A stretch of 64,000 nt of DNA. Origin: an uncultured Chloroflexia bacterium (GTDB lineage Bacteria; Chloroflexota; Anaerolineae; CG2-30-64-16). The position numbers were made by a program, and so were the translations under genes. Shown in pieces: positions 1-64,000 of this stretch. Positions within the stretch are counted from its first letter, which is position 1. Each line of letters begins with the position of its first letter. The stretch spans positions 256,001-320,000 of the forward strand of contig CAWEMM010000009.1 of NCBI GenBank assembly GCA_963810095.1. Direction: 5' to 3'. The notes beneath the pieces are model-generated. The model was given only the letters and a program-made list of their open reading frames with translations, ran no database searches and had not been told where the DNA came from.

Positions 1-681
1 CTCGTCGGGCCCAGCGGTTCGGGGAAGACCACCTTGTTGGCCATGCTCGCCGGCCTGCTGCGCCCCACGAGCGGCGACCTCCTGATCGACGGGAACGAAC
101 TGGGCCGCATGAAGGACGGGGAGCGCACCGCCTTCCGCCGCCAGCGGATCGGGTTCACGTTCCAGGCTAACAACCTGGTGCCCTTCCTGACGGCGCTGGA
201 GAATGTCGAGCTGATGCTGCGGCTGAACGGCCGGCTGGACAAGGCGGGCAAGGCGCGGGCCCGCGACCTGCTGGAACGCTTGGGGCTGGGCGACCGCCTG
301 AACAGCCTCCCCCGGCAGTTGTCCGGCGGACAGCAGCAGCGGGTGGCCATTGCCCGTGCGCTTATCCACGAGCCCGCGGTCGTCCTGGCCGACGAGCCGA
401 CGGCCAGCCTCGATACGGAGCGCGCGTTCCAGGTCGTCGAGACCTTCGCCACCATGATCCGTGAGCAGAACCGGGCGGGCATCATGGTTACGCACGATCT
501 GCGCATGATCCAGTACGTGGACCGGGTGCTGCAGATGCGGGATGGCAAGCTGGCTCGGGAGATTACGGATCGCGACGAGATCATGCTGATGGCGGGCACC
601 GGGCTGCACGACGCACCGGTCGCCGCCAACTGGCCGACGCCCACACCCGTGCTGGCAGTCGAACCCGTGGTCGTGCAGTAA
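1..681 (+). CDS. ABC transporter ATP-binding protein (LolD/MacB-like), 5' truncated by window edge
   Basis: Frame open from base 1: Walker A GPSGSGKT, signature LSGGQQQR, Walker B VVLADEPT, switch VTHD. Confidence 0.93.
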   Translation, partial: LVGPSGSGKTTLLAMLAGLLRPTSGDLLIDGNELGRMKDGERTAFRRQRIGFTFQANNLVPFLTALENVELMLRLNGRLDKAGKARARDLLERLGLGDRLNSLPRQLSGGQQQRVAIARALIHEPAVVLADEPTASLDTERAFQVVETFATMIREQNRAGIMVTHDLRMIQYVDRVLQMRDGKLAREITDRDEIMLMAGTGLHDAPVAANWPTPTPVLAVEPVVVQ

Positions 682-753
682 CCACAGACCACCGAATCGT
701 TGTTGAGTTTCTCGCGGTCGTTGGCCGCTGCGTTGGAAGAGGGAGATCATCTC

Positions 754-2052
754 ATGAAGAAGTTCGTTATTGCGGGGATCGTTGTGCTCGTATTGATGGC
801 AGGCGGGGTCGCAGCGTTTACGATGCAGCGCACCGCGAGTGCGCAGGCCGAGCAGCCGGCGACGGCTGCTGCGGCAGAGCCGAACCGGGGCGTTGTGGCA
901 GAAGGCGTTGTCGTGCCGGTCGAATGGGCAGCGGTGAGCAGCCAGGCCGGCGGCCGGGTGGCCGAGGTTCTGGTGCGCGAAGGCGAGCAGGTGACCGCGG
1001 GCCAGGCGATGGTGCGGGTCGAGTCGAGCCGCCAGGCCGCGGCAGTGGCCCAGGCCGCGGCCGGCCTTGCGCGAGCCCAGGCCCGGTTGGCCGAACTGAA
1101 GGCCGGCCCTCGGGCCGAAGAGATCGCGGTGGCCGAGTCGGCCGTGAGTGTCGCACAGGCCCAGTTGGGCCGGGCGCAGCAGGGTGCGAAGGCCGAGGAC
1201 GTGGCCGCGGCGGAAGCGGCTGTCGCCGCAGCGCAGGCCAGCCTGAACAAGGTGCTCGAGGGTGCAGCGCCCGGCGCGCTGATCGCAGCTCGCACCGACC
1301 TGGCCAATGCCAAGGCGGCGCTGGAAGTAGCGCAAGCCGGTTACGACAAGGTCAAGGGCAACCCGGACGTCGCGGCCTCACCCCAGTCGCTCCAGCTCCA
1401 GCAGGCGACGAACGTGTACAACGCGGCGCAGGCCCGTCTCTCTGACCTCGAGCGCGGGGCCAGCAAGGCCGATGTGGATGCGGGCCGCGCCCGTCTTTCG
1501 CAGGCCCAGGCCCAGCTAAGGGCAGTGCAGGCGAGCGTTCGACCGGCAGACGTGGCCGTGGCCGAGGCCCAGGTGCAGGCGGCCCAGGAGCAGCTGAAGC
1601 TGGCGAAGGCGGGCGCACGGCCCGAAACGATCGCAGCAGCCGAGGCGGACGTCGCAGCGGCGCAGGCCGGCCTCGACCAGGCAAAGGCCGGGCTGGCCGA
1701 GACCGAGGTGAAGGCGCCCTTTGCCGGTACCGTGGCCGCCCTCACGGTACGCCTGGGCGAGCAGCTTGCGCCCGCAGCCCCCGTTGCGCAGCTCGCCAAC
1801 CTGAGTGCATGGCAGGTCGAGACCTCCGACCTGACTGAACTGCACATTGCCGGCGTCAAGCCCGGCGATACCGTCGGCCTGACCTTCGACGCCCTGCCGG
1901 GCGTCAGCATGAACGGCACGGTCACGCGGATCAGCGACGTGGGCGTGAGCAACAAGGGCGACATCGCCTACAAAGTCACGGTCCAGCCCGAGCGGACTGA
2001 TCCCGGGCTCAAGTGGAACATGACAGCGGCGGTCACTTTCCCCACCCGCTAA
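754..2052 (+). CDS. HlyD/efflux membrane-fusion (adaptor) protein
   Basis: ATG 754 after GAGGGAG; N-terminal TM anchor, lipoyl halves (GRVAEVLVREGEQV...VKAPFAGTV), long Ala-rich coiled coil, C-terminal beta-barrel. Confidence 0.88.
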   Translation: MKKFVIAGIVVLVLMAGGVAAFTMQRTASAQAEQPATAAAAEPNRGVVAEGVVVPVEWAAVSSQAGGRVAEVLVREGEQVTAGQAMVRVESSRQAAAVAQAAAGLARAQARLAELKAGPRAEEIAVAESAVSVAQAQLGRAQQGAKAEDVAAAEAAVAAAQASLNKVLEGAAPGALIAARTDLANAKAALEVAQAGYDKVKGNPDVAASPQSLQLQQATNVYNAAQARLSDLERGASKADVDAGRARLSQAQAQLRAVQASVRPADVAVAEAQVQAAQEQLKLAKAGARPETIAAAEADVAAAQAGLDQAKAGLAETEVKAPFAGTVAALTVRLGEQLAPAAPVAQLANLSAWQVETSDLTELHIAGVKPGDTVGLTFDALPGVSMNGTVTRISDVGVSNKGDIAYKVTVQPERTDPGLKWNMTAAVTFPTR

Positions 2053-2075
2053 CAACGGTTCCACGGGCAACTCAG

Positions 2076-2109
2076 AAGGCGACACCGGTCACTCGGTGTC
2101 GCCTTTTAT
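2076..2109 (+). terminator. Intrinsic terminator
   Basis: 12-bp stem AAGGCGACACCG / CGGTGTCGCCTT followed by a short T run, about 24 bp after the HlyD stop. Confidence 0.75.
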
Positions 2110-2185
2110 GTGTTTGTTCCCCCATCTGGTATGATAAGTTTCACAACTCCGGTTGCCGATCCCCCTTCAGAAAGGGCCGCACCCC

Positions 2186-3807
2186 GTGCGCCTCGTCTCT
2201 ATCATCGCATTGCTCGCCTTGACTATCACTGCGCCGGCCGCCGCTTGGGCGCCTGCCGCCTCGGCCCCGGCCACACCGCAGATCGACGGCTTCGGACCCA
2301 TTGGGCCCGCAGCCGGCTGGCTGCTGGCAGAGAACCGGCTGTTCGTCACGCCCGACAAGGGCCAGACCTGGCAGGACGTCACGCCCGCCGGTGACGCCGC
2401 GCGCCTCCTGGCGGCCGACTTTTTCGGCGCCGCGGGTTGGCTGATCACAGGGTCGGCGGCCGCCTCTCCCGACGCTCCGCTCACGCTTGCTCGCACCAGC
2501 GATACCGGCGCGACGTGGCGTTCCGTGCCCTTGGCGCTGCCGCCGCATGAAGATGCCGGTCTGCCCATCGCCGGGGTGCAAATGGACTTTCAGAACCAGC
2601 GTGTAGGACGCCTCCGCCTCATCTATGCCTCGAGCAGCAACTTCGAGCGCTACTCCGATTGGTCGACGGAGGATGGCGGCGAGACGTGGGCGCGCCTGGA
2701 CGGCACAAGCGAAGCCGCCAGCAGCGCGCCTGGTGCGCTGCCCGACGTCGTTTTTCTCCCCGACGGACGAAATGGGTGGCGCTTGCAGCAGGCGGGTGAG
2801 TGCACGGTTAGCGGTTCGACACGGGTGTGCGAGCAACACGTGCGGCTGTCTGTCACGCACGATGGCGGCCAGAGTTGGCGACCAATCGCGCTTCCTGCGG
2901 GTGTCAGCTCATCCGCCCGGAGCACGGTTCCGGACGGCCCTGCCCTCAATGCTGCGACTGCGTCTGCCGGACAGCGCACGATCATCGCCGCGGGCCATGG
3001 CTTCGACAAGTGCGAAGTCCCTACGTTGGATCAACTGCGGGAGTGGCGGCGCACCAGCCCGTACAGCAGCGTGAATCTGTACATCGGCGGCGCGCTGCGC
3101 GCCTGCAGCAACCGCGCGCTCAGTCGCGAGCTACCTGCGCAGCATTTACGACGACGGCTGGACTTTCATCCCCACCTGGGTCGGGCCCCAGGCGCCGTGC
3201 ACGAGTTTTCGCAGTCGCATCAGTTACGACCCGTCGGCCGCGCAGGGGCAGGGCCTGGCCGAAGCCAACGCCGCGGCCGACACACTCGCCGCGCTGGGCC
3301 TGGCCGAGCCTGGAGGCGGGGGCAGCATCGCCTACTACGATATGGAGGCGTACGCTTCAGGCGATAGCGCGTGCAATGCCGCGGTGCAGGCGTTTGTGCT
3401 GGGCTGGAATCAGGGGATGCAGGCCCGCGGGCACCTGGCCGGCGTTTACGGCCTCGGCTGGACGCTCAGCCTGCTCGCGAATCTGTCGCAACCTCCGGAC
3501 GCAGTCTGGCCGGCCCACTGGATACGGACTAGCTACGATTCAGGAGTGACTGTCTGGGACGTTAGGAATCTGGATGACAAGCTGTGGGCGAACCACCAAC
3601 GGCTCCGCCAGTACACGCGGCGGCCATAATGAGACCTGGGGCGGCGTCACGCTCAACATCGACGCAAACGTGCTCGATGGACCAGTCGCGCTCGCCGGCC
3701 CTGGGCCCGACACGCCGACGCCGACTGCGACCGTCACACCGACCCGCACGCCGTTCCCCTTCACACCGCGGGCCTGGTTTTACCTTCCGATGATCACACA
3801 TCCGTAG
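2186..3807 (+). CDS. Secreted protein: BNR/YCF48-like repeats + DUF1906 (GH25-like glycoside hydrolase) + PT linker + C-terminal YLP tail; two frameshifts (~3130, ~3615)
   Basis: Signal peptide; Asp-box motifs TPDKGQTW, TSDTGATW, TEDGGETW, THDGGQSW; DUF1906-like GFDKC...SPYSSVNLYIGG...YYDMEAY...RLRQY...ETWGGVTLNIDAN assembled from ORFs 2153-3367, 3342-3629 and 3574-3807. Confidence 0.72.
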
Positions 3808-3873
3808 GGATTGTGGGGCAGGTGGCGGCCTCGGCACGCGGAGCGTGCCGAGGCCGCACCTGCCGCGACCCCC

Positions 3874-4908
3874 TCATGGCAGCGCCACGACCCAGATATT
3901 CCGATCCTTGCTCTCGACATAAACAACGTAACGGCCGTCGGGCGACACCCGCCAGTCGCCGTTGGCGATCTTGAGCGGCGCGTCGCCGGCACGCGTTAAC
4001 TGCGTGAAGGCGAGCGACTCGGGGTCCAACTGCCAGAACTCGTGGTACTGCGCATCGGGCTTGAAGGGTACGACCACTAGCTTGTCGTCACCGTCCACCG
4101 TCCGCCACTGATACGCGCCAAACGTGCCCGGGGGCGCGGCCTTGGGCTTTCCACCGTTCGTGCTCACCAGCCACAGCCCGTTACCGGCCTCGTTGAACGT
4201 GGTGTAATAGGCGATCCAGTCGCCCGACGGCGAGAGGGTAGCGCTCCGCAGGCGCTCTGCCCGCACGATCTCGGTCAGCTTGCCGTCCGGAATCGAAAGC
4301 GAGTACAGGACGCTTTGGCTGCGATCTTTCGGGTCCTGGCCGTTCACCAGGAGCGCCGTATCTGATATCCACCCTCCGACACCGCCCCGGCGCAACGTCG
4401 TGATCCGTTTGGCTCCGCTGCCGTCCACATTTGCCGTCCAGATCGCCGCGACTTGCTGCTCGGGCGGCAGGTCGGGATTGCTGATACTCCAGGCAATCCG
4501 CTTGAAGTCTGGCGAGAACTGTACGCCGCGGCCTTGAGCCGGGACCACGAACTTCTTGCCGTCGCTCAAGCGCACGAGTGTCGTGGTGCTCTTCGTCGTC
4601 TCGATCCGGTAGGGGCCCACGATCCGGCTGTCTTCCACCTTGCCCGAAACGAGCGCCGGCTGCACCTCCGGTCGTTCGGCCGTTACGCCGTAGACGCCGA
4701 GCTTGCCGCCCGCCGGCTTGTCGATGAAGCGCACCTGTTTCCCGTCGGGCGACCAGAACGGCTGGGTGCAGCAGCCCCCGGTCGTTAAGCGCACGGGTTT
4801 CGATTCCTGCAGCTGAGTCGCAGACGCGATGGCGTAAGGATGTCCCAGCTGCCCGACATTCCCCAGTAGCGCCGCGAGCATCACGGCCAGCAGTAAAACG
4901 TGTCTCAT
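3874..4908 (-). CDS. Secreted TolB-like beta-propeller protein
   Basis: Signal peptide; repeated WSPDG/FSPDF/LSPSG/VSPDG PD40-type blades; start overlaps the M23 stop (ATGA). Confidence 0.8.
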   Translation of the reverse strand: MRHVLLLAVMLAALLGNVGQLGHPYAIASATQLQESKPVRLTTGGCCTQPFWSPDGKQVRFIDKPAGGKLGVYGVTAERPEVQPALVSGKVEDSRIVGPYRIETTKSTTTLVRLSDGKKFVVPAQGRGVQFSPDFKRIAWSISNPDLPPEQQVAAIWTANVDGSGAKRITTLRRGGVGGWISDTALLVNGQDPKDRSQSVLYSLSIPDGKLTEIVRAERLRSATLSPSGDWIAYYTTFNEAGNGLWLVSTNGGKPKAAPPGTFGAYQWRTVDGDDKLVVVPFKPDAQYHEFWQLDPESLAFTQLTRAGDAPLKIANGDWRVSPDGRYVVYVESKDRNIWVVALP

Positions 4909-5627
4909 CGCGTCCTCGGCCAGGGGTTCTTGAACTCGTTGAGCAGCTTGCCCCCCGTCACCGCCGGCGGCTGGTCGTCAAGCTGCTGCCATTTACGGGG
5001 GTCATCCAGGTCGCGCTCGAAGCCGCGGCCGAAGTTGCCGATCAATGCGAGGTTGTCCCAGTCCGCCTGCATCAGGGGGAGCGGGTTGTATTTCCACGAG
5101 CGTCCGGGATAGTTGCGCACCTCGAGGTGCAGGTGCGGCCGCCCAGTACAGGTCTCGTCAGGGTCGCCGCTGAGCGCGACCACCTCGCCTTGCTTCACCT
5201 TCTGGCCCACCGCCAGTTTGGGCCTTTCGAGCAGGTGCCCGTAGAGCGTCGAGTACTTGAGCTGGGGATGGTCGATGATCAGGTTGTGCGGCGCGGAGCC
5301 GTAGGCTTTTGCATCGACCAGCCCGACCACGCCGTCGGCTACAGCCACGATGGGCGTGCCACACGGGGCCGAAAGGTCGATCCCGAAGTGAATGCCCTGG
5401 CTGTAGCGGTAGGTCGTGCTGCGCTGGAAGTACGCGCCGACCGTGTTGCCGTACGTTTGCCCCAGCAGCCACGTGTCGGGGCCGGGCGGATCACGGAACG
5501 GCAGGATGAACGGCCGCGCTGGCGCCGCAGACTGGGCCTGCGCCGGCACGGCCGGCAGCACCAGCAGCGCGAGCAGCAGCAAGAACTGCCCGGCTCGTCC
5601 GATGGTGAGTCGTGTGTGTTGTTCCAT
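4905..5627 (-). CDS. M23 family metallopeptidase
   Basis: Signal peptide; HFGID, YGHL and HLHLE zinc-ligand motifs; probable start MEQHT at 5627. Confidence 0.9.
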   Translation of the reverse strand: MEQHTRLTIGRAGQFLLLLALLVLPAVPAQAQSAAPARPFILPFRDPPGPDTWLLGQTYGNTVGAYFQRSTTYRYSQGIHFGIDLSAPCGTPIVAVADGVVGLVDAKAYGSAPHNLIIDHPQLKYSTLYGHLLERPKLAVGQKVKQGEVVALSGDPDETCTGRPHLHLEVRNYPGRSWKYNPLPLMQADWDNLALIGNFGRGFERDLDDPRKWQQLDDQPPAVTGGKLLNEFKNPWPRTR

Positions 5628-5667
5628 CTTGTGAACCCTTATGCTGTGATGGGAGTTGGAAGGGGAA

Positions 5668-5800
5668 ACGCGAAATCTGCGAAACCGGGAAATCACGGAA
5701 CCCGAAAGAACGAGAGTCCCCACACGAAACGCGCCATTTCGGCTGCCCTTTCGTGCTTTTGCGTTTCGCCTTTCGTCCTTTTGGTCGCTTTCGTGTTTCC
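5668..5800. repeat. Degenerate short-period inverted repeat region (CGAAA units facing TTTCG units)
   Basis: Repeated CGAAA/GGAAA on the left and TTTCG on the right, between the ligD stop and the M23 start. Confidence 0.5.
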
Positions 5801-5834
5801 CCTTCCAAAGCTACGCCGGGACTCCGGTCGCCTG

Positions 5835-8631
5835 CTACCGCTGCTTCGCGACCTTCTCCAACCGCTGCAGGCTTTGCGCGAGGTCGATCCCGTCGCCCAG
5901 CACGGGCTTGAACAGGTCGCCGTGCTTGGCCAGCCGGTCGGGCAGCGTGCGGATGTTGAACTGGCCGGGCGTCATGCCAGGGACCACTTCCTCCCACAAG
6001 AGCGGCGTGGCCACGGGTGCGCCGGGGCGCGGCCGCAGGGAGTAGACCGTCGCCATGGTCTGGCCGCGACGGTTCTGCAGAAAGTCGAGATAGATCTTTC
6101 CCTTGCGCTTGTCGGGGCTGCGTTCGACGCTGGTCGTCGCGGGCAGCCGGTCGTTCACCAGGTACGCGACGAGCCGTCCGAATTCGCGCACCTGGTCGTA
6201 GGTATACTTCGCCGCCAACGGAACGTAGATGTGCAGCCCCGTGGCGCCGGATGTCTTGATGTAGTTCGGCATCTCGGCTGCCTCGAAGAGTCTGTGCACC
6301 TCCTGCGCGGCTCGGATCACCTCGCCGAACGCGATGTCCAGCGGATCGAGGTCGATCACCAGGTAGTCGGGATTATCCAGGTTCTGGCGTCGCGAGTTCC
6401 AGGGGTTGACCTCGATGCAGCCCATGTTCGCCATGAGCACCAGCGTCGCCTCGTCCTGGCACAGCAGGTATTCCTCGGGGTCGCCGTCTTTTTCCCCCAG
6501 GACGATGGTCTGCGCCCACTCGGGCACCTGGCCGCCGACGTCCTTCTGGAAGAAGCTCTCGCCGTTAATCCCGTTCGGGAACCGGTGGAGCGACTCGGGG
6601 CGGTCGACCAGGTAGGGCAGGATCAAGGGCGCGATCCCCTGGTAGTAGCTGATCAGGTCGCGCTTGGTTAGCCCCGCGCCCGGGCCCGCGTCGTCGGGCC
6701 AGTACAGCTTGTCAGGGTTGGTGATGGTGAGCGTCCGGCCGTCGACGGTCACCTCTTCCGGCTTCTCTTCCTTGCGCTTGTAGCGCCGTTTCACCGCCTT
6801 GGCAAGGGGCACAGGCAGCTCCCGGCACACGCTCTGCGGCTCGATGTCGTCGCGCAGCCCGATGAAGATCGGCTGGCGCATCATGCCGTCCTTGCTCCAC
6901 TCCGCGAACTTCACGTCGCAGACCAGCTCGGGCCGCGTCCACGTGGGCGGGGCGTTCGTGGGCGGGGCCACCTTGAAGGGCGACCGCTTGACGATGTAAG
7001 GCTCCAGACGTTCCTTCACGTAGGCAAGCTCGGCCTGCGTGAAGCCCCCGCCCGTGTGCCCGATATACACCAGTTGCTTCCCAGCGGAGGCATCCTGAGC
7101 GGAGGCGGCAGAAGCCGCCGGAGTCGAAGGACGGTCCTCGCCCTCGCCATTTTCGTAGACGCCCAGGATCAGCGCGCCCAGGTCTTTGCGGCCCCCGCGC
7201 GGCTCGGTGTATCCGCAGATCACGGCCGACTGCTGCAGGTGGGTCTTGACCTTGAGCCAGTCCTCCGTGCGGTCGCCCGAGCGGTATTGGCTTGCACCGT
7301 CCTTCGCAATGACGCCCTCGAGGTCGTGCTGGCGTGCCGTGTCGTACAGCGCCCGGCCGTGCTGCTCGATATAGTCGCTCCAATGTACGTGGGGCAGCTC
7401 GGGCAGGATCGCTTTGAGGATCGCCTTGCGCCGCAGCAGGGGCAGGTTGCACAGGTCGTGGCCCTGCAGGTAAATGATGTCGAACACGTAGTATGCAAGC
7501 GTGCCCGCCCCGTCTTTGAGCCAGTTCTGCAGCAGCTTGAACTGCGGCCGGCCGGCCTCGTCGAGCACGACCACCTCGCCGTCGATGACGGCATCGAACT
7601 TGAGCGATTGCAGGTCGCGGACGATTGCGCCGTAACGATCGTTGAAGCTCAGCATGTTGCGCGAATAAAGCAGGACGTTGCCGCCGCTGAGTTCCGCGAC
7701 GGCCCGGTAGCCGTCCCACTTGATCTCGAATAGCCAGCCCTCGCGGTCAAACGGCTCGTCTGTCAGCGTGGCGAGCATGGGCTTGACCTCGTGGGGCAGG
7801 GGCGCCGCGACCGCGCCGGTCAGGTCGATGCGCGACAGGTCAAGCTCGCCGGATTGGTTTGCGACGGCTCGTTGGACGTCTCGCGGCGTCGGCCGGCGCG
7901 AACGCGCGGGCATTCGAACCGGGTGCGGTGCGGCCGCCTCCTCCGTTGTCCGCGTCGCGGTCCGAGTGCCACTCCGCGTCCCGCGCGTCCGCGATTTCTT
8001 CCATGTTGCGGGCGGAGATCACCGACCGGTCCCACAACAGCACGTCTTGCGGGGTGGCGAAGTCATCCTGTTTCTTCACCAGCAGCCACGCGTTCTCGTC
8101 CTTCCGGCCGGAAGGGTTCCCGCTGGAAGGGTCCTTCCGGGCGGAAGGGTTGCCGCCGTGCATCTTCGACAGGGCAAACGCGCCCTTGAGCTTCTGACCG
8201 CGCAGGAAGAGCTTCAGGCTGCCCTTGCCGAGCTGCTCGTTCAGCAGCCTCTCGCTCTCCTCGCGGGTGGTCGCACCCAGCGCGGTGTAGGTTCCCTCGT
8301 CCCACACCATCACGGTGCCGGCGCCGTAGTTGCCCTCGGGGATGATGCCCTCAAATGTGCGGTAGTCCATGGGGTGGTCTTCGACCATCATCGCCAGCCG
8401 CTTGTCGGCCGGATTGAGCGAAGGCCCTTTTGGCACGGCCCAGCTCTTCAGCGCGCCGTTGAGCTCCAGGCGGAAGTCGTAGTGGAGGTGCGAGGCCGCG
8501 TGCTTTTGGACGACGAAGCGCAGGGCCGGCCCTTGGTCGGCACGCTCCCCGGGCGAGCTCTCGTTCGCCTCGGGCGGCGGCTCGGGCGTCTTCTTGAAGT
8601 TCCGCTTCTCACGGTAGGTTTCTAGGGTCAT
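5835..8631 (-). CDS. ligD: NHEJ DNA ligase D (phosphoesterase-ligase-polymerase), frameshift in linker ~7915
   Basis: PE domain [18 protein letters not shown]...SWAVPKGP (ORF 7840-8679); ligase [19 protein letters not shown]; primase-polymerase [13 protein letters not shown] (ORF 5835-7913); next to ku. Confidence 0.92.
7090..7131. repeat. Palindromic element family A, in-frame inside ligD
   Basis: GCATCCTGAGCGGAG-hairpin-GGAGTCGAAGGA; encodes [14 protein letters not shown]. Confidence 0.8.
8099..8151. repeat. 33-bp-period duplicated palindrome inside the ligD PE domain
   Basis: TCCTTCCGG(C/G)CGGAAGGGTT at 8099-8118 and 8132-8151; encodes [17 protein letters not shown]. Confidence 0.7.
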
Positions 8632-8660
8632 CCCTGATCTTGTTGTCGTAATCGAACGAC

Positions 8661-8753
8661 GAATAGAACGCAGATTCACCTGATTGAGCTGATCTACCTG
8701 ACCGGTCGAAGATCATGAAGTTCAGTCAGATCAGTTCGATCTGTGTCCCATTC
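8661..8753. repeat. Palindromic/MITE-like element family B between ku and ligD
   Basis: GAATAGAACGCAGAT...ATCTGTGTCCCATTC with internal TGAT/ATCA units. Confidence 0.7.
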
Positions 8754-9530
8754 CTACTTCTTGGCTTCGGCCATCTCCAGGCTCTCGCGCAGCTTGGCAA
8801 ACAGGTCGGTCACCTCGGCCGGAATGGCCTCTTCCTCTTCAGGTTCCTTCGCCTTGCCCGCCGCCTTATCCTCGATAAACTGCTTCAGTGCCTCGGTATA
8901 CGTGTCATGGTACTCGTTTGGATCAAAGGTCTCGGTCAGTTGGTCGACCAGCCGGACCGCCATGTCGAGTTCCTTCTTTTGCACCTCGTTCGCCGGCGGC
9001 AGCTCGAGCCCCTCCGGGTTGCGCACTTCGCTGGCCCAGCGCATCTGCAGCAGGACGATCATGTCGCCCTCGGCCCGCAGCAGGCACATACGCTCCCGCG
9101 TTCGCAGGATATACCTGGCGACCGCCACCTTGTCCGTCTTCTTCAGTGCCTCGCGCAGCAGTGCGTACGCCTTCGCCGCGCCCTTCACGGGTTCCAGGAA
9201 GTAGGGCTTTTCCAGCAGCTTCGCGTCGACCTCCGACTCCTTGATGAAGGCCACGATTTCGATGGTCTGCGTCTTCTTCGGCGCGGCCCGCTTGAAGTCT
9301 TCGTCCGTCACCACGACATAGTCGCCCTTGCGGAACTGGTAGCCCTTGACGATGTCCTTGTACTCGACCTCTTCGCCGTCTGCCTGACACACCCGCACGT
9401 AGCGGATCGGGCACAGGTCGCCCTTGCGCAGCATGTCGAAGTCCAGGTCCCGAGCCTCGCTGCCGCTGAAAAGCTTGATGGGGATATAGATCAGGCCGAA
9501 GCTGATTGCTCCACTCCAGATCGATCGCAT
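8754..9530 (-). CDS. ku: NHEJ Ku protein
   Basis: MRSIWSGAISFGLIYIPIKL, IVKGYQ, PYFLEP, DLFAKLRESL; upstream of ligD. Confidence 0.96.
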   Translation of the reverse strand: MRSIWSGAISFGLIYIPIKLFSGSEARDLDFDMLRKGDLCPIRYVRVCQADGEEVEYKDIVKGYQFRKGDYVVVTDEDFKRAAPKKTQTIEIVAFIKESEVDAKLLEKPYFLEPVKGAAKAYALLREALKKTDKVAVARYILRTRERMCLLRAEGDMIVLLQMRWASEVRNPEGLELPPANEVQKKELDMAVRLVDQLTETFDPNEYHDTYTEALKQFIEDKAAGKAKEPEEEEAIPAEVTDLFAKLRESLEMAEAKK

Positions 9531-9739
9531 ACTGCTGCCTCCTACTCATTACACAGCCAATTCAGCTTGAGTATAGGCGAAGCCCCGTGCAAGGACTGTA
9601 ACATGCCGCACGGATAATCGCGGAAGGTCGACAGGATCAAGTCGTAACCCCTCACACCGACAGTTGGCCCCAAAGGGTATAACCTTGACCGGCCGCCCTG
9701 TCCTGCGGGCGGGCCGTAACACGCGGGGAGAGAGAACTC

Positions 9740-10661
9740 ATGACAGAGGTTGGCTGGCCGGCAGGCTACCGGATTCGTCCGCCGCGCCCCGACGAAGCCG
9801 TCAGGGTTGCGGATTTGATTCGGGCATGCGACGTGGCGGACACGGGCGAGCCGGACTGGAATGTGGAGGAAACGCGCGCGGACTGGATTCGACTGGGTTT
9901 TGACCTGGCCCGGGACGCCCGCATTGTCGAAGCGCCTGACGGCCGGCTCGTCGCGTATACCGACGTCTTTGTCCGCCCCAATGCGGTTGAGATCACCGCA
10001 AATACCTGCCTCAATCCGGAGTGCCGCTCGGAGGCGCTCGACGAGGCCCTTATCTCACTGGCCGAGACGTTGGCGGCACAGCACGCTCCGCTGCCCGTGC
10101 GCGCCATGGTGCTCGCGTCTCGTGGCCCCTTATTCGAAGGTCGCGGCTACAAGCCGCAGCGCTGGCTCTGGCGCATGCGCGGCAGACCTGGAAGCGCCCC
10201 CCGAAGCCGCCGAGTGGCCCGAGGGGTTTACCGTCCGGACCATGGAGCCGGCCGACGAGCGCCGGGCATACGAGTTGATCGAAGAAGCCTTCGTGCGCCC
10301 TGGCCGCGCGCCCGTGTCCTACGAGGAATGGCGGCGCTTCGTCGTCGAACGGGGCGATTTCGACCGTTCGCTGGCGTTTCTGGCGGTGCGAGGGCGCGAG
10401 ATAGCGGGGACTGGCATGTGCTTGATGGACCCTGCAGGCGGCGAGGGGTGGGTGCGCCAGTTGGCGGTCGACAGCCGCTACCGGGGGCAGGGCCTGGGCA
10501 AGGCGCTGCTGCTGCACGCATTCGGGGAGTTCTATCGCCGGGGTGCGACGCGGGCCGGCTTGGGCGTCGACGCGAACAACCCGTCGGCGACCAAGCTGTA
10601 TCTTGGGGTGGGGATGCGCGCGCTCCAGGAGTACGTGCAGTACGAGCGTAAACCGGAGTAG
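9740..10661 (+). CDS. Tandem GNAT acetyltransferase (MshD-like), frameshift ~10185
   Basis: N-terminal half in ORF 9740-10651, C-terminal GNAT motif A VDSRYRGQGLGKALL and NPSATKLY in ORF 9861-10661. Confidence 0.82.
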
Positions 10662-10792
10662 ACACTCACCCCGCACTGCTGGACAACGACGGGCGAAATC
10701 GGACACTGATTGGATGAATTCGACTGGTGATGCTGCTCTCTTTCCCGAAGGACAGCGCGGATCAGGTCAATCAGTTGCATCAGCGTCCCATT
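10656..10792. repeat. Family B element with 40-bp upstream extension, between convergent genes
   Basis: AATCGGACACTGAT...ATCAGCGTCCCATT; 10656-10710 aligns without gaps to 60409-60463 (44/55 identical). Confidence 0.75.
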
Positions 10793-10876
10793 ACAGATCC
10801 GAGGACGCGCGGCGGCGCGGCCCTTACGGGCGGCCTGCCCGGTTGAAGGCTCGACTCCGCTGCGCGCACCTCTCTG

Positions 10877-12380
10877 TCACTTGCGATCGTCGAACACGTG
10901 CTCGGCAAGCCTTTCGCCGAGCACGTGCTCGATTTCGGCCGCCACATGCCCGGGCAGCGGGGCCGGCCGGCTGTCCTCCATCCGGGCAACGGTCCGTTCG
11001 CGCAGCCGCACATCCAGTGCCTTGCTTCCCTGTCGCACCCAGTCCGCCATCCGGTAGCGCCGGAACAAGCCCGGCTGCCACATCTCACGGAAGTGCCGCA
11101 GCGTGTGCTCTTCCGCGATGAATGAGCCGCCCGGCCCGACGGCATGAATCACGTCGAGTGCGATTTGCTCCGCATCGAGCGTGATCCCCCGGCCGAACTG
11201 GCGCGCCTGCGAGATCAGCTCGGCACAGAACACGATCATTTCCGGAGAGGTCATCAAGCCGGCTTCGAGGTAGCCGATGTCGTGCGCCAGGTGGGTGCCC
11301 GTCAGCTGTGCGACCAGGATCGAGAGCATCGCGTCGGCCGCGGCTTGCTCATCCAGCGCCAAGCTGTCAGACATCCCCGCGTTGCCCCAGATGGGCAGGC
11401 CGTAGAAACGCGCCATCTCTGCCGACGCCACCCTGGCCAGCTCGTATTCAGGCGAGCCATAGACGCTGATCGTCGATCGCATATCCATATGGTGCGCCTG
11501 GACGCCGTAGATGAACGGCGCGCCCGGCCGCGCAAGCTGCTGGATCACGAGGCTCGAAAGCACCTCCGCGTTGCCCAGCGCCAGGCCGCCGGCCAGCGTC
11601 ACGGGCGCGGTCCCGCCCATCATGGGAGCGGGAGAGTGGATCAGCGGCAGCCCGTGTTCGGCCATGAACAACAGCTTGCCGGTTGCAGTCTCCGAGTGCT
11701 TGAGCGGCGTCGTGGGCTCCGAGTAGAGCGCCAGCGTCGGGTTGAGGCCGAGTTCCGCCATCCCGCCCGCCGCGGCCGCAGCCATCCCTACGATCGCCTC
11801 GCAGTCGGCCACGTCGTCGCACACGAACACCACGGGCTTCTCCGTGTTGGCGAGCATCAGCGCGTACTGCAGCTGATAGGGGCTCGGGGTGTCAGTATCC
11901 GCCGGTATACCCATCGAGTTCAATGGGTATCCCGGCGCATCCGCCGGTATACCCATTGACATGCAGAAGTCGATCTCGGGGAGTGCGTCGACCAGGCGGA
12001 TGCACTCCCTGACGTCGGCCGTGCGGAAGGGACGCCGCGACCCGGTGCGCGGGTCGAGGTAGTTCGGACAGTCGGAACCGGGGCCGTAGTACACATTGTC
12101 GCCGCTGAGGTGCAGCCGGGGCGCGGCGTGAGCCGCGGGCGCACAGCGTTACCTCGGACGGCGCCTGCCCGAGCGCCCAGGCCACGAGTGCCGGGGGAAT
12201 GCGGACGAGGTTTTCGTCGGTCACGAGAGCGTCGCTGCGCCGGAGCAGCTCCAGCGCACCGGGGTGGTAGATCCGGACTCCTGTCCGCCGCAGGATTTCC
12301 AGCGAAGCGTTGTGAAGCGCCTCGCAGTCGCCGTGGCCGAGCATGCGCAGGCGCGGACCGGTAAAGATGGGAGTTGTCAT
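10877..12380 (-). CDS. Trimethylamine methyltransferase (MttB) superfamily protein #1, no pyrrolysine; frameshift ~12115
   Basis: N-terminal LHNASLEILRRTGV (ORF 11892-12380); GGTAPVTLAG, GNAEVL, GSPE, DEQAA, VGPGGSF, HTLRHFR (ORF 10877-12094). Confidence 0.9.
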
Positions 12381-12384
12381 AAAA

Positions 12385-13822
12385 TCACGCGTTCCATGTG
12401 CGGCGAATGGTCTCGATCTCGTTCAAGGTGGACGCGGGGAGTTCGGGCGAGCGGGACTTGTCGAGCAGCGCGACGGTCTTCTCACGCAGGCGCTGGCCCA
12501 GGTCCTTGCCGCCCTTCCTCAGCCAATCATCCCGGCGGAGGCGGCTGTACAGCGTGGGCTGCCAAAACTCCTTGAAGTGCTGCAGGGTGTGCTCGGTGGC
12601 CAGGTAGGAACCCCCGGGGCCAATCTGGTCGACCAGATCGAGGGCGAACGCTTCCGGGCTCAGGTCCATCCCCGCGGTGAAGTGGCGCAGCCGGCCGATG
12701 ACGTCCGCGGTGAAGACGATCATCTCGGGGGATACCGCGAGCCCGGCCTCGACGTACCCGACGTCATGGACGAGGTGCTGGCCGCTGAGCAGAGCAACCA
12801 TTACGGAGGACGTCGCATCGGACGCGGCCTGCTCGTCCATGACGCAGCTGTCCGTGTAGCCGGCATAGCCGAAGTGGGGCAGGTCATAGTAGCGGGCCAT
12901 CTCGGTCACCGCGGCCCGCGCCAGCTCGAACTCGGGCGCGCCGTACACGGCGATGGTCGTCCGCATGTCCATGTGGTGCAGCCCGCACCCATACACGAAC
13001 GGCGCGCCCCGCCGCACGAGTTGGTGGATGACCAGCCCGGAGAGCAGTTCCGCGTTGCCCAGGGCCAGCGCGGCGGCCAGCGACATGGGCGCCGCGCCGC
13101 CCATCATGGGCGAGGCCTGGTGGACGATGGGCAGCCCGACCTCGGCCATATACATGAGTTTCTCGGTCGAATCCTCGCCGTGCAGCAGGGGCGTGGTGGG
13201 CTGCCCGTAGCCCACCAGGTTCGGGTTCAGGCGCAGCTCGTCCATGCCCCCGGCCGCCGCGGCTGCCATGCCCACGATTGCCTCGCACTCCGCCCGGCTG
13301 CCCAGGGTGAACGCCAGCGGCTTCGTCGTGTTTTCCAGCATGAGCGCAAACTCGTCGCAGTACGGTGCGCGCGGGTTCAGGTCCGAGGGCATCCCCATGG
13401 ACATACAGAAGTCCATTTCGGGCAGCGCGTCCACCAGCCGCACGCACGCAATCACGTCGGCCTCCGTGAATGGCCGGCGCTCGCCGCTCCGTCGGATCCA
13501 GGTAGTTCGGGCACGCCGAACCGGTGCCGAAGCTGACCTCGCGCCCCTCCAGGCGAACTGCAACCTCCGTGCTGCCCCGCTTGCAGAGCGCGATCCGGGA
13601 CGGGGGGCCCGTGAGCGCCCACTCGATCAGCGCAGGGGGGAAGCGCACCAGGCTGCCATCCGTGATGATGGCGCCGGCGTCTTTGAGCAGCCCGAGGGCG
13701 CGCGGGTGGTCGACGCGCACGCCCGTGCGGCGCAGGATCTCGAGGGATGCGTGGTGCACCGCCTCGCACTGGTCCCGTGTGAAGAAGGCGAACTGCGGTG
13801 TGGCGTGGGAACTGTGCGACAT
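12385..13822 (-). CDS. MttB superfamily methyltransferase #2, no pyrrolysine; frameshift ~13495
   Basis: MSHSSH...VHHASLEILRRTGV in one frame, then GGAAPMSLAA, GNAELL, GAPE, DEQAA, IGPGGSYL in ORF 12385-13563. Confidence 0.9.
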
Positions 13823-13852
13823 GCTGGCCTCTTGTGTCTGAATTGGGGACTG

Positions 13853-13888
13853 GCGACACCGCGGTTCTGTCAGAAACCCGGCGTCTCG
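13853..13888. repeat. Degenerate family C palindrome
   Basis: GCGACACCGCGGTTCTGTCAGAAACCCGGCGTCTCG, intergenic hairpin resembling the AGAAACCnGGTTTCT dimers. Confidence 0.45.
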
Positions 13889-13899
13889 ATTCTCTTGGG

Positions 13900-15033
13900 T
13901 CAGGAATGATGATAGGCTTCGTCGGTCTCGTAGAGCTCGTGGGCCCGCGCGACGGCATCCCAGTTCAGCTCGAAGCCGAGTCCCGGGCGCAGCGCCGCCG
14001 CGGCTTCGAGCTTCCCCTGGATGGGCGTCAGGTCGGGCGAGGCGAGGATGTCTTCGGCGAGCAGTTGGTGCATGATCTGGTTGCCGTCCGCGAGGTTGGG
14101 CAGGGTCAGCGCAATCTGGTGCTGTGCCAGGTCGGTCATGCCCGTGACGGATTGGCCGTGCAGGCAAATGGCGATGCCGGCCGCTTCTGCGATTGCCGCG
14201 GCCTTCTTGAACGCAAGCAGCCCGCCGGTCTCGTGGAAAGACAGCACGACCAGGTCCGCGGCTTGCTGGCGGCAGACCTCGTAGACATCGTGCAGCGAGT
14301 AGACCGCCTGGTCGGCCGCGATCGGGATTGGCGAAGCATCGTGGACTTGCTTGAGCGCAGCCAGGCTTTGCGCGGGGGTGGGTTGCTCGACAAACTCGGG
14401 CTCGAACTGCGCCAGCCGGCGGATCATGTAGAGCGCAGTTCGCACGTCCCACGCCTCGTTGGCATCCAGCCGCAGCTTCCGGTCCCCGATGGCGCCGCGC
14501 ACCGCCCGCACGTTTGCGAGGTCCTTCTGTTCGCCCCGGCCTACTTTGATGTAGATGACCCCGTAGCCTTCCTCGGCCATGCGGTGCGCGTCCTCGGCCA
14601 GTTCGTCGGACGTGTCGCCCTGCGGAAACCCGAAGTAGTCCACGGCCGCATGGTACGCGCCGCCGAGCAGTTGGTGCAGCGGCGAGCCGGTCGCCTTGCC
14701 GATCACGTCCCACAGCGCCATCTCGACGCCCGCGAGGGTCAAGCCCGCAAAACGCGGGTTATGCGAGAAGCCGCCGAGGAAGCGGGCCTCATGCATCAAC
14801 CGCTCGACGTCGAACGGGCTGCGTCCCTCAAAGAGCGGCGCGACGCCTTGCAGCGCGGCGAGCGCGGTGTCGGCCGGCCGGCCCACGGTCGTCTCGCCGT
14901 ACCCGCTGATGCCCTCGTCCGTCTCCACCTCGATCAGCAGGTTGACCGCCCCCGTGTCCACCCGTCCGGCCCAGTGATACGGCTTCTTGAACCGGAGTGC
15001 CAGCGGTGTCGCGCGCAGCGCAATAATCTTCAT
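13900..15033 (-). CDS. Mandelate racemase/muconate lactonizing enzyme (enolase superfamily) protein
   Basis: Capping domain GYGE and ALWDVIGK...LLGG; metal ligands DANE, EQP, ADQ; C-terminal RPGLG. Confidence 0.92.
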   Translation of the reverse strand: MKIIALRATPLALRFKKPYHWAGRVDTGAVNLLIEVETDEGISGYGETTVGRPADTALAALQGVAPLFEGRSPFDVERLMHEARFLGGFSHNPRFAGLTLAGVEMALWDVIGKATGSPLHQLLGGAYHAAVDYFGFPQGDTSDELAEDAHRMAEEGYGVIYIKVGRGEQKDLANVRAVRGAIGDRKLRLDANEAWDVRTALYMIRRLAQFEPEFVEQPTPAQSLAALKQVHDASPIPIAADQAVYSLHDVYEVCRQQAADLVVLSFHETGGLLAFKKAAAIAEAAGIAICLHGQSVTGMTDLAQHQIALTLPNLADGNQIMHQLLAEDILASPDLTPIQGKLEAAAALRPGLGFELNWDAVARAHELYETDEAYHHS

Positions 15034-15055
15034 CGCGATGCCTTCCGGGTGTCCG

Positions 15056-16003
15056 CTACTTGTTGACCCGGATTCGGGGATTGAGTACGCCGTAGAGCAG
15101 GTCGGCCGCCAGGTTGGCCACGCAGAAGATGGCGACCACGACCATGCTGCAGGCCTGGATGAGGATCAGGTCGCGGCGTTGGATCGCGTAGACGAGCAGC
15201 CGGCCCAGGCCCGGATAGCCGAAAAGCTGCTCCGTGACGATCAGCCCACCGATCAGGAAGCCGATGCCCATGGCGACGATAGTGACCGTCGGCAAGAGCG
15301 AGTTGCGCAGCACGTGCTTCGTCAGCACCTGGTTCTGGGGCAGGCCCTTCAACTCAGCCGCCCGCACATAGTCCGTCTTCAGCACGTCGATGGTGCTGGC
15401 GCGCGTCATGCGCGACACGTAGCCCAGGCTGGTGAGGCTGACGGCAATCGCCGGCAGGATGAGGTAGGGCAGCGCGTCCTTGAACGAGGTGTCGGGCTGG
15501 ATCGACGAGTTTGCCGGCAGCCACTTCAGCCCGAGCGCGAACACCGCAATCAGGATGAGGCCGGTGACGAACTCGGGCAGCCCGACGAAGGCCATCGTCA
15601 CGGCCGAAATGCCCTGGTCGACGGCCTTCTCGCGTTTCAGCGCGGCGACCACGCCGAGCAGGATGCCAAGCGGGACATAGAACAGCAGGGCCACCGTCGC
15701 GAGCATGGCCGAGTTGCGCAGCCGGCTCATGATCATGGGCATCACCGCCTGCTTGCTCACCATCGACACGCCCCAGTCGCCCCGCACGAAGTGCGTCAGC
15801 CAGTCAAAGTATTGCATGTAGACGGGCCGGTTCAGCCCGAGCTCTTCGCGCAGGTTCGCGACCGCTTCCTTGGTGGCGAACTGGCCGAGCATGACCTGGG
15901 CCACGTCGCCGGGCAATAGCTGCGTCGCGGCGAAGATGACGATCGATGCCAACAGCATGGTGAGGACGATGAAGCTGATGCGCCGCAAAAGATAGGTCGT
16001 CAT
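15056..16003 (-). CDS. Peptide/nickel-type ABC permease (DppB/OppB-like)
   Basis: MTTYLLRR start overlapping the upstream stop; LPGD, LGLNRP, EAA-like DYVRAAELKGL, FGYPGLG. Confidence 0.92.
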   Translation of the reverse strand: MTTYLLRRISFIVLTMLLASIVIFAATQLLPGDVAQVMLGQFATKEAVANLREELGLNRPVYMQYFDWLTHFVRGDWGVSMVSKQAVMPMIMSRLRNSAMLATVALLFYVPLGILLGVVAALKREKAVDQGISAVTMAFVGLPEFVTGLILIAVFALGLKWLPANSSIQPDTSFKDALPYLILPAIAVSLTSLGYVSRMTRASTIDVLKTDYVRAAELKGLPQNQVLTKHVLRNSLLPTVTIVAMGIGFLIGGLIVTEQLFGYPGLGRLLVYAIQRRDLILIQACSMVVVAIFCVANLAADLLYGVLNPRIRVNK

Positions 16004-18145
16004 CGGGGCGCCCCTCCTTCGCTGCCTGCCTGCGGCGCCGTTTGCGACGCCGTTTGCAGAGCCGCCAACTGGGCCGCCGGGATGTGGCAGCAGATGTGGT
16101 GGTCGCCGCCCAGGTCCTGCCACGGTGGTTCCTGCGTTTCGCAGATCGCGCCGATCTTGCGCGGGCAACGGGTGTGGAACCGGCAGCCGGTCGGGATGTT
16201 GACCGCGCTGGGCACGGAGCCGTGCAGCCGAATCCGCTCCTGCTGTGCGTCCGGGTCGGGGATGGGGATGGCCGAGAGCAGGGCTTCGGTGTAGGGATGG
16301 AACGGCGGCGAGAACACGGCTTGCGGCGGCCCTGATTCCCACAGCCGCCCCAGATAGACGACGCCGATCCAATCCGAAAGGTGCAGGACGGCCGCCAGGT
16401 CGTGCGAGATGAACAGGTACGAGGTTCGTTGGGTAGCCTGCAACGCCCGCAGCAGGTTCATCAGCGATGCCTGCACCGACACGTCGAGCGAAGAGATCGG
16501 CTCGTCGAGGATCATCAGGCTGGGGTCGGCGGCAAAAGCCCGCGCAATCGCCACCCGCTGCTTTTCGCCGCCGCTCAGCTCGTGCGGCAGCCGGGTAATG
16601 TAGTCCTCCGGCAGGTTGACGGCCGCAAACAACGCCCGCACTCGGGCCGGGATTTCCTGCTTGGGGGTCTTGCCGAGCAGGATCAGGGGCCGGGCCACGC
16701 TGTCGCCGACGGTGTGTTGTGGGTTGAGCGAAGCATCCGGGTTCTGGAAGACCATCTGGAGCTTCTTCAGCTGGCTTGGCGTCCTGCGCCGGACGCTGTA
16801 CGGCACCTTCTCGCCGGCCAGCTCGATCTCCCCGGCGGTGGCTTCTTCGAGCCCTGCGACGCAGCGTGCAAACGTGGTCTTCCCGCAGCCGCTCTCGCCC
16901 ACGATACCGAGGGTGGCGCCGCCGCGCACCCGTAGGCTGATGTCGTCCACGGCCTTGACTGCCTTCCGCCGCCGGCGCAGGATGTCGAGGATGCTTGCGC
17001 CGCTCACCGGGAAGTACTTCTTCAGGTGTCGTGCTTCCAACACGACGGGCCCGGCCGCGCGTTCGGCGGCTTGCAGCGTTGTCGCACGTTCCTCGCGCTC
17101 CGCAGCTCTGGCGTACTGCTCCGGGTGATCGCGAAGCGCCTGCCAGCGGATGCACGCGGTGCGGTGGCCCGGCTCGGCCTCGACAAAGGGCGGCCGCGCC
17201 GCTCGGCATGCGTCCTCGGCCAGCGGGCAGCGCGGCGCAAAGATGCACCCGGGGGGCAGTTGGTCGGGCCGGGGAATGTGGCCCTGGATGGTGTTCAGCA
17301 CGATATCCCGGCCGGTCACGTCGACCCGCGGGACGCAGCCGAGCAGGCCCAGCGTGTACGGGTGGAGCATCTGCTTGAAGACCGGGCGGATGAAGCCCTC
17401 TTCCATCAACTCGCCCGCATACATCACGCCGACCCGGTTGCAGATCCGTGCGACCACACCCAAATTGTGCGTGATGTAGAGGACCGCGGTGTGGTACTCG
17501 GTGAGCAGGTCACGCACCAGGTCGAGGATGACTGCCTCGGTGGTCACGTCGAGCGCGGTGGTTGGCTCGTCCATGATGAGCAGGCGCGGGTTGGTGGTCA
17601 GCGCGATGGCGATGAGCACGCGCTGCAGCATACCGCCCGAAAGCTGGTGCGCGTACCGTCGCGCCACCGCCTCGGGATCGGCCATGCGCACCTTGCCCAG
17701 CATCTCGATCGCCTTGGCCTGCGCGTCCTGCTTCGTCATACCCAGGTGCAGCCGCGCCACCTCCGCGATCTGTTCGCCGATGACGACGGAGGGATTGACC
17801 GCCGTGTTGGGGTCCTGGTGCACCATGGTGATCTTGGCGCCCCACACCTTGCGCAGCTCGGCCCGCGACAGCCCGAGCAAGTTCGGTCCCGTCGAGCGCG
17901 ACGAGGTCGCCCTTGGCGTGCCCGTTCGCCGGCAGGTACTGGACGATGCCGCGGGCCAGCGTCGTCTTGCCCGACCCCGACTCGCCGACCAGCCCGTAGA
18001 TCTCCCCCGCGGCGACCTGCATACTGACGTTCCGGACCGTGTGCAGCGGGCCTTTCTCAGTGTCGTAGGTGATCGTCAGGTTCTGCACGTCGAGCACGGG
18101 CCGGTTTGCAGCACCGATCTGCGTGTGCACTCGTTCACCCTCCAT
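16000..18145 (-). CDS. Fused double ABC ATPase (DppD-DppF-like), frameshift ~17880
   Basis: Two Walker A motifs (GESGSGKT, GESGCGKT), two LSGG signatures and two oligopeptide C-terminal Cys motifs (GCIFAPRC, GCRFHTRC). Confidence 0.9.
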
Positions 18146-18154
18146 CCGACCCCC

Positions 18155-19075
18155 TTACCCCGTCACCCCGCCGGGCAGCAGCATGCGCCGCAGCCCGTCG
18201 CTCAGGAACCCGATGCCCACGACGAGCAGTGCGATCGCTGCCGCCGGGAAGAGCAGGACCCATGGCGCCTGGATGAAGTAGTTGCGCGCCTCGCCGACCA
18301 TCAACCCCCAGTCGGGCGAGGGCGGCTGGACGCCCAGGCCCAGGAACCCGAGCGATGCGACCAGGAAGATCGCGTAGGCAAAGCGCATCGAGGCCTCGAC
18401 GGCGAGCGGGGGCATCACGCTGGGCAGCACTTCCTTGAACATGATATAGGCCGACGTTTCGCCCCGCATCTTTGCCGCTTCGACGAACTGCCGTGTCTTC
18501 AGGTCGAGAACCACGCTGCGGACGACGCGGGCGACCATCGGAATGTACAGCACGCCGACCACGATAATGACGTTGACGCGGGAAGGTCCGAGCGTCCCCA
18601 GAATGAGGAGCGCGAGCAGCAGCGGCGGAATTGCCAGCAGCACGTCGACCAGGCGCATGGTGATCTCTTCCAGGAACGAGCCGAAATAGCCCGCAAAGAG
18701 GCCAAGCGTGAGGCCGAGAATGACGGCGATGACGGTTCCTGTGCCGGCAACGACAAAAACGTCCCGGGCGCCGCTCGAGCACGCGGCGAGTAAACATCGC
18801 GGCCGAACTGGTCGGTGCCGAATACGTGCTCGCTGGACGGCGGCTTTAGGCGCTCGGTCAGTTTTTGCTGTGTATAAGGATAGGGCGCGATCGGCGGGGC
18901 CGAACACGGCCAGGAAAAGGAAAAAGCCGACGATCGCGATCCCGATGAGCGTGGCCGGGTAGCGCCGCAGCCGGCGCCAGGTCAGCGCCAGGCGCGACGG
19001 CCGGCGCACGGGTACGTCCAGTTGAGCTTCCATTTGGAGGAGACCTCCGGTTTCTGAGAGGGGCAGCCGGGCCAT
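18155..19075 (-). CDS. Peptide-type ABC permease (DppC/OppC-like), probable compensating frameshifts ~18780-18890
   Basis: FVEAAKMRG, LGFLGLGVQPPSPDWG; the conserved FGTDQFGRD segment reads in another frame. Confidence 0.88.
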   Translation of the reverse strand: MARLPLSETGGLLQMEAQLDVPVRRPSRLALTWRRLRRYPATLIGIAIVGFFLFLAVFGPADRALSLYTAKTDRAPKAAVQRARIRHRPVRPRCLLAACSSGARDVFVVAGTGTVIAVILGLTLGLFAGYFGSFLEEITMRLVDVLLAIPPLLLALLILGTLGPSRVNVIIVVGVLYIPMVARVVRSVVLDLKTRQFVEAAKMRGETSAYIMFKEVLPSVMPPLAVEASMRFAYAIFLVASLGFLGLGVQPPSPDWGLMVGEARNYFIQAPWVLLFPAAAIALLVVGIGFLSDGLRRMLLPGGVTG

Positions 19076-19105
19076 AAGCTCCCGGCCGCCCCTCGAACGG
19101 AGAGG

Positions 19106-20810
19106 TTACTTCTCGAAGTACACGGTCCGCAGGTCAAGTGCGGTGCCCAGGTAGCTCGTTGGCTTGAGCCCCTTCAGTTTGACGTTTGCGCCCCACAGGT
19201 TGCTGGCGAAGAACGGGACGATGATCGGGCCGCGGTCGATGAAGATCTGCTGGATCTGCTTGTACAGCTCCGCGCGCTTCGTCCGGTCCAGCTCGCACGG
19301 CGGCCTTGGCCGACAGGTCGTCCAGTTCCTTGTCGCACCAGTGGCTCTCGTTCCACTTGGCGGTGCAGACGTAGGCGAGGTCCAGGTAGGGCTGCGGGTA
19401 GGCGCGCGAGCCCCAGTCGGTGATCGCCAGGTCCGCTTCCAGCCAGAGGTTGTCGGCGCCGTAGTACACGTCGGACGGCACCAACTGGATCTCGGCGTTG
19501 ATGCCCGCCTCGGCCCACTGTTCCTTCAGGATCGTCGCGATGGCCGGGACCGGCGAGATCTGCTGCGCGGTCAGGGTGATCTTCAGCCCGTCACCGTAAC
19601 CGGCTTCGGTCAGCAACTGCTTGGCCTTCGCCACATCGCGGGTCGGGTCTGGGCGCGTCAAGGTAGAAGTCGCCGTAGCCGGGGCCGAACGGCGTGTTGT
19701 GGCCGACGACGCCCAGGCCTTCGAACGCTGCCGCCAGGATGGCTGCGTTGTCCGTTGCGGCCTTGAACGCCTGGCGCACCTTCACGTCGTCGAACGGCTT
19801 CTTGTCGCTGCGCATGCGCAGGACGAAGGCGTGTTGGACGGCTTTTCGAGCACCTGGATGTTCTGGTCCTCCTTAAGCGTCTTCACGAACTCGGTCGGCA
19901 GGTAGAGCAGGTAGTCCACCTGCCCGCCGCGCAGCGCTTCGACCTGGGCCGACGGCTCGGCCATGAAGATGAACTCCATCCCGTCGAGGTAGGGCAGCTG
20001 GTTGCCTTCCGCATCCTTCATCCAGTAGTTCGGGTTCTTCTTGAAGGTCAGCCGGTCTTCGGGCAGGTACTTGTCGATCATGAAGGGCCCCGTGCCGATG
20101 AACTCGGTCTTCGGGTCCTTGATGCCGCTCCAGACGATCAGCGCATGGTAGTCGCCCAGGTCGAGCAGGAAGTCGGGGTTCGTCTTCTTGAGCTTGAACA
20201 CGACCGTGTTGTCGTCGGGCGTGGAGATGTCTGCGATGTTCGAGTACAGGGCCACCGTCGCCGCGCCCACCTTCTCGTCGCGCAGCCGGTCGAACGTGGT
20301 CTTCACGTCCTTTGAAGTGAGCGTCTCCCCGTTGTGGAACTTGACGCCCTGGCGCAGCGTGAAGGTCCAGGTCAGGCCGTCGTCGCTCGTCGTCCACTTT
20401 TCGGCCAGGCTGCGGCTTGCATCCGGCGCGTTCTCCTCGCCCGTGTAGACCAGGAAGTCGCCCCACTGCCGGCCGATTTCGTCGTCTGAAACGGAGCTCA
20501 GGAACGCGGGGTCCAGGTTGGTCGGTGCAAAGTACGCGTGCTTCAGCGTGCCGCCATACTTCCCGCCGGTTGCCGCGGGAGCTGCCGTCGGTTCAGGGGC
20601 CTTGGTCGGTTCGGCGGCCGGTGCGGCTGTCGGCTCGGGCGCTTTAGTCGGCTCCACCGCCGGCGCCTGGGTTGGTTGGGCCGGCGCAGTGGTTGGCTGC
20701 GCAGGGGCTGCCGTCGGCTGGGGCGCAGCCGGCGCGCTGCACGCGGCGAGCAGCACGCTCAGGATGACGATGACGGCAAGCACTATGCCGCCACTCCGTG
20801 ACGCCTTCAT
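19106..20810 (-). CDS. Family 5 ABC substrate-binding lipoprotein, at least three frameshifts
   Basis: Lipobox LAAC, PTAAP-repeat linker, LAEKW...WTFTLRQGVKFHNG, GTGPF, PFDDVKVRQA, AKQLLTEAGY, WNESHWC; stop after TVYFEK at 19106. Confidence 0.88.
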
Positions 20811-20895
20811 GGCCTTCCTCCTGTTTGATGATGCGGGCTAACACATTTCGTAAGGTTAACGGACGGAACAGCGATCAGAACGCACCTCCTTTACC

Positions 20896-22296
20896 TCAGA
20901 CCGGCGGTTTCTGCCTGTGCTCACCATTCGTGAGCAGTTCGATGAGATCCGCTGCGCCGGTCAGTTCGTCAAAGTGCCATACCAGGCCGGACAAAGCATC
21001 GACCCGCGCTTCATCCAGCACAAACTGCGCCATCCAGCGCAGCTTCTCGTCCATCCGGCTCGCGTCCCAGCCGGGTTGAGGGAAACGCAAGCCGCCATCG
21101 ACCAACCCCGACGAATAGCTCCGGCCGTCCTTGAGGGTGATCGTCACGATGCTGGCAAAGCGCCCTTTCGGGTCGCCCCGCGCGTAAAGTTCGGCCAGCC
21201 GCTGCATTTCCGGCGATTCGACAGTGGTGACCTTCGCCGCGACCCGGCGAATGGCCGGGTCGGCCAGCCGCGCTTCCAGGATTTGCGCGGGGCCGATTTC
21301 ACCGTCGACCAGCATCGCGGCCAGCGGCCAGGACTGGCTGAATTGCGCTTCCTCTGTCGTCGACGGCAGCCCCTTGAACAACGCGTCGGCGCCCTGGCAC
21401 CCTTCCACCAGGATGGTCTGGATTTGGTCGAGGTCGATGTGGTTTTCCTCGACCAGTCGCCGCGCGCCCTCCACGCCGGCGTGCGCCCAACCGCAGCACG
21501 CATAGCGCGCCGCCTTCCAGGCCACGCCCTCGAGGATCAGGTAGTCCTGCCCGATGTCGCAGGCCCAGTCCTGGTACTCGGGCAGCGCTAACAGCGTCGG
21601 CACGCCGGTATAGCCGCGGGCCGCGAGCCCCGCCGACATTACCCCGGTCATGGCCGCCCACCCGATGCCATGCTTGACCATGGCTGGCTGCGCCACGTCG
21701 CGCATCATCGGGAGGTTTGGCGCATGGTACTCTGCGATGCCCAGCGCATGGCCAGCCTGTTCGGGCGACAGGCGCAGGAGGTTCGCGGCGACGGCTGCGC
21801 ACGCCACGCTGCCCCACGACCCGCAGGCCTGGTACACCTCCCGGCTCGCGTGCCAGCAGCGGCCGATCCGGTGCGCTACCTCATATCCTACCACGATTGC
21901 GGCCAGAATATCCGCGCCGGTGCGGCCCAATCCTTCGCCCACGGCCAGCGCCGTCGGGAAGATCGACGCGCCCCCATGCCCGTTCGCATAGCGCGTGCTG
22001 TCGTCCAGGTCGAGCGCGTTGCTGGCGTTGCCGTTCGCAAACGCGGCGCCGGCCAGGCTGGCCCGCACCCCGTGGAGCCCGCGCTCGGGGCTGTGGGCCA
22101 GGATCGTGGCCTCGTTCCCCCGCCACGACTCGGCGGCATAGCCTGCCGAAATGCTGCTGATGCGCGTCAGCGTGCCGGAAATGGTCGCTCCCAGCCCGTC
22201 GGCGAAGCACATGCGCGCCTTGGCCTGCACCGGCTGAGGTAGCGCTTCCCAACGGGTCTGGGCGACGAAGCGAGCCGTGAGTTCATGTCCGTTCAT
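20896..22296 (-). CDS. MmgE/PrpD family protein
   Basis: AAFANG...ALDLDD, GYEVAHRIG, KHGIG...G..SAGLAARG, YACCGWAH, EAQFS; alternative start 22338. Confidence 0.88.
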   Translation of the reverse strand: MNGHELTARFVAQTRWEALPQPVQAKARMCFADGLGATISGTLTRISSISAGYAAESWRGNEATILAHSPERGLHGVRASLAGAAFANGNASNALDLDDSTRYANGHGGASIFPTALAVGEGLGRTGADILAAIVVGYEVAHRIGRCWHASREVYQACGSWGSVACAAVAANLLRLSPEQAGHALGIAEYHAPNLPMMRDVAQPAMVKHGIGWAAMTGVMSAGLAARGYTGVPTLLALPEYQDWACDIGQDYLILEGVAWKAARYACCGWAHAGVEGARRLVEENHIDLDQIQTILVEGCQGADALFKGLPSTTEEAQFSQSWPLAAMLVDGEIGPAQILEARLADPAIRRVAAKVTTVESPEMQRLAELYARGDPKGRFASIVTITLKDGRSYSSGLVDGGLRFPQPGWDASRMDEKLRWMAQFVLDEARVDALSGLVWHFDELTGAADLIELLTNGEHRQKPPV

Positions 22297-22411
22297 GGGC
22301 CTGACGCTTCCTTCTGACACGAGGCCGTACTGTACCATCTTTTCCGGTTTGCGAAAACCCCTGTTGGAAAGCAATTATGCCGGGCGCTGTGCGCTGGCCG
22401 GGCTTTCGAGC

Positions 22412-23866
22412 TCAGCCGCGGGCGCCGGCGACGATCTCGTCCAGCCGCTGCTGAACGTCCGCGGGCAGCGGCTCGGCCGTGTGCGTCGCGAGGATCTTGA
22501 GCGCCTTCTCCTGGGCGCGCTGGCGCAGCGTCTTGCCGCCCGCCCGGCTCCAGTCTTCGTACGGCCGGCGGTCGAAGAGCTTCGGGTACCAGTCCGACTT
22601 GTAGTGCTTCCGGGTGTGGTCCGCGCCCATGAAGTCGCCAAAGGGCCCGATTTCGTCGATGATGTCCAGCCCGAGCGTCTCGTCGTTGATCTCGAGGCCC
22701 TTCATAAACTGTTTCGTGTACCCGATCATCTCGTCGCACATGACAAGCTGCTCGATCGAGTTGCACATCCCGCCTTCGAGGTAACCCACGTCGTGTGCCA
22801 TCTGCGCGCCGGCCAGGGTTTCCAGGATGATGGAGAAAGCCGCCTCGGCCGCGGCCTGTTCGTCCGGGATTTTGGAATCGCTGCACCCGGCAAGCCCGAA
22901 GATGGGCAGCCCGTAGCGATGTGCCAGCTCCACCAGCATCACGCGGTTGTTCGGATCGCTGTACGAATCCACCGTGGTCCGCATGTCGAGCATGTCGTTC
23001 ACGCCGCCGGTCAGGATGATAGGCGTGCCCTCGCGCTTGATCTGCGCGATCACCAGTCCGGCCAGTTCCCCCGCGTTCGCCATCGCAATCGCGCCCGCGG
23101 CCGTCACAGGCCCGCTCACCCCGCGCAAGACGACAGGGGTGTAGGTGGTGGGCAGCCCCTTGCCGGCCATGAAGATGAGCTTCTGCAGCGCCTCCGCGTT
23201 GTGGCGCAGCGCGTGCGTCACGTTGATGTACAGGGCACAGATCGGGTTGCGCCGCAGCGCCTCTTCGCCGCCGGCCACTGCCTCGACCATCCGGATCACG
23301 TCCACGCAGCCGGGAAACTCGGTCGTGACGAACAGGATCGGCTTGGTCGTGTGCGTAAGCATGGCGCGCATCTGGTGCCGGTCCGACACGGCCTGGTCGA
23401 CGTCGGATGCGATGCAGAACGACATAACGAAGTCGATGTTGGGGAGCGCGTCGCAGACCAGCGCAGCTTCCTCGATGTCGCGCAACGTCCCAACTCGCCG
23501 CACACCGTCGCGCACGTCGATCACATTGGGGCAATCGGAGCCCGGCCCGTAGAAGACGTTGTTGCGTTCGAGCGGCATGACGCGGCGGCCGTTGCGGTCG
23601 CAGATGACCGTTCGTTTCGGCGCCGTGTTCAGCGCCCATTCCACCAGCCCCGGCGGGATGCGCACCCGGGCGCCCCGTCCCTCGTCGACCGCCTCGGCCG
23701 TGATGCCCTTGCGCCGCAGAAGTTCCACTGCCTCGGGCTCGTACAGGACGACACCCGTGCGGTCGAGGATCTCCAGGCTCGCGTGGTGTAGGCGCTCGGT
23801 CTGGTCGTCGGAAAGCTTCCGGAAACGCGGCGTGTCGTAGGATGTGTAGTTGCTTTGTAGGGTCAT
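22412..23866 (-). CDS. MttB superfamily methyltransferase #3, no pyrrolysine
   Basis: Intact 484-aa ORF; LHHASLEILDRTGV, GPVTAAG, NAGELAG, SDSKIPDEQAA, HDVGYLEGG. Confidence 0.93.
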   Translation of the reverse strand: MTLQSNYTSYDTPRFRKLSDDQTERLHHASLEILDRTGVVLYEPEAVELLRRKGITAEAVDEGRGARVRIPPGLVEWALNTAPKRTVICDRNGRRVMPLERNNVFYGPGSDCPNVIDVRDGVRRVGTLRDIEEAALVCDALPNIDFVMSFCIASDVDQAVSDRHQMRAMLTHTTKPILFVTTEFPGCVDVIRMVEAVAGGEEALRRNPICALYINVTHALRHNAEALQKLIFMAGKGLPTTYTPVVLRGVSGPVTAAGAIAMANAGELAGLVIAQIKREGTPIILTGGVNDMLDMRTTVDSYSDPNNRVMLVELAHRYGLPIFGLAGCSDSKIPDEQAAAEAAFSIILETLAGAQMAHDVGYLEGGMCNSIEQLVMCDEMIGYTKQFMKGLEINDETLGLDIIDEIGPFGDFMGADHTRKHYKSDWYPKLFDRRPYEDWSRAGGKTLRQRAQEKALKILATHTAEPLPADVQQRLDEIVAGARG

Positions 23867-23881
23867 TAGAATTGCTCCTGA

Positions 23882-24787
23882 TTAACTCGACGCTGATGAC
23901 GCAAATGCGGCATGATTGCCCGTAGCGTGTTCGGCACGCCGAACGGCAAGCGCCAGCGCTTCCTCGACCAGCACCGGCAGCACCGCGAGCCGGTACTCGC
24001 GGGATGCGCGCAGGACGCTGGAACGCGGGTCGGCATCGCACAGAGCCAGCCGTGCGGCCTCCGCCAACAGCTCAGGCCGCGCTCCGCGGCCGGCCAGGAA
24101 TGCTTCGGCGTCGTGGGCCCGGATGGGGCAAGGACCGACCGGGCCCATCGCGATGGCCGCCGAAACAATCAGGCCGCCGTCCAGCACCACTTTGACCGCG
24201 CAATTCAGGGTCGGCAGCACGAGCGCCGGCCGTCGCCCTGCCCGGCGCCACGCCGTCCCCCACGCGCCCGGGGGGATCGGGAAGCGAATGTGCGTGACGA
24301 TCTCCCGGGTCGAGTCGATGGTCGACCGGCCCGGCCCTGCGTAGAGCTCGGCCACGGGCCGCCAGCGCTCGCGTTTCATATCCAGCACACGCACTTCGGC
24401 ATCCAGGGCGGTGGCAATGATCGCGCCGTCTGCCGCCGGCATGGCTTGCACCAGGTTTCCGACCCAAGTGGCCGACGTCTGGATTGCGAGTGCGCCGACC
24501 GACGCGGCCGCGTCGACGAGTGCATGGAAGTGGGACGCGAGGTACGGGTGCTCGCGCAGCGCGACGAACGGCACGGCCGCGCCAATCGTCGCCCACCCGT
24601 CGCCGACTTCGATCGCGCCGAGTTCGGGGATGCGGGTGATATCCACCAGGCAGGCCGGCGTATGCTTGCCCTGCTCGATGTCGAGCAGGATGTCCGTGCC
24701 CCCCGCGACGATACGGGCATGACCGGCACACGCATGGAGCATTTCCAGGGCCTGCTGCGGCGTGGTGGGGAAGAGATAGTCCGTCAT
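23882..24787 (-). CDS. Xanthine dehydrogenase family FAD-binding subunit (enzyme 1)
   Basis: AGGTD, VGALAIQTSATWVGNL, PAADG, RASREYR. Confidence 0.9.
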   Translation of the reverse strand: MTDYLFPTTPQQALEMLHACAGHARIVAGGTDILLDIEQGKHTPACLVDITRIPELGAIEVGDGWATIGAAVPFVALREHPYLASHFHALVDAAASVGALAIQTSATWVGNLVQAMPAADGAIIATALDAEVRVLDMKRERWRPVAELYAGPGRSTIDSTREIVTHIRFPIPPGAWGTAWRRAGRRPALVLPTLNCAVKVVLDGGLIVSAAIAMGPVGPCPIRAHDAEAFLAGRGARPELLAEAARLALCDADPRSSVLRASREYRLAVLPVLVEEALALAVRRAEHATGNHAAFASSASS

Positions 24788-27536
24788 CGTTCCTCCCCGC
24801 GAATCGCTGCCAGGATGCGCTCGGGCGTGGCGGGGATCGTGCGCACCCGCTGGCCAATGGCCCGCGAGATCGCATTGACGATCGCGGGCGTGGCGGGCAG
24901 CATGGCCGCCTCCCCCAGCCCCTTCACGCCGAACGGGCCGAAACGGCTGGGCACTTCGACAAGGACGACCTCGATCTCGGGCATCGACTTAACCGTCGGG
25001 AGATAGTAGTCGGCAAACCCGGTGGTATGGCCGGGCAGCACCTCTTCCATCAACGCCGCGCCCAATCCCATCACGACCGCACCCTCGATCTGCCCTTCCG
25101 CGTCCGGCCGGTTGACCGCACGGCCTACGTCGTGCGCGGCGACCATTCTCAGCACTTGGACCTCGCCGGTACGCATGTTTACTTCGACCTCGGCCAGGTG
25201 CGCGCCGGTGACGAAGAGTGGGGCATACTCGGGACTGGCCTCGGGCGGGAAGCGAGGCGATAGGTCGAAGATGCCGAGGGTGCGCCGCGATTTGCCGAGC
25301 CGGTCGAACTCGCGGGCGACCTCTGCCAGCGGCAGGTGCAGCCCGTCGGGTGATACCACGGCCCGCCCCGCCAGCGAGAGCGAGGCGGGCGCCCGGTCGA
25401 GGATCTCGGCTGCGACGCCCAGCACTTCGTCCAGCAGGTTTGCGGCAGCTCGGACCACTGCGCCGCCGACAAAATAGGTCGCGCGCGACGCGCCCTGGAT
25501 GCCGCTGTCGGGGGCCCGTGCCGTGTCCGAGTTGACCAGGATGACTTCATCTCGGCTCACGCCCAGGGCCTCGGCGGCCATTTGCACCATCGTGGTGTTC
25601 GTGCCCTGCCCGTAATCGGCTGCGGTGCAGTAGATGACGAACCGGCCGTCGCTTGCCAGCTCCGCGTGCGCCTCAATCCGCAGCGATCCGGACTTGCCGA
25701 AGCGATACCACATCCCGGCAAGCCCCACGCCGCGGGAGAAGCCCGGTTTGTCTTGGGAAGACCCGGCCCGCACGCCGGCGAGCATCGCCTCGTAATGCGG
25801 CCGGAGCGCCTCCAGCACCTCGCGGAACCCGAGCGACTCTGCCACCGGATAGCCGAGGAACGAGTTTTCGCCGTCATGCAGCCGGTTCTGCAGCCGGAAC
25901 TCGAGCGGGTCCGCCCCAAGCCGCTGGCACAGCTCGTCCAGCGCGCACTCGGTGGCAAAGCACGCCTGCGCGGTCCCGAACCCGCGGTACTGGCCCGCTT
26001 TCGGACCGTTGGTGTAGACGGTCTGCGCCCGGGCGTCGACTGCGGCCCAGCGGTACGGGCCGCCGCTGGCGGTCACGGCATAGTTCGGAATGTATTGCCC
26101 CGAGGCATCATACGCGCCCGTGTTGGCTTCGATTCGTGTCTGGATGCCCGTCAGCCGCCCATCGCGGGTGGCGCCGATGCGATTGCGGACCAGGTAGGGG
26201 TGGCGCTTGGGCGAGGCATGAAATGACTCCTGCCGTGAGTAGACGAGCATCACGGGCCGCTGCGTCGCATAGGTCATCAGCGCGGTCGCGATGAACGGCC
26301 ACGGGTCCTGCTTGCCCCCGAACGACCCACCGGTCGGTGGAATCACGACGCGTACCTGCTCGCGCGGCAGCGCCAGGCTTGCCGAGATGTAGGCTTGCTG
26401 GTAGTACGCCTCGTGCGCGCCGCCGGCCACCGTCAGGCGGCCCTCGTCGTCGTAGTAGCCCAGCAGCGACTCACGTTCCAGCGCGCCGTGCTCGAGAAAC
26501 GCGGTGCGGTACTCGGTCTCGACGACCACGGCGGACCGCTCGAGCGCGGTTTCAAGATCGCCGTGCTTGACCTCATAGGAACTGAGAATGTTCCCGCGGC
26601 CGGCAATATACGGTGCGCCCGAGACCTGCGCGGCTTCGACGTCGAAGGTGTGTGGCAGCATCTGGTAGTCCACCTTGGCGGCCGCCGCGCCTGCCCGCGC
26701 CGAGCCGACGGTTTCGGCCACCACCAGCGCGACCGGCGCACCGATCATTCGGACGGTCGCGCCCAACCGGCGCCAAGCACCGGCTCTTCCTGGCTGTAAT
26801 CCCCCAGGCCGTTTTCGCCGGGAATGTCCGCTGCGGTGAGCACCGCCACGACGCCGGGAACTGCCTGCGCTTCGCTTAGGTCGATCGAGAGTACCCGGGC
26901 GTGGTGGTGGGGCGACCGCACGACCGCGCCGTGCAGCATGCCGTCCATCCGCATGTCCTCGACATAGCGGGTGGCGCCGGTTACCTTGCCCTGAGAGTCC
27001 GTGCGTAGGTTGCTGCCGCCGATCGCACCGGGGGCATTGGGCTTGGGGGCAAGCGTCGGAGCTTCCTGTGATCGCAGCCGCCGCGCCGCAAGTTCGACTG
27101 CCTGCACGATCTTCCGGTAACCGGTACACCGGCACAGGTTGCCTTCGAGCGCGTCGACGATTTCCCCCCGGCTCGGCTCCTGCGTCCGGTCGAGCAGCCC
27201 CTTGGCCGCCATCAACATGCCGGGCGTGCAGAAGCCGCACTGGACCGCGCCGGCCTCGACGAACGCGGTTTGCAGCGGATGCAGGCCGTCCGGACCGGCG
27301 AGCCCTTCCACCGTCTGCACCTGCCGGCCGGCAACCTTGCCGACGGGCGTCAGGCAGGAGCGGACGGGCCGCCCGTCGAGCAGCACCGTGCACGCACCGC
27401 ACTCCCCTTCGTGGTCACACCCTTGCTTCGTTCCGGTCAGGCCCAGGTCCGCCCGGAGCACATCAAGCAGCGGCCGCGCCGGGTCCGTATCGACCGCGAC
27501 GAGGATGCGATTCAAGGAAAACACAATGTGGGACAA
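24784..27536 (-). CDS. Xanthine dehydrogenase family molybdopterin subunit with fused N-terminal 2x[2Fe-2S] domain (enzyme 1); frameshift ~26770
   Basis: GCDHEGECGAC, QCGFCTPG, NLCRCTGY followed by KVTGATRY (ORF 26745-27536); GGSFGGK, YRGFG, GQG, KGLGE (ORF 24784-27402). Confidence 0.9.
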
Positions 27537-27632
27537 ACCTGTGCCTCGGAATCTATCTTCTTATCCGCATTCCCTCGTCCTCGCAGCTATCGAAAAGCTG
27601 CGGCGACGGGGGAATGCGGACTTGCGAACACT

Positions 27633-28746
27633 CTATGCCGGAACGGTTCTCAGGTCTGTGAGGACAGTTTCGAGGGTTGAGATGAGCCGGGCGTTCTGGG
27701 TTGCATCTCCGACGGTAATGCGGAGATACTCCGGCAGATCGTAGCCCGTGCAGGGGCGGACGATGACCCCGCGCTTAAGCAGTTCCTCGTACACTCGTTT
27801 CGCCTCCGGACCCAACCGGGCAAGCAGGAAGTTGGTCTGGCTGCGCACGTAGCCGATGCCCAGCCGGTCGAACTCGCGATAGAGGAACTCGCGGCCTGCG
27901 GCGTTCACGCTCACCGTGCGCTTGAGAAATGCGCTGTCCTTCAACGCCGCTTCTCCCGCCACCTGGGCCAGCAGGTTGACCGGGAAGGACTCGGTGCAGG
28001 CGCGCATCGGGGCAAGCAACTCGGCCGAGGCGAGGGCGTAGCCTAAGCGGATGCCCGCGATGCCGTATGCCTTCGAGAACGTGCGGAGGATGCAGACGTT
28101 CTTGCGGCCTTCCAGAACGTACGGCAGCGTGTCGGGGTATTCGGGATCATCTACAAAGTCGTAGTACGCCTCGTCAAAGACCACGATCGCCGTGTCGGGC
28201 ACGCGCGCCATGAAGCGGTCGACCTCGGCCGCGGTCACGATGCTGCTCGTCGGGTTGTTCGGGTTACAGACGAAGATCAGCCGGGTGCGCGGGGTGATCG
28301 CGCCGGCCATCGCACGCAGGTCGAACCGGAGATCGGGTGTGAGCGCGTGTCTTCACCAGCCGGGCGCGCATCACCGCGGCGCTGATGTCGTAAACCGGGA
28401 ACGACGAGCAGCTGGTCAGCACCTCGTCGCCGTCGTTCAGGTAGGACACACACAGCTCGCGGATCACGCCGTCGGCCCCGTTGCCCACCCGGACCATCTC
28501 GGGTTCCACCCCATGATACGCTCCGAGCGCGTGCCGAAGCCGGTACGCCTGTGCGTCCGGGTACATGTTGAGCGAGGGCAGCGCCTCCATCAGCGCCTGC
28601 ACGACGACGGGCGACGCGCCGATAGGGTTCTCGTTTGATGCCAGCTTGATGATATCCGTCAGCCCATACTCCCGCTGCACTTCCTCGATCGGCTTGCCGG
28701 GGACGTAAGGGCGGATCGCACTCAGGCCACGTTGCGGCTTAACCAT
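27633..28746 (-). CDS. hisC: Histidinol-phosphate/aromatic aminotransferase (class I/II PLP), frameshift ~28345
   Basis: YVPGKPIEEV, KLASNENP, YPD, GNGADG, CNPNNPT, DEAY, RTFSKAYGIAGIRLGY; no other his genes nearby, so the role is probably catabolic. Confidence 0.88.
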
Positions 28747-28750
28747 GGTT

Positions 28751-30892
28751 TCACCTTGCCTCTTGTTGCACGCAGATGATGCGGACGTCGCCGGCCACAG
28801 CGCCGGCGGGAGAAGCAAACACCGGGTTCAGATCGATCTCGGCGAGCTCGGGATAGGCGAAAGGCAGCTCGGACACGCGCACGACCATGTCGGCCAGCGC
28901 GTGCACGTCTACCCCCTGCTGGCCCCGCGCACCCGCCAGGATGCGATACCCGCGTATCGACCGGATCATCGCGTGTGCTTCGGCATGGTTCACCGGCGCG
29001 ACGCGCAGCGCGACGTCTGCAAGCACTTCGGTATAGATGCCGCCCAGGCCGAACGCTACGACCGGCCCAAACTGCCGATCGCGGGACAGGCCGATCAGGA
29101 CCTCGTGGCCCCCGCGGATCAGTGGGTAGACGACGACGCCGGCGAACGACGCGCTTTCTGCCCGACCCCGGATGGTCCTGAACGCCTCGAGTGCCGCGGC
29201 TTCGTCCCGGATGCCCACGATCACGCCCCCTCGCTCCGACTTGTGCAGGATATCGGGCGAAACGACCTTCATCACCGCGGGGAAACCGACGCCGTAACAC
29301 GCGGCCGCGGCTTCTTCTTCATTCTCGGCAAACATGAAGACTGGGGTGGGGATGCCGTTACCGCCCAGCCACATCATCGCGTCCGGTTCGAGGATGGGCT
29401 CCCGCGGCAGCGCGGGGCGCTCCGACACGGCGACCGGCGCATAGGCATCATACGGGTTCGCGTCGGGGCCGCATTTTGGTAGGCGCGCCATATTCGCAAG
29501 CGCCGTCACAGCACGTTCGGGCGTTGGGAAGTTGAGGATGCCGTTCTCGTGCAGGTACGCGACGGCGCCGGCCGTGACGGCCTCGGGGAGGAAACTCGTC
29601 AAGATGGGCTTGCCCGTCGTGCGGGCCGCATCCACGATGCCGCGGGCGATGGACAGCGACTCCAGGTAGGGCGGCGCGATGTTAATCGCCACGGCGGCAT
29701 CGAACAGGGCGCCCTCAGAAACCAGGTTGCTTGAAGAAACCTGGTTTCTCTCGAACAAGGCCGTCAGCGTCTCGCGATACCCCTTTTCCGTCCCTTCCAC
29801 GGTCAGGTCGATCGGGTTCTTGAGCGCGGCGTGGGCGGGCAAGAACGCGGCGAGCTTTGCCTTGACCGCGGTGTCCGGCTCCGCCACGATGAGCCCCACC
29901 GCCTCGGCCTTGTCCGCGGCCAGGATACTTGGCCCGCCCGAGTTCGTCACCACTGCGACGCGGCCTCCCGTCAACGCGGGCAGACCGGTCAGCGCGCGGC
30001 ACAGGTCGAACATCTCCTCGGCTGACGACACCCGCAGCGCTCCGCACTGGCGGAAAGCCGCGTCGTAAACCGCGTCGCTGCCCGCCAGAGAGCCCGTGTG
30101 GGAGAGCGTCGCACGTTGCCCCGACTCCCCGCGGCCCGCCTTGATCACGATGACCGGCTTTTGCGCCCGGCATCGTGCGACCGCGTGCATGAATGCCCGC
30201 CCATCGCTCACGGTCTCGATGTAGACGCACACCACGTGCGTTTCGGGATCGTCCGCCAGGTAGTTCAGCAGGTCGACTTCGTTGACGTCGGCGCGGTTGC
30301 CATAGCTTACGAACTTCGAGATGCCGAGCCCGTCCCGCTTCGCCCATCCGAGCAGCACGCCCGCCAGCGCGCCGCTCTGCGAGATAATCGCGACGTGGCC
30401 GGGCGGGGGCAAGGTCTCCAGCGTGGGGCAGAGGCGGTGCGCGGTGTTGATGATGCCTGCGCAGTTCGGCCCGACTATCCGGAGGCCATTGGCCGCGGCC
30501 ACGGCCTTGATTTCTGCCTCGCCGGCCTGGTTGCCCATCTCCCCGAAACCCGACGAGATGATGACGGCCGCGCTAACCCCTGCCTGCCCGCATTCCTCGA
30601 GAACCGCGGCCACCGTGCCGGCGGGCGAGGCAATCACGGCAAGGTCGACGGGCAATCCGGCGGCTGTGAGCGAAGAGCAGCCCGGAACGCCAAGCGCGCC
30701 CTGGCCCTTCGGGTTGATTGCGACCACGTCGCGATATCCGCCTGCCAGCATCTGCCGCAGCAGCTCGTACCCCAGCTTGCCCTCAGCGACCGAGCCGACC
30801 AGCGCGACCGCCCGCGGGGTGAAGAAGGGTTCGAGACTGGAGACTTCTGGCCTCTCGTCGGGCCCGAAGCGCTGCCCTGGGGACGCGCTCAT
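28751..30892 (-). CDS. ADP-forming acyl-CoA synthetase (acetate-CoA ligase family), fused alpha-beta
   Basis: CoA-binding domain, GPNCAG, SQSGAL, phospho-His SHTGSLAG, NPIDL, ATP-grasp HKSERGGV, EIDLNP. Confidence 0.92.
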   Translation of the reverse strand: MSASPGQRFGPDERPEVSSLEPFFTPRAVALVGSVAEGKLGYELLRQMLAGGYRDVVAINPKGQGALGVPGCSSLTAAGLPVDLAVIASPAGTVAAVLEECGQAGVSAAVIISSGFGEMGNQAGEAEIKAVAAANGLRIVGPNCAGIINTAHRLCPTLETLPPPGHVAIISQSGALAGVLLGWAKRDGLGISKFVSYGNRADVNEVDLLNYLADDPETHVVCVYIETVSDGRAFMHAVARCRAQKPVIVIKAGRGESGQRATLSHTGSLAGSDAVYDAAFRQCGALRVSSAEEMFDLCRALTGLPALTGGRVAVVTNSGGPSILAADKAEAVGLIVAEPDTAVKAKLAAFLPAHAALKNPIDLTVEGTEKGYRETLTALFERNQVSSSNLVSEGALFDAAVAINIAPPYLESLSIARGIVDAARTTGKPILTSFLPEAVTAGAVAYLHENGILNFPTPERAVTALANMARLPKCGPDANPYDAYAPVAVSERPALPREPILEPDAMMWLGGNGIPTPVFMFAENEEEAAAACYGVGFPAVMKVVSPDILHKSERGGVIVGIRDEAAALEAFRTIRGRAESASFAGVVVYPLIRGGHEVLIGLSRDRQFGPVVAFGLGGIYTEVLADVALRVAPVNHAEAHAMIRSIRGYRILAGARGQQGVDVHALADMVVRVSELPFAYPELAEIDLNPVFASPAGAVAGDVRIICVQQEAR
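29717..29749. repeat. Family C palindrome dimer, in-frame inside the acyl-CoA ligase
   Basis: AGAAACCAGGTTGCTTGAAGAAACCTGGTTTCT (33 bp), encodes RNQVSSSNLVS. Confidence 0.8.
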
Positions 30893-31485
30893 TGCACTAC
30901 CATGGCCGCGGCTGAGTTGAACGCAAACAGGTTGCGCGCGACGCCCCGCTTCCACCGGCCTCCGATGACTTCCGCCACCGCCGCCGGCGCGATCACCCGA
31001 CCGAGGCCGGTCTGCGCGGCTGCGACGCCCAGCGTGTAGACATTGTCTGGCACGGGCTGGCCCTCGAAAAGCGGCAGCACCTCGGGATCGATCACGACGG
31101 GCCACGCGCCCGCCGCCTCTACCTGCTTCACGACGGCCTCGAGTTCGGGATAGGGCGCCTTGCCCAGCATCACTGCGGTGGGCTGCCACACGGCGGCAAA
31201 CAGGACGAAGTCGCCGCCGGGCTTCACGAAACGAACCGCCTTGAGCGCCTCTGACACCTCGGTCGCCACCACGAGGTCGGCGCCCTGCTCGGGAATCGCC
31301 GGCCCGGGTGTCGCCCGGCCGATCCTCAACTGCGCCTTGACAAATCCGCCGCGCTGCGCCATGCCCTTGGTCGGGTAGAAGTTGACGGGCAGCCCCGCTC
31401 GGAAGGCGGTTTCGGCGATGATCTCGCCGATGGTCAACACACCCTGCCCGCCCACGCCGACCAGGTAGATATCATACGTGTTCAT
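30889..31485 (-). CDS. iorB: Indolepyruvate/aryl-pyruvate:ferredoxin oxidoreductase beta subunit
   Basis: MNTYDIYLVGVGGQGVL, GMAQRGG, N...LG, NLFAF; translationally coupled on both sides. Confidence 0.9.
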   Translation of the reverse strand: MNTYDIYLVGVGGQGVLTIGEIIAETAFRAGLPVNFYPTKGMAQRGGFVKAQLRIGRATPGPAIPEQGADLVVATEVSEALKAVRFVKPGGDFVLFAAVWQPTAVMLGKAPYPELEAVVKQVEAAGAWPVVIDPEVLPLFEGQPVPDNVYTLGVAAAQTGLGRVIAPAAVAEVIGGRWKRGVARNLFAFNSAAAMVVQ

Positions 31486-33418
31486 GCGACTGCCTCCGCG
31501 GGGGCCACGAATTCGATCGCGTCCCGGTTGCACACCGCGCCGCACAGGTTGCAGCCGTAGCACACCTCGGGGTCGATAATCACCGTGCCGTCCCCAAGGC
31601 TGAGCGCAGGACAGCCGGTCTGGATGATGCACAGCTTGCAGGCGTTGCAGTTCTCCGCGATCACCCGGACCTCGCCGGCTCGCTTCCCGCGGCGCATTGC
31701 CGGCATTGCGCACTCCTGCCGGGCTAGCACCACCTTCACGCCGGGTCGTTTGATCGCGTTGAGGATCGCGGCGGTCGTCTGATCCTGGTCGAACGGGTCG
31801 ACCTCGGCGAAGAAGTCGACCCCGATGGCCTCGACGATCTTCGCAATGTCCACCGTCCGCGCCGCTCCCGCCACGCCCGGCTGGCGCGCCGCCTCTGTGC
31901 CCGGATTGGGCTGCATCCCCGTCATGCTCGTCCAGCCGTTGTCGAGGATGATGACAGTGATGGGCGCCTGGTGCTGCACCGCATTCACCAGCCCCGCCAT
32001 GCCTGCATGGAAAAAGGTCGAGTCGCCGATGGTTGCAATGACCGGCGTCTGCACCCCGGCATAGACGTAACCCTGCGCGAGCGGGATGCTCGCGCCCATG
32101 CTCACCTCGTTCCACACCGTGTTGAAGGGCGGGTTCATGCCGAGGATGGTGCAGCCGATATCGCCCGTCACCATCACGTCGTCCTTTTTGTACCCTGCCT
32201 TCCGAACCGCGGTGTTGATGCTCATGAACACGCCGCGGTGTGGGCAGCCGGCGCAGACGGTAATCGGTCGAGCGGCAGCGAGCTTCTCGGCCTCCACATT
32301 GCCCCGCAGCAGGTCCGCGGGGAGCGCCAGGTTGGGCAGCGCCGCGGTCAGACCCGCGAAAATGTGCCGCAGCCCGTACTCTCCCACTCGTTCGTACAAG
32401 CCGGATTCTTTGCCCAGGATTCGCCCGTTCCAACCCATTTTCTGGGCTTCGACGTAGAAGCCGCGTTCCACGGCCGGCTCGAGCTCCTCCAGCACGAGCA
32501 CGACCTGGCAGTGCGCCAGCATCTGCCGCGCCTCTGTCGCGGGGAAGGGATGGACTGCGGTCAGGGTCAGCACCGACAGGGCTGCCGGGTCCAACCCGTG
32601 GGGCCGAGCCATCTCGAACGCCTCTTCCAGGTAGGCGGCCACCACGCCGCAGGCAACCAGCCCGACGCCATTTTTCTGCGCCGAGAGATGCAGCGAGTTC
32701 AAACCGAGCTCGCGGGCCAACTCGCCTGCCTGTCCCAGCCGGGTGATGACATCGCGGTGCTGCGCCATGCAGATGGCCGACCCCGCCTTCGTGAAGCGGT
32801 CGATGTCGCGAATAAGCTGCGCGGGCCGCGCCGAAGAGCATCCTGGGCGGAGCGGAGCGGAGTCGAAGGACCGTCGTCGTCCACGTCAACCGGCGCGAAC
32901 GAGGAGGAAATTGACGTAACGAGACGAACGAAGACGGGTGTCCCCGTGCGCTCCGAGATATCAAACGCGACCTTCGTGAGCCGGTACGCGTCCGCCACGG
33001 AAGCGGCATCCAACATGGGCAAGTCGGACATCACGGCGAACCCCCGCGAGTCCTGCTCGCACATGCCTGCGCTGACCCCTGGATCGTCGGCAACATAGAT
33101 GACGAGTCCGCCCACCACTCCCGAGTAGGCGATGGACGTGATCGAATCGTAGGCCACGTTCACGCCCGACATCTTCATCGTACAGAGCGCGCGCTGCCCG
33201 GCCCACGCCGCGCCGGACGCGATCTCGAACGCCACCTTTTCGTTGGTGCTCCATTCGACGTGTACGCCAGCATCCCGCAGGGTTGTGGGGTCGAGCAGGA
33301 GCAGGCTTTCGATCGCACCCGTCGAAGGCGTTCCCGGATAGCCGGTCACCACCTTCACGCCTGCGTGCAGCGCGCCCAGCGCCAGCGCCTCGTTGCCGGT
33401 AAGCAGTTTCAAAGCCAA
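31482..33418 (-). CDS. iorA: Indolepyruvate/aryl-pyruvate:ferredoxin oxidoreductase alpha subunit; frameshift ~32830
   Basis: TTG start after GAGGAGG; LLTGNEA, GYPGTPS, WSTNEKVA, EQDSR; CAGCPHR, GDIGC, GDSTFFH TPP motif; C-terminal 2x[4Fe-4S] CNACKLC...CP and CYGCNLC...C. Confidence 0.92.
32838..32870. repeat. Family A element inside iorA
   Basis: GCATCCTGGGCGGAGCGGAGCGGAGTCGAAGGA, encodes PSTPLRSAQDA. Confidence 0.8.
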
Positions 33419-33460
33419 GTCAGGCCTCCTCAAAATCGGGCTTGAACGCTAAGACAAAGG

Positions 33461-33500
33461 CACAAAGACACGACGTCGTTGGTGGCTTCGTGTCTTTGTG
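33461..33500. repeat. Family E inverted repeat
   Basis: Perfect 13-bp IR CACAAAGACACGA / TCGTGTCTTTGTG, intergenic. Confidence 0.7.
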
Positions 33501-33511
33501 TGATTCATCGC

Positions 33512-34874
33512 TCACACAGGCGCAGCCGGCGACTTCATCGTTTCGAGGAAGCGGCCGCACCCCGGCGCGGCGACGATCTCCCCTTCCCACAGCACCGGCT
33601 GGCCGCGCTGGAACGACATTTCGGGCCACCCGAGCACGGTGCGGCCGGCGTAGAGCGTGTACCCCACGTTCGTATGCTGGTTCTGGTCCGTCAAGGTCAT
33701 GGGCCGGTTCGGGTCGAACACGACGATGTCGGCGTCACTCCCGGGCGCGATCGTGCCCTTCTGGGGGTACAGGCCGAAGATCCGGGCGGGATTCTCGCAT
33801 AGCGCCTGCACCAGCCGCACCGGCCCGATGTGCCCCCCGTTCACACCTTCGTCCCACGTGATCGGCAGCAGCGTTTCGATCTGCGGCGAGCCGAACCCCT
33901 GCACGAGGAAGTCTCCGTGCGGGTCCTTTGCCTTCGGCGCATGATCAGATGCGACGACCGACAGCGTGCCGTCCGCCAGCCCGCGCCACAGCGCCCCGTT
34001 GTCCGCCGCGGTCCGGATGGGCGGCCCGATCTTGGCGTAGGCCCCCCGGGTGTTCAGCACATCCTCGGTAAGCGTCAGATACTGGGGGCAAGTTTCCGCG
34101 TATACCTTCCGCCCTTCGGCTTGCGCCTTCCGGATCGGCCGCAGGACGCGGCCGGCCGTGACATGCGGGATGTACAATGGACAGCCGGCCACTTCGGCCA
34201 GGCAGATGGCCCGGAAAACCGCTTCTTCCTCCAGGGCAGCCGGCCGCGATGCATTGAAGTACTTCGCCGACGCATCGGGCCCCTTGAGGTACTTGTCCTC
34301 CAGGTAGTCGATCGCGCCGCCGTTTTCCGCATGCACCATCGCCATGCCCCCCCGGCTCGCGAGCAGGTCCATCGCCTTGATCAACTGGTAGTCGTCCGTG
34401 TACCAGCCCTGCTTCAGGTAGGTCAGGAAGAACTTGAACGTGCGGACGCCGAGCGCCATCACGCGGGGGATCTCGGGGACCTGGCGGGGGGCTTCGAACA
34501 TGCCGCCGTGCAGCCCGAAGTCGAGCGGGGAGCGCCGCGTCGCATCTTCGAGCATTTTCGTCACCTGCTCTTCGAGCGACTCGCCGGTCCGCGCGTAGGC
34601 GAAGTGGAGGACGGTGGTCGTGCCCCCGAAGGCCGCGCACCGCGCCGACGCCTCGACGTCGTCCAGGTACACCGGGTGCACGTGGACGTCGATGGCGCCC
34701 GGCATGACGTAGCGTCCGCTCACGTCGACAACCTCCCGCGCGCCTTCCGCGAGGCAAACCCGGGGCGACGTCAGCCACCTTGTCGCCGCGCACGCCCACG
34801 TCGGCCCGCCGCATGCCGGTTCCCGTAATGACCGTGCCATTTGTCAGAAGCAGATCGTAGTGACCCATGAACAT
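33512..34874 (-). CDS. Cyclic amidohydrolase (hydantoinase/dihydropyrimidinase/allantoinase family); frameshift ~34755
   Basis: PGAIDVHVH, GGTTT, carboxylated-Lys TFKFF, HAENG, PHVT, ETCPQYL, SDHAP, GSDADIV. Confidence 0.9.
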
Positions 34875-34899
34875 CTTCCTTGCCTTCCGCCGCGAGGGT

Positions 34900-34997
34900 G
34901 AAACGGCACGCTGATTGAACGGACATGACTGGGCTTGACTGATTCTCTTAGGAGATCAGGTGAATCAGTTTCATCCGTTCAATCAGTGTCCCATTCC
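34900..34997. repeat. Family B element supplying the last codons and stop of Mo subunit 2
   Basis: GAAACGGCACGCTGATTGAACGGA...TCCGTTCAATCAGTGTCCCATTC; on the minus strand it reads EWDTD-stop. Confidence 0.78.
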
Positions 34998-37339
34998 GCT
35001 ATCATCCGTAATACCCGCTCGGGCGTGATCGGCAGCTCGCGCACGGGCTTGCCCAGTGCGTCGCTGACTGCGCTGGCCACCGCGGGCGCCGCGGGCGTCA
35101 GCGACGGCTCGCCGATCCCCTTCGCGCCGAACGGTCCGACGCCCGTCCCCGATTCGAGCAGGATCACCTGCACCGGGGGGAAGTCCATGCTGGTCGGCAG
35201 CAGGTACTCTGCCAGCGAAGGCGTCTGGATGCGCCCGCCCTTCACCAGCATGTCCTCCAGCAGCGCGTAGCCGAGCCCCTGGTTCGCGCCGCCCGCCAGC
35301 TGCCCCTCGGCCGCGGTCCGGTTGATCGCCCGGCCCACGTCGTGGCACGTCACCGCCTTGAGCAGCGTCACCTCGCCCGTCTCCATATCGACCGCCACCT
35401 CGCACGCCAGTGCGCCAAAGGTGAAGTCGGGGAAGACGCGGCCCTGCCCGGTTTCCGGGTCCAGCGGCTCGCTGAACGGGGCCTGGAACATCGCGAGGTT
35501 CGCGAGGGGTAGCCCTTCGGCGGCGCAGCGTTTCACCAGGTCGGCCAGCGGCACGCACTCGGCTGCACTCTTCGGCTTGCCGCCTGCACCCTTGACGTAC
35601 GCCATTTCGTTACCGAGGTCAATCTGCTCGGGTTCCTCTTCCAGCAGCTGCGATGCCCGGGTGACGAGCACCTTGCGCACCGCATTGGCCGCCTGGAGCG
35701 TTGCGTTGCCGGACATGTAGAGCTGGCGGGTGGCCGTCGACGTGCCCGAGAGCGGCGTCAACGCCGTGTCGGTGTGGTACACGGTCACCCGGTTGAGCGG
35801 CACGCCCAATACTTCGGCCGCGATCTGGGCCAGGCTGTTGACCTGCCCGGCGCCCAGGTCGGGCACGCCAGCCCGCACCACGACCGTTCCATCGAGTTCC
35901 ATGCCCACCCAGGCCTGGCTCGTGTCGTGCAGCCAGGTGATGCGCCCGTAGCTTTGGAAGTACGATGCGAACCCCTGCCCGATCTTGACATACTCCGACC
36001 AAGGCTCGGTCTTCTGGCCGAGTGCAGCCAGGGCGCGCGTGGCGGTCTCTTCCAGCCAGGCGGCCGACTCGACGGGCTGCCCGGTCGACGTCGTGTCGCT
36101 GGTGTGCAGGTAGTTGACACGGCGCAGCGCCAGCCGGTCCATGCCCAGGGCCGCAGCAATACGGTCCATCTGGCCCTCGTAAGCGAAGGCCGCCTGCGGG
36201 CCGCCAAAGCCGCGGAACGCGCTGGTAAAAGGGTTGTTGGTAGCCACCGCGACCGCGTCGACAAAGAGGTTGTCGATGGCATAGGGCCCCGGCGCCATGA
36301 TGGCCGAGTAGAGCAGCACGTAGGGGGTGAGGTAGGGGTACGCGCCCGAATCCGCGACGATGCGGATGTGACTCGCCGTGATCTTGCCGTCGCGGCGGAC
36401 GCCCGTCCGATGGGTGATGACCATGGGGTGCCGCTTGGAGTGCGCGAGGATCGATTCCTCGCGGGTGTAGACCAGGCGCACGGGCCGCCCCGTTGCCTGA
36501 ACGAGCAAGGCCAGGAAGATTTCGACGGTGATGTCTTCCTTGCCGCCGAACCCGCCGCCGACGAAGGTGCCTTGCACACGGATCTTGTTCTGCGGCACCC
36601 CGAGCGCCTTCGCGACGCTGCGGAAATGCTCGATCACCTGGGTCGACACCCGGAGGTTGATCACACCCTGGCTGTCCAGCCAGCCCACCCCCGCCTCCGG
36701 CTCGATGTAGGCATGGTCCTGGTAGGGCACCCGGAAGGTGTTCTCGACCACCAGGTCCGCGTCGGCAAAGCCGCGCTCGAGGTCGCCCTTGCGGATCTTC
36801 CACTTGCCGACCTTGTTGTGTTCGCCCGGCAGGGCGCCCTCATGCAGCACCGGCGCGCCCGGCTTGAGCCCGTCCTCGGGATCGAAGATGCCCGGCGTTG
36901 CCTCGTACTCGATCTCCACCAGCCGCAGAGCGGCCTCGGCAATGGCCTCCGTCTCCGCGGCGATCAACGCGACGGGCTCGCCCACGAAGCGGACGCTGTC
37001 AATCGCCAGCACGGGTGCATCTGACCCCTTGCGCTGCGCCTGACCGGTCTGCCCCGGCATGTCGGTGACCAGCCGGGCATTCGGGAGGTCGCCCGAGGTG
37101 AGCACGCACGCGACGCCGGGCAAGGCGCGCGCCTTGCTCACGTCGAGGCGCACGATGCGTGCGGAAGGCTCGGTGCTGCGGAACACCTTGGCGTGCAGCA
37201 TGCCGGGCATGGCAAAGTCGCCGGCGTAAACGGTGGCGCCGACGGCCTTCCCCAGCGCGTCCACCCGGCGCAGCGGCTTGCCGATGATCTTGAGTTCGGG
37301 CAGGTTTACGGGCGGCAGCGGCTTGACTTCGACGATCAT
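34979..37339 (-). CDS. Xanthine dehydrogenase family molybdopterin subunit (enzyme 2)
   Basis: HAYIEPE, GGGFGGKED, SAFRGFGGPQ, GAGQ, TATRQ, KGIGE. Confidence 0.94.
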   Translation of the reverse strand: MIVEVKPLPPVNLPELKIIGKPLRRVDALGKAVGATVYAGDFAMPGMLHAKVFRSTEPSARIVRLDVSKARALPGVACVLTSGDLPNARLVTDMPGQTGQAQRKGSDAPVLAIDSVRFVGEPVALIAAETEAIAEAALRLVEIEYEATPGIFDPEDGLKPGAPVLHEGALPGEHNKVGKWKIRKGDLERGFADADLVVENTFRVPYQDHAYIEPEAGVGWLDSQGVINLRVSTQVIEHFRSVAKALGVPQNKIRVQGTFVGGGFGGKEDITVEIFLALLVQATGRPVRLVYTREESILAHSKRHPMVITHRTGVRRDGKITASHIRIVADSGAYPYLTPYVLLYSAIMAPGPYAIDNLFVDAVAVATNNPFTSAFRGFGGPQAAFAYEGQMDRIAAALGMDRLALRRVNYLHTSDTTSTGQPVESAAWLEETATRALAALGQKTEPWSEYVKIGQGFASYFQSYGRITWLHDTSQAWVGMELDGTVVVRAGVPDLGAGQVNSLAQIAAEVLGVPLNRVTVYHTDTALTPLSGTSTATRQLYMSGNATLQAANAVRKVLVTRASQLLEEEPEQIDLGNEMAYVKGAGGKPKSAAECVPLADLVKRCAAEGLPLANLAMFQAPFSEPLDPETGQGRVFPDFTFGALACEVAVDMETGEVTLLKAVTCHDVGRAINRTAAEGQLAGGANQGLGYALLEDMLVKGGRIQTPSLAEYLLPTSMDFPPVQVILLESGTGVGPFGAKGIGEPSLTPAAPAVASAVSDALGKPVRELPITPERVLRMIAEWDTD

Positions 37340-37884
37340 CGTCCACCTCCCTGCCGTGTCGCATCCTTCGACTTCGCCTCGTCCCTCGGGGACGGTCTCC
37401 GCTCAGACTGCTCCGAATCCTGGATCTTTGCCGCCGCGACCTTCACCGCCTCGACGATGGGGCCGTACCCGGTGCACCGGCACAGGTTACCCGAGATGGC
37501 TTCCTTGATTTCGTCGTCCGTGGGCCGCGGGTTTTGGTCGAGCAATGCTTTCGCCGCGATGATCAGCCCGCCGGTGCAGTACCCGCACTGGACCGCGCCC
37601 AGGTCGGCAAAGGCCTCCTGGAGCGGATGCGGGTGGTCGAGGGTGCCCACGCCGGCGGGCGTCAGCACCGGTAAGCCGTCGGCCTGCCAGGCGAGCGTCA
37701 GGCAGGAATTCACAGGCTGCCCGTCGAGTAGCACCGCGCATGCGCCGCAGTCGCCCTTCTCGCAGCCGTTCTTGACGTCGGTATACCCGAGATCGCGCAG
37801 CGCCTGCAGCAGGGTCACGTTCGGCGCCAGCGCGGCATAATGGGTCCGGCCGTTGACGATCAGTGTCACAACCTGTGGCTTCAT
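37336..37884 (-). CDS. 2x[2Fe-2S] subunit (CoxS/XdhC-like, enzyme 2)
   Basis: GCEKGDCGAC, QCGYCTGG, NLCRCTGY; the C-terminal tail derives from a family A repeat. Confidence 0.92.
   Translation of the reverse strand: MKPQVVTLIVNGRTHYAALAPNVTLLQALRDLGYTDVKNGCEKGDCGACAVLLDGQPVNSCLTLAWQADGLPVLTPAGVGTLDHPHPLQEAFADLGAVQCGYCTGGLIIAAKALLDQNPRPTDDEIKEAISGNLCRCTGYGPIVEAVKVAAAKIQDSEQSERRPSPRDEAKSKDATRQGGGR
37361..37411. repeat. Family A element, opposite orientation, in the 3' end of the 2Fe-2S gene
   Basis: Reverse complement GCAGTCTGAGCGGAG-hairpin-CGAAGTCGAAGGATGC; encodes QSERRPSPRDEAKSKDA. Confidence 0.78.
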
Positions 37885-38774
37885 TGGGGCTGACCTCCCG
37901 GCAGGCAACCGCAGGCAGTTCCTGCCTGGGACAGGAGACGCCTGACGATCACCTCCGTGATGTGGCGCCTGTATGCTGCCGAGCCGCGAATGTCGTCGAT
38001 GGGAGAGGTGTGCTGCGCCGCCAGGTGCGCGGCCTCGGCAAGCAGGTCCGTCGTCCAGGCGTTCGCGCACAGCAGACGCTCGGCTTCCGGCACGCGGATA
38101 GGCCGTGGCGCCACCGCCCCGAGAGCGACCGCAGCATGTGACAGCCCATTCCCGTTCGGCTCCACCGTCACGGCCGCGCTGATCACCGAGATCGCGTCGG
38201 CCCTGCGCAGCCCGAACTTGCGGAACGCGCCGGCGCGCCGCTCGGCCGCGGGCCACATCATCCGTATCAGCAGCTCGTCGGGCAGGCGCACGGTTTTGCG
38301 AACCCCGACGAAGAACTCGGCGAGGGGCACGCAGCGCGTGCCGCGCACGCTGGCAAGTTCCACCTGTGCATCGAGCGCCAGCAGGGGCGGCGCGGTGTCC
38401 GCTGCGGGTGAGGCATCCACCAGGTTTCCGCCCACGGTCGCCCGGTTGCGCACCAGAGGGCTGGCGAACACACTCGCTGCCTGCGCGAGCGGCGCGCCGT
38501 GCGCCGTGATCAGGGGGTGCTTCAGCAGCTCTGCGAGCGTAACCGCCGCGCCCACCGAGACCGTCGCGCCGTCGCGAGCCAGCGCAATTCCGCGCAATTC
38601 GGGCAGCCGGCCAATGTCGACCAATATGGGTGGCCCCGCAAAATGGTCCCGGAGCTCGACGAGCACGTTCGTGCCGCCCGCCAGCGGACGTGCGTCCGAC
38701 CCGTACCGGGCAAGCAGGTCCAGCGCTTCGTCGAGCGAAGCAGGTCTGAGAAGCTCAAATTCCGGCAACATCAT
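37881..38774 (-). CDS. Xanthine dehydrogenase family FAD subunit (enzyme 2)
   Basis: AGGTN, ASPLVRNRATVGGNL, SPAADT, PIDDIRGSAAYR. Confidence 0.93.
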   Translation of the reverse strand: MMLPEFELLRPASLDEALDLLARYGSDARPLAGGTNVLVELRDHFAGPPILVDIGRLPELRGIALARDGATVSVGAAVTLAELLKHPLITAHGAPLAQAASVFASPLVRNRATVGGNLVDASPAADTAPPLLALDAQVELASVRGTRCVPLAEFFVGVRKTVRLPDELLIRMMWPAAERRAGAFRKFGLRRADAISVISAAVTVEPNGNGLSHAAVALGAVAPRPIRVPEAERLLCANAWTTDLLAEAAHLAAQHTSPIDDIRGSAAYRRHITEVIVRRLLSQAGTACGCLPGGQPQ

Positions 38775-38814
38775 CGCCTCGAAGGAAGAAGAAATGACGC
38801 AAAAACACCATGCG

Positions 38815-40335
38815 TTACAGGTTGACCAGGTTCACCGGTGTCTTTGTGTCTTTGTGTTGAATGCTCTCTGCCGCGGCGAGCACCCCCCGCACGATGCTCA
38901 CATAGCCCGTGCAGCGGCACAGGTTACCGCGCAGGTAGTGCCTCACCTGGTCCTCCGTCGGTTGTGGGACCTCGGCCAGGAGGCTCTTTGCAGTCAGCAA
39001 CATGCCCGGCGTGCAGTATCCGCACTGGAACGCGGCATGGTCGATGAAGGCTTCCTGGAGCGGGTCGAGCGTGCCGTCGGCTGCCTGCAGCCCTTCCACC
39101 GTCCGGATGTCGCACCCTTCCGCCGTTACTGCCAGCACCAGGCACGCCAACACCGGCCTGCCGTCCATGAGCACGGTGCACGCGCTGCACTCGCCGATGC
39201 CGCACCCGTACTTGCTGCCGGTGAGTTGGAGCTTCTCGCGCAGGACGTTCAACAGCAACTCGTTCGCGCCCACCCGTACCCGCTGCGGTTGGCCGTTGAC
39301 ACAGAGCGTAACGGCCAGCTCTTCTCCGGGTGCGAGGGTGAGCGACTTGTTCGCGAATGCATCCTGAGCGGCGTGCCCACCTGCGGACGCGAGCGAGGTC
39401 GAAGCATGCTCGGCTGGCTGGGGGGGTGCCCAACTGTGGCTCGGCGCGCCCGCCCGCTGCCAGGCACGCAGAAGCCCATCGTGCACCATGACGCGCACGA
39501 TCTCGCGGCGATACCATGCCTGAGAGCGTATGTCGTCTATCGGGCTAACCTGCTCCGCCGCCAACTCGGCTGCCCGGGCGGCGAGTTCGGGTGTGAAGCG
39601 CTTTCCGGCCAGGAATTCCTCCGCATGGAGCGTTCGAAGCGGGGTCGGCCCGACTGAGCCAAAAGCAAGGCGAGCCGCGACGACCGTGTCGCCTTCCCGC
39701 AAGACGAGCACTGCCGCGCTCGCCTTTGCGATATCCGCCGCCACCCGGCCCATTTTCAGAAACGCGCTCCCCGCCGCCGTGCCCCCAGCCGAGGGCCAAG
39801 GGAGGAAGATTTGCGTGATGATCTCCCCGCGTTGCAGCGCACTGCGACCCGGACCGAGGAAGAACTCACCGAGTGGTACCCGGCCCTTGCCGACCGGCCC
39901 ATCGATCATGATCCACGCATCGTAAGCAAGCAGCGCGGGCGCCGTGTCGGCAGCGGGCGACGCATTGCCGATGTTCCCACCCAGCGTGCCCATACTTTCC
40001 ACCTGCCGGGTGCTGAATCCGTCGCACGCTTCGGCCAGCGCGGGGAAGTGCTGGTGTACGGATGGGTGGCCGGCGACTTCTGCGATTGTCGTCAGGGCGC
40101 CGATTTCCAGGCCCACGTCGGTGGCGCGGATGCCCGCCAGCCCCCGAATTCTCCGCAAGCTCACCAGGTGCTCGTGCGCGCCCCGTTCGATCTTCATGTG
40201 CACCAGCACGTCGGTCCCGCCCGCTATGACCTGAGCGTCGTGAGCCAGCAGCAGCTCCGATGCCTCGGCCAGTGTCGCGGGCTCGTGGTACGTGAATTGG
40301 TTGACGAGGATGTGCGTATTGGTTGCCTGGCTCAT
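38815..40335 (-). CDS. Fused FAD-binding + 2x[2Fe-2S] subunit (enzyme 3)
   Basis: AGGTD, GTLGGNIGNASPAAD, PIDDIRS; linker; GCGIGECSAC, QCGYCTPG, NLCRCTGY, all in one frame. Confidence 0.92.
   Translation of the reverse strand: MSQATNTHILVNQFTYHEPATLAEASELLLAHDAQVIAGGTDVLVHMKIERGAHEHLVSLRRIRGLAGIRATDVGLEIGALTTIAEVAGHPSVHQHFPALAEACDGFSTRQVESMGTLGGNIGNASPAADTAPALLAYDAWIMIDGPVGKGRVPLGEFFLGPGRSALQRGEIITQIFLPWPSAGGTAAGSAFLKMGRVAADIAKASAAVLVLREGDTVVAARLAFGSVGPTPLRTLHAEEFLAGKRFTPELAARAAELAAEQVSPIDDIRSQAWYRREIVRVMVHDGLLRAWQRAGAPSHSWAPPQPAEHASTSLASAGGHAAQDAFANKSLTLAPGEELAVTLCVNGQPQRVRVGANELLLNVLREKLQLTGSKYGCGIGECSACTVLMDGRPVLACLVLAVTAEGCDIRTVEGLQAADGTLDPLQEAFIDHAAFQCGYCTPGMLLTAKSLLAEVPQPTEDQVRHYLRGNLCRCTGYVSIVRGVLAAAESIQHKDTKTPVNLVNL
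39359..39409. repeat. Family A element in the FAD/FeS linker
   Basis: GCATCCTGAGCGG...GAGGTCGAAGCATGC (51 bp), encodes HASTSLASAGGHAAQDA. Confidence 0.72.
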
Positions 40336-42788
40336 GAGCGCACCTCTTCGCCGGCCAAGAAACCAGGTTTCTCGAAGAAACCTGGTTTCTGAAGCGCCGC
40401 AAGGATCTTCTCCGGCGTGATGGGCAGCTCGTAGAAGCGGACGCCAATCGCGTTGTTGATCGCATTGGCGTAGGCGGCCGCCACCGGGTTCGTCGCGGCC
40501 TCGCCGATGCCCTTGGCGCCAAACGGCCCCGTCGGCTCGAACGTGTCCGCGAAGTACGTGGTGATCGCGTTCATGCACGGCGTCTCTTCAAATCCCGGAA
40601 TCTTGGCGTCGACCATGAACCCTTTGGAAAAGAGCTGCCCGTTGCCGTCCCAGCCGTTGTCTTCGAGCAGCGCATACCCCGCGCCCTTCGACAGCCCGCC
40701 TTCCAGCTGCCCGGCGGCCATGTCCGGATTAATCACAGTTCCGCAATCACTGCCCAACGCGGCCTTGACCGTCCGGACCTGCCCCGTCCACGTGTCTACC
40801 TCGACGTCCAGAAACACCGATACGTAGGCGGGCGGGCACGACGTCGGCCGGTAGCTGACGACGCTGGCGATGGTCTTCCAGCTTTCGGTCCAGCAGCGTG
40901 TGGCCACTTCGCCGATGGTCATGCGTTTGTCGGGGATCGAGGGCACGTAGAGCACGCCCTGGCCCAGCTGCTCGTCCATCGTCAGGACCAGCGCCTCGGG
41001 CTGGACGTTCAGGAACCGCCCCGCCGTCGCAAGCAGATCGGCCTTGGCCTCCTGCACCGCCTTCACGGCCGCGCCGCCGCCCGCATACACCCCCCGGGTC
41101 GCGTGCGTGACAACGTCGTACACGGTCGTGCGGGTGCCTGCGGGCGACAGGTTCACCTTGTCCAGCGGCACACACAACCCCTCGGACACCAGCTTGGCAA
41201 TCGCTTCGAGCGTCCCGCCGCCGTGATCCATCAGTGCGGTGATGACGTCGACCGAGCCGTCCTGGTTGATCTTCACCATCGCGCCCGAGTAGTCGATCAC
41301 GTCGCCCGGCTGGGGTGCGCCCGCACTGGAGGTGTGGAACCCGCGCGCCATGCCGGTTCCCCGGCGGTAACGGGAGGGAGAATGGGACGCTGATTGGACT
41401 GCTGGATCTGATCGGTTCGCAAGATCATGCAGATCAGTTCGATCGGTTGAATCTGCGTCCCATTTGATCCCCATGATCTCGGCGCCGGTGTGCAGCAGCT
41501 CGGGCACGCCGTCAGAGCGGACAATAGAGCGCACCAGCGGGCCCTGGCCCCAGAATGTGTCCCCTTCGCCGATGTAGTTTTTGAGGCGCAGAGCGATCGG
41601 GTCGAGCCCCAGCTTTGCGGCCAGCTCGTCCATCAACGACTCCACCGCAAAGGTCACCTGCGGGTTGCCGAAGCCCTGCATCGCGCACGACGGCACCTTG
41701 TTCGTATAGACCGCAACGCCGTGGTATTTGATGTCGGGCAGGCGGTACAGCGACACGAGCCAGCCGATACACACGCCAAGGAATGAGTACGCCTGGACGA
41801 TATGGGCGCCGATATCGACGATCAGCTCCATTTCCGCGCCCAGCAAGGTCCCGTCTCTTTTAGCGGCCAGCTTGAGGCTGATCTGTGACGGGTACTTGGT
41901 GTGCTCGTTCATGTCCTCTTCGCGCGTCAGCGCGAGGCGCACGGGCCGTCGCGCCTTAAGCGCCAGGGCCGCGCAGATCGGGAGGTTCGAGTTCATCTGG
42001 ATGCTGGAGCCGAACGTGCCGCCCACGGGGATGCGTTGCACGTCGATCTTGCTGAGGGGGATGTCGAAAATCTGTCCCAGCAGGATGCGGACATTGTGGA
42101 TGGACTGGGTAGTCGCCCAGAGGGTGAGACCGCCGTCGGGCTCGGGCCGGCAGACGGCTGTCTTCGGCTCCAGCTGCGCGTGGTAAATCTTCGGGGTCTT
42201 GAAAGTCCCCTCTACAACCGTGTCCGCCTGCGAAAGCGCACTTGCCCAGTCGCCTTCGACGATCGTGCGTTCACATGCGACGTTGTTGACAACGGGGATC
42301 TGCTTCTCGCCGTGCCAGATGCTGTCGTAGATGGCCGCCGCGCCGGGTTGCATCGCCTCGACCGGGTCGGTCAGGACGGGCAGCACCTCGTACTCCACCT
42401 TGACGGCCCGCGCGGCTCGCTCGGCCAGCTCTTCCGTTTCTGCAGCCACCGCCGCGACGGGCTCGCCCAGGCGCCGCGCCTTGTCGGCCAGCACGAAGTG
42501 ATCGCGGTGCAGGGCCGAGGGGATGGTGACGATGCGCTCGTTGTAGCACGTGTGCGGCACGTCGTCCCAGGTAATCACGACTGCGCCCATGGCTTCCGCT
42601 TCGCTCGCGTCGACGCTGAGAATCCGAGCGTGCGCGTGAGGACTGCCGACGATCCGGCCGTGCAGCATGCGCGGCAGGTAGATGTCCGAGGAGTATTGTT
42701 CCTGGCCGGTGACCCGCGCGATGGCATCCTTGCGCTTTGTCACCTTCCCCAAGACGTGCCAGCCGCTGCTGGCGCCATTTTCTTCCAT
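40332..42788 (-). CDS. Xanthine dehydrogenase family molybdopterin subunit (enzyme 3, divergent motifs)
   Basis: RVTGQEQY, HAQLEP, GGTFGSS, AMQGFGNPQ, THATRG, KGIGE. Confidence 0.92.
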   Translation of the reverse strand: MEENGASSGWHVLGKVTKRKDAIARVTGQEQYSSDIYLPRMLHGRIVGSPHAHARILSVDASEAEAMGAVVITWDDVPHTCYNERIVTIPSALHRDHFVLADKARRLGEPVAAVAAETEELAERAARAVKVEYEVLPVLTDPVEAMQPGAAAIYDSIWHGEKQIPVVNNVACERTIVEGDWASALSQADTVVEGTFKTPKIYHAQLEPKTAVCRPEPDGGLTLWATTQSIHNVRILLGQIFDIPLSKIDVQRIPVGGTFGSSIQMNSNLPICAALALKARRPVRLALTREEDMNEHTKYPSQISLKLAAKRDGTLLGAEMELIVDIGAHIVQAYSFLGVCIGWLVSLYRLPDIKYHGVAVYTNKVPSCAMQGFGNPQVTFAVESLMDELAAKLGLDPIALRLKNYIGEGDTFWGQGPLVRSIVRSDGVPELLHTGAEIMGIKWDADSTDRTDLHDLANRSDPAVQSASHSPSRYRRGTGMARGFHTSSAGAPQPGDVIDYSGAMVKINQDGSVDVITALMDHGGGTLEAIAKLVSEGLCVPLDKVNLSPAGTRTTVYDVVTHATRGVYAGGGAAVKAVQEAKADLLATAGRFLNVQPEALVLTMDEQLGQGVLYVPSIPDKRMTIGEVATRCWTESWKTIASVVSYRPTSCPPAYVSVFLDVEVDTWTGQVRTVKAALGSDCGTVINPDMAAGQLEGGLSKGAGYALLEDNGWDGNGQLFSKGFMVDAKIPGFEETPCMNAITTYFADTFEPTGPFGAKGIGEAATNPVAAAYANAINNAIGVRFYELPITPEKILAALQKPGFFEKPGFLAGEEVRS
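40358..40390. repeat. Family C palindrome dimer in the 3' end of Mo subunit 3
   Basis: AGAAACCAGGTTTCTCGAAGAAACCTGGTTTCT, encodes KPGFFEKPGF. Confidence 0.82.
41381..41464. repeat. Family B element (84 bp) in-frame inside Mo subunit 3
   Basis: AATGGGACGCTGATT...AATCTGCGTCCCATT; encodes KWDADSTDRTDLHDLANRSDPAVQSASHS. Confidence 0.82.
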
Positions 42789-42817
42789 CACGCCTCCATT
42801 GGCGGGTGGCGATAAAC

Positions 42818-42884
42818 CACAAAGGCGCAAAGACACGAAGACCTACAAAGGCTGTGTGCCGACTGGTGTCTTCGTGTCTTTGTG
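42818..42884. repeat. Family E inverted repeat
   Basis: Perfect 15-bp IR CAAAGACACGAAGAC / GTCTTCGTGTCTTTG between pyrB and Mo subunit 3; a half copy at 38838-38856 encodes HKDTKT. Confidence 0.7.
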
Positions 42885-42889
42885 TTAAG

Positions 42890-43819
42890 CTACTCCGCGC
42901 CCAGCACGAGTGCCAGGAGTGCCATGCGGACGAAGACGCCGTTGCCCGCCTGGCGGAAATAGGCCGCGTTTGGCAGGCCGTCGACGTCGGTCGCGATCTC
43001 GTTGATCCGCGGCAGTGGGTGCAGCACCGTCACATCTGGCCGCAGCCGCTCCACCATCTCCCGGTTCAGCACGTACGCGTCCTTCAGCCGTTCATATTCC
43101 GCGACGTCTGCGAAGCGCTCCTTCTGGATGCGCGTCATGTAAAGGACGTCAGCATTCGGCAGCGCAGCCTCCAGGCTGTCGGTCTCTTCCACCGCGAACC
43201 CGCGGCCCCGCAGTCGCTCGACCACTTCGGCCGGCATGCGCAACGCATCGGGGGCCACACAGATCAGCTTGCAGTCGTAGTGCTTGTAGATCTCCACGCC
43301 TGCGTGCACGGTGCGCCCGTTCTTCAGGTCGCCCACCAGCACGATCGTGTTGCCTTCGACCCTGCCGCGCTCCTGGCGGATGGTGTACAGGTCGAGCAGG
43401 GCCTGCGTGGGATGCTGACCCGCGCCGTCGCCGCCGTTTAGCACGGGCGCGTTCGCCACATTGGCTGCTTCGCCGGCCGAGCCGATGCGCGGGTGGCGCA
43501 TGGCGATGACGTCGACGTATTGGTCGATGGTGCGGATGGTGTCGGCAAGGGTCTCGCCTTTGGCCACCGAGGTCGACTCGGCCGACGAGAAACCGACGAC
43601 CGAGCCCCCCAGCCGGTGCATGGCCGTTTCAAAGGACAGCCGGGTGCGGGTGCTGGGCTCAAAAAAGAGGGCGGCCAGAACCGCGCCCTTCAGTACTTCC
43701 AGGCTGCGCTGTTTGCGCAACCGGTCGCGGTACTGATCGGCGAGTTCCATGATCATCTCGATCTCGCCGCGGCTAAACTGCGCGCCGTCGAGAATGTCCT
43801 TACCCTTCAACGTCGACAT
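42890..43819 (-). CDS. pyrB: Aspartate carbamoyltransferase catalytic subunit
   Basis: FFEPSTRTRLSFE, KGETLADT, HPTQALLD, GDLKNGRTVH, YMTRIQKER, HPLPR. Confidence 0.93.
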   Translation of the reverse strand: MSTLKGKDILDGAQFSRGEIEMIMELADQYRDRLRKQRSLEVLKGAVLAALFFEPSTRTRLSFETAMHRLGGSVVGFSSAESTSVAKGETLADTIRTIDQYVDVIAMRHPRIGSAGEAANVANAPVLNGGDGAGQHPTQALLDLYTIRQERGRVEGNTIVLVGDLKNGRTVHAGVEIYKHYDCKLICVAPDALRMPAEVVERLRGRGFAVEETDSLEAALPNADVLYMTRIQKERFADVAEYERLKDAYVLNREMVERLRPDVTVLHPLPRINEIATDVDGLPNAAYFRQAGNGVFVRMALLALVLGAE

Positions 43820-43869
43820 GCTGCCTCCTGTTTCAGAACGGATAACGCAGAGCCGCGGGCGTGGCTCAA

Positions 43870-44682
43870 TCAGAACTGTTGGTTCTGCGTCCCATTGTGC
43901 CTTATGGGTGCAAGCTCCTTCGGGCTGCCCAGCAGCACCGAAACATGGGCCGCTGCGTCACAGCAGAGGCGGACGAAGCGCTGCGCCTCATCCTGGCTGA
44001 AGCGCACCGTTGGGCCTGCTACGCCCAGCGCCGCGACGACGGTCCCTTCCCAATTGCGGATCGGCGTGGCAATGCCCCACGCGCCCAGGTCAGTTTCCTC
44101 GTAGCTCAAGGCGTAGCCACACTGGCGGATGTGCGCCAACTCGCGGTGGAGCGCAGCGGGGTCGGTGATGGTCTCGTCGCAGTAGCGCGGGAGGCCCTTC
44201 TGGCTTATGATGGTGGCGATTTCGGCTTCTGGCAGGAAGGCCATGAGCACTTTTGACGACGCGCCCGCGTGGGGCGCGCGGCGGGCGCCCACATCGAGCG
44301 CAATCCGCACCGAGTGGTTCGTCTCGATTTTGTCGATGCACACCACTTCGCCGTCGTGGTACTCCGTCAGGAGCACCGTCTCGCCCGTCGTCTCCGCGAG
44401 GTCGCGCAGCACGGGCAGGGCGACGTGCCGGACGCCGGTGCTTTCCGCCGCCAGGCTGCCCCAGATGAACAAGCGATGGCCGAGCCGCCATTTACTATCC
44501 TCGTGCCCGCGGCGCAGCAAGCCGTGGCGCTCCAGCCCGACGAGGAAACGGTGCAGCGTGCTTTTGGGTAGGGCGAGACGCGCGCTCAGCTCGGACAACG
44601 ACCAGGCGGGGCGGTCCTTTGAGAAGCAGTCGAGGACGTCGACCATCCGATCGATGGTCCGCACGGAGGAAGGATCGTCCAA
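43870..44682 (-). CDS. IclR family transcriptional regulator
   Basis: HTH SLSELSARLALPKSTLHRFL; TGETV, GASSKVLMA, IRQCGYA, IATPI. Confidence 0.95.
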   Translation of the reverse strand: MDDPSSVRTIDRMVDVLDCFSKDRPAWSLSELSARLALPKSTLHRFLVGLERHGLLRRGHEDSKWRLGHRLFIWGSLAAESTGVRHVALPVLRDLAETTGETVLLTEYHDGEVVCIDKIETNHSVRIALDVGARRAPHAGASSKVLMAFLPEAEIATIISQKGLPRYCDETITDPAALHRELAHIRQCGYALSYEETDLGAWGIATPIRNWEGTVVAALGVAGPTVRFSQDEAQRFVRLCCDAAAHVSVLLGSPKELAPIRHNGTQNQQF

Positions 44683-44729
44683 ATCACACCATTCATTCGA
44701 AATAGTGGAACGGCATTCGATCTAGTAGT

Positions 44730-44758
44730 ATGATAACACCTTGTGAAACCGGTGTCAA
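44730..44758 (-). promoter_or_regulatory. Sigma70-type promoter for iclR and the catabolic operon
   Basis: Minus strand TTGACA-N17-TATCAT with extended -10 TG; overlapping imperfect palindrome TGAAACCGGTGTCA (44744-44757); candidate operator TTCGAAATAGTGGAAC near 44696-44711. Confidence 0.7.
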
Positions 44759-44807
44759 TAACCTTTTCGCCCTGACGAAATGAGTCGGTCGCACCGGGGG
44801 AGCGTGG

Positions 44808-46241
44808 ATGGAACGGATAACCAGCCGCCGGCCGCGTCTATCGGTCCTGTCGGTCGAGGACCTGCAGGAGGTGCACGCAGCGTCGCTCCAGGTTCTTGCC
44901 GAGGTGGGTTTGCGCGTCGATGCGCCCGCCGCGCGGCAGGTGCTGCACCAGGCCGGCGCCCGCACGGGAGGGGCCCGCACTGACGGCGCCCGCTGGTTTC
45001 TCCCGGCGGAGGTCGTGCAGGAAGCCCTTGCAGCCGCACCGCGCTCGTTCGCGCTCTTCGACCGGCTGGGCAGTCCGGCCTTCAGATGCGGCGAAGACCA
45101 AAGCCGGTTCGGCATCGGCGTAACGAACCTCTATTACGAGGACCCCGGCACCGGCGAAATCAGCCCTTTCAGTCGCCAGCATATGGCCGCGTCGGCCCGC
45201 CTGGGCCACGCGCTCCCTCAGTACGCGCTGGTCTCGACGATTGGCGTCGTCCAGGATGAGCCGGTCGAGCGAGCCGACTTGGTCGCGACGCTCGAGATGG
45301 CGGCCAACACGAGCAAGCCGCTCGTCCTGCTCGTCTCCGATCCGGCCCAGTTCGCGCCCTGCCTTGACTTGCTCGAGTCCCTTGCCCCCCAGCTTGGCGA
45401 GCGCCCGTTCGTGCTCCCCTACGTCAACCCGATCACGCCGCTGGTCCTGAATGCTGAAACGACGGACAAGATGACCCTGGCGATCCGGCGCGGCTTCCCC
45501 CTCATCTTCTCGAACTACGGCATGGCGGGGGCATCCACGCCCATCACTCCCGCCCGCGCGCTCGTGCTGCTTAACGCGGAGTTGCTCGCCGGCCTGGTCT
45601 TCAGCCAGGCGGTGCGCCGGGGCGCACCGGTTATCCTCGGCAGCCTGCCCGCATGCTTCGACATGCGCACGATGGTCGATTTTTACGACCCACGCTCGAT
45701 CCTGGTCAACCTGGCCTGCGCCGAAATGATGGCCTACTACGGTATTCCGCACGCAGGGACTTCGGGTTCGGGCAACGGCTGGGGGCCGGATATCGTGGCC
45801 GCCGGCGAGCTCTGGCTTAACCACCTGGTCTCGGACACGAGCCTTGCGGGCCTTGTGCCCTTCGTGGGCGGCAACCTCGGTTCCAAGGTGTTTTCGCCCG
45901 CGGCAGCCGTATACGGCGCAGAGGTCATCGACCAGGTGGCCGCGTTCCGCGCCGGACTTGACCTGTCAGAGTTGGACGGCCTGCTTGCCGAGATCGCGGA
46001 GGCAGGTCCCGGCGGGAGCTTCTTCGAGAGCGCCCACACCTTGCGCCATCTCCGCACGGCTTACCACACCAGCCGCATCTTTCCTCACTACGGCCTGGAG
46101 CAGTGGCAGGCCGCGGGCCGCCCGATGGCCGAGACGCGGCTGCGCGAGGCGACGGTTGAGCTTCTCAGGTCGGCCGTGGGGCCGGAAGACCGGGATGAAG
46201 TGCTGGCGCGCGGCGAAGCCTGGCTGGCCGCTGCGAGGTAA
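44808..46241 (+). CDS. MttB superfamily methyltransferase #4 (divergent), no pyrrolysine
   Basis: VHAASLQVLAEVG, GASTPIT, NAELLAG, FDMRT, AGPGGSF, HTLRHLR. Confidence 0.88.
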   Translation: MERITSRRPRLSVLSVEDLQEVHAASLQVLAEVGLRVDAPAARQVLHQAGARTGGARTDGARWFLPAEVVQEALAAAPRSFALFDRLGSPAFRCGEDQSRFGIGVTNLYYEDPGTGEISPFSRQHMAASARLGHALPQYALVSTIGVVQDEPVERADLVATLEMAANTSKPLVLLVSDPAQFAPCLDLLESLAPQLGERPFVLPYVNPITPLVLNAETTDKMTLAIRRGFPLIFSNYGMAGASTPITPARALVLLNAELLAGLVFSQAVRRGAPVILGSLPACFDMRTMVDFYDPRSILVNLACAEMMAYYGIPHAGTSGSGNGWGPDIVAAGELWLNHLVSDTSLAGLVPFVGGNLGSKVFSPAAAVYGAEVIDQVAAFRAGLDLSELDGLLAEIAEAGPGGSFFESAHTLRHLRTAYHTSRIFPHYGLEQWQAAGRPMAETRLREATVELLRSAVGPEDRDEVLARGEAWLAAAR

Positions 46242-46259
46242 ACCTTCCAGCCGGCCGAG

Positions 46260-47048
46260 CTATCCCTGCTTTGGCGTGTAGTATCGCCGGAGCCACAAGC
46301 TCAGCCCGTCTAGCCCGGGGAACAGCACGCGCTCGGTGATATTCCCCTGATCCAGCTTGTCGCGGATCTCCCACTTGAGTTCTGCCGGTATGACGACCCG
46401 GCGGGCGAGCCCCGGCCGGTCTGCCAACCACTCGTCGAGTCGTGCTGTGGGGCTCGACATCAGGCTGAACAGCGCGAACTGGTTGACAATTCGGTCGTCG
46501 AGCGAGGGTGGCTCGAGAAACAGCGGGAATGGCTCCTCCGCCAGCTTGTCCAGGTCATACAAGCTCGCAGTCCCCTGGGCGAGAAGCTCGGTTGTTAGCA
46601 CGTCTGCGCCTTCCTGCCTGAGCAAGTCCTGCAACGCTGTGGGGAGGTGCTTCTTGGCCTGCCGGTAGTTCACGCACCACACGACGCCGTCGACGTCGAA
46701 CTGAAGCGGGCTATCGGTCGCAAAGTGCAGCGCCACGAAAGGCGAGTACGTCCAGTCGAGCAGGCGCGTCGGGAGCCCATGATGGGCGGCCACTGCCAGC
46801 CAGTTCCATACCGAGTCGCCCGGCACGGCCGACCTGGGCGCATACTTACGAAAGGCGCGGAGCAGCGGCGATTCGACTCGCTGGTATGCGCCGCCGAGCC
46901 GCATTAACGTCGTGACGAGGGGTTCCTGCGCGTCCGGCATGCCACGGAACGCAAACTCAGAGCGGAAGCGCCCGAGCGATTCGTGCCACGAAGCCTCGTA
47001 TAGAGCTTCCTGCAGTTCATTCCATGATGTCACGCGCACGTCTTGCAA
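46260..47048 (-). CDS. FRG domain-containing protein
   Basis: TTG start after GGAGGAG; FAFRG, HHGLPTRLLDWT, RIVNQFALF, LFPGLDG. Confidence 0.88.
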   Translation of the reverse strand: MQDVRVTSWNELQEALYEASWHESLGRFRSEFAFRGMPDAQEPLVTTLMRLGGAYQRVESPLLRAFRKYAPRSAVPGDSVWNWLAVAAHHGLPTRLLDWTYSPFVALHFATDSPLQFDVDGVVWCVNYRQAKKHLPTALQDLLRQEGADVLTTELLAQGTASLYDLDKLAEEPFPLFLEPPSLDDRIVNQFALFSLMSSPTARLDEWLADRPGLARRVVIPAELKWEIRDKLDQGNITERVLFPGLDGLSLWLRRYYTPKQG

Positions 47049-47248
47049 AGCCCTGCTCCTCCCTGCACGCGATACAACGACGAGGTTCCGCCGCGTAGTT
47101 CCTTGCACAGCCGTGTTTTGGTGCAAACCCGATGATTCTGTCGCATAATGAGGGCGCAAACAGGCAATCTGCCATACCGACAGGCAGCGGGTAACGGTGA
47201 AAGATAGTGCGAGATGCTCGGGTTCGTCGAGCGCGGAGGAGGTTCTAC

Positions 47249-47458
47249 ATGGGGAAGCACCGGGGTCTGTTTCTTTTGGTCGGCCTGTTCGTCGTGCTTG
47301 CGGTGGCAGGCTTTGCCGCGGGGTTTGCGCTGCCCTTCTGGAACTACAGCCATACCTACGCGCCCGTGATTGGGGCGGGAGCCGCGTCGGCCGGCCCGAC
47401 AAGCAGCACCGGCTCGGCGGCGGTCGACTTGCTGATGGGCGCGCGGGGCCCGAGCTAA
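47249..47458 (+). CDS. Small hypothetical membrane protein (69 aa)
   Basis: Strong RBS GGAGGAGG before ATG; one hydrophobic helix GLFLLVGLFVVLAVAGFAAGFALPFW. Confidence 0.5.
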   Translation: MGKHRGLFLLVGLFVVLAVAGFAAGFALPFWNYSHTYAPVIGAGAASAGPTSSTGSAAVDLLMGARGPS

Positions 47459-47479
47459 CTTGAGGGGTTCGACCGGAGG

Positions 47480-47524
47480 CGGCGCGCTGCGGACCGCCTA
47501 GCCGGCGGTCCACAGCGCGCCGTC
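47480..47524. terminator. GC-rich hairpin between convergent genes
   Basis: GGCGCGCTGCGGACCGCC-TAGCC-GGCGGTCCACAGCGCGCC. Confidence 0.5.
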
Positions 47525-47537
47525 GCTCGCACCACGG

Positions 47538-48644
47538 CTACGCCTTCTCCCAGCCCATCTTCGTCACCTGGCCGGTTTCGATGCGCAGGTACGCGACGGT
47601 GCCTTCGATCCGCGCGACCTCGGTGAGCGGGACGAGCAAGTCGCTGCCCTTGGGGCGGTCGAGCACAAATGCGTCCTCGCGGACTTCCTGCACGCGGCCG
47701 ATGTCGGTGCCGTCAAACGCAACGACCTTCATGCCGTTGCTCAGCCCGAGATCCCTGGCTTCCTGCTGAGCCTCTTCCTGCACGCGCTCGACTTCCTCAA
47801 CCGCCGCGTCAATCGCTGCTCGAGTGTCCTCGTCTAGGGCGCTCCCGGCCTCTTCCGCGGCCGGCGCCGGCTTTGCAGCCTTGTCGCTGTCCCGCTCGGC
47901 GGCCGCTTGCTGCTTTTCCGCTTTCTTCTCCGCGCCGTTGCGTGCATCCTCCGCTGCGGGCGCTTGGCTGATGGTGACTTCTCCGGCGACAGCGGCCGCG
48001 TCGGATAACCGCTGCTTTGCCTCTTCGACGCCCTGGTCGCCCTGCCCGCGCACCTGCTCGATTACAGAGCCGGCCCGCGTGGCAATGTTCTGGGCCACCT
48101 GCCCCGCCCGGTCTCCCACGAGCCCGGCGTACTGACCCGCCTTCTGACCGAGCCCTTGCGTGGCCTCTCCGACCCGCGAACCCGCCGCCTTCAGCCGCTC
48201 CGCCGCCGCTCGCCGGTCGACGCGCCGGATCAACCAGACCGCTGCGACGGCTCCGATCGCCACGCCCACGATCAAGCCCTCGCGGCGCCCGAACTTGAAG
48301 TTCTTCACGCTGGTCTCGAGCTCTTTGCGCGCCTGTTCCAGCTTCTCCTCCAGGTCGCCGCCGAGCGCCTCGGCCTTCACGCCCACGGCTTGGGCTACGG
48401 GCGCCGCCCGCTCTTCCACGGTCTTTGCCAGCGCCTCGACCGTGGCGCTCACAGCTTCGGCCAGCGGCCCCGCCCGCTGTTCGACGGTTTTGGCGAGCGT
48501 GCCCGCCTTCTCTTCGATGGCCTCGGCCAGCGGCACTGCCGACGCACCGATCGTCCTGGCGACTGTTCCTGCAGCATCTGCAAAGGTGATCACCAGTTCG
48601 CCCGCCTTCGCCCCATTCGATCTCAGCACAGTCTGTGCATTCAT
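47538..48644 (-). CDS. Hypothetical protein: 11/22-aa amphipathic helical repeats, one TM helix, C-terminal PRC-barrel-like (DUF2171-like) domain
   Basis: Repeats EEKAGTLAKTV/EQRAGPLAEAV; TM GLIVGVAIGAVAAVWLI; GMKVVAFDGTDIGRV...LVPLTEVARIE. Confidence 0.65.
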   Translation of the reverse strand: MNAQTVLRSNGAKAGELVITFADAAGTVARTIGASAVPLAEAIEEKAGTLAKTVEQRAGPLAEAVSATVEALAKTVEERAAPVAQAVGVKAEALGGDLEEKLEQARKELETSVKNFKFGRREGLIVGVAIGAVAAVWLIRRVDRRAAAERLKAAGSRVGEATQGLGQKAGQYAGLVGDRAGQVAQNIATRAGSVIEQVRGQGDQGVEEAKQRLSDAAAVAGEVTISQAPAAEDARNGAEKKAEKQQAAAERDSDKAAKPAPAAEEAGSALDEDTRAAIDAAVEEVERVQEEAQQEARDLGLSNGMKVVAFDGTDIGRVQEVREDAFVLDRPKGSDLLVPLTEVARIEGTVAYLRIETGQVTKMGWEKA

Positions 48645-48810
48645 CTGCGTCTCCTCGTCAATCTATTGGTCTGTCTTCGATTCTCAATCATAGCGCCACG
48701 AGCTTTTCATGCGGTAGTGCTGCATCCACTAGCCGTCATCCCCAGCCGCCTGCAGCGTGGCTACCGCGTAGGATGGTGGTCAGTCTGCGAAGCAGCCATG
48801 AGTGGGGCCC

Positions 48811-48819
48811 TGCTATAAT
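48811..48819 (+). promoter_or_regulatory. Extended -10 promoter for the ROK gene
   Basis: TGCTATAAT about 35 bp upstream of the ATG at 48854, which follows a GGAGG RBS. Confidence 0.55.
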
Positions 48820-48853
48820 GTCTCCAAGAATTCACCAAACGGAGGCGCCAGAG

Positions 48854-50248
48854 ATGTCACAATTCCCGCTCGTCCCCCCGCGCTTTGTGCCGCCGCTCGA
48901 ACCCAGCTTCCGCCCGGCCGCACTGGCCGACCGTGCGTTTCGGGTGGCCGTCGAGTCGTCGGGCCAGGCCACCGCCCTGGTCATCGGGCTCGAGCGCAGC
49001 GACGGTACGCGCTCGCGTTACGAAACGCTCGTCTTCCCGGAGAACCACGACGGGGCCGCGGCGAACCTGTTCTACGCCGAGCGCCTGGTGAAGTTCCTGT
49101 TGTGGGCGCGGGGTGGCTGGCGGGTGACCGTGGGTGGGCCGCCGAGTATCGCAGAGCATCTACGCAGGGTCTATGCCCCGGGTGGGCCCCGCAGCTTTGA
49201 CCACCAGTTTATGGGCGAGCAAGTCTACGAGCACACCTTTGAGGTGGTCGGGTGCGCGGCGGACGATGTTCCCCCGGCCGCAGAAGCCGGCTTGTCGGTG
49301 GGCGGGCACACGGGCGGCGCGCGGATCGGTTTCGACCTGGGTGCGTCCGACCTGAAGGTGTCGGCTGTGCTGGACGGGACAGCGGTTTTCGGGGAGGAGA
49401 TCGTGTGGGAGCCGGTCGAGCAGCAGGACCCGGCGTATCACTACGATCGGATCCTCGCGGCGCTCAAGCTGGCCGCGTCGAAACTGCCGCGCGTCGACGC
49501 CATCGGCGGCTCGTCGGCTGGCATCTATGTCGACAACCGCCCCATGGTCGCCTCCCTCTTTCGCGGCATTCCGTCGGAGCGGTACGGCGAGATCCGCACG
49601 ATGTTTGCCCGGATAGGGCAGGAGCTCGGGGTGCCGCTGGTGGTGGTGAACGACGGCGACGTCACGGCGTTGGCCGGCGCACTGTCCCTTGGCGACAACG
49701 GGGTGCTCGGGGTTGCGCTGGGGTCGAGCGAGGCCGCGGGGTACGTGAACGGTGCGGGCGCGATCACGGGCTGGCTCAACGAGCTGGCCTTTGCCCCCAT
49801 CGACTACCAACCCGGCGGCCCGGTGGACGAGTGGTCGGGCGACAGGGGCGTGGGTTCGCAGTACTTCTCGCAGCAGTGTGTCTTTCGCCTGGCGCCGCGC
49901 GCAGGCATCGAAATCCCCGTTGAGCTGGCGAAAGCCGACAAGCTCAAGCACGTCCAGCGCTATCTGGAGGCCGGCCACGAAGGCGCCCGGCAGATCTGGG
50001 AGAGTATTGGGGTGTACCTGGGGTACGGGGTGGCGCACTATGCGGGGTTCTATCCGGACGTGCGCCACGTGCTGATCCTCGGCCGGGTGACCTCGGGCCG
50101 AGGCGGCGAGCTGATCCTGGACGGGGCGAGGAAGGTGCTGCGGGGGGAGTTCCCCGAGCTGGCCGAGCGGATCGGCATCGCCCTGCCCGACGAGAAGTTT
50201 CGCCGCCTGGGCCAGTCGGTGGTGGCGGCGAGCCTGCCAAGGCTCTAG
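48854..50248 (+). CDS. ROK family protein (sugar kinase-like) with N-terminal extension
   Basis: IGFDLGASD, VNDGDVTALAG, ALGSSEAAG, ILGRVTSG. Confidence 0.8.
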   Translation: MSQFPLVPPRFVPPLEPSFRPAALADRAFRVAVESSGQATALVIGLERSDGTRSRYETLVFPENHDGAAANLFYAERLVKFLLWARGGWRVTVGGPPSIAEHLRRVYAPGGPRSFDHQFMGEQVYEHTFEVVGCAADDVPPAAEAGLSVGGHTGGARIGFDLGASDLKVSAVLDGTAVFGEEIVWEPVEQQDPAYHYDRILAALKLAASKLPRVDAIGGSSAGIYVDNRPMVASLFRGIPSERYGEIRTMFARIGQELGVPLVVVNDGDVTALAGALSLGDNGVLGVALGSSEAAGYVNGAGAITGWLNELAFAPIDYQPGGPVDEWSGDRGVGSQYFSQQCVFRLAPRAGIEIPVELAKADKLKHVQRYLEAGHEGARQIWESIGVYLGYGVAHYAGFYPDVRHVLILGRVTSGRGGELILDGARKVLRGEFPELAERIGIALPDEKFRRLGQSVVAASLPRL

Positions 50249-50252
50249 AAAA

Positions 50253-50286
50253 AGAAACCTGGCTTCTCGAAAGAAACCAGGTTTCT
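50253..50286. repeat. Family C palindrome dimer between convergent genes (possible terminator)
   Basis: AGAAACCTGGCTTCTCGAAAGAAACCAGGTTTCT. Confidence 0.78.
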
Positions 50287-50300
50287 TCGTCCAGCGACCT

Positions 50301-52537
50301 TTACTTCGCCGGGCGGACTTCGACCTGCATGAAGCCATCCTGAGCGCTGTAGCTTACGATGCGGATCTGCGTGCCGGTGTTCGGGTGCTTGACGCTGCCC
50401 TGCGGGTTCGCCGCATCGCAGTACAAAGTGCGATCGTCAAAGACCGTGACCGCCTTCAGGCTCTGGAATTTGTGCTCGACGCCGCCGGAGTGCAGGGTGA
50501 GCGGATCGGTTGCCTCGAGGCCGAAGGTCGCGTCGTAGGACTGGATGCGGTTACGCAGAACTGAGTGCCGTCGGTCCGTGTCATCGGCCTTCGGGTGCGC
50601 GTCGATCGGCAGGACAGGCCTGCGCCCGGGATGCGTCTTGGTGTTGTTGTTGCGCTGTGACGTGTCCCAGTAGTTGATCGCCAGGCCGTCCTGGTACGGG
50701 AAGTGCTCGACCCGGTTGGACATGACCGGGCCGTCGTGAAGCCGAAGTTGTACGGGCCGATCTTCAGCGTCGCATCGTAGCCGCGGTACTGGCGGAATTC
50801 GGCGACGTAGTAGTTGTTGAAGAGCTTATTCTCGATGCCAGTGGTGACATGGAAGCCGGTGGTGGGCTTGAAGGTCCAGCCCGCATCGGTCTCCGCGCCG
50901 TCTGCCGCCCAGCCAGTGATGTTGATTTCATCGACCATGAAGCCGAAGCCGCCGGTGTTCGCCGTCGGTCTGGTAGCGGAAGCCGAGGAGTGACGTCTGC
51001 CCGGCATAGGCCGAAAGATCGGCCGTCAGGGCCACCCAGCCCTTTGACGAGCCGGTGATACCCGAAGCCGCGGTTCTGAGCCGTTCGGATTGGTGTCAGT
51101 CGAAAGATTGGTCTTGCCGCCGGTCCATGTCGTGCCGCCGTCAGTCGAGACGACGAGGTACGCATAGTCGTAGTCAAGCTCGATGTTGTAGCGAACCATC
51201 GCGGCGAGGTTGAGATGGCCGCGTCAGGGTGACCTTCTTGCTCATGCAGCGGTCGAAGTTATCACCGTCGCCGCTGTAGTAGTAGTTGGCGCCGGCGAAA
51301 GGCTTGCCGACCTCCGTCACAACAGTCTTCTTGGGCAGCACCACAATGACTGCCTGTGCCTGCCGGGTGTTGGTCATGGACGGGCCCAGCTTGAAGCGAG
51401 GAGGTCTTGCCGGCAGGCGCAACATCGTAGTTCAGCCAGCCGAGCTGCAACTTTTCCCACGCGCCCATGTGGTTGGGCTTCGAGCCGATGTCGTCCTTGC
51501 CTTCGTTGAGCCAGGAGCCGGACGACATCAGGGTCCAGAACGCGGTGCCATTGTCGCCGCCCGCGGTGTCGTACAGGTCGGGCAGGCCGAGGTCGTGGCC
51601 GAACTCGTGTGCGAACACGCCAACGCCGCCATTTTCCGGCTGAACCGTGTACTTGCCGACCCAGTAGTTGCTGTCGCCGATGCGGATGCCGCCGTACTTG
51701 TTGAAGTCGGGCCCGTCGACGGCCGATCAAGTCGTAGGGCACGTACCAGCTGTGGCTCCAGATCGTCCACGGCTCGGCGCCTGCTTCTTCGCCCTCACCC
51801 GCATGCACGGACTGGAACGTGTCGATGTAGCCGTCCGGCTCGTCGAAGTTGCCGTCCCATCTGTAGTCGTAGCTATCCCAGATGGTCGAACTTCTCGAGG
51901 TACGCGTCGATTTCGTCGGCCGACTTGCCGGCAGCAACCTGCCCGGCATACCAGCCGTCGACGCTATCGTGCAGGAAGTACCAGACGCATTGCTCTGTGG
52001 GGATTGTCGTCGTAGGTTGTACGACGCCATGTCGCCGGGCACTCGTCACCCAGTCGGTGACATCGCCGGTGGCGCCAAAGCGGCCCGAGGACTGCTCCAC
52101 GTAGAAATTGTACAGGGAGTTGGCACCCGGGCTTCTGGCTGTAGAACATATCGACGTAGTGCTGCCGGCTGAAGTCAGACACCCAGCAGGGTGCTGTTGT
52201 CGGCCTTGCGGTCGGGCTGCGGGATCTTGTTGTGCTTCAGATCGCTGAACTCGCCCAACACGGTCCAGATGGCGCGGGATTCGTCTTGTTCGAGCTGCAC
52301 GTATTGTCCCTTGGCGACCTCGTGGACCTTCCCGTTGGCCTTGCCGTTCAGCTTGGCCTGGAGCGCCTGGCCCTTCAGCTCAAGCTGGCGGTCGGTGAGC
52401 GGATCGGGCCGGTTATCGAGCTTCGGGGCCTGGGTGGGTTCGTCCGTGACGGGGCCGCTTGCGTGGATCGGCGCGACGAGCACGGAGAACAGGAGCAGGA
52501 CGGTGAGCACCGTCCAGAGACGCGTGGTGACCTTCAT
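50301..52537 (-). CDS. Immune inhibitor A (M6 family) secreted metalloprotease, many frameshifts
   Basis: Signal peptide; [27 protein letters not shown], zinc motif [39 protein letters not shown], spread over at least six ORF fragments. Confidence 0.82.
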
Positions 52538-52770
52538 CGGTCCTCCAGAAAGAAATGGGAGTCTGGATCAATATGCGCACGGAGCAGGCGTAGCGCCAAG
52601 CATGGGACTGCAAGGCCGCCGAAAGGCTTGGGAGAGATGCCCGGAGCAGCGGCCGGAAAATACGGCAGAAGCCCCTTGTTTATGTGCTGAGGCTATCTTA
52701 GATCGACATGCGATATTGATGAAAAGAGGGTACAACAGTACGCAAAATTACGCAAGTCGTGAAAATGGGG

Positions 52771-52841
52771 TGCCAGGGAGGACATAGACTTGTCGAGACC
52801 TCTCACAGGAAGTCCCTGAGCCCGCTATGTCCTCCCTGGCA
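52771..52841. repeat. 17-bp perfect inverted repeat downstream of ppk2
   Basis: TGCCAGGGAGGACATAG (52771-52787) / CTATGTCCTCCCTGGCA (52825-52841). Confidence 0.65.
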
Positions 52842-52876
52842 AGTGCGCTTGCTTCGCAAGCGGGGTGCTTCGTGTT

Positions 52877-53782
52877 CTACTTCTTGGGGTCGGGCGCCTT
52901 GTCCTCGTCCAGCAGCTTCTCGCGTGCGGTCAGCATGGCTTGCCGTGCCTTGTCGTCGACGACGGGGAACTTCGGGTCCATCTCGATCAGTTTCTGCCCG
53001 ATGATGCCTGCCACGGCCAGCCGGGTAAACCACTTCTTGTCAGCCGGGACGACGTGCCAGGGCGCGGATTTCGTGCTCGTGTTCTCGAACATGTCCTCGA
53101 ACGCCTGCATGTACTTGTCCCAGTAGGCGCGCTCGTCGATGTCGGCCGGGCTGAACTTCCAGTTCTTCTCGGGCCGGTCGATGCGCTCGAGCTGCCGCTG
53201 CTTCTGCTCCTCCTTGGACACGTTCAGGAAGATCTTGACGACTTCTGTGCCCTGCTGGGCCAGGTACTTCTCGAAGTTGTTGATGGCTTCGAAGCGTTGG
53301 CGCCACAGCCCGTCACCCACCGTGCCGGGGGGCAGGCGCTGGGGCACGAGGAACGACGGGTGCACGCGGACGACCAGGACTTCCTCATAGTATGAGCGGT
53401 TGAAGATGCCAATCCGACCGCGCTCGGGCAGGGCCCTCACCGCCCGCCACAGAAAGTCGTGATCGAGCTCCTCCGGCGAAGGGGCCTTGAAGCTGAAAAC
53501 CTGGCAGCCCGTCGGATTGACGCCCGTCATCACGTGCGCGATCGCGCTGTCTTTGCCCGCCGCATCGAGCGCCTGGATGATGACCAGCAGGGCGCGGCTG
53601 TTCTCCGCATATAGCTTCTCCTGGTAATCAGCCAGCACCTGGACGCCCTGCGCGAGCAATTCGTCCTCGTCTATGGATTTCTTCTCGTAACCCCCTGTCG
53701 AGCCGGGGTCGAAGTCTTTCGCCAGGTTGACCTTCTTGCCGGGCTCCACACGAAACTGCTTGACGAACTTCTCCAGATCCAT
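52877..53782 (-). CDS. ppk2: Polyphosphate kinase 2 family (class III-like)
   Basis: ALDAAGKDS, FKAPS, HDFLWR, FNRSYYEEVLVVRVH, KNWKFS, PWHVVPADKKW. Confidence 0.94.
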   Translation of the reverse strand: MDLEKFVKQFRVEPGKKVNLAKDFDPGSTGGYEKKSIDEDELLAQGVQVLADYQEKLYAENSRALLVIIQALDAAGKDSAIAHVMTGVNPTGCQVFSFKAPSPEELDHDFLWRAVRALPERGRIGIFNRSYYEEVLVVRVHPSFLVPQRLPPGTVGDGLWRQRFEAINNFEKYLAQQGTEVVKIFLNVSKEEQKQRQLERIDRPEKNWKFSPADIDERAYWDKYMQAFEDMFENTSTKSAPWHVVPADKKWFTRLAVAGIIGQKLIEMDPKFPVVDDKARQAMLTAREKLLDEDKAPDPKK

Positions 53783-54027
53783 GGCGGCCTCCTCGAGTGG
53801 ACGCAATCGCGAGCGAGTGCGAACGCCGTCGCGAGTTGCTACAGAGGGAGTATACCATGGCGCCGCGGTGCGGGGCAGCGGGGGCCGCTGCTGACGGAGA
53901 CGACGGCCGGCGTGGGCCACGCCGACCGTGCACGCGGCAGCGTCTGTGGCGGAACATGTGCGGGCGCGGGCCCGTTCTATTTCGCTGGTATGCGGTAACC
54001 CCGCGAATTCTACACGGAGGCAATGAC

Positions 54028-54573
54028 ATGGCCACGCAACGCAAGGGTACTTCGAACACAGCCGGCACGAAGGAAGCCTCGGGCCGGCGCTTCACGACGC
54101 GGCACGATCTCGAGGAAGAGGTGCGCGGGCAGATGATCGAGCTGTGCAACCGCCAGTTGGCCGATACGTTCGATCTGTACAGCCAGGACAAGCAGGCCCA
54201 CTGGAACGTGAAGGGCCGCGACTTCTTCCAGCTGCACGAGCTTTTCGACACGCTGGCCGAAGAGGTCCTGCCGTTCGTCGACATGATCGCCGAGCGCGTG
54301 ACGGCGTTGGGTGGGCAGGCGCTGGGCACGGCTCGCCTGGCTGCGCAAAGCTCGCGGCTGACCGATCTGCCATTGGACAACGTCGAGGGGATGGCCGTGG
54401 TGGAGGCGATGGCCGGCTGCTACGCCAACATCTGTGCGAGCACGCGCCAGGCCATCGAGGAAGCCGAGCAGGCGGGCGACACCGATACCTCGGACCTGTT
54501 CACCGAAATTTCACGGGAGCTGGACAAGCACCTGTATTTCCTGGAGTCGCACCTGCAGGGTGGGGAACGCTAG
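54028..54573 (+). CDS. dps: DNA protection during starvation protein (Dps)
   Basis: KQAHWNVKG, FFQLHELFD, DMIAER, DLFTEISRELDKHLYFLESH. Confidence 0.95.
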   Translation: MATQRKGTSNTAGTKEASGRRFTTRHDLEEEVRGQMIELCNRQLADTFDLYSQDKQAHWNVKGRDFFQLHELFDTLAEEVLPFVDMIAERVTALGGQALGTARLAAQSSRLTDLPLDNVEGMAVVEAMAGCYANICASTRQAIEEAEQAGDTDTSDLFTEISRELDKHLYFLESHLQGGER

Positions 54574-54613
54574 AGCGGGGGTTTCAGGTCGGGCCGGGAT
54601 GCCCTGGGCTCAC

Positions 54614-54646
54614 AGACCTTCGGGGTTTCCGAAACCCCGAAGGTCT
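54614..54646. repeat. Family D hairpin between convergent genes
   Basis: AGACCTTCGGGGTTTCCGAAACCCCGAAGGTCT (33 bp); related copy at 55701-55751. Confidence 0.75.
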
Positions 54647-54656
54647 CCGGCGCCCG

Positions 54657-55683
54657 TTACGTGCGATAGAGGGCCGGCCGGGGCAGTGCTGCCACAGTGA
54701 CCGGCTCTCCGGTCTGCAGCGACCTGACACACGCGTCGGTCACTACCAGCGTCATCAGGCCGTCCCAGGCACTCGCCCCGGGGAACACTGTTCCGGCCTG
54801 TACCGAGCGCACCCACTCGCGCAGCTCGCGCACGTACGCCTCCTGGAATCGCTCCAGCCAGTCGTGAGGTAAGGCCGTGCGAGCGGCCCTGTCCGTGCGG
54901 AGCAGCGCGCCGTCGGGCCGGTAAGAAGTCGCCACGCCGCGCTCTCCGACGACTTCGGCCGTTACTTCATACCCATATTCCGCGGCCGCATACACCTCGA
55001 CCGTCGCGAGGCAAGCACCGGTCAGACGCAGCTGAAGCAACAGCAGATCGGTCGTCTCCGCACTGAAGGTGCCGTGCGTCCGTACACCCGTGACATACAC
55101 CTGCTCGATTTCCTCGCCAAGCAGCCAGCGCGCCGCGTCGATGTCGTGCCCCGCCGAGTTCGTCAGGATGACTTCGCCCCGAGAGTCGTACGGGATGGCT
55201 GCGTTGCGGTGCGTGCCCTTGTAGAGGACGGGCCGGCCGAGCGTGCCCGCCGCGACGACCTCGCGCACGGCCACGTGATACGGGTCGAAGCGGCGCATGA
55301 GACCGACGGAGACGAGCCGGCGGCCCAGGCGCAGCTCCGCGCTCGACCACCCGCCGCGCACCTGCCGCGCTTGTCGCCAACGGCTTTTCACAGAGGACGG
55401 GTTTCCCCGCATGCAGGCATGCGAGGGCGAAGTCCAGGTGCGTCGCATCCGGGGACGCGACGATGACGGCGTCGATGCTGCTATCCGCGATCAGTTTGAA
55501 GGGGTCACTGAAGAGGACGGCCGGCGGGCAATCCTCGGCCACCCGCTCGGCCCGCCCCCGATCGAGATCGTAAACGCCGGCCAGCCGGGCCGCGGCCACC
55601 TGCTCGTGCAGGTTGCGGGCGTGGCGCCCGCCCATGCCCCCAGCACCGATAAGGCCAACTGAAAGAACATCTCGTGCGAGCAT
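54657..55683 (-). CDS. Gfo/Idh/MocA oxidoreductase (inositol dehydrogenase-like); frameshift ~55340
   Basis: IGAGGMG, ASPDATH, CEKPLA, MRRFDP, HDID, YGYEV. Confidence 0.88.
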
Positions 55684-55700
55684 ACGCACTCCGCGAAAGA

Positions 55701-55751
55701 AGACCTCCGAGGCTCGGGCCAGCGTTGCCGGCCTCAAAACCTCGGAGGTCT
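55701..55751. repeat. Family D inverted repeat
   Basis: AGACCTCCGAGG...CCTCGGAGGTCT with an internal hairpin. Confidence 0.68.
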
Positions 55752-55768
55752 CGTGGTTCTTGCTGCTA

Positions 55769-57686
55769 CTACTTGCTCGTGAACTGGGCGACGTTGTCCT
55801 TGGAGACGACTTCGACGCCGGTGTTGACGAACTTGTCGACGGCCTGCTTGCGGGCGACCTTAGCCGCGGTGAGGGTGCCGAGTTCGCCGATCTTGGTGGG
55901 GAACTGGGCGACCGAGCCGGCGAGGCCGGCGGCCTGGATCGAGGCCAGGGCGTCGGGGGTGGCGTCGAAGCCGACGATGACGAGGGTCTTGCCGGCGGCC
56001 TGGGCGGCGTTGAGCGCGCCGAGGGCCATCTCGTCGTTGGTGGCGAAGATGCCCTTGAGGTTGGGGTTGGCCGTCAGCAGGTTTTCGGCGACGGTCTGGC
56101 CCTTGGCGCGGTCCGAGTCGGCGGGCTGCACGGCGACGACCTTGAGGCCGGCCTTCTCCAGGGCGGTCTTGGCGCCGTTTTCGCGCAGGTTATGGACGGG
56201 GTCGCCGGCCGCGCCGCGGATGATCGCGACCTCGTCGCCGGCCTTGAGGTTCTTGGCGATGAACTCGCCGCCGAGCTGGCCGCCGAGCTGGTTGTCGGTG
56301 CCGACAAAGGCGGACTTGTTGGTGAAGTTAGCGATGTCGGTGTCGATCAGGACGACCGGGATGCCGGCGGCGACGGCCTTTTCGAGGGTCGGCTGGACCT
56401 GGTCGGCCTGCGAGGGTGCGACGGCGATGGCATCGACCTTCGAGGAGATGGCCGACTCGATGATGCGGATCTGGCCTTCGATGTCGGTCTCTTCGTTCGG
56501 GCCGAGGAAGGAGGCCTTGATCGTCGGGTCTGTCTTCATGGCCGCATCCACGCCCGCGCCTACGGTCTTCCAGTAGGTGCTGGTGACCGCCTTGACGATC
56601 ACGGCGATGTTCAGCGGCTTGTTCTCGCCGCCGGTGGCCGGAGCAGGCCCTGCGAAGTTGGCGACGTTGTCCTTGGAGACGACTTCGACGCCGGTGTTGA
56701 CGAACTTGTCGACGGCCTGCTTGCGGGCGACCTTAGCCGCGGTGAGGGTGCCGAGTTCGCCGATCTTGGTGGGGAACTGGGCGACCGAGCCGGCGAGGCC
56801 GGCGGCCTGGATCGAGGCCAGGGCGTCGGGGGTGGCGTCGAAGCCGACGATGACGAGGGTCTTGCCGGCGGCCTGGGCGGCGTTGAGCGCGCCGAGGGCC
56901 ATCTCGTCGTTGGTGGCGAAGATGCCCTTGAGGTTGGGGTTGGCCGTCAGCAGGTTTTCGGCGACGGTCTGGCCCTTGGCGCGGTCCGAGTCGGCGGGCT
57001 GCACGGCGACGACCTTGAGGCCGGCCTTCTCCAGGGCGGTCTTGGCGCCGTTTTCGCGCAGGTTATGGACGGGGTCGCCGGCTGCGCCGCGGATGATCGC
57101 GACCTCGTCGCCGGCCTTGAGGTTCTTGGCGATGAACTCGCCGCCGAGCTGGCCGCCGAGCTGGTTGTCGGTGCCGACAAAGGCGGACTTGTTGGTGAAG
57201 TTAGCGATGTCAGTGTCGATCAGGACGACCGGGATGCCGGCGGCGACGGCCTTTTCGAGGGTCGGCTGGACCTGGTCGGCCTGCGAGGGTGCGACGGCGA
57301 TGGCATCGACCTTCGAGGAGATGGCCGACTCGATGATGCGGATCTGGCCTTCGATGTCGGTCTCTTCGTTCGGGCCGAGGAAGGAGGCCTTGATCGTCGG
57401 GTCTGTCTTCATGGCCGCATCCACGCCCGCGCCTACGGTCTTCCAGTAGGTGCTGGTCACGGCCTTGACGATCACGGCGATGTTCAGCGGCTTGTTCTCG
57501 CCGCCGGTAGCTGCCGTCGGCTGTGCCGCGGCGACGTCGGTCGGGTTAGCGGTCGGCAGGACTTGCGGCGACTGCGTCGGGGCGGCCACGGGCGCAGCCG
57601 GGGTTGAGGGCACCGGCGCGCAGCCGGCCAAGAGCGATCAGCACGATCAGGCTCAAAGCGACAAGGATCTTGAACTTGGACGACAT
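55769..57686 (-). CDS. Sugar/inositol ABC substrate-binding lipoprotein with two identical RbsB-type domains; frameshift in signal peptide ~57635
   Basis: ATG 57686 after AGGAGGA; lipobox LAGC; P/T/A linker; GIPVVLID, GTDN, GIFATNDEMALGA and VGFDA each occur twice. Confidence 0.9.
55786..57508. repeat. 873-bp-period tandem duplication within the SBP gene
   Basis: Two copies of about 850 bp offset by 873 bp; the only differences found are synonymous. Confidence 0.93.
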
Positions 57687-57835
57687 ACTGTTCTCCTCCT
57701 GACAGGGTCTGGTAAGCTCGCAGTAACTCTGCTGTCGATAGAACGAATCCCGAAACTGTGTTGTCGTTTACCCCCTTTGTGGTTTGCCACACGTGCGCCT
57801 TGCGGCGCTACATTCTAGATGACGAACCAACGCGC

Positions 57836-58837
57836 CTAGCGGCGCGCTCGCTGGCGAAGTACGTCCACATAGACTGCGCCGATGATGACGAGGCCGATGG
57901 CGACGACTTGCCATTCGGTTGGTACTTTCAGCAGCACCAGGCCATTCCGCAGCACCGCGATTAACGCGACGCCGACGGCCGTGCCCCAAACGGTGCCCGA
58001 GCCGCCCGCGAAGCTGGCCCCGCCGATAATCACCGCTGCGATCGCGTCGAGCTCGTAGCCCGTTCCGGCCGTGGGATAGCCCGAGTTCGTGCGGCCCGCC
58101 AGTGTCAGCGCGGCCAACCCGGCCATGAACCCGCTGATGCTGTAGACGATCAGCAAGGTCCGGTCGACGTTGATCCCCGACAGCCGAGCTGCCGACTGGT
58201 TGCCGCCGACCGCGTAGATGTGCCGGCCCAGCGCAGTGTCGGAGAGCATGAGGTGAAAGACGATGTAGACCAGGATCACGGCGATGAACGCCACCGGAAC
58301 GACGCCCAGCGTCCCGGCTCCCAACGCCAGCACTTGGGGTGCGCCGGCCCGGTCGAAGCCCGAGATCGGCGCGGCGCCGGTGATGATGAGCGCCAAACCG
58401 CGCGCGACGTTCATCGTGCCCAACGTGGAAATGAACGGGTGCGGCAGGTGCAGCCGCGTCAGCAGCAGCCCGTTGATGACGCCGAAGCCAAGCCCGACCG
58501 CGAGGCTGGCGAGCACCGCGAGGAATGGGTTGACGTGCAGCTTGATGGCGAGCAGCGCGAGCACGCTCATCGACAGCGCCAGGATCGACCCGACCGAAAG
58601 GTCGATGCCGGCTGTGACGATGCACAGCAGCATGCCAACGGCGAGAAGTGCGTTCACCGTCGCCTGGCGCGCGATGTTAGCGATATTATCCGGGCTCAGG
58701 AACACGGGCGAGAGGATCGAAAGCACGATGACCAGGATCGCGAGGCCGAACAGCGCGCCAAACCTCGCCACGAACGCGCCCATCGTCATCCCGAACGTCC
58801 GGCCTTCCTTCTTGTCGGCGGCTGGCATGCTAGTCAT
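57836..58837 (-). CDS. Ribose/inositol-type ABC permease (RbsC-like)
   Basis: GIDLSVGS, PFISTLG, GRHIYAVGGN, YELDAIAAVIIGG. Confidence 0.94.
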   Translation of the reverse strand: MTSMPAADKKEGRTFGMTMGAFVARFGALFGLAILVIVLSILSPVFLSPDNIANIARQATVNALLAVGMLLCIVTAGIDLSVGSILALSMSVLALLAIKLHVNPFLAVLASLAVGLGFGVINGLLLTRLHLPHPFISTLGTMNVARGLALIITGAAPISGFDRAGAPQVLALGAGTLGVVPVAFIAVILVYIVFHLMLSDTALGRHIYAVGGNQSAARLSGINVDRTLLIVYSISGFMAGLAALTLAGRTNSGYPTAGTGYELDAIAAVIIGGASFAGGSGTVWGTAVGVALIAVLRNGLVLLKVPTEWQVVAIGLVIIGAVYVDVLRQRARR

Positions 58838-58842
58838 TCTTG

Positions 58843-60369
58843 CTATGCTCCCATCGCGGCGGCCAGGATCTTCTCTTCGGTCGCTTCTTCGCGGCTGAAC
58901 TCGGCGGCCAGGCGCCCTTCGTGCATGACGAGGATCCGGTCACTCATGCCCAGCAGTTCCGGCATCTCTGAGGAGACCATGATCACGGCCACGCCGCTTT
59001 GAACCAGGGTATTCATCAGGTTGTACACCTCGACCTTCGCGCCGACGTCAATGCCGCGGGTGGGTTCGTCGAAGATGAGGATCTTCGACCTGCTCGCCAG
59101 CCACTTGGCGAGCACCACTTTCTGTTGGTTTCCACCACTCAGGTACTGCACTTGCTGGTTCACGCTCGGGGTGGAGATGCGCAGTTTTTCCACAAACTCG
59201 CCGGCTTGCTTTCGCTCGTCTCCCCGGCGCAGAAACACCCTGCTCGTGAGCTTGTCCAGGCTTGCCATGCTCATGTTGTGCAGCACGGACAGCATGAGGA
59301 CAAGACCCTGCTGTTTGCGGTCCTCGGGCAGCAGCCCGACGCCGGCGCGGATCGCCTGCTGGGGCGAGCGCACGTCGATCTGCTTCCCAAAGATAAAGAC
59401 CTCGCCTGCGTCGATCGGGTCTGCGCCAAAGACGGCCCGCATGAGCTCGCTGCGGCCCGCTCCCACCAACCCCGCGATGCCCAGGATCTCGCCGGTGAAA
59501 GCATTGAAGGTGATGTCGTGCAACACACCGTCGCGCTTCAGACCCTCGACGCGCAGCGCCTCTTCTCCGCGCAGCGACTCCGCCTTCGGGTACTGCTGTT
59601 CGAGGTTGCGGCCCACCATCATGCGGATGATATCCTCTTTGGTCACAGCAGCCAGGTCGACCGTGTCGATGTACTCGCCGTCGCGCAGCACCGTTCCCCG
59701 ATCGCAAATCTCGAACACCTCTTCCAGGTGGTGGGAGATGAAGACGACGGAGACGCCGCGTGCCTTCAGCCGGCGGATGACGGTGAACAACTGGTTGATC
59801 TCGGTGTCGGTGAGCGCGCTGGTCGGTTCGTCCATGATGAGGAGCTTGGCGTCGAGCGAGAGGGCCTTGGCGATCTCGACCATCTGCTGCTGGGCCACGC
59901 CGAGACCCGCAACCGGGCGCCTGGGGTCGAGCGGCAGATGCACTTCGTCGAGGAGTTCTCTCGTCCGGCGACCCATCTCCTTCCAGTCGATCAGCTGGAG
60001 CGGCCGGTTGCGGTAGGGTTCGCGGCTGATCCAGACGTTCTCGGCAATGCTCAGCTGGGGAACGAGGTTGAACTCCTGGTAAATGATCCCGATGCCGAGT
60101 TTTTGGGCCTCGCGGGGGTTTGGGATCGTGATGGGATGGCCTTCCCAAAGGATTTCGCCGGCATCGCGGCTGTAGGCGCCCGAGAGGATTTTCATGAGCG
60201 TCGACTTGCCCGCGCCGTTCTCGCCCAAGAGCGCGTGGACTTCGCCTCTGCGGATTTCCATGCGCACGTTGTGCAACGCCCGCACGCCGGGGAAGCTCTT
60301 TGAGATGCCTTCGAGCCTGAGCAGGACGTCAACGCCGTCCGGCGCACCAGAATGTGTTGCCTCGGCCAC
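58843..60369 (-). CDS. Sugar ABC ATP-binding protein (RbsA-like)
   Basis: GENGAGKST, MDEPT, LSGGNQQKV, DEPTRGIDVGAK. Confidence 0.95.
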   Translation of the reverse strand: MAEATHSGAPDGVDVLLRLEGISKSFPGVRALHNVRMEIRRGEVHALLGENGAGKSTLMKILSGAYSRDAGEILWEGHPITIPNPREAQKLGIGIIYQEFNLVPQLSIAENVWISREPYRNRPLQLIDWKEMGRRTRELLDEVHLPLDPRRPVAGLGVAQQQMVEIAKALSLDAKLLIMDEPTSALTDTEINQLFTVIRRLKARGVSVVFISHHLEEVFEICDRGTVLRDGEYIDTVDLAAVTKEDIIRMMVGRNLEQQYPKAESLRGEEALRVEGLKRDGVLHDITFNAFTGEILGIAGLVGAGRSELMRAVFGADPIDAGEVFIFGKQIDVRSPQQAIRAGVGLLPEDRKQQGLVLMLSVLHNMSMASLDKLTSRVFLRRGDERKQAGEFVEKLRISTPSVNQQVQYLSGGNQQKVVLAKWLASRSKILIFDEPTRGIDVGAKVEVYNLMNTLVQSGVAVIMVSSEMPELLGMSDRILVMHEGRLAAEFSREEATEEKILAAAMGA

Positions 60370-60408
60370 GTGCAGATTCCCGTCCTCTCGACGATCCCAC
60401 GCGAGCTA

Positions 60409-60657
60409 GAATAGACACTCATTTCGCGCGGCTGGACAACAAGGGATGAAATGGGACACTGATACGATGGACTGGTATCTATCTGAGAATGAGCTGGGGC
60501 CGGTCTCCGACCGTGCCCCGTCTGGGCCTGGGCGCCAGCAAAACTGGCGTACGAAACCGGCCAGAGCATTTTCAGATAGATTCCAAGACCGATCTACCCT
60601 GTGCTCCGTCGACAGATCAAGTGAACCAGTTGCATTAGTTCAATCAGTGTCCCATTT
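60409..60657. mobile_element. MITE-like family B element (209-bp core, perfect 15-bp terminal inverted repeats) with shared upstream extension
   Basis: AAATGGGACACTGAT (60449-60463) / ATCAGTGTCCCATTT (60643-60657); no transposase; no target-site duplication recognised. Confidence 0.6.
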
Positions 60658-60703
60658 TGATCTGCGGCATCTGCGTCCTGTTACCATGCCGTCTGCCACA
60701 GTC

Positions 60704-61723
60704 TCATTCGATCTCGCTCAACTTCACCGGGCGCCCTTCCCGGTGCGATTTCCAGGCTGCCAGCCCCATCACAACGGGCGCACGGGCGTCTGTGCCGCTC
60801 ACAGCGACGGGGCGGTCTTGCAGCACCGCGTCCACGAACGCGAGCACTTCCGTAGCAAAGCTCTCGGTGTAGCGGTCCATGAAGAAGTTCAGCGGCAGGT
60901 CGCGGCGTACGCTCGTCGCATCGCTTAACACCGCCGCGTTCGGGTAGTTGTTGGCGGTCGCAATGCTGCCCTTGCTGCCCAAGCACCTCGACCCGCTGGT
61001 CGTATCCGTAGGCCGCGCGCCGGCAGTTGTCGATCGTGCCGATAACGCCGTTGGCAAACTTCAGCATGATGACTGCCGTGTCCACGTCGCCCGCTTCGCC
61101 GATGGCCGGATCGACGGTGACGGCGGCCTGAGCGTAGACCTCTTCGACCTCGGACCCCACCAGGAACCGGGCCATGTCGAAGTCGTGGATCGTCATGTCC
61201 AGGAACATGCCGCCCGACACCTTGACGTACGCGATCGGCGGCGGCCCGGGATCGCGGCTGATGATGTGCAGCAGGGCCGGTTGCCCGATTTCGTCGCACT
61301 CGATCGCCTGCCGCACCCGGGCAAAGTTCGCATCGAAGCGGCGGTTGAAGCCTACCTGCAGCTTGACGCCGGCCTGTTCCACCACGGCCAGGGTCCGGTC
61401 GATCTGTTCCAGGTCGAGCGCGATCGGCTTCTCGCAGAAGACGTGCTTGCCTGCGCGCGCCGCTTCCTCGATGAACTGCGCGTGCGTGTTGGTCGGCGAG
61501 CAGATGAAGACCGCGCCTGATCTCCGGGATTCGCCAGCACCTCCCGGTAGTCGGCCGTGGCCTCCGGAATGCAGTGCTGCTCGGCCAGTTCCTGCGCCGC
61601 AGCGAGATCCACGTCCGCGACGGCCAGCAGTCGGGCACTGGGCGCCCGGTAGGCCACGGTCGCCGCGTGCACCTTGCCGATCCGCCCGGCGCCTATGATA
61701 CCAATATTCAACAAATCTGTCAC
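60704..61723 (-). CDS. iolG: Inositol 2-dehydrogenase; frameshifts ~61520 and ~60985
   Basis: IGAGRIGKVH, VFCEKP, GFNRRFD, SRDPGPP, SGGMFLDMTIHDFD, YGYDQRVE, FFMDRY. Confidence 0.88.
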
Positions 61724-61757
61724 GAGTCTCCTCCTTGAGTTGCTCAGCCCGACCGGG

Positions 61758-62688
61758 CTACAGCCCTATCGTGCGCAGATACTCCCGGTTGCGTGCAGCG
61801 CTTGCCTTTGGCGAGCCCATGCCCGGCAGCACATCCTGCTCCACGATCCCCCACTTCAGCTCGGGACGCGTATCCAGCCAGCGCGGCCACGGCTGGGAAG
61901 TCGACGCACCCTTGGCCCAGCTCGCAGAACACGCCGTTCCCCACCGACTGGAAGTAGTCCCAGCCTTCGCCGCGTGCCCGCGCGGCCACTTCGGGGTGGC
62001 AGTCCTTGAAGTGGATGTACCGGATCCGGTCCGCGAAGCGTTCAGCCCATCGACCACGCCCCGCGCAGCCGCCGGCGCCGAAGGCGTAGTGGCCGGTGTC
62101 GAAGACGAGGCCGAGCAAGTCGGGATCGGTCAGGTCCATCAGCCGGGCGATCTCGTCCGGCGTTTCGACGTAGCCCGCGCAGTGGTGGTGGAAAACGGTG
62201 CGCAGGCCGGTCTCGTCGCGCACGGCCTGCGCCACTTGTGCTGCGCCGCGTAGCGAAGATCCGCCACTCCGCGTCGCTCAAGCCCCATCTCCGGCGTGAT
62301 CCGGCCGGCGTTCTTCGTCCGCACGGGGTCGCTGCCGTTGTTGTCGGCAAGCACCAGGAAGGGCAGGTACATGGCGTGGTCCTGTCGGCGGTCGCGCGCA
62401 AGCAGCCGCGCGACCTTCAGGGCCGATTCGACCCCTGCCGCGTGCGCATCCGCATCCTTCAGCGCCACTGGCACGAACGCGCCGAGCATGCGTCAGGCGG
62501 CGGCTGTTGAGCTCCGCGGCCAGCTGGTCGGGGTCGGTGGGCATGAAGCCCCAGTCGCCCAGCTCCGTCCCGGCGTAGCCCGTTTCAGCCAGCTCGTTCA
62601 GCACCTGCGTGTATCCGGCCGCCTTGCCGTCCAGGTCGAACTCGAGCGCGCCCCACGAACACGGGGCATTGCCAATCTTGATAGGCAT
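61758..62688 (-). CDS. iolE: Myo-inosose-2 dehydratase-like TIM-barrel protein; several frameshifts
   Basis: [50 protein letters not shown] across fragments; inositol operon context. Confidence 0.8.
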
Positions 62689-62753
62689 AATCCTTCCCTC
62701 CGACACAGCCGCCAGCGAATGCCGGCGATAAACCAGGTTTCTCCTGGATGCTC

Positions 62754-64000
62754 CTAGAACTTCCGCGACCACTCGTCGAGCCAGCGCTCGACGACGACCT
62801 TCGTCTGGGTGAAGAACTCCACCGCGTGCTTGCCCTGCGCGTGCAGCGTGCCGAAGAAGCTGTTCTTCCAGCCGCTGAAGGGGAAGAAGGCCATGGGCGC
62901 GGCCACGCCGATGTTGATGCCGATGTTGCCCGCGTCGGCCTCGTAGCGGAACTTGCGCGCGGCCGAGCCGCTGCTGGTGAAGACGCAGGCCATGTTGCCG
63001 TACTCGCCGCTGTTGACCAGCTGGATCGCCTCCTCGACCGTGTCCACGTGCATCATGCCGAGCACCGGCCCGAACACCTCCGTCCGGGCGATCGTGCTGC
63101 CGGGGGCGACGCCCTGCAGGATGGTCGGCCGGAGGAAGTTGCCGTGCTTCGTAACGCTCGACGTGCTCGCGCGGCGTCCATCCACGAGCACGGCCGCGCC
63201 TTCCGTCACGCCCTGGTCGATCAGCCCCTCGATGCGCGCCTTGCTCTGCGGCGTGATGACCGGGCCCATCTGGACGCCCGGCTCCAGGCCGTAGCCGACG
63301 ACCCGGCTTGTAGCGGCTTCTGCCAGCACGGGCGTGAAGATCTTGTCTGCGCCGCCCACCGTGACCGCCAGCGAGGCGGCCAGGCAGCGCTGGCCCGCGT
63401 TGCCGAACGCGCTGTCGGAGACGATGCTCGTGGTCAGGCTCGACGTCGGCGTCGGGCAGGATGATCAGCGGGTTCTTGGCGCCGCCCTGCGCCTGCACCC
63501 GCTTGCCGTTGGCCGAGGCCCGGCTGTAGATGTGCCGCGCCACGGGCGTCGACCCGACGAAGGTCACCGCGGAGATGGCCGGGTGGTCGAGCAGTGCGTT
63601 GACCGTGTCGGCCCCGCCGTTGACCAGGTTGACGACGCCCTCGGGGAAGCCGACCTGTGTCGAGCAGACCGGAACACCTTCTGCATGCGTGAGCGGGCAG
63701 CGCTCCGACGGCTTGACAATGACGGTGTTGCCGCAGGCGAGCGCATAGGGCAGGTACCAGAAGGGGATCATGCCCGGGAAGTTGAACGGGCAGATGATCG
63801 CGGCCACGCCCACCGGCTGCCGGATCATGTACTCGTCCACGCCCCGCGCCACGTCCTCGGAAAAGTCGCCCAGCATCATCATGGGGATGCCGCAGGCCAC
63901 CTCCACGTTCTCGATCGCCCGGCGCATCTCGCCGCGGGCGTCGTCGAGCGTCTTGCCGTTCTCCATCACGATCGTGCGCGACAGGTCCTCGAAGTTCTCC
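62754..64000 (-). CDS. iolA: CoA-acylating (methyl)malonate-semialdehyde dehydrogenase, 5' truncated; frameshift ~63440
   Basis: [51 protein letters not shown]. Confidence 0.88.

Follow-up and report, generated by a model that had tools for sequence, protein, structure and literature searches.

A stretch of 64,000 nucleotides from an uncultured sediment bacterium (the window) holds, between positions 10877 and 46241, a long array in which methyltransferase genes of the MttB superfamily are found together with genes for molybdenum hydroxylases, a hydantoinase and a carbamoyltransferase. Which compound would be broken down by such a combination? The original prediction proposed a histidine betaine of the hercynine or ergothioneine type, degraded via hydantoin-5-acetate. 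This proposal was partly supported by our analysis, in its core chemistry but not in its betaine substrate, and the reading that we propose, with a probability of around 40%, is that of a modular array whose core would carry out an oxygen-independent catabolism of the histidine type.

Organization of the array and state of the assembly

Scans with Pfam and NCBIfam models of positions 10877-46241 detected every family that had been named from the sequence, including four MttB proteins, three Mo hydroxylases, PyrB and an ABC importer. The array consists of 23 co-oriented genes on the minus strand, where about 22 had been announced, plus one divergent MttB gene on the plus strand (coordinates below are on the minus strand unless stated). 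The seven ATGA overlaps described between genes were all verified (7/7), and the remaining intergenic gaps span 4 to 96 nt. The first gene of the array encodes an IclR-family regulator (43870..44682; PF09339, PF01614), and the one strong promoter that had been claimed corresponds to a single sigma-70-like site upstream of it (44730..44758, TTGACA-17-TATCAT), which is a pattern match with 11 of 12 consensus positions and an extended TG, one such site being counted against 0.2 expected.

In this assembly, the coding sequence is divided over two frames in at least eight of the 23 genes on the minus strand, those for MttBa, MttBb, the solute-binding protein, the Xdh1 FeS-Mo subunit, the aminotransferase and IorA, and, at their 5' ends, those for the amidohydrolase and the fused ATPase. 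These frameshifts had escaped the original prediction. Single-nucleotide indels at 28346, 32831 and 34747 were found in low-depth short-read contigs: the removal of a base at 28346 (contig of run X2) extends the aminotransferase frame from 239 to 397 aa, a G added behind 32831 (contig of run X4) extends that of IorA from 527 to 655 aa, and at 34747 the restored frame grows from 443 to 480 aa. As the three breaks are repaired by these short-read indels, they are assembly errors. Full-length, unbroken orthologues exist in the genomes G013, G014 and G021, those of the Xdh1 FeS-Mo subunit (1006-1015 aa) being unbroken in G014 and G021. Split genes were also seen outside the cluster, such as those for LigD and an aldehyde dehydrogenase.

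A core of enzymes recurs in related genomes

The core of the array (27633-43819) comprises Xdh2, Xdh3, IorAB, an ADP-forming acyl-CoA synthetase (ACD), an aminotransferase, a hydantoinase-like amidohydrolase (Hyd) and PyrB. Of 41 related Anaerolineae genomes, 15 contain this core, with its genes arranged in several different orders. In G013 (C22:665-16299) it forms a tight plus-strand operon of 12 genes with the order Xdh3-Xdh2-IorA-IorB-ACD-AT-Hyd-PyrB, in G021 the order is MttBc-Xdh1-AT-ACD-IorBA-Hyd-Xdh2-Xdh3-PyrB-IclR, and other arrangements were found in G018, G039, G012, L031, L032, L033, L039 and L045. The core is found together with an IclR gene in G021, G016, G018, G012, G039 and L044, and PyrB of G039 is preceded by genes for a Liv-type amino-acid ABC importer and an aminotransferase. 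Orthologues of the molybdopterin subunits of Xdh2 (at least 67% identity) and Xdh3 (at least 68%) were detected in 14 and 15 of the 41 relatives, respectively, and an Xdh3 orthologue in a single one of 400 further genomes sampled from the phylum. All 15 genomes with Xdh3 also encode a Hyd of this subfamily (51% identity or higher) together with a class A or B PyrB, and Xdh3 was found in none of the 16 genomes in which PyrB lies beside an ordinary pyrC.

The aminotransferase (27633..28818) belongs to the HisC family (TIGR01141, 212 and 100 bits on its two pieces), whose normal substrate bears an imidazole; besides it, the genome has one HisC-like gene, the housekeeping hisC at C12:627444. The ACD (28751..30892) is a fusion of alpha and beta parts (CoA_binding_2, Succ_CoA_lig, Ligase_CoA_2, ATP-grasp_5; TIGR02717, 423 bits, under the cut-off). 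The IorB-like (30889..31485; PF01558; TIGR03334, 121 bits against a cut-off of 206) and IorA-like subunits (31482..33433; TIGR03336, 327 and 196 bits on two pieces against 651) constitute a divergent extra copy, a canonical second IOR being encoded at C6:1059334. Xdh2 is made of a molybdopterin subunit (34979..37339; PF01315, PF02738, PF20256; pucD, 534 bits, under the cut-off), a [2Fe-2S] subunit (37336..37884; Fer2, Fer2_2) and a FAD subunit (37881..38774; PF00941, PF03450). In Xdh3 a molybdopterin subunit (40332..42836; PF01315, PF02738, PF20256) is accompanied by a fused subunit (38815..40335) in which, according to Pfam, the FAD part precedes the FeS part (FAD_binding_5 13-180, CO_deh_flav_C 191-290, Fer2 346-393, Fer2_2 412-485). 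None of IorA, IorB, ACD, Hyd and the XDH subunits reaches the curated cut-off of any named NCBIfam equivalog.

The MttB genes and the importer appear separable from the core

MttBc (22412..23866; PF06253, 327.9 bits, full length) is an unbroken non-pyrrolysine member of its superfamily, with a Cys at the Pyl position, and the ligand residues Y97/R312/H348/F356 of MtgB are replaced in it by S/F/H/G. It adjoins Xdh1 in the nine genomes (9/9) whose surroundings were fetched. Xdh1 consists of a FAD subunit (23882..24787; PF00941, PF03450) and a fused [2Fe-2S]-molybdopterin subunit (24784..27536; Pfam), frameshifted near 26750 in such a manner that Fer2, Fer2_2 and part of the hammerhead domain fall in one ORF, and MoCoBD_1 and MoCoBD_2 in the other. 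The pair occurs without Xdh2 and Xdh3 in four genomes (G002, G003, G005, G006). Conversely, the core is present without an MttBc orthologue in G039 (100% complete) and G018, where the MttBc query found only matches of 34-45%, and in G013 (93% complete), where it found no MttB at E <= 1e-60. The co-occurrence expected between the MttB genes and the other modules thus holds within the core, but not for MttB, which is an optional add-on. As MttBc-Xdh1 is separable from the core, neither hercynine nor ergothioneine is required as the substrate, a part of the original prediction that also finds no support in the gene content of the window, whose 64,000 nt have no gene for a corrinoid protein. The pair (22412-27536) may be regarded as a feeder module that probably supplies the core with a usable compound made from an N-methylated relative of its substrate.

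The fourth MttB gene, MttBd (44808..46241, plus strand; PF06253, 197 bits), is divergent in orientation and in sequence; the only genome in which it was found at the equivalent position is G001, of the same genus (around 67% identity), and it is absent from the 6.6 kb retrieved on the far side of iclR in G021. At the other end of the array, MttBa (10877..12380; PF06253, 219.6 bits, profile 116-495) and MttBb (12385..13831; PF06253, 216 bits; 76% identity to its G014 orthologue) are both frameshifted, with N-terminal pieces at 12123-12380, read in another frame, and 13472-13831. They are followed by an enolase-superfamily (MR/MLE) enzyme (13900..15033; PF13378, PF02746) that matched no NCBIfam model at its cut-off and, among solved chains, comes closest to 2pgw_A (358 bits), a "muconate cycloisomerase" that is itself uncharacterised. 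The importer is composed of a DppB/NikB/Opp2B-type permease (15056..16003; PF00528, PF19300; top NCBIfam match the nickel permease Opp2B, 273 bits, under the cut-off), a fused double ATPase of the DppD/DppF type (16000..18120; two ABC_tran and two oligo_HPY stretches) with its Walker-A N-terminus in another frame (17860-18160), a DppC/NikC-type permease (18155..19075; PF00528; Opp2C/NikC-like) and a family-5 solute-binding protein in two pieces (19134..20810; PF00496, profile 5-200 and 263-359 in two ORFs), with weak PDB matches to AapF, AgaA, YliB and NikA (69-75 bits). A MmgE/PrpD-family protein (20896..22374; PF03972, PF19305), whose sole PDB match is IDS-epimerase (81 bits), recurs beside the solute-binding protein or MttBc in G014, G019 and L044. 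As neither the 13 kb and 6 kb of flanking sequence fetched for the G021 core nor the contig of G013 contains MttBa, MttBb, the enolase-family gene, the Dpp importer or PrpD, these genes (10877-22374) look like a further add-on, which could serve for the uptake and pre-processing of betaine-like or opine-like compounds. The array is, then, two or three modules joined behind IclR.

Hyd and PyrB: catabolism or pyrimidine synthesis

Hyd (33512..34890), a cyclic amidohydrolase resembling hydantoinases and dihydropyrimidinases, reached 360 bits with TIGR02033 against a cut-off of 393, scored on an ORF truncated by the frameshift, its N-terminus being read in another frame. Its metal ligands are complete (HxH, Lys, His, His, Asp). 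D- and L-hydantoinases scored 224-268 bits and dihydroorotases 130 bits at most, so by sequence Hyd is a hydantoinase-type enzyme and of no known dihydroorotase type. Of 80 loci retrieved with Hyd as a query, 16 have a Hyd of at least 47% identity, and 9 of these also contain PyrB, versus none of the 64 in which the identity is 43% at most; the linkage is specific to the Hyd subfamily of the array. Immediately upstream of Hyd, three loci (G005:C23, G017:C3, L035) encode a 235-aa Asp/Glu/hydantoin racemase (PF01177).

PyrB itself (42890..43819) is a canonical catalytic chain of aspartate carbamoyltransferase (TIGR00670, 366 bits against a cut-off of 237; 353 bits with the P. abyssi ATCase) with its motifs STRTR, HPTQ, RxQxER and HPLPR. 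It could be present in the array for biosynthesis: no other canonical ATCase was found in the host genome, nor is there another in any of the nine genomes with a class A PyrB (9/9, with no class B or C copy), therefore it must also serve pyrimidine synthesis, and we know of no catabolic ATCase. Hyd might act as the dihydroorotase of G013, G017 and G021, in which an ordinary pyrC was not found with TIGR00857. The Hyd-PyrB pair occurs as well in MAGs labelled Bipolaricaulota/Acetothermia and Thermotogae, and there it has unrelated genes around it, as would be expected of a housekeeping pair.

A candidate pathway for a histidine-like amino acid

Gene content, family membership and conserved linkage are established for the core, and from the latter two we infer the steps of a pathway whose substrate is a candidate. 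The core would be a catabolic operon through which a heteroaromatic amino acid whose ring contains an N-C-N unit is degraded without oxygen, and the likeliest such amino acid is histidine or one of its close derivatives. The HisC-family aminotransferase would produce imidazolepyruvate, which the divergent IorAB would oxidize and decarboxylate to imidazoleacetyl-CoA with the reduction of ferredoxin, and ACD would free imidazol-4-ylacetate with the formation of ATP. Xdh2 and Xdh3 would then hydroxylate ring C2 and C5 with oxygen derived from water, yielding after tautomerisation 5-carboxymethylhydantoin (hydantoin-5-acetate), which Hyd would open to N-carbamoyl-aspartate. Two hydroxylations of the ring would require no reductase, which is also absent. 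An aspartate skeleton would arise from an opened hydantoin only if this carried an acetate side chain, such as the one that the aminotransferase, IOR and ACD would leave. Finally, PyrB could carry out the phosphorolysis of N-carbamoyl-aspartate, releasing aspartate and carbamoyl phosphate, the latter giving ATP through the single carbamate kinase of the genome (C6:1272980, in another cluster), or alternatively pass N-carbamoyl-aspartate into pyrimidine synthesis.

The logic running from histidine through hydantoin-5-acetate to carbamoyl-aspartate gains support from the recurrence of the core without MttB, and it is also supported by the conserved but shuffled synteny, the Hyd-PyrB linkage, the racemase and a partial complementarity with hutU. 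This gene was not found in 8 of the 15 core-bearing genomes (93-100% complete), versus 6 of the 26 without the core, a weak anticorrelation among mutually related genomes. No histidine ammonia-lyase or urocanase gene had been seen, which is true for the cluster but not for the genome, in which two Hut gene sets lie outside the array. Given these two sets, and the presence of hutU in 7 of the 15 core-bearing genomes, a further route for free histidine is not obviously needed.

Comparison with known systems

No paper describing the proposed route was found in the literature. If true, it would represent an undescribed oxygen-free breakdown of a histidine-like amino acid to aspartate with a gain of ATP. 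Its closing steps, from Hyd through PyrB to carbamate kinase, would resemble those of the 2,8-dioxopurine pathway, in which a hydantoinase is followed by phosphorolysis by a carbamoyltransferase and by a carbamate kinase, with ATP yield (bioRxiv 10.1101/2025.04.24.650524).

Gene array and reading frames

Because the DNA has around 66% G+C, reading frames were picked by third-position G+C, and Pfam and NCBIfam scans were then run on the predicted proteins. In the window these scans delineated 23 co-directional genes on the minus strand, from 44682 down to 10877. The array starts with IclR, followed by PyrB, the XDH-family hydroxylases Xdh3 (a Mo subunit and a fused FAD-FeS subunit) and Xdh2 (FAD, FeS and Mo subunits), a hydantoinase-like amidohydrolase (Hyd), the indolepyruvate:ferredoxin oxidoreductase-like IorA and IorB, an ADP-forming acyl-CoA synthetase (ACD) and a HisC-family aminotransferase (AT). 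We call the segment from PyrB to AT (27633-43819) the core. It is followed by a third hydroxylase, Xdh1 (a fused FeS-Mo subunit and a FAD subunit), the MttB-superfamily gene MttBc, MmgE/PrpD, a family-5 SBP and the DppC-like, fused DppD/F-like and DppB-like transporter genes, and the array ends with an enolase-superfamily enzyme, MttBb and MttBa. A fourth MttB-superfamily gene, MttBd, diverges from the array at 44808. Gene content and layout agree with the original prediction, whose seven ATGA overlaps are all real, the remaining gaps measuring 4-96 nt; the single strong promoter that it claimed corresponds, by pattern match, to one strong sigma-70-like site upstream of iclR.

The frameshifts in the array are an addition to that description. 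At least eight of the 23 genes are split over two frames (MttBa, MttBb, the SBP, the FeS-Mo subunit of Xdh1, AT and IorA, plus the 5' ends of Hyd and of the ATPase), and the cluster of the same-genus genome G001 is also fragmented, as would be expected of a non-functional, decaying cluster in true pseudogenisation. However, the breaks in G001 are at other places, the orthologues in the relatives G013, G014 and G021 are uninterrupted, and genes beyond the cluster are likewise interrupted in the source assembly (16 contigs, 6.13 Mb, 88.5% complete). Low-depth short-read contigs (2.5-3.8), from four runs labelled freshwater sediment metagenome, carried 1-nt indels at 28346, 32831 and 34747, that is, at three of the four breaks in the stretch compared, each on one or two contigs, and when applied in silico these indels opened full-length frames for AT, IorA and Hyd, respectively. 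We take the frameshifts of the cluster as assembly errors rather than decay, with read support covering three of the eight breaks; decay seems hardly credible. Pyrrolysine or truncation behind the short ORFs of MttBa and MttBb was ruled out, since their N-terminal parts sit in another frame.

Elsewhere in the window, NHEJ genes occupy 5835-9530 on the minus strand, with Ku at 8754-9530 and the phosphoesterase part of LigD (7840-8679) overlapping its ligase/primase-polymerase part (5835-7913) in another frame, likely an assembly frameshift. At 55769-57631, also on the minus strand, lies an ORF of 620 aa in which two Peripla_BP_4 sugar-binding domains follow each other in tandem, beside genes for a ribose-type ABC permease and for an ATPase; a tandem duplication or a two-gene read-through may explain it.

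Conservation of the core in related genomes

Orthologues were sought in 41 genomes, namely the own genome (G000) and 40 relatives, and the neighbourhoods fetched around them were compared by tblastn with the window proteins (G, genomes; C, contigs; L, fetched loci). Orthologues of Xdh3 (at least 68% identity) were present in 15 of the 41 genomes and those of Xdh2 (at least 67%) in 14. Among 400 further Chloroflexota genomes, sampled evenly, there was one Xdh3-level match (G089, 58%), at a locus with three XDH sets and nothing else of the cluster, and the closest Hyd relatives in named records were all from Anaerolineae or Anaerolineales MAGs. Every one of the 15 Xdh3-bearing genomes has a Hyd of this subfamily (11 at 74% identity or above, four at 52-55%) and also a PyrB at 57-100% identity; in the 16 genomes with a PyrB (46-51% identity) beside an ordinary pyrC, Xdh3 was not found.

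The order of the genes varies among these genomes. In contig C22 of G013, Xdh3-Xdh2-IorA-IorB-ACD-AT-Hyd-PyrB form one tight operon, the order in G021 is MttBc-Xdh1-AT-ACD-IorBA-Hyd-Xdh2-Xdh3-PyrB-IclR, and G018 has IclR-Xdh3-Xdh2-IorAB-ACD. In G012, AT-ACD-IorBA-Xdh1-MttB-enolase-MttBc-Xdh2-Xdh3-IclR-Dpp stay together, with Hyd-PyrB elsewhere. In G039, which belongs to another family, the genes are divided between two contigs: Hyd-IorAB-ACD occupy one, and the other holds IclR, an ABC importer of the Liv type for amino acids, a different type of aminotransferase, PyrB, Xdh3 and Xdh2. The co-occurrence that had been anticipated, with MttB included, was found for the core modules, which are kept together in several orders; the MttB genes are optional. 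Intact orthologues of the core lie at G013:C22:665-16299 and G021:C63:13181-38308.

A conserved ORF of 278-319 aa was also detected between ACD and AT in three relatives (G021:C63:20080-21039, G014:C21:97028-97966 and G016:C8:80815-81651). It has no Pfam match, and the window has no space for a counterpart.

Enzymes of the core

Xdh1, Xdh2 and Xdh3 are each complete, with a Mo part (PF02738 and PF20256, plus the PF01315 hammerhead), a [2Fe-2S] part (PF00111 and PF01799) and a FAD part (PF00941 and PF03450). The three of them score below the cut-off of every named equivalog, including XdhA, pucD, Se-dependent XDH, 4-HBCR and PaoC, so the hydroxylase assignment is at family level and does not fix the substrate. 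The small subunit of Xdh3 (38815-40335, minus strand) is a fusion with the FAD domains first and the [2Fe-2S] domains last, which we take to be the opposite order to that of the fused XdhA small subunit.

The cluster IorA scored 327 and 196 bits on two pieces (cut-off 651) and IorB 121 bits (cut-off 206), with a canonical IOR elsewhere in the genome (C6:1059334, 382 and 291 bits), so that the cluster IOR is assigned at family level only, as a divergent second copy. AT is the second HisC-family copy of the genome, its two frameshifted pieces giving 212 and 100 bits on TIGR01141 (cut-off 276.55) and the housekeeping hisC 311.8, and the scores of ACD do not reach the cut-off of any named NCBIfam equivalog. 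Acyl-CoA derived from histidine is among the substrate types known for the ADP-forming acyl-CoA synthetase family; Awano and colleagues reportedly described in 2014 a 2-(imidazol-4-yl)acetyl-CoA synthetase of Thermococcus kodakarensis.

In Hyd all the binuclear metal ligands align (HxH, carboxylated Lys, His, His and Asp). It scored 224-268 bits with D-/L-hydantoinases, around 162 with allantoinases and at most 130 with dihydroorotases, and reached 360 bits on TIGR02033 (cut-off 393, with a 5'-truncated ORF) and 204-207 bits on two ErtD models (cut-offs 600-650). By these scores, Hyd belongs to the hydantoinase branch of the cyclic amidohydrolases. That it is an ordinary dihydroorotase is unsupported by the PDB and NCBIfam scores; an ordinary pyrC was not found with TIGR00857 in G013, G017 and G021, so Hyd could double as dihydroorotase there. 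Further dihydroorotase-like candidates besides Hyd were detected in G000, in G012 and in the five checked genomes of other phyla.

When 80 loci were retrieved with Hyd, PyrB was found in nine of the 16 with a Hyd of at least 47% identity versus none of the 64 with 43% or less, and the Hyd-PyrB pair also appears in MAGs labelled Bipolaricaulota/Acetothermia and Thermotogae. Directly upstream of Hyd, three loci (G005:C23, G017:C3 and L035) encode a 235-aa Asp/Glu/hydantoin racemase (PF01177), which lies behind a canonical IOR in all three cases and also behind an ACD in G005 and G017. Taking the linkage to PyrB and the adjacent racemase as support, we propose Hyd as a candidate carboxymethylhydantoinase (EC 3.5.2.4). 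No paper on a gene for this enzyme was found, no NCBIfam model of that name matched Hyd, and we know of no sequence family for the activity.

PyrB scored 366 bits on TIGR00670 (cut-off 237) and 353 bits against the P. abyssi ATCase, and its alignment to 1ml4 contains STRTR, HPTQ, RxQxER and HPLPR, the names given to the carbamoyl-phosphate/aspartate binding motifs; on these matches it is a canonical ATCase. A second canonical ATCase was present in none of nine genomes with the cluster-type PyrB. This copy-number survey rules out an extra catabolic copy, and the next-best match (C6:1270867) sits in a ygeW-like cluster. Being the sole ATCase, PyrB must also make pyrimidines, and it could be present for that alone. 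The ygeW-like cluster (L111, G000:C6:1262001-1280000) comprises FAD and Mo pieces of XDH, an M20 peptidase that reads through into a carbamoyltransferase (234.6 bits on TIGR00670, just below the cut-off), a PLP-dependent lyase, a second carbamoyltransferase and the only carbamate kinase of the genome (C6:1272980, 365.9 bits), which is thus outside the window cluster.

A further N-heterocycle cluster lies 14-30 kb past the window end (L112, G000:C9:334001-350000), where XDH Mo pieces accompany a carbamoyltransferase-like gene, a piece of a 2-hydroxyacid dehydrogenase, an M20 peptidase and three amidohydrolases; one amidohydrolase shares 40% identity with Hyd. A dihydroorotate-dehydrogenase-like Fe-S protein is encoded there as well.

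Histidine utilization genes

The original prediction stressed that histidase and urocanase genes were missing. This holds for the cluster and the window, in which Pfam and NCBIfam detected no ammonia-lyase/trimethylamine-lyase, (thio)urocanate hydratase, imidazolonepropionase or ErtD, but not for the genome, which carries two Hut gene sets elsewhere. One of them (L134, G000:C6:336000-342000) contains, besides hutH and the glutamate formimidoyltransferase gene ftcD, part of hutI and a hutU with a lower score (629 bits); the other (L135, G000:C6:1754000-1760000) contains hutH and hutU (944 bits), adjoins glnA and is near dnaA. As both sets cover free histidine in G000, there is room for a modified histidine as the substrate of the cluster. 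In eight of the 15 core-bearing genomes (G013, G015-G019, G021 and G039; 93-100% complete) hutU was not found, versus six of the 26 others, which hints that Hut might be replaced by the core route, and is a hint only because the genomes are related and the counts small.

Methyltransferases as an add-on to the core

MttBa-MttBd are full-length PF06253 proteins with no in-frame amber codon. The 484-aa ORF of MttBc is unbroken, matches PF06253 at 327.9 bits (profile positions 26-493), and has Cys at the Pyl position of 7xcl and no in-frame UAG, as in the non-Pyl branch. Its scores with MtgB (194 bits) and MttB (187 bits) are about equal, and on the TIGR02369 equivalog it reached 375 (cut-off 525). 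The glycine-betaine ligand residues of MtgB are Y97, R312, H348 and F356 in the available text of PMC13080624, and MttBc has S, F, H and G at these positions, keeping one of the four; the smaller S (Y97) and G (F356) fit a bulkier substrate.

The genome carries seven MttB genes. Its 22 matches to the B12-binding domain include none within C9:256001-320000, the closest being at C9:106931, and no corrinoid protein or methyl-corrinoid:THF/CoM methyltransferase was found near the MttB genes in the window; partners may be encoded elsewhere. At E <= 1e-60, there are 19, 12 and 10 MttB-family matches in G011, G014 and G015, often in tandem. An MttB-family gene of G000 (C12:509195-510478) has one in-frame TGA, which may encode selenocysteine or may stem from an assembly error.

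MttBc adjoins Xdh1 in all nine genomes whose surroundings were fetched (G000, G001, G002, G003, G005, G014, G016, G019 and G021). This pair is present without Xdh2 or Xdh3 in four genomes of the same genus (G002, G003, G005 and G006), and in G005 it is followed by a Dpp-type importer. In turn, the core is present in G013 (93% complete), with no MttB match at E <= 1e-60, and in G018 (97%) and G039 (100% complete), with only 34-45% matches to MttBc. The block for uptake and pre-processing (MttBa/b, enolase-family enzyme, Dpp and PrpD) was found neither on the G013 contig nor in the G021 flanks (13 kb + 6 kb). From this modular distribution, the window cluster is composed of the core, a putative feeder pair (MttBc-Xdh1) and the putative uptake/pre-processing block, and the methyltransferases are an add-on to the core. 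PDB searches gave no ligand hint for the enolase-family protein, PrpD or the SBP, and no functional study of 2PGW was found in the literature search.

Other genes were seen around these loci. An adenine deaminase gene is divergent beside Xdh1-MttBc in G005, and is absent there in G002 and in the window. In G014:C21:81000-90000 (L024/L025), the stretch between the accessory block and MttBc encodes, besides Fer4 proteins and a further MttB, two proteins like opine dehydrogenase, one of the ornithine-cyclodeaminase/mu-crystallin type and one resembling serine-dehydratase alpha; both there and in G002, MttB genes have CobW and Fer4 genes as neighbours.

Proposed route and alternative readings

The best available reading of these families and their linkage, to which we assign a probability of around 40%, is that the core would encode a histidine-type route via hydantoin-5-acetate and carbamoyl-aspartate. 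AT, IOR and ACD would shorten an alanyl side chain to an acetate one. The acetate-bearing ring able to give N-carbamoyl-aspartate would be 5-carboxymethylhydantoin, equivalent to imidazol-4-ylacetate after two hydroxylations and no reduction, and the core operon has two hydroxylases and no reductase. Histidine would be transformed through imidazolepyruvate and imidazoleacetyl-CoA into imidazoleacetate, with production of ATP; two water-dependent Mo hydroxylations would then produce 5-carboxymethylhydantoin, to be opened to N-carbamoyl-aspartate and split into aspartate and carbamoyl phosphate, again with ATP. The MttBc-Xdh1 pair might feed N-methylated histidines, e.g., ring-methylated histidine or hercynine, into the core route. 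The complete proposal, in which a subclade of Anaerolineae has an undescribed, anaerobic and ATP-yielding histidine route together with the MttBc-Xdh1 feeder for N-methylated histidines, is tentative and on balance doubtful. A full-text search, outside which most subscription journals fall, turned up no publication on an imidazoleacetate or hydantoin-5-acetate route under anaerobic conditions, and none on MttB with hercynine.

The original prediction went further, reading the whole 35-kb array as one pathway for N-alpha-trimethylated histidine (hercynine, or ergothioneine after sulfur removal), with the MttB paralogues demethylating it to histidine. Its histidine-type core chemistry is retained by linkage, but the hercynine/ergothioneine part is not needed for the core, and as a single betaine pathway it appears quite improbable. 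The four MttB-family genes share one array with the core in G000 and G001, MttBc and Xdh1 form one contiguous stretch with AT, ACD and Ior in G000, G001, G014 and G021, the same cluster of G012 holds an Xdh1/MttBc pair 58-66% identical, Xdh1 of G016 is cut at two contig ends that plausibly join, and an MttBc-like gene (66% identity or more) is present in 12 of the 15 core-bearing genomes. However, the family is expanded in this lineage, with up to 19 matches in one genome, which makes chance adjacency easier and weakens this argument; the core lacks an MttB orthologue in three genomes, the feeder pair lacks the core in four, and MttBc is the sole MttB at the G021 cluster. The altered pocket, with three of the four ligand residues listed in the available text of PMC13080624 replaced, would suit a bulkier substrate, and a modified histidine would give the cluster a reason besides the Hut sets, the idea being undescribed in the literature searched. 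By contrast, the known non-Pyl members in that same text take quaternary amines and remove one methyl each, with no precedent there for a three-methyl removal to a primary amine, and the window has neither a corrinoid protein nor a methyl-corrinoid:THF methyltransferase. No cluster gene has a known role in sulfur removal either, the ErtD model giving 207 bits for a cut-off of 600.

The same enzyme logic could serve another N-heterocycle, for instance a purine or pyrimidine that carries methyl groups, a betaine of pyridine or a heteroaryl-alanine that does not occur in proteins, with Hyd then being dihydroorotase- or dihydropyrimidinase-like and AT, IOR and ACD a side branch; this option is somewhat unlikely. 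Each of the three hydroxylases is similar to purine hydroxylases, nicotinate dehydrogenase or 4-hydroxybenzoyl-CoA reductase, albeit below the cut-offs, the score of Hyd on the dihydropyrimidinase model is close to its hydantoinase scores, and two further clusters of the genome combine XDH-like genes with amidohydrolases, carbamoyltransferases and a carbamate kinase. The adenine deaminase points in the same direction, but in one genome only. What speaks against this option is the canonical ATCase, which with all its motifs for Asp and carbamoyl phosphate fixes carbamoyl-aspartate as the ring-opening product; an acetate side chain from AT/IOR/ACD would fit a 5-substituted hydantoin and not dihydroorotate, there is no reductase to saturate a pyrimidine ring, and an aminotransferase is found in every version of the cluster, even as a non-orthologous replacement. 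A mosaic without a single pathway, with Hyd and PyrB for pyrimidine biosynthesis placed by chance among an AT/IOR/ACD unit for aromatic amino-acid fermentation and unrelated Mo hydroxylases, and with MttB and Dpp as independent betaine genes, is unlikely. It would agree with PyrB being the sole canonical ATCase, with Hyd-PyrB lying among unrelated genes in other phyla and with the three genomes in which ordinary pyrC was not found, and synteny within one family is weak evidence, as gene order is shared by descent among related genomes. Nevertheless, the parts stay together through at least four gene orders and in G039, of another family, and Hyd is apart from PyrB, between Xdh2 and IorA, in seven of the 11 tier-1 loci or contigs fetched (by tblastn, G000, G001, G021, G039, L031, L032 and L045). 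The additional dihydroorotase-like genes of G012 and of the five genomes of other phyla, the position of Hyd in the hydantoinase branch and the adjacent racemase, which has no role in pyrimidine synthesis, also argue against a mosaic.

Significance and comparison with known systems

If the histidine reading is true, the core would represent a second, Hut-independent anaerobic breakdown of histidine that replaced Hut in several genera, and Hyd would provide the first gene for the orphan activity carboxymethylhydantoinase (EC 3.5.2.4). It would also extend Mo-hydroxylase chemistry to simple imidazoles and provide the first ATCase known in catabolic work, from the sole ATCase gene of the organism, in parallel with the catabolic use of the ornithine enzyme and YgeW. 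One branch of the large and mostly uncharacterised MttB expansion of sediment Chloroflexota would gain a testable function, which would be relevant to what becomes of methylated nitrogen compounds in sediments without oxygen. Should the histidine reading fail, the cluster is still a conserved, well-delimited operon, with intact orthologues suited to expression.

Lieberman and Kornberg are said to have described in 1954 the carboxymethylhydantoinase of orotate-fermenting clostridia, where it accompanies the fermentation of orotate as a side activity. Hyd is proposed to carry out the same reaction, from 5-carboxymethylhydantoin to N-carbamoyl-aspartate, but in histidine breakdown. Aromatic amino-acid fermentation uses the same AT, IOR and ACD families, in the same order and with the same ATP-conserving logic; there the arylacetate is excreted, while here it would go on to the Mo hydroxylases, and the cluster IorA and IorB are divergent extra copies below the IOR cut-offs. 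The Ert and Hut routes employ ergothionase or histidase, (thio)urocanate hydratase, the hydantoin-5-propionate amidohydrolase ErtD and an N-carbamoyl-glutamate hydrolase. As in our proposal, an imidazole amino acid is degraded via a hydantoin or imidazolone, with a cyclic amidohydrolase producing an N-carbamoyl amino acid, but in these routes the side chain retains its three carbons and glutamate is the end product, instead of an acetate chain and aspartate, and the window cluster has neither their ammonia-lyase nor their urocanase.

MttBa-MttBd share the full-length PF06253 architecture with the non-Pyl quaternary-amine methyltransferases MtgB, MtpB, MtcB, MtyB and MthB in the available text of PMC13080624. 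Three-component systems of the superfamily comprise, besides the MttB protein, a corrinoid protein and a second methyltransferase, neither of which is encoded next to the MttB genes of the window. MttBc has in addition a fixed XDH-family partner, and none is reported for the known members in the available parts of PMC13080624, PMC8604678 and PMC12155760.

The nearest described logic, in the accessible part of its report (bioRxiv 10.1101/2025.04.24.650524), is that of the 2,8-dioxopurine (anaerobic uric acid/purine) pathway of gut bacteria, formed by XdhAC, YgfK, SsnA, HyuA, YgeW, YqeA, YgeY as well as YgeX, in which HyuA, YgeW and YqeA yield ATP after XDH action. Common to both would be the O2-free hydroxylation of an N-heterocycle by XDH, the opening of a hydantoin, the cleavage of a ureido group by a carbamoyltransferase and the conversion of carbamoyl phosphate into ATP via carbamate kinase. 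The carbamoyltransferase of that pathway is the knotted YgeW, whereas here it is the canonical ATCase PyrB (42 bits on the YgeW model), and the carbamate kinase is not beside PyrB but at C6:1262-1276 kb, in what is apparently the genome's own ygeW-type cluster. YgfK, SsnA, YgeY and YgeX have no counterpart in the window cluster, AT, IOR and ACD being added instead, and the predicted end product is aspartate rather than diaminopropionate and pyruvate. As judged from the families present, the cluster shares the logic of this known pathway without its specific families, the XDH-like and hydantoinase-like genes being the only ones that both have in common.
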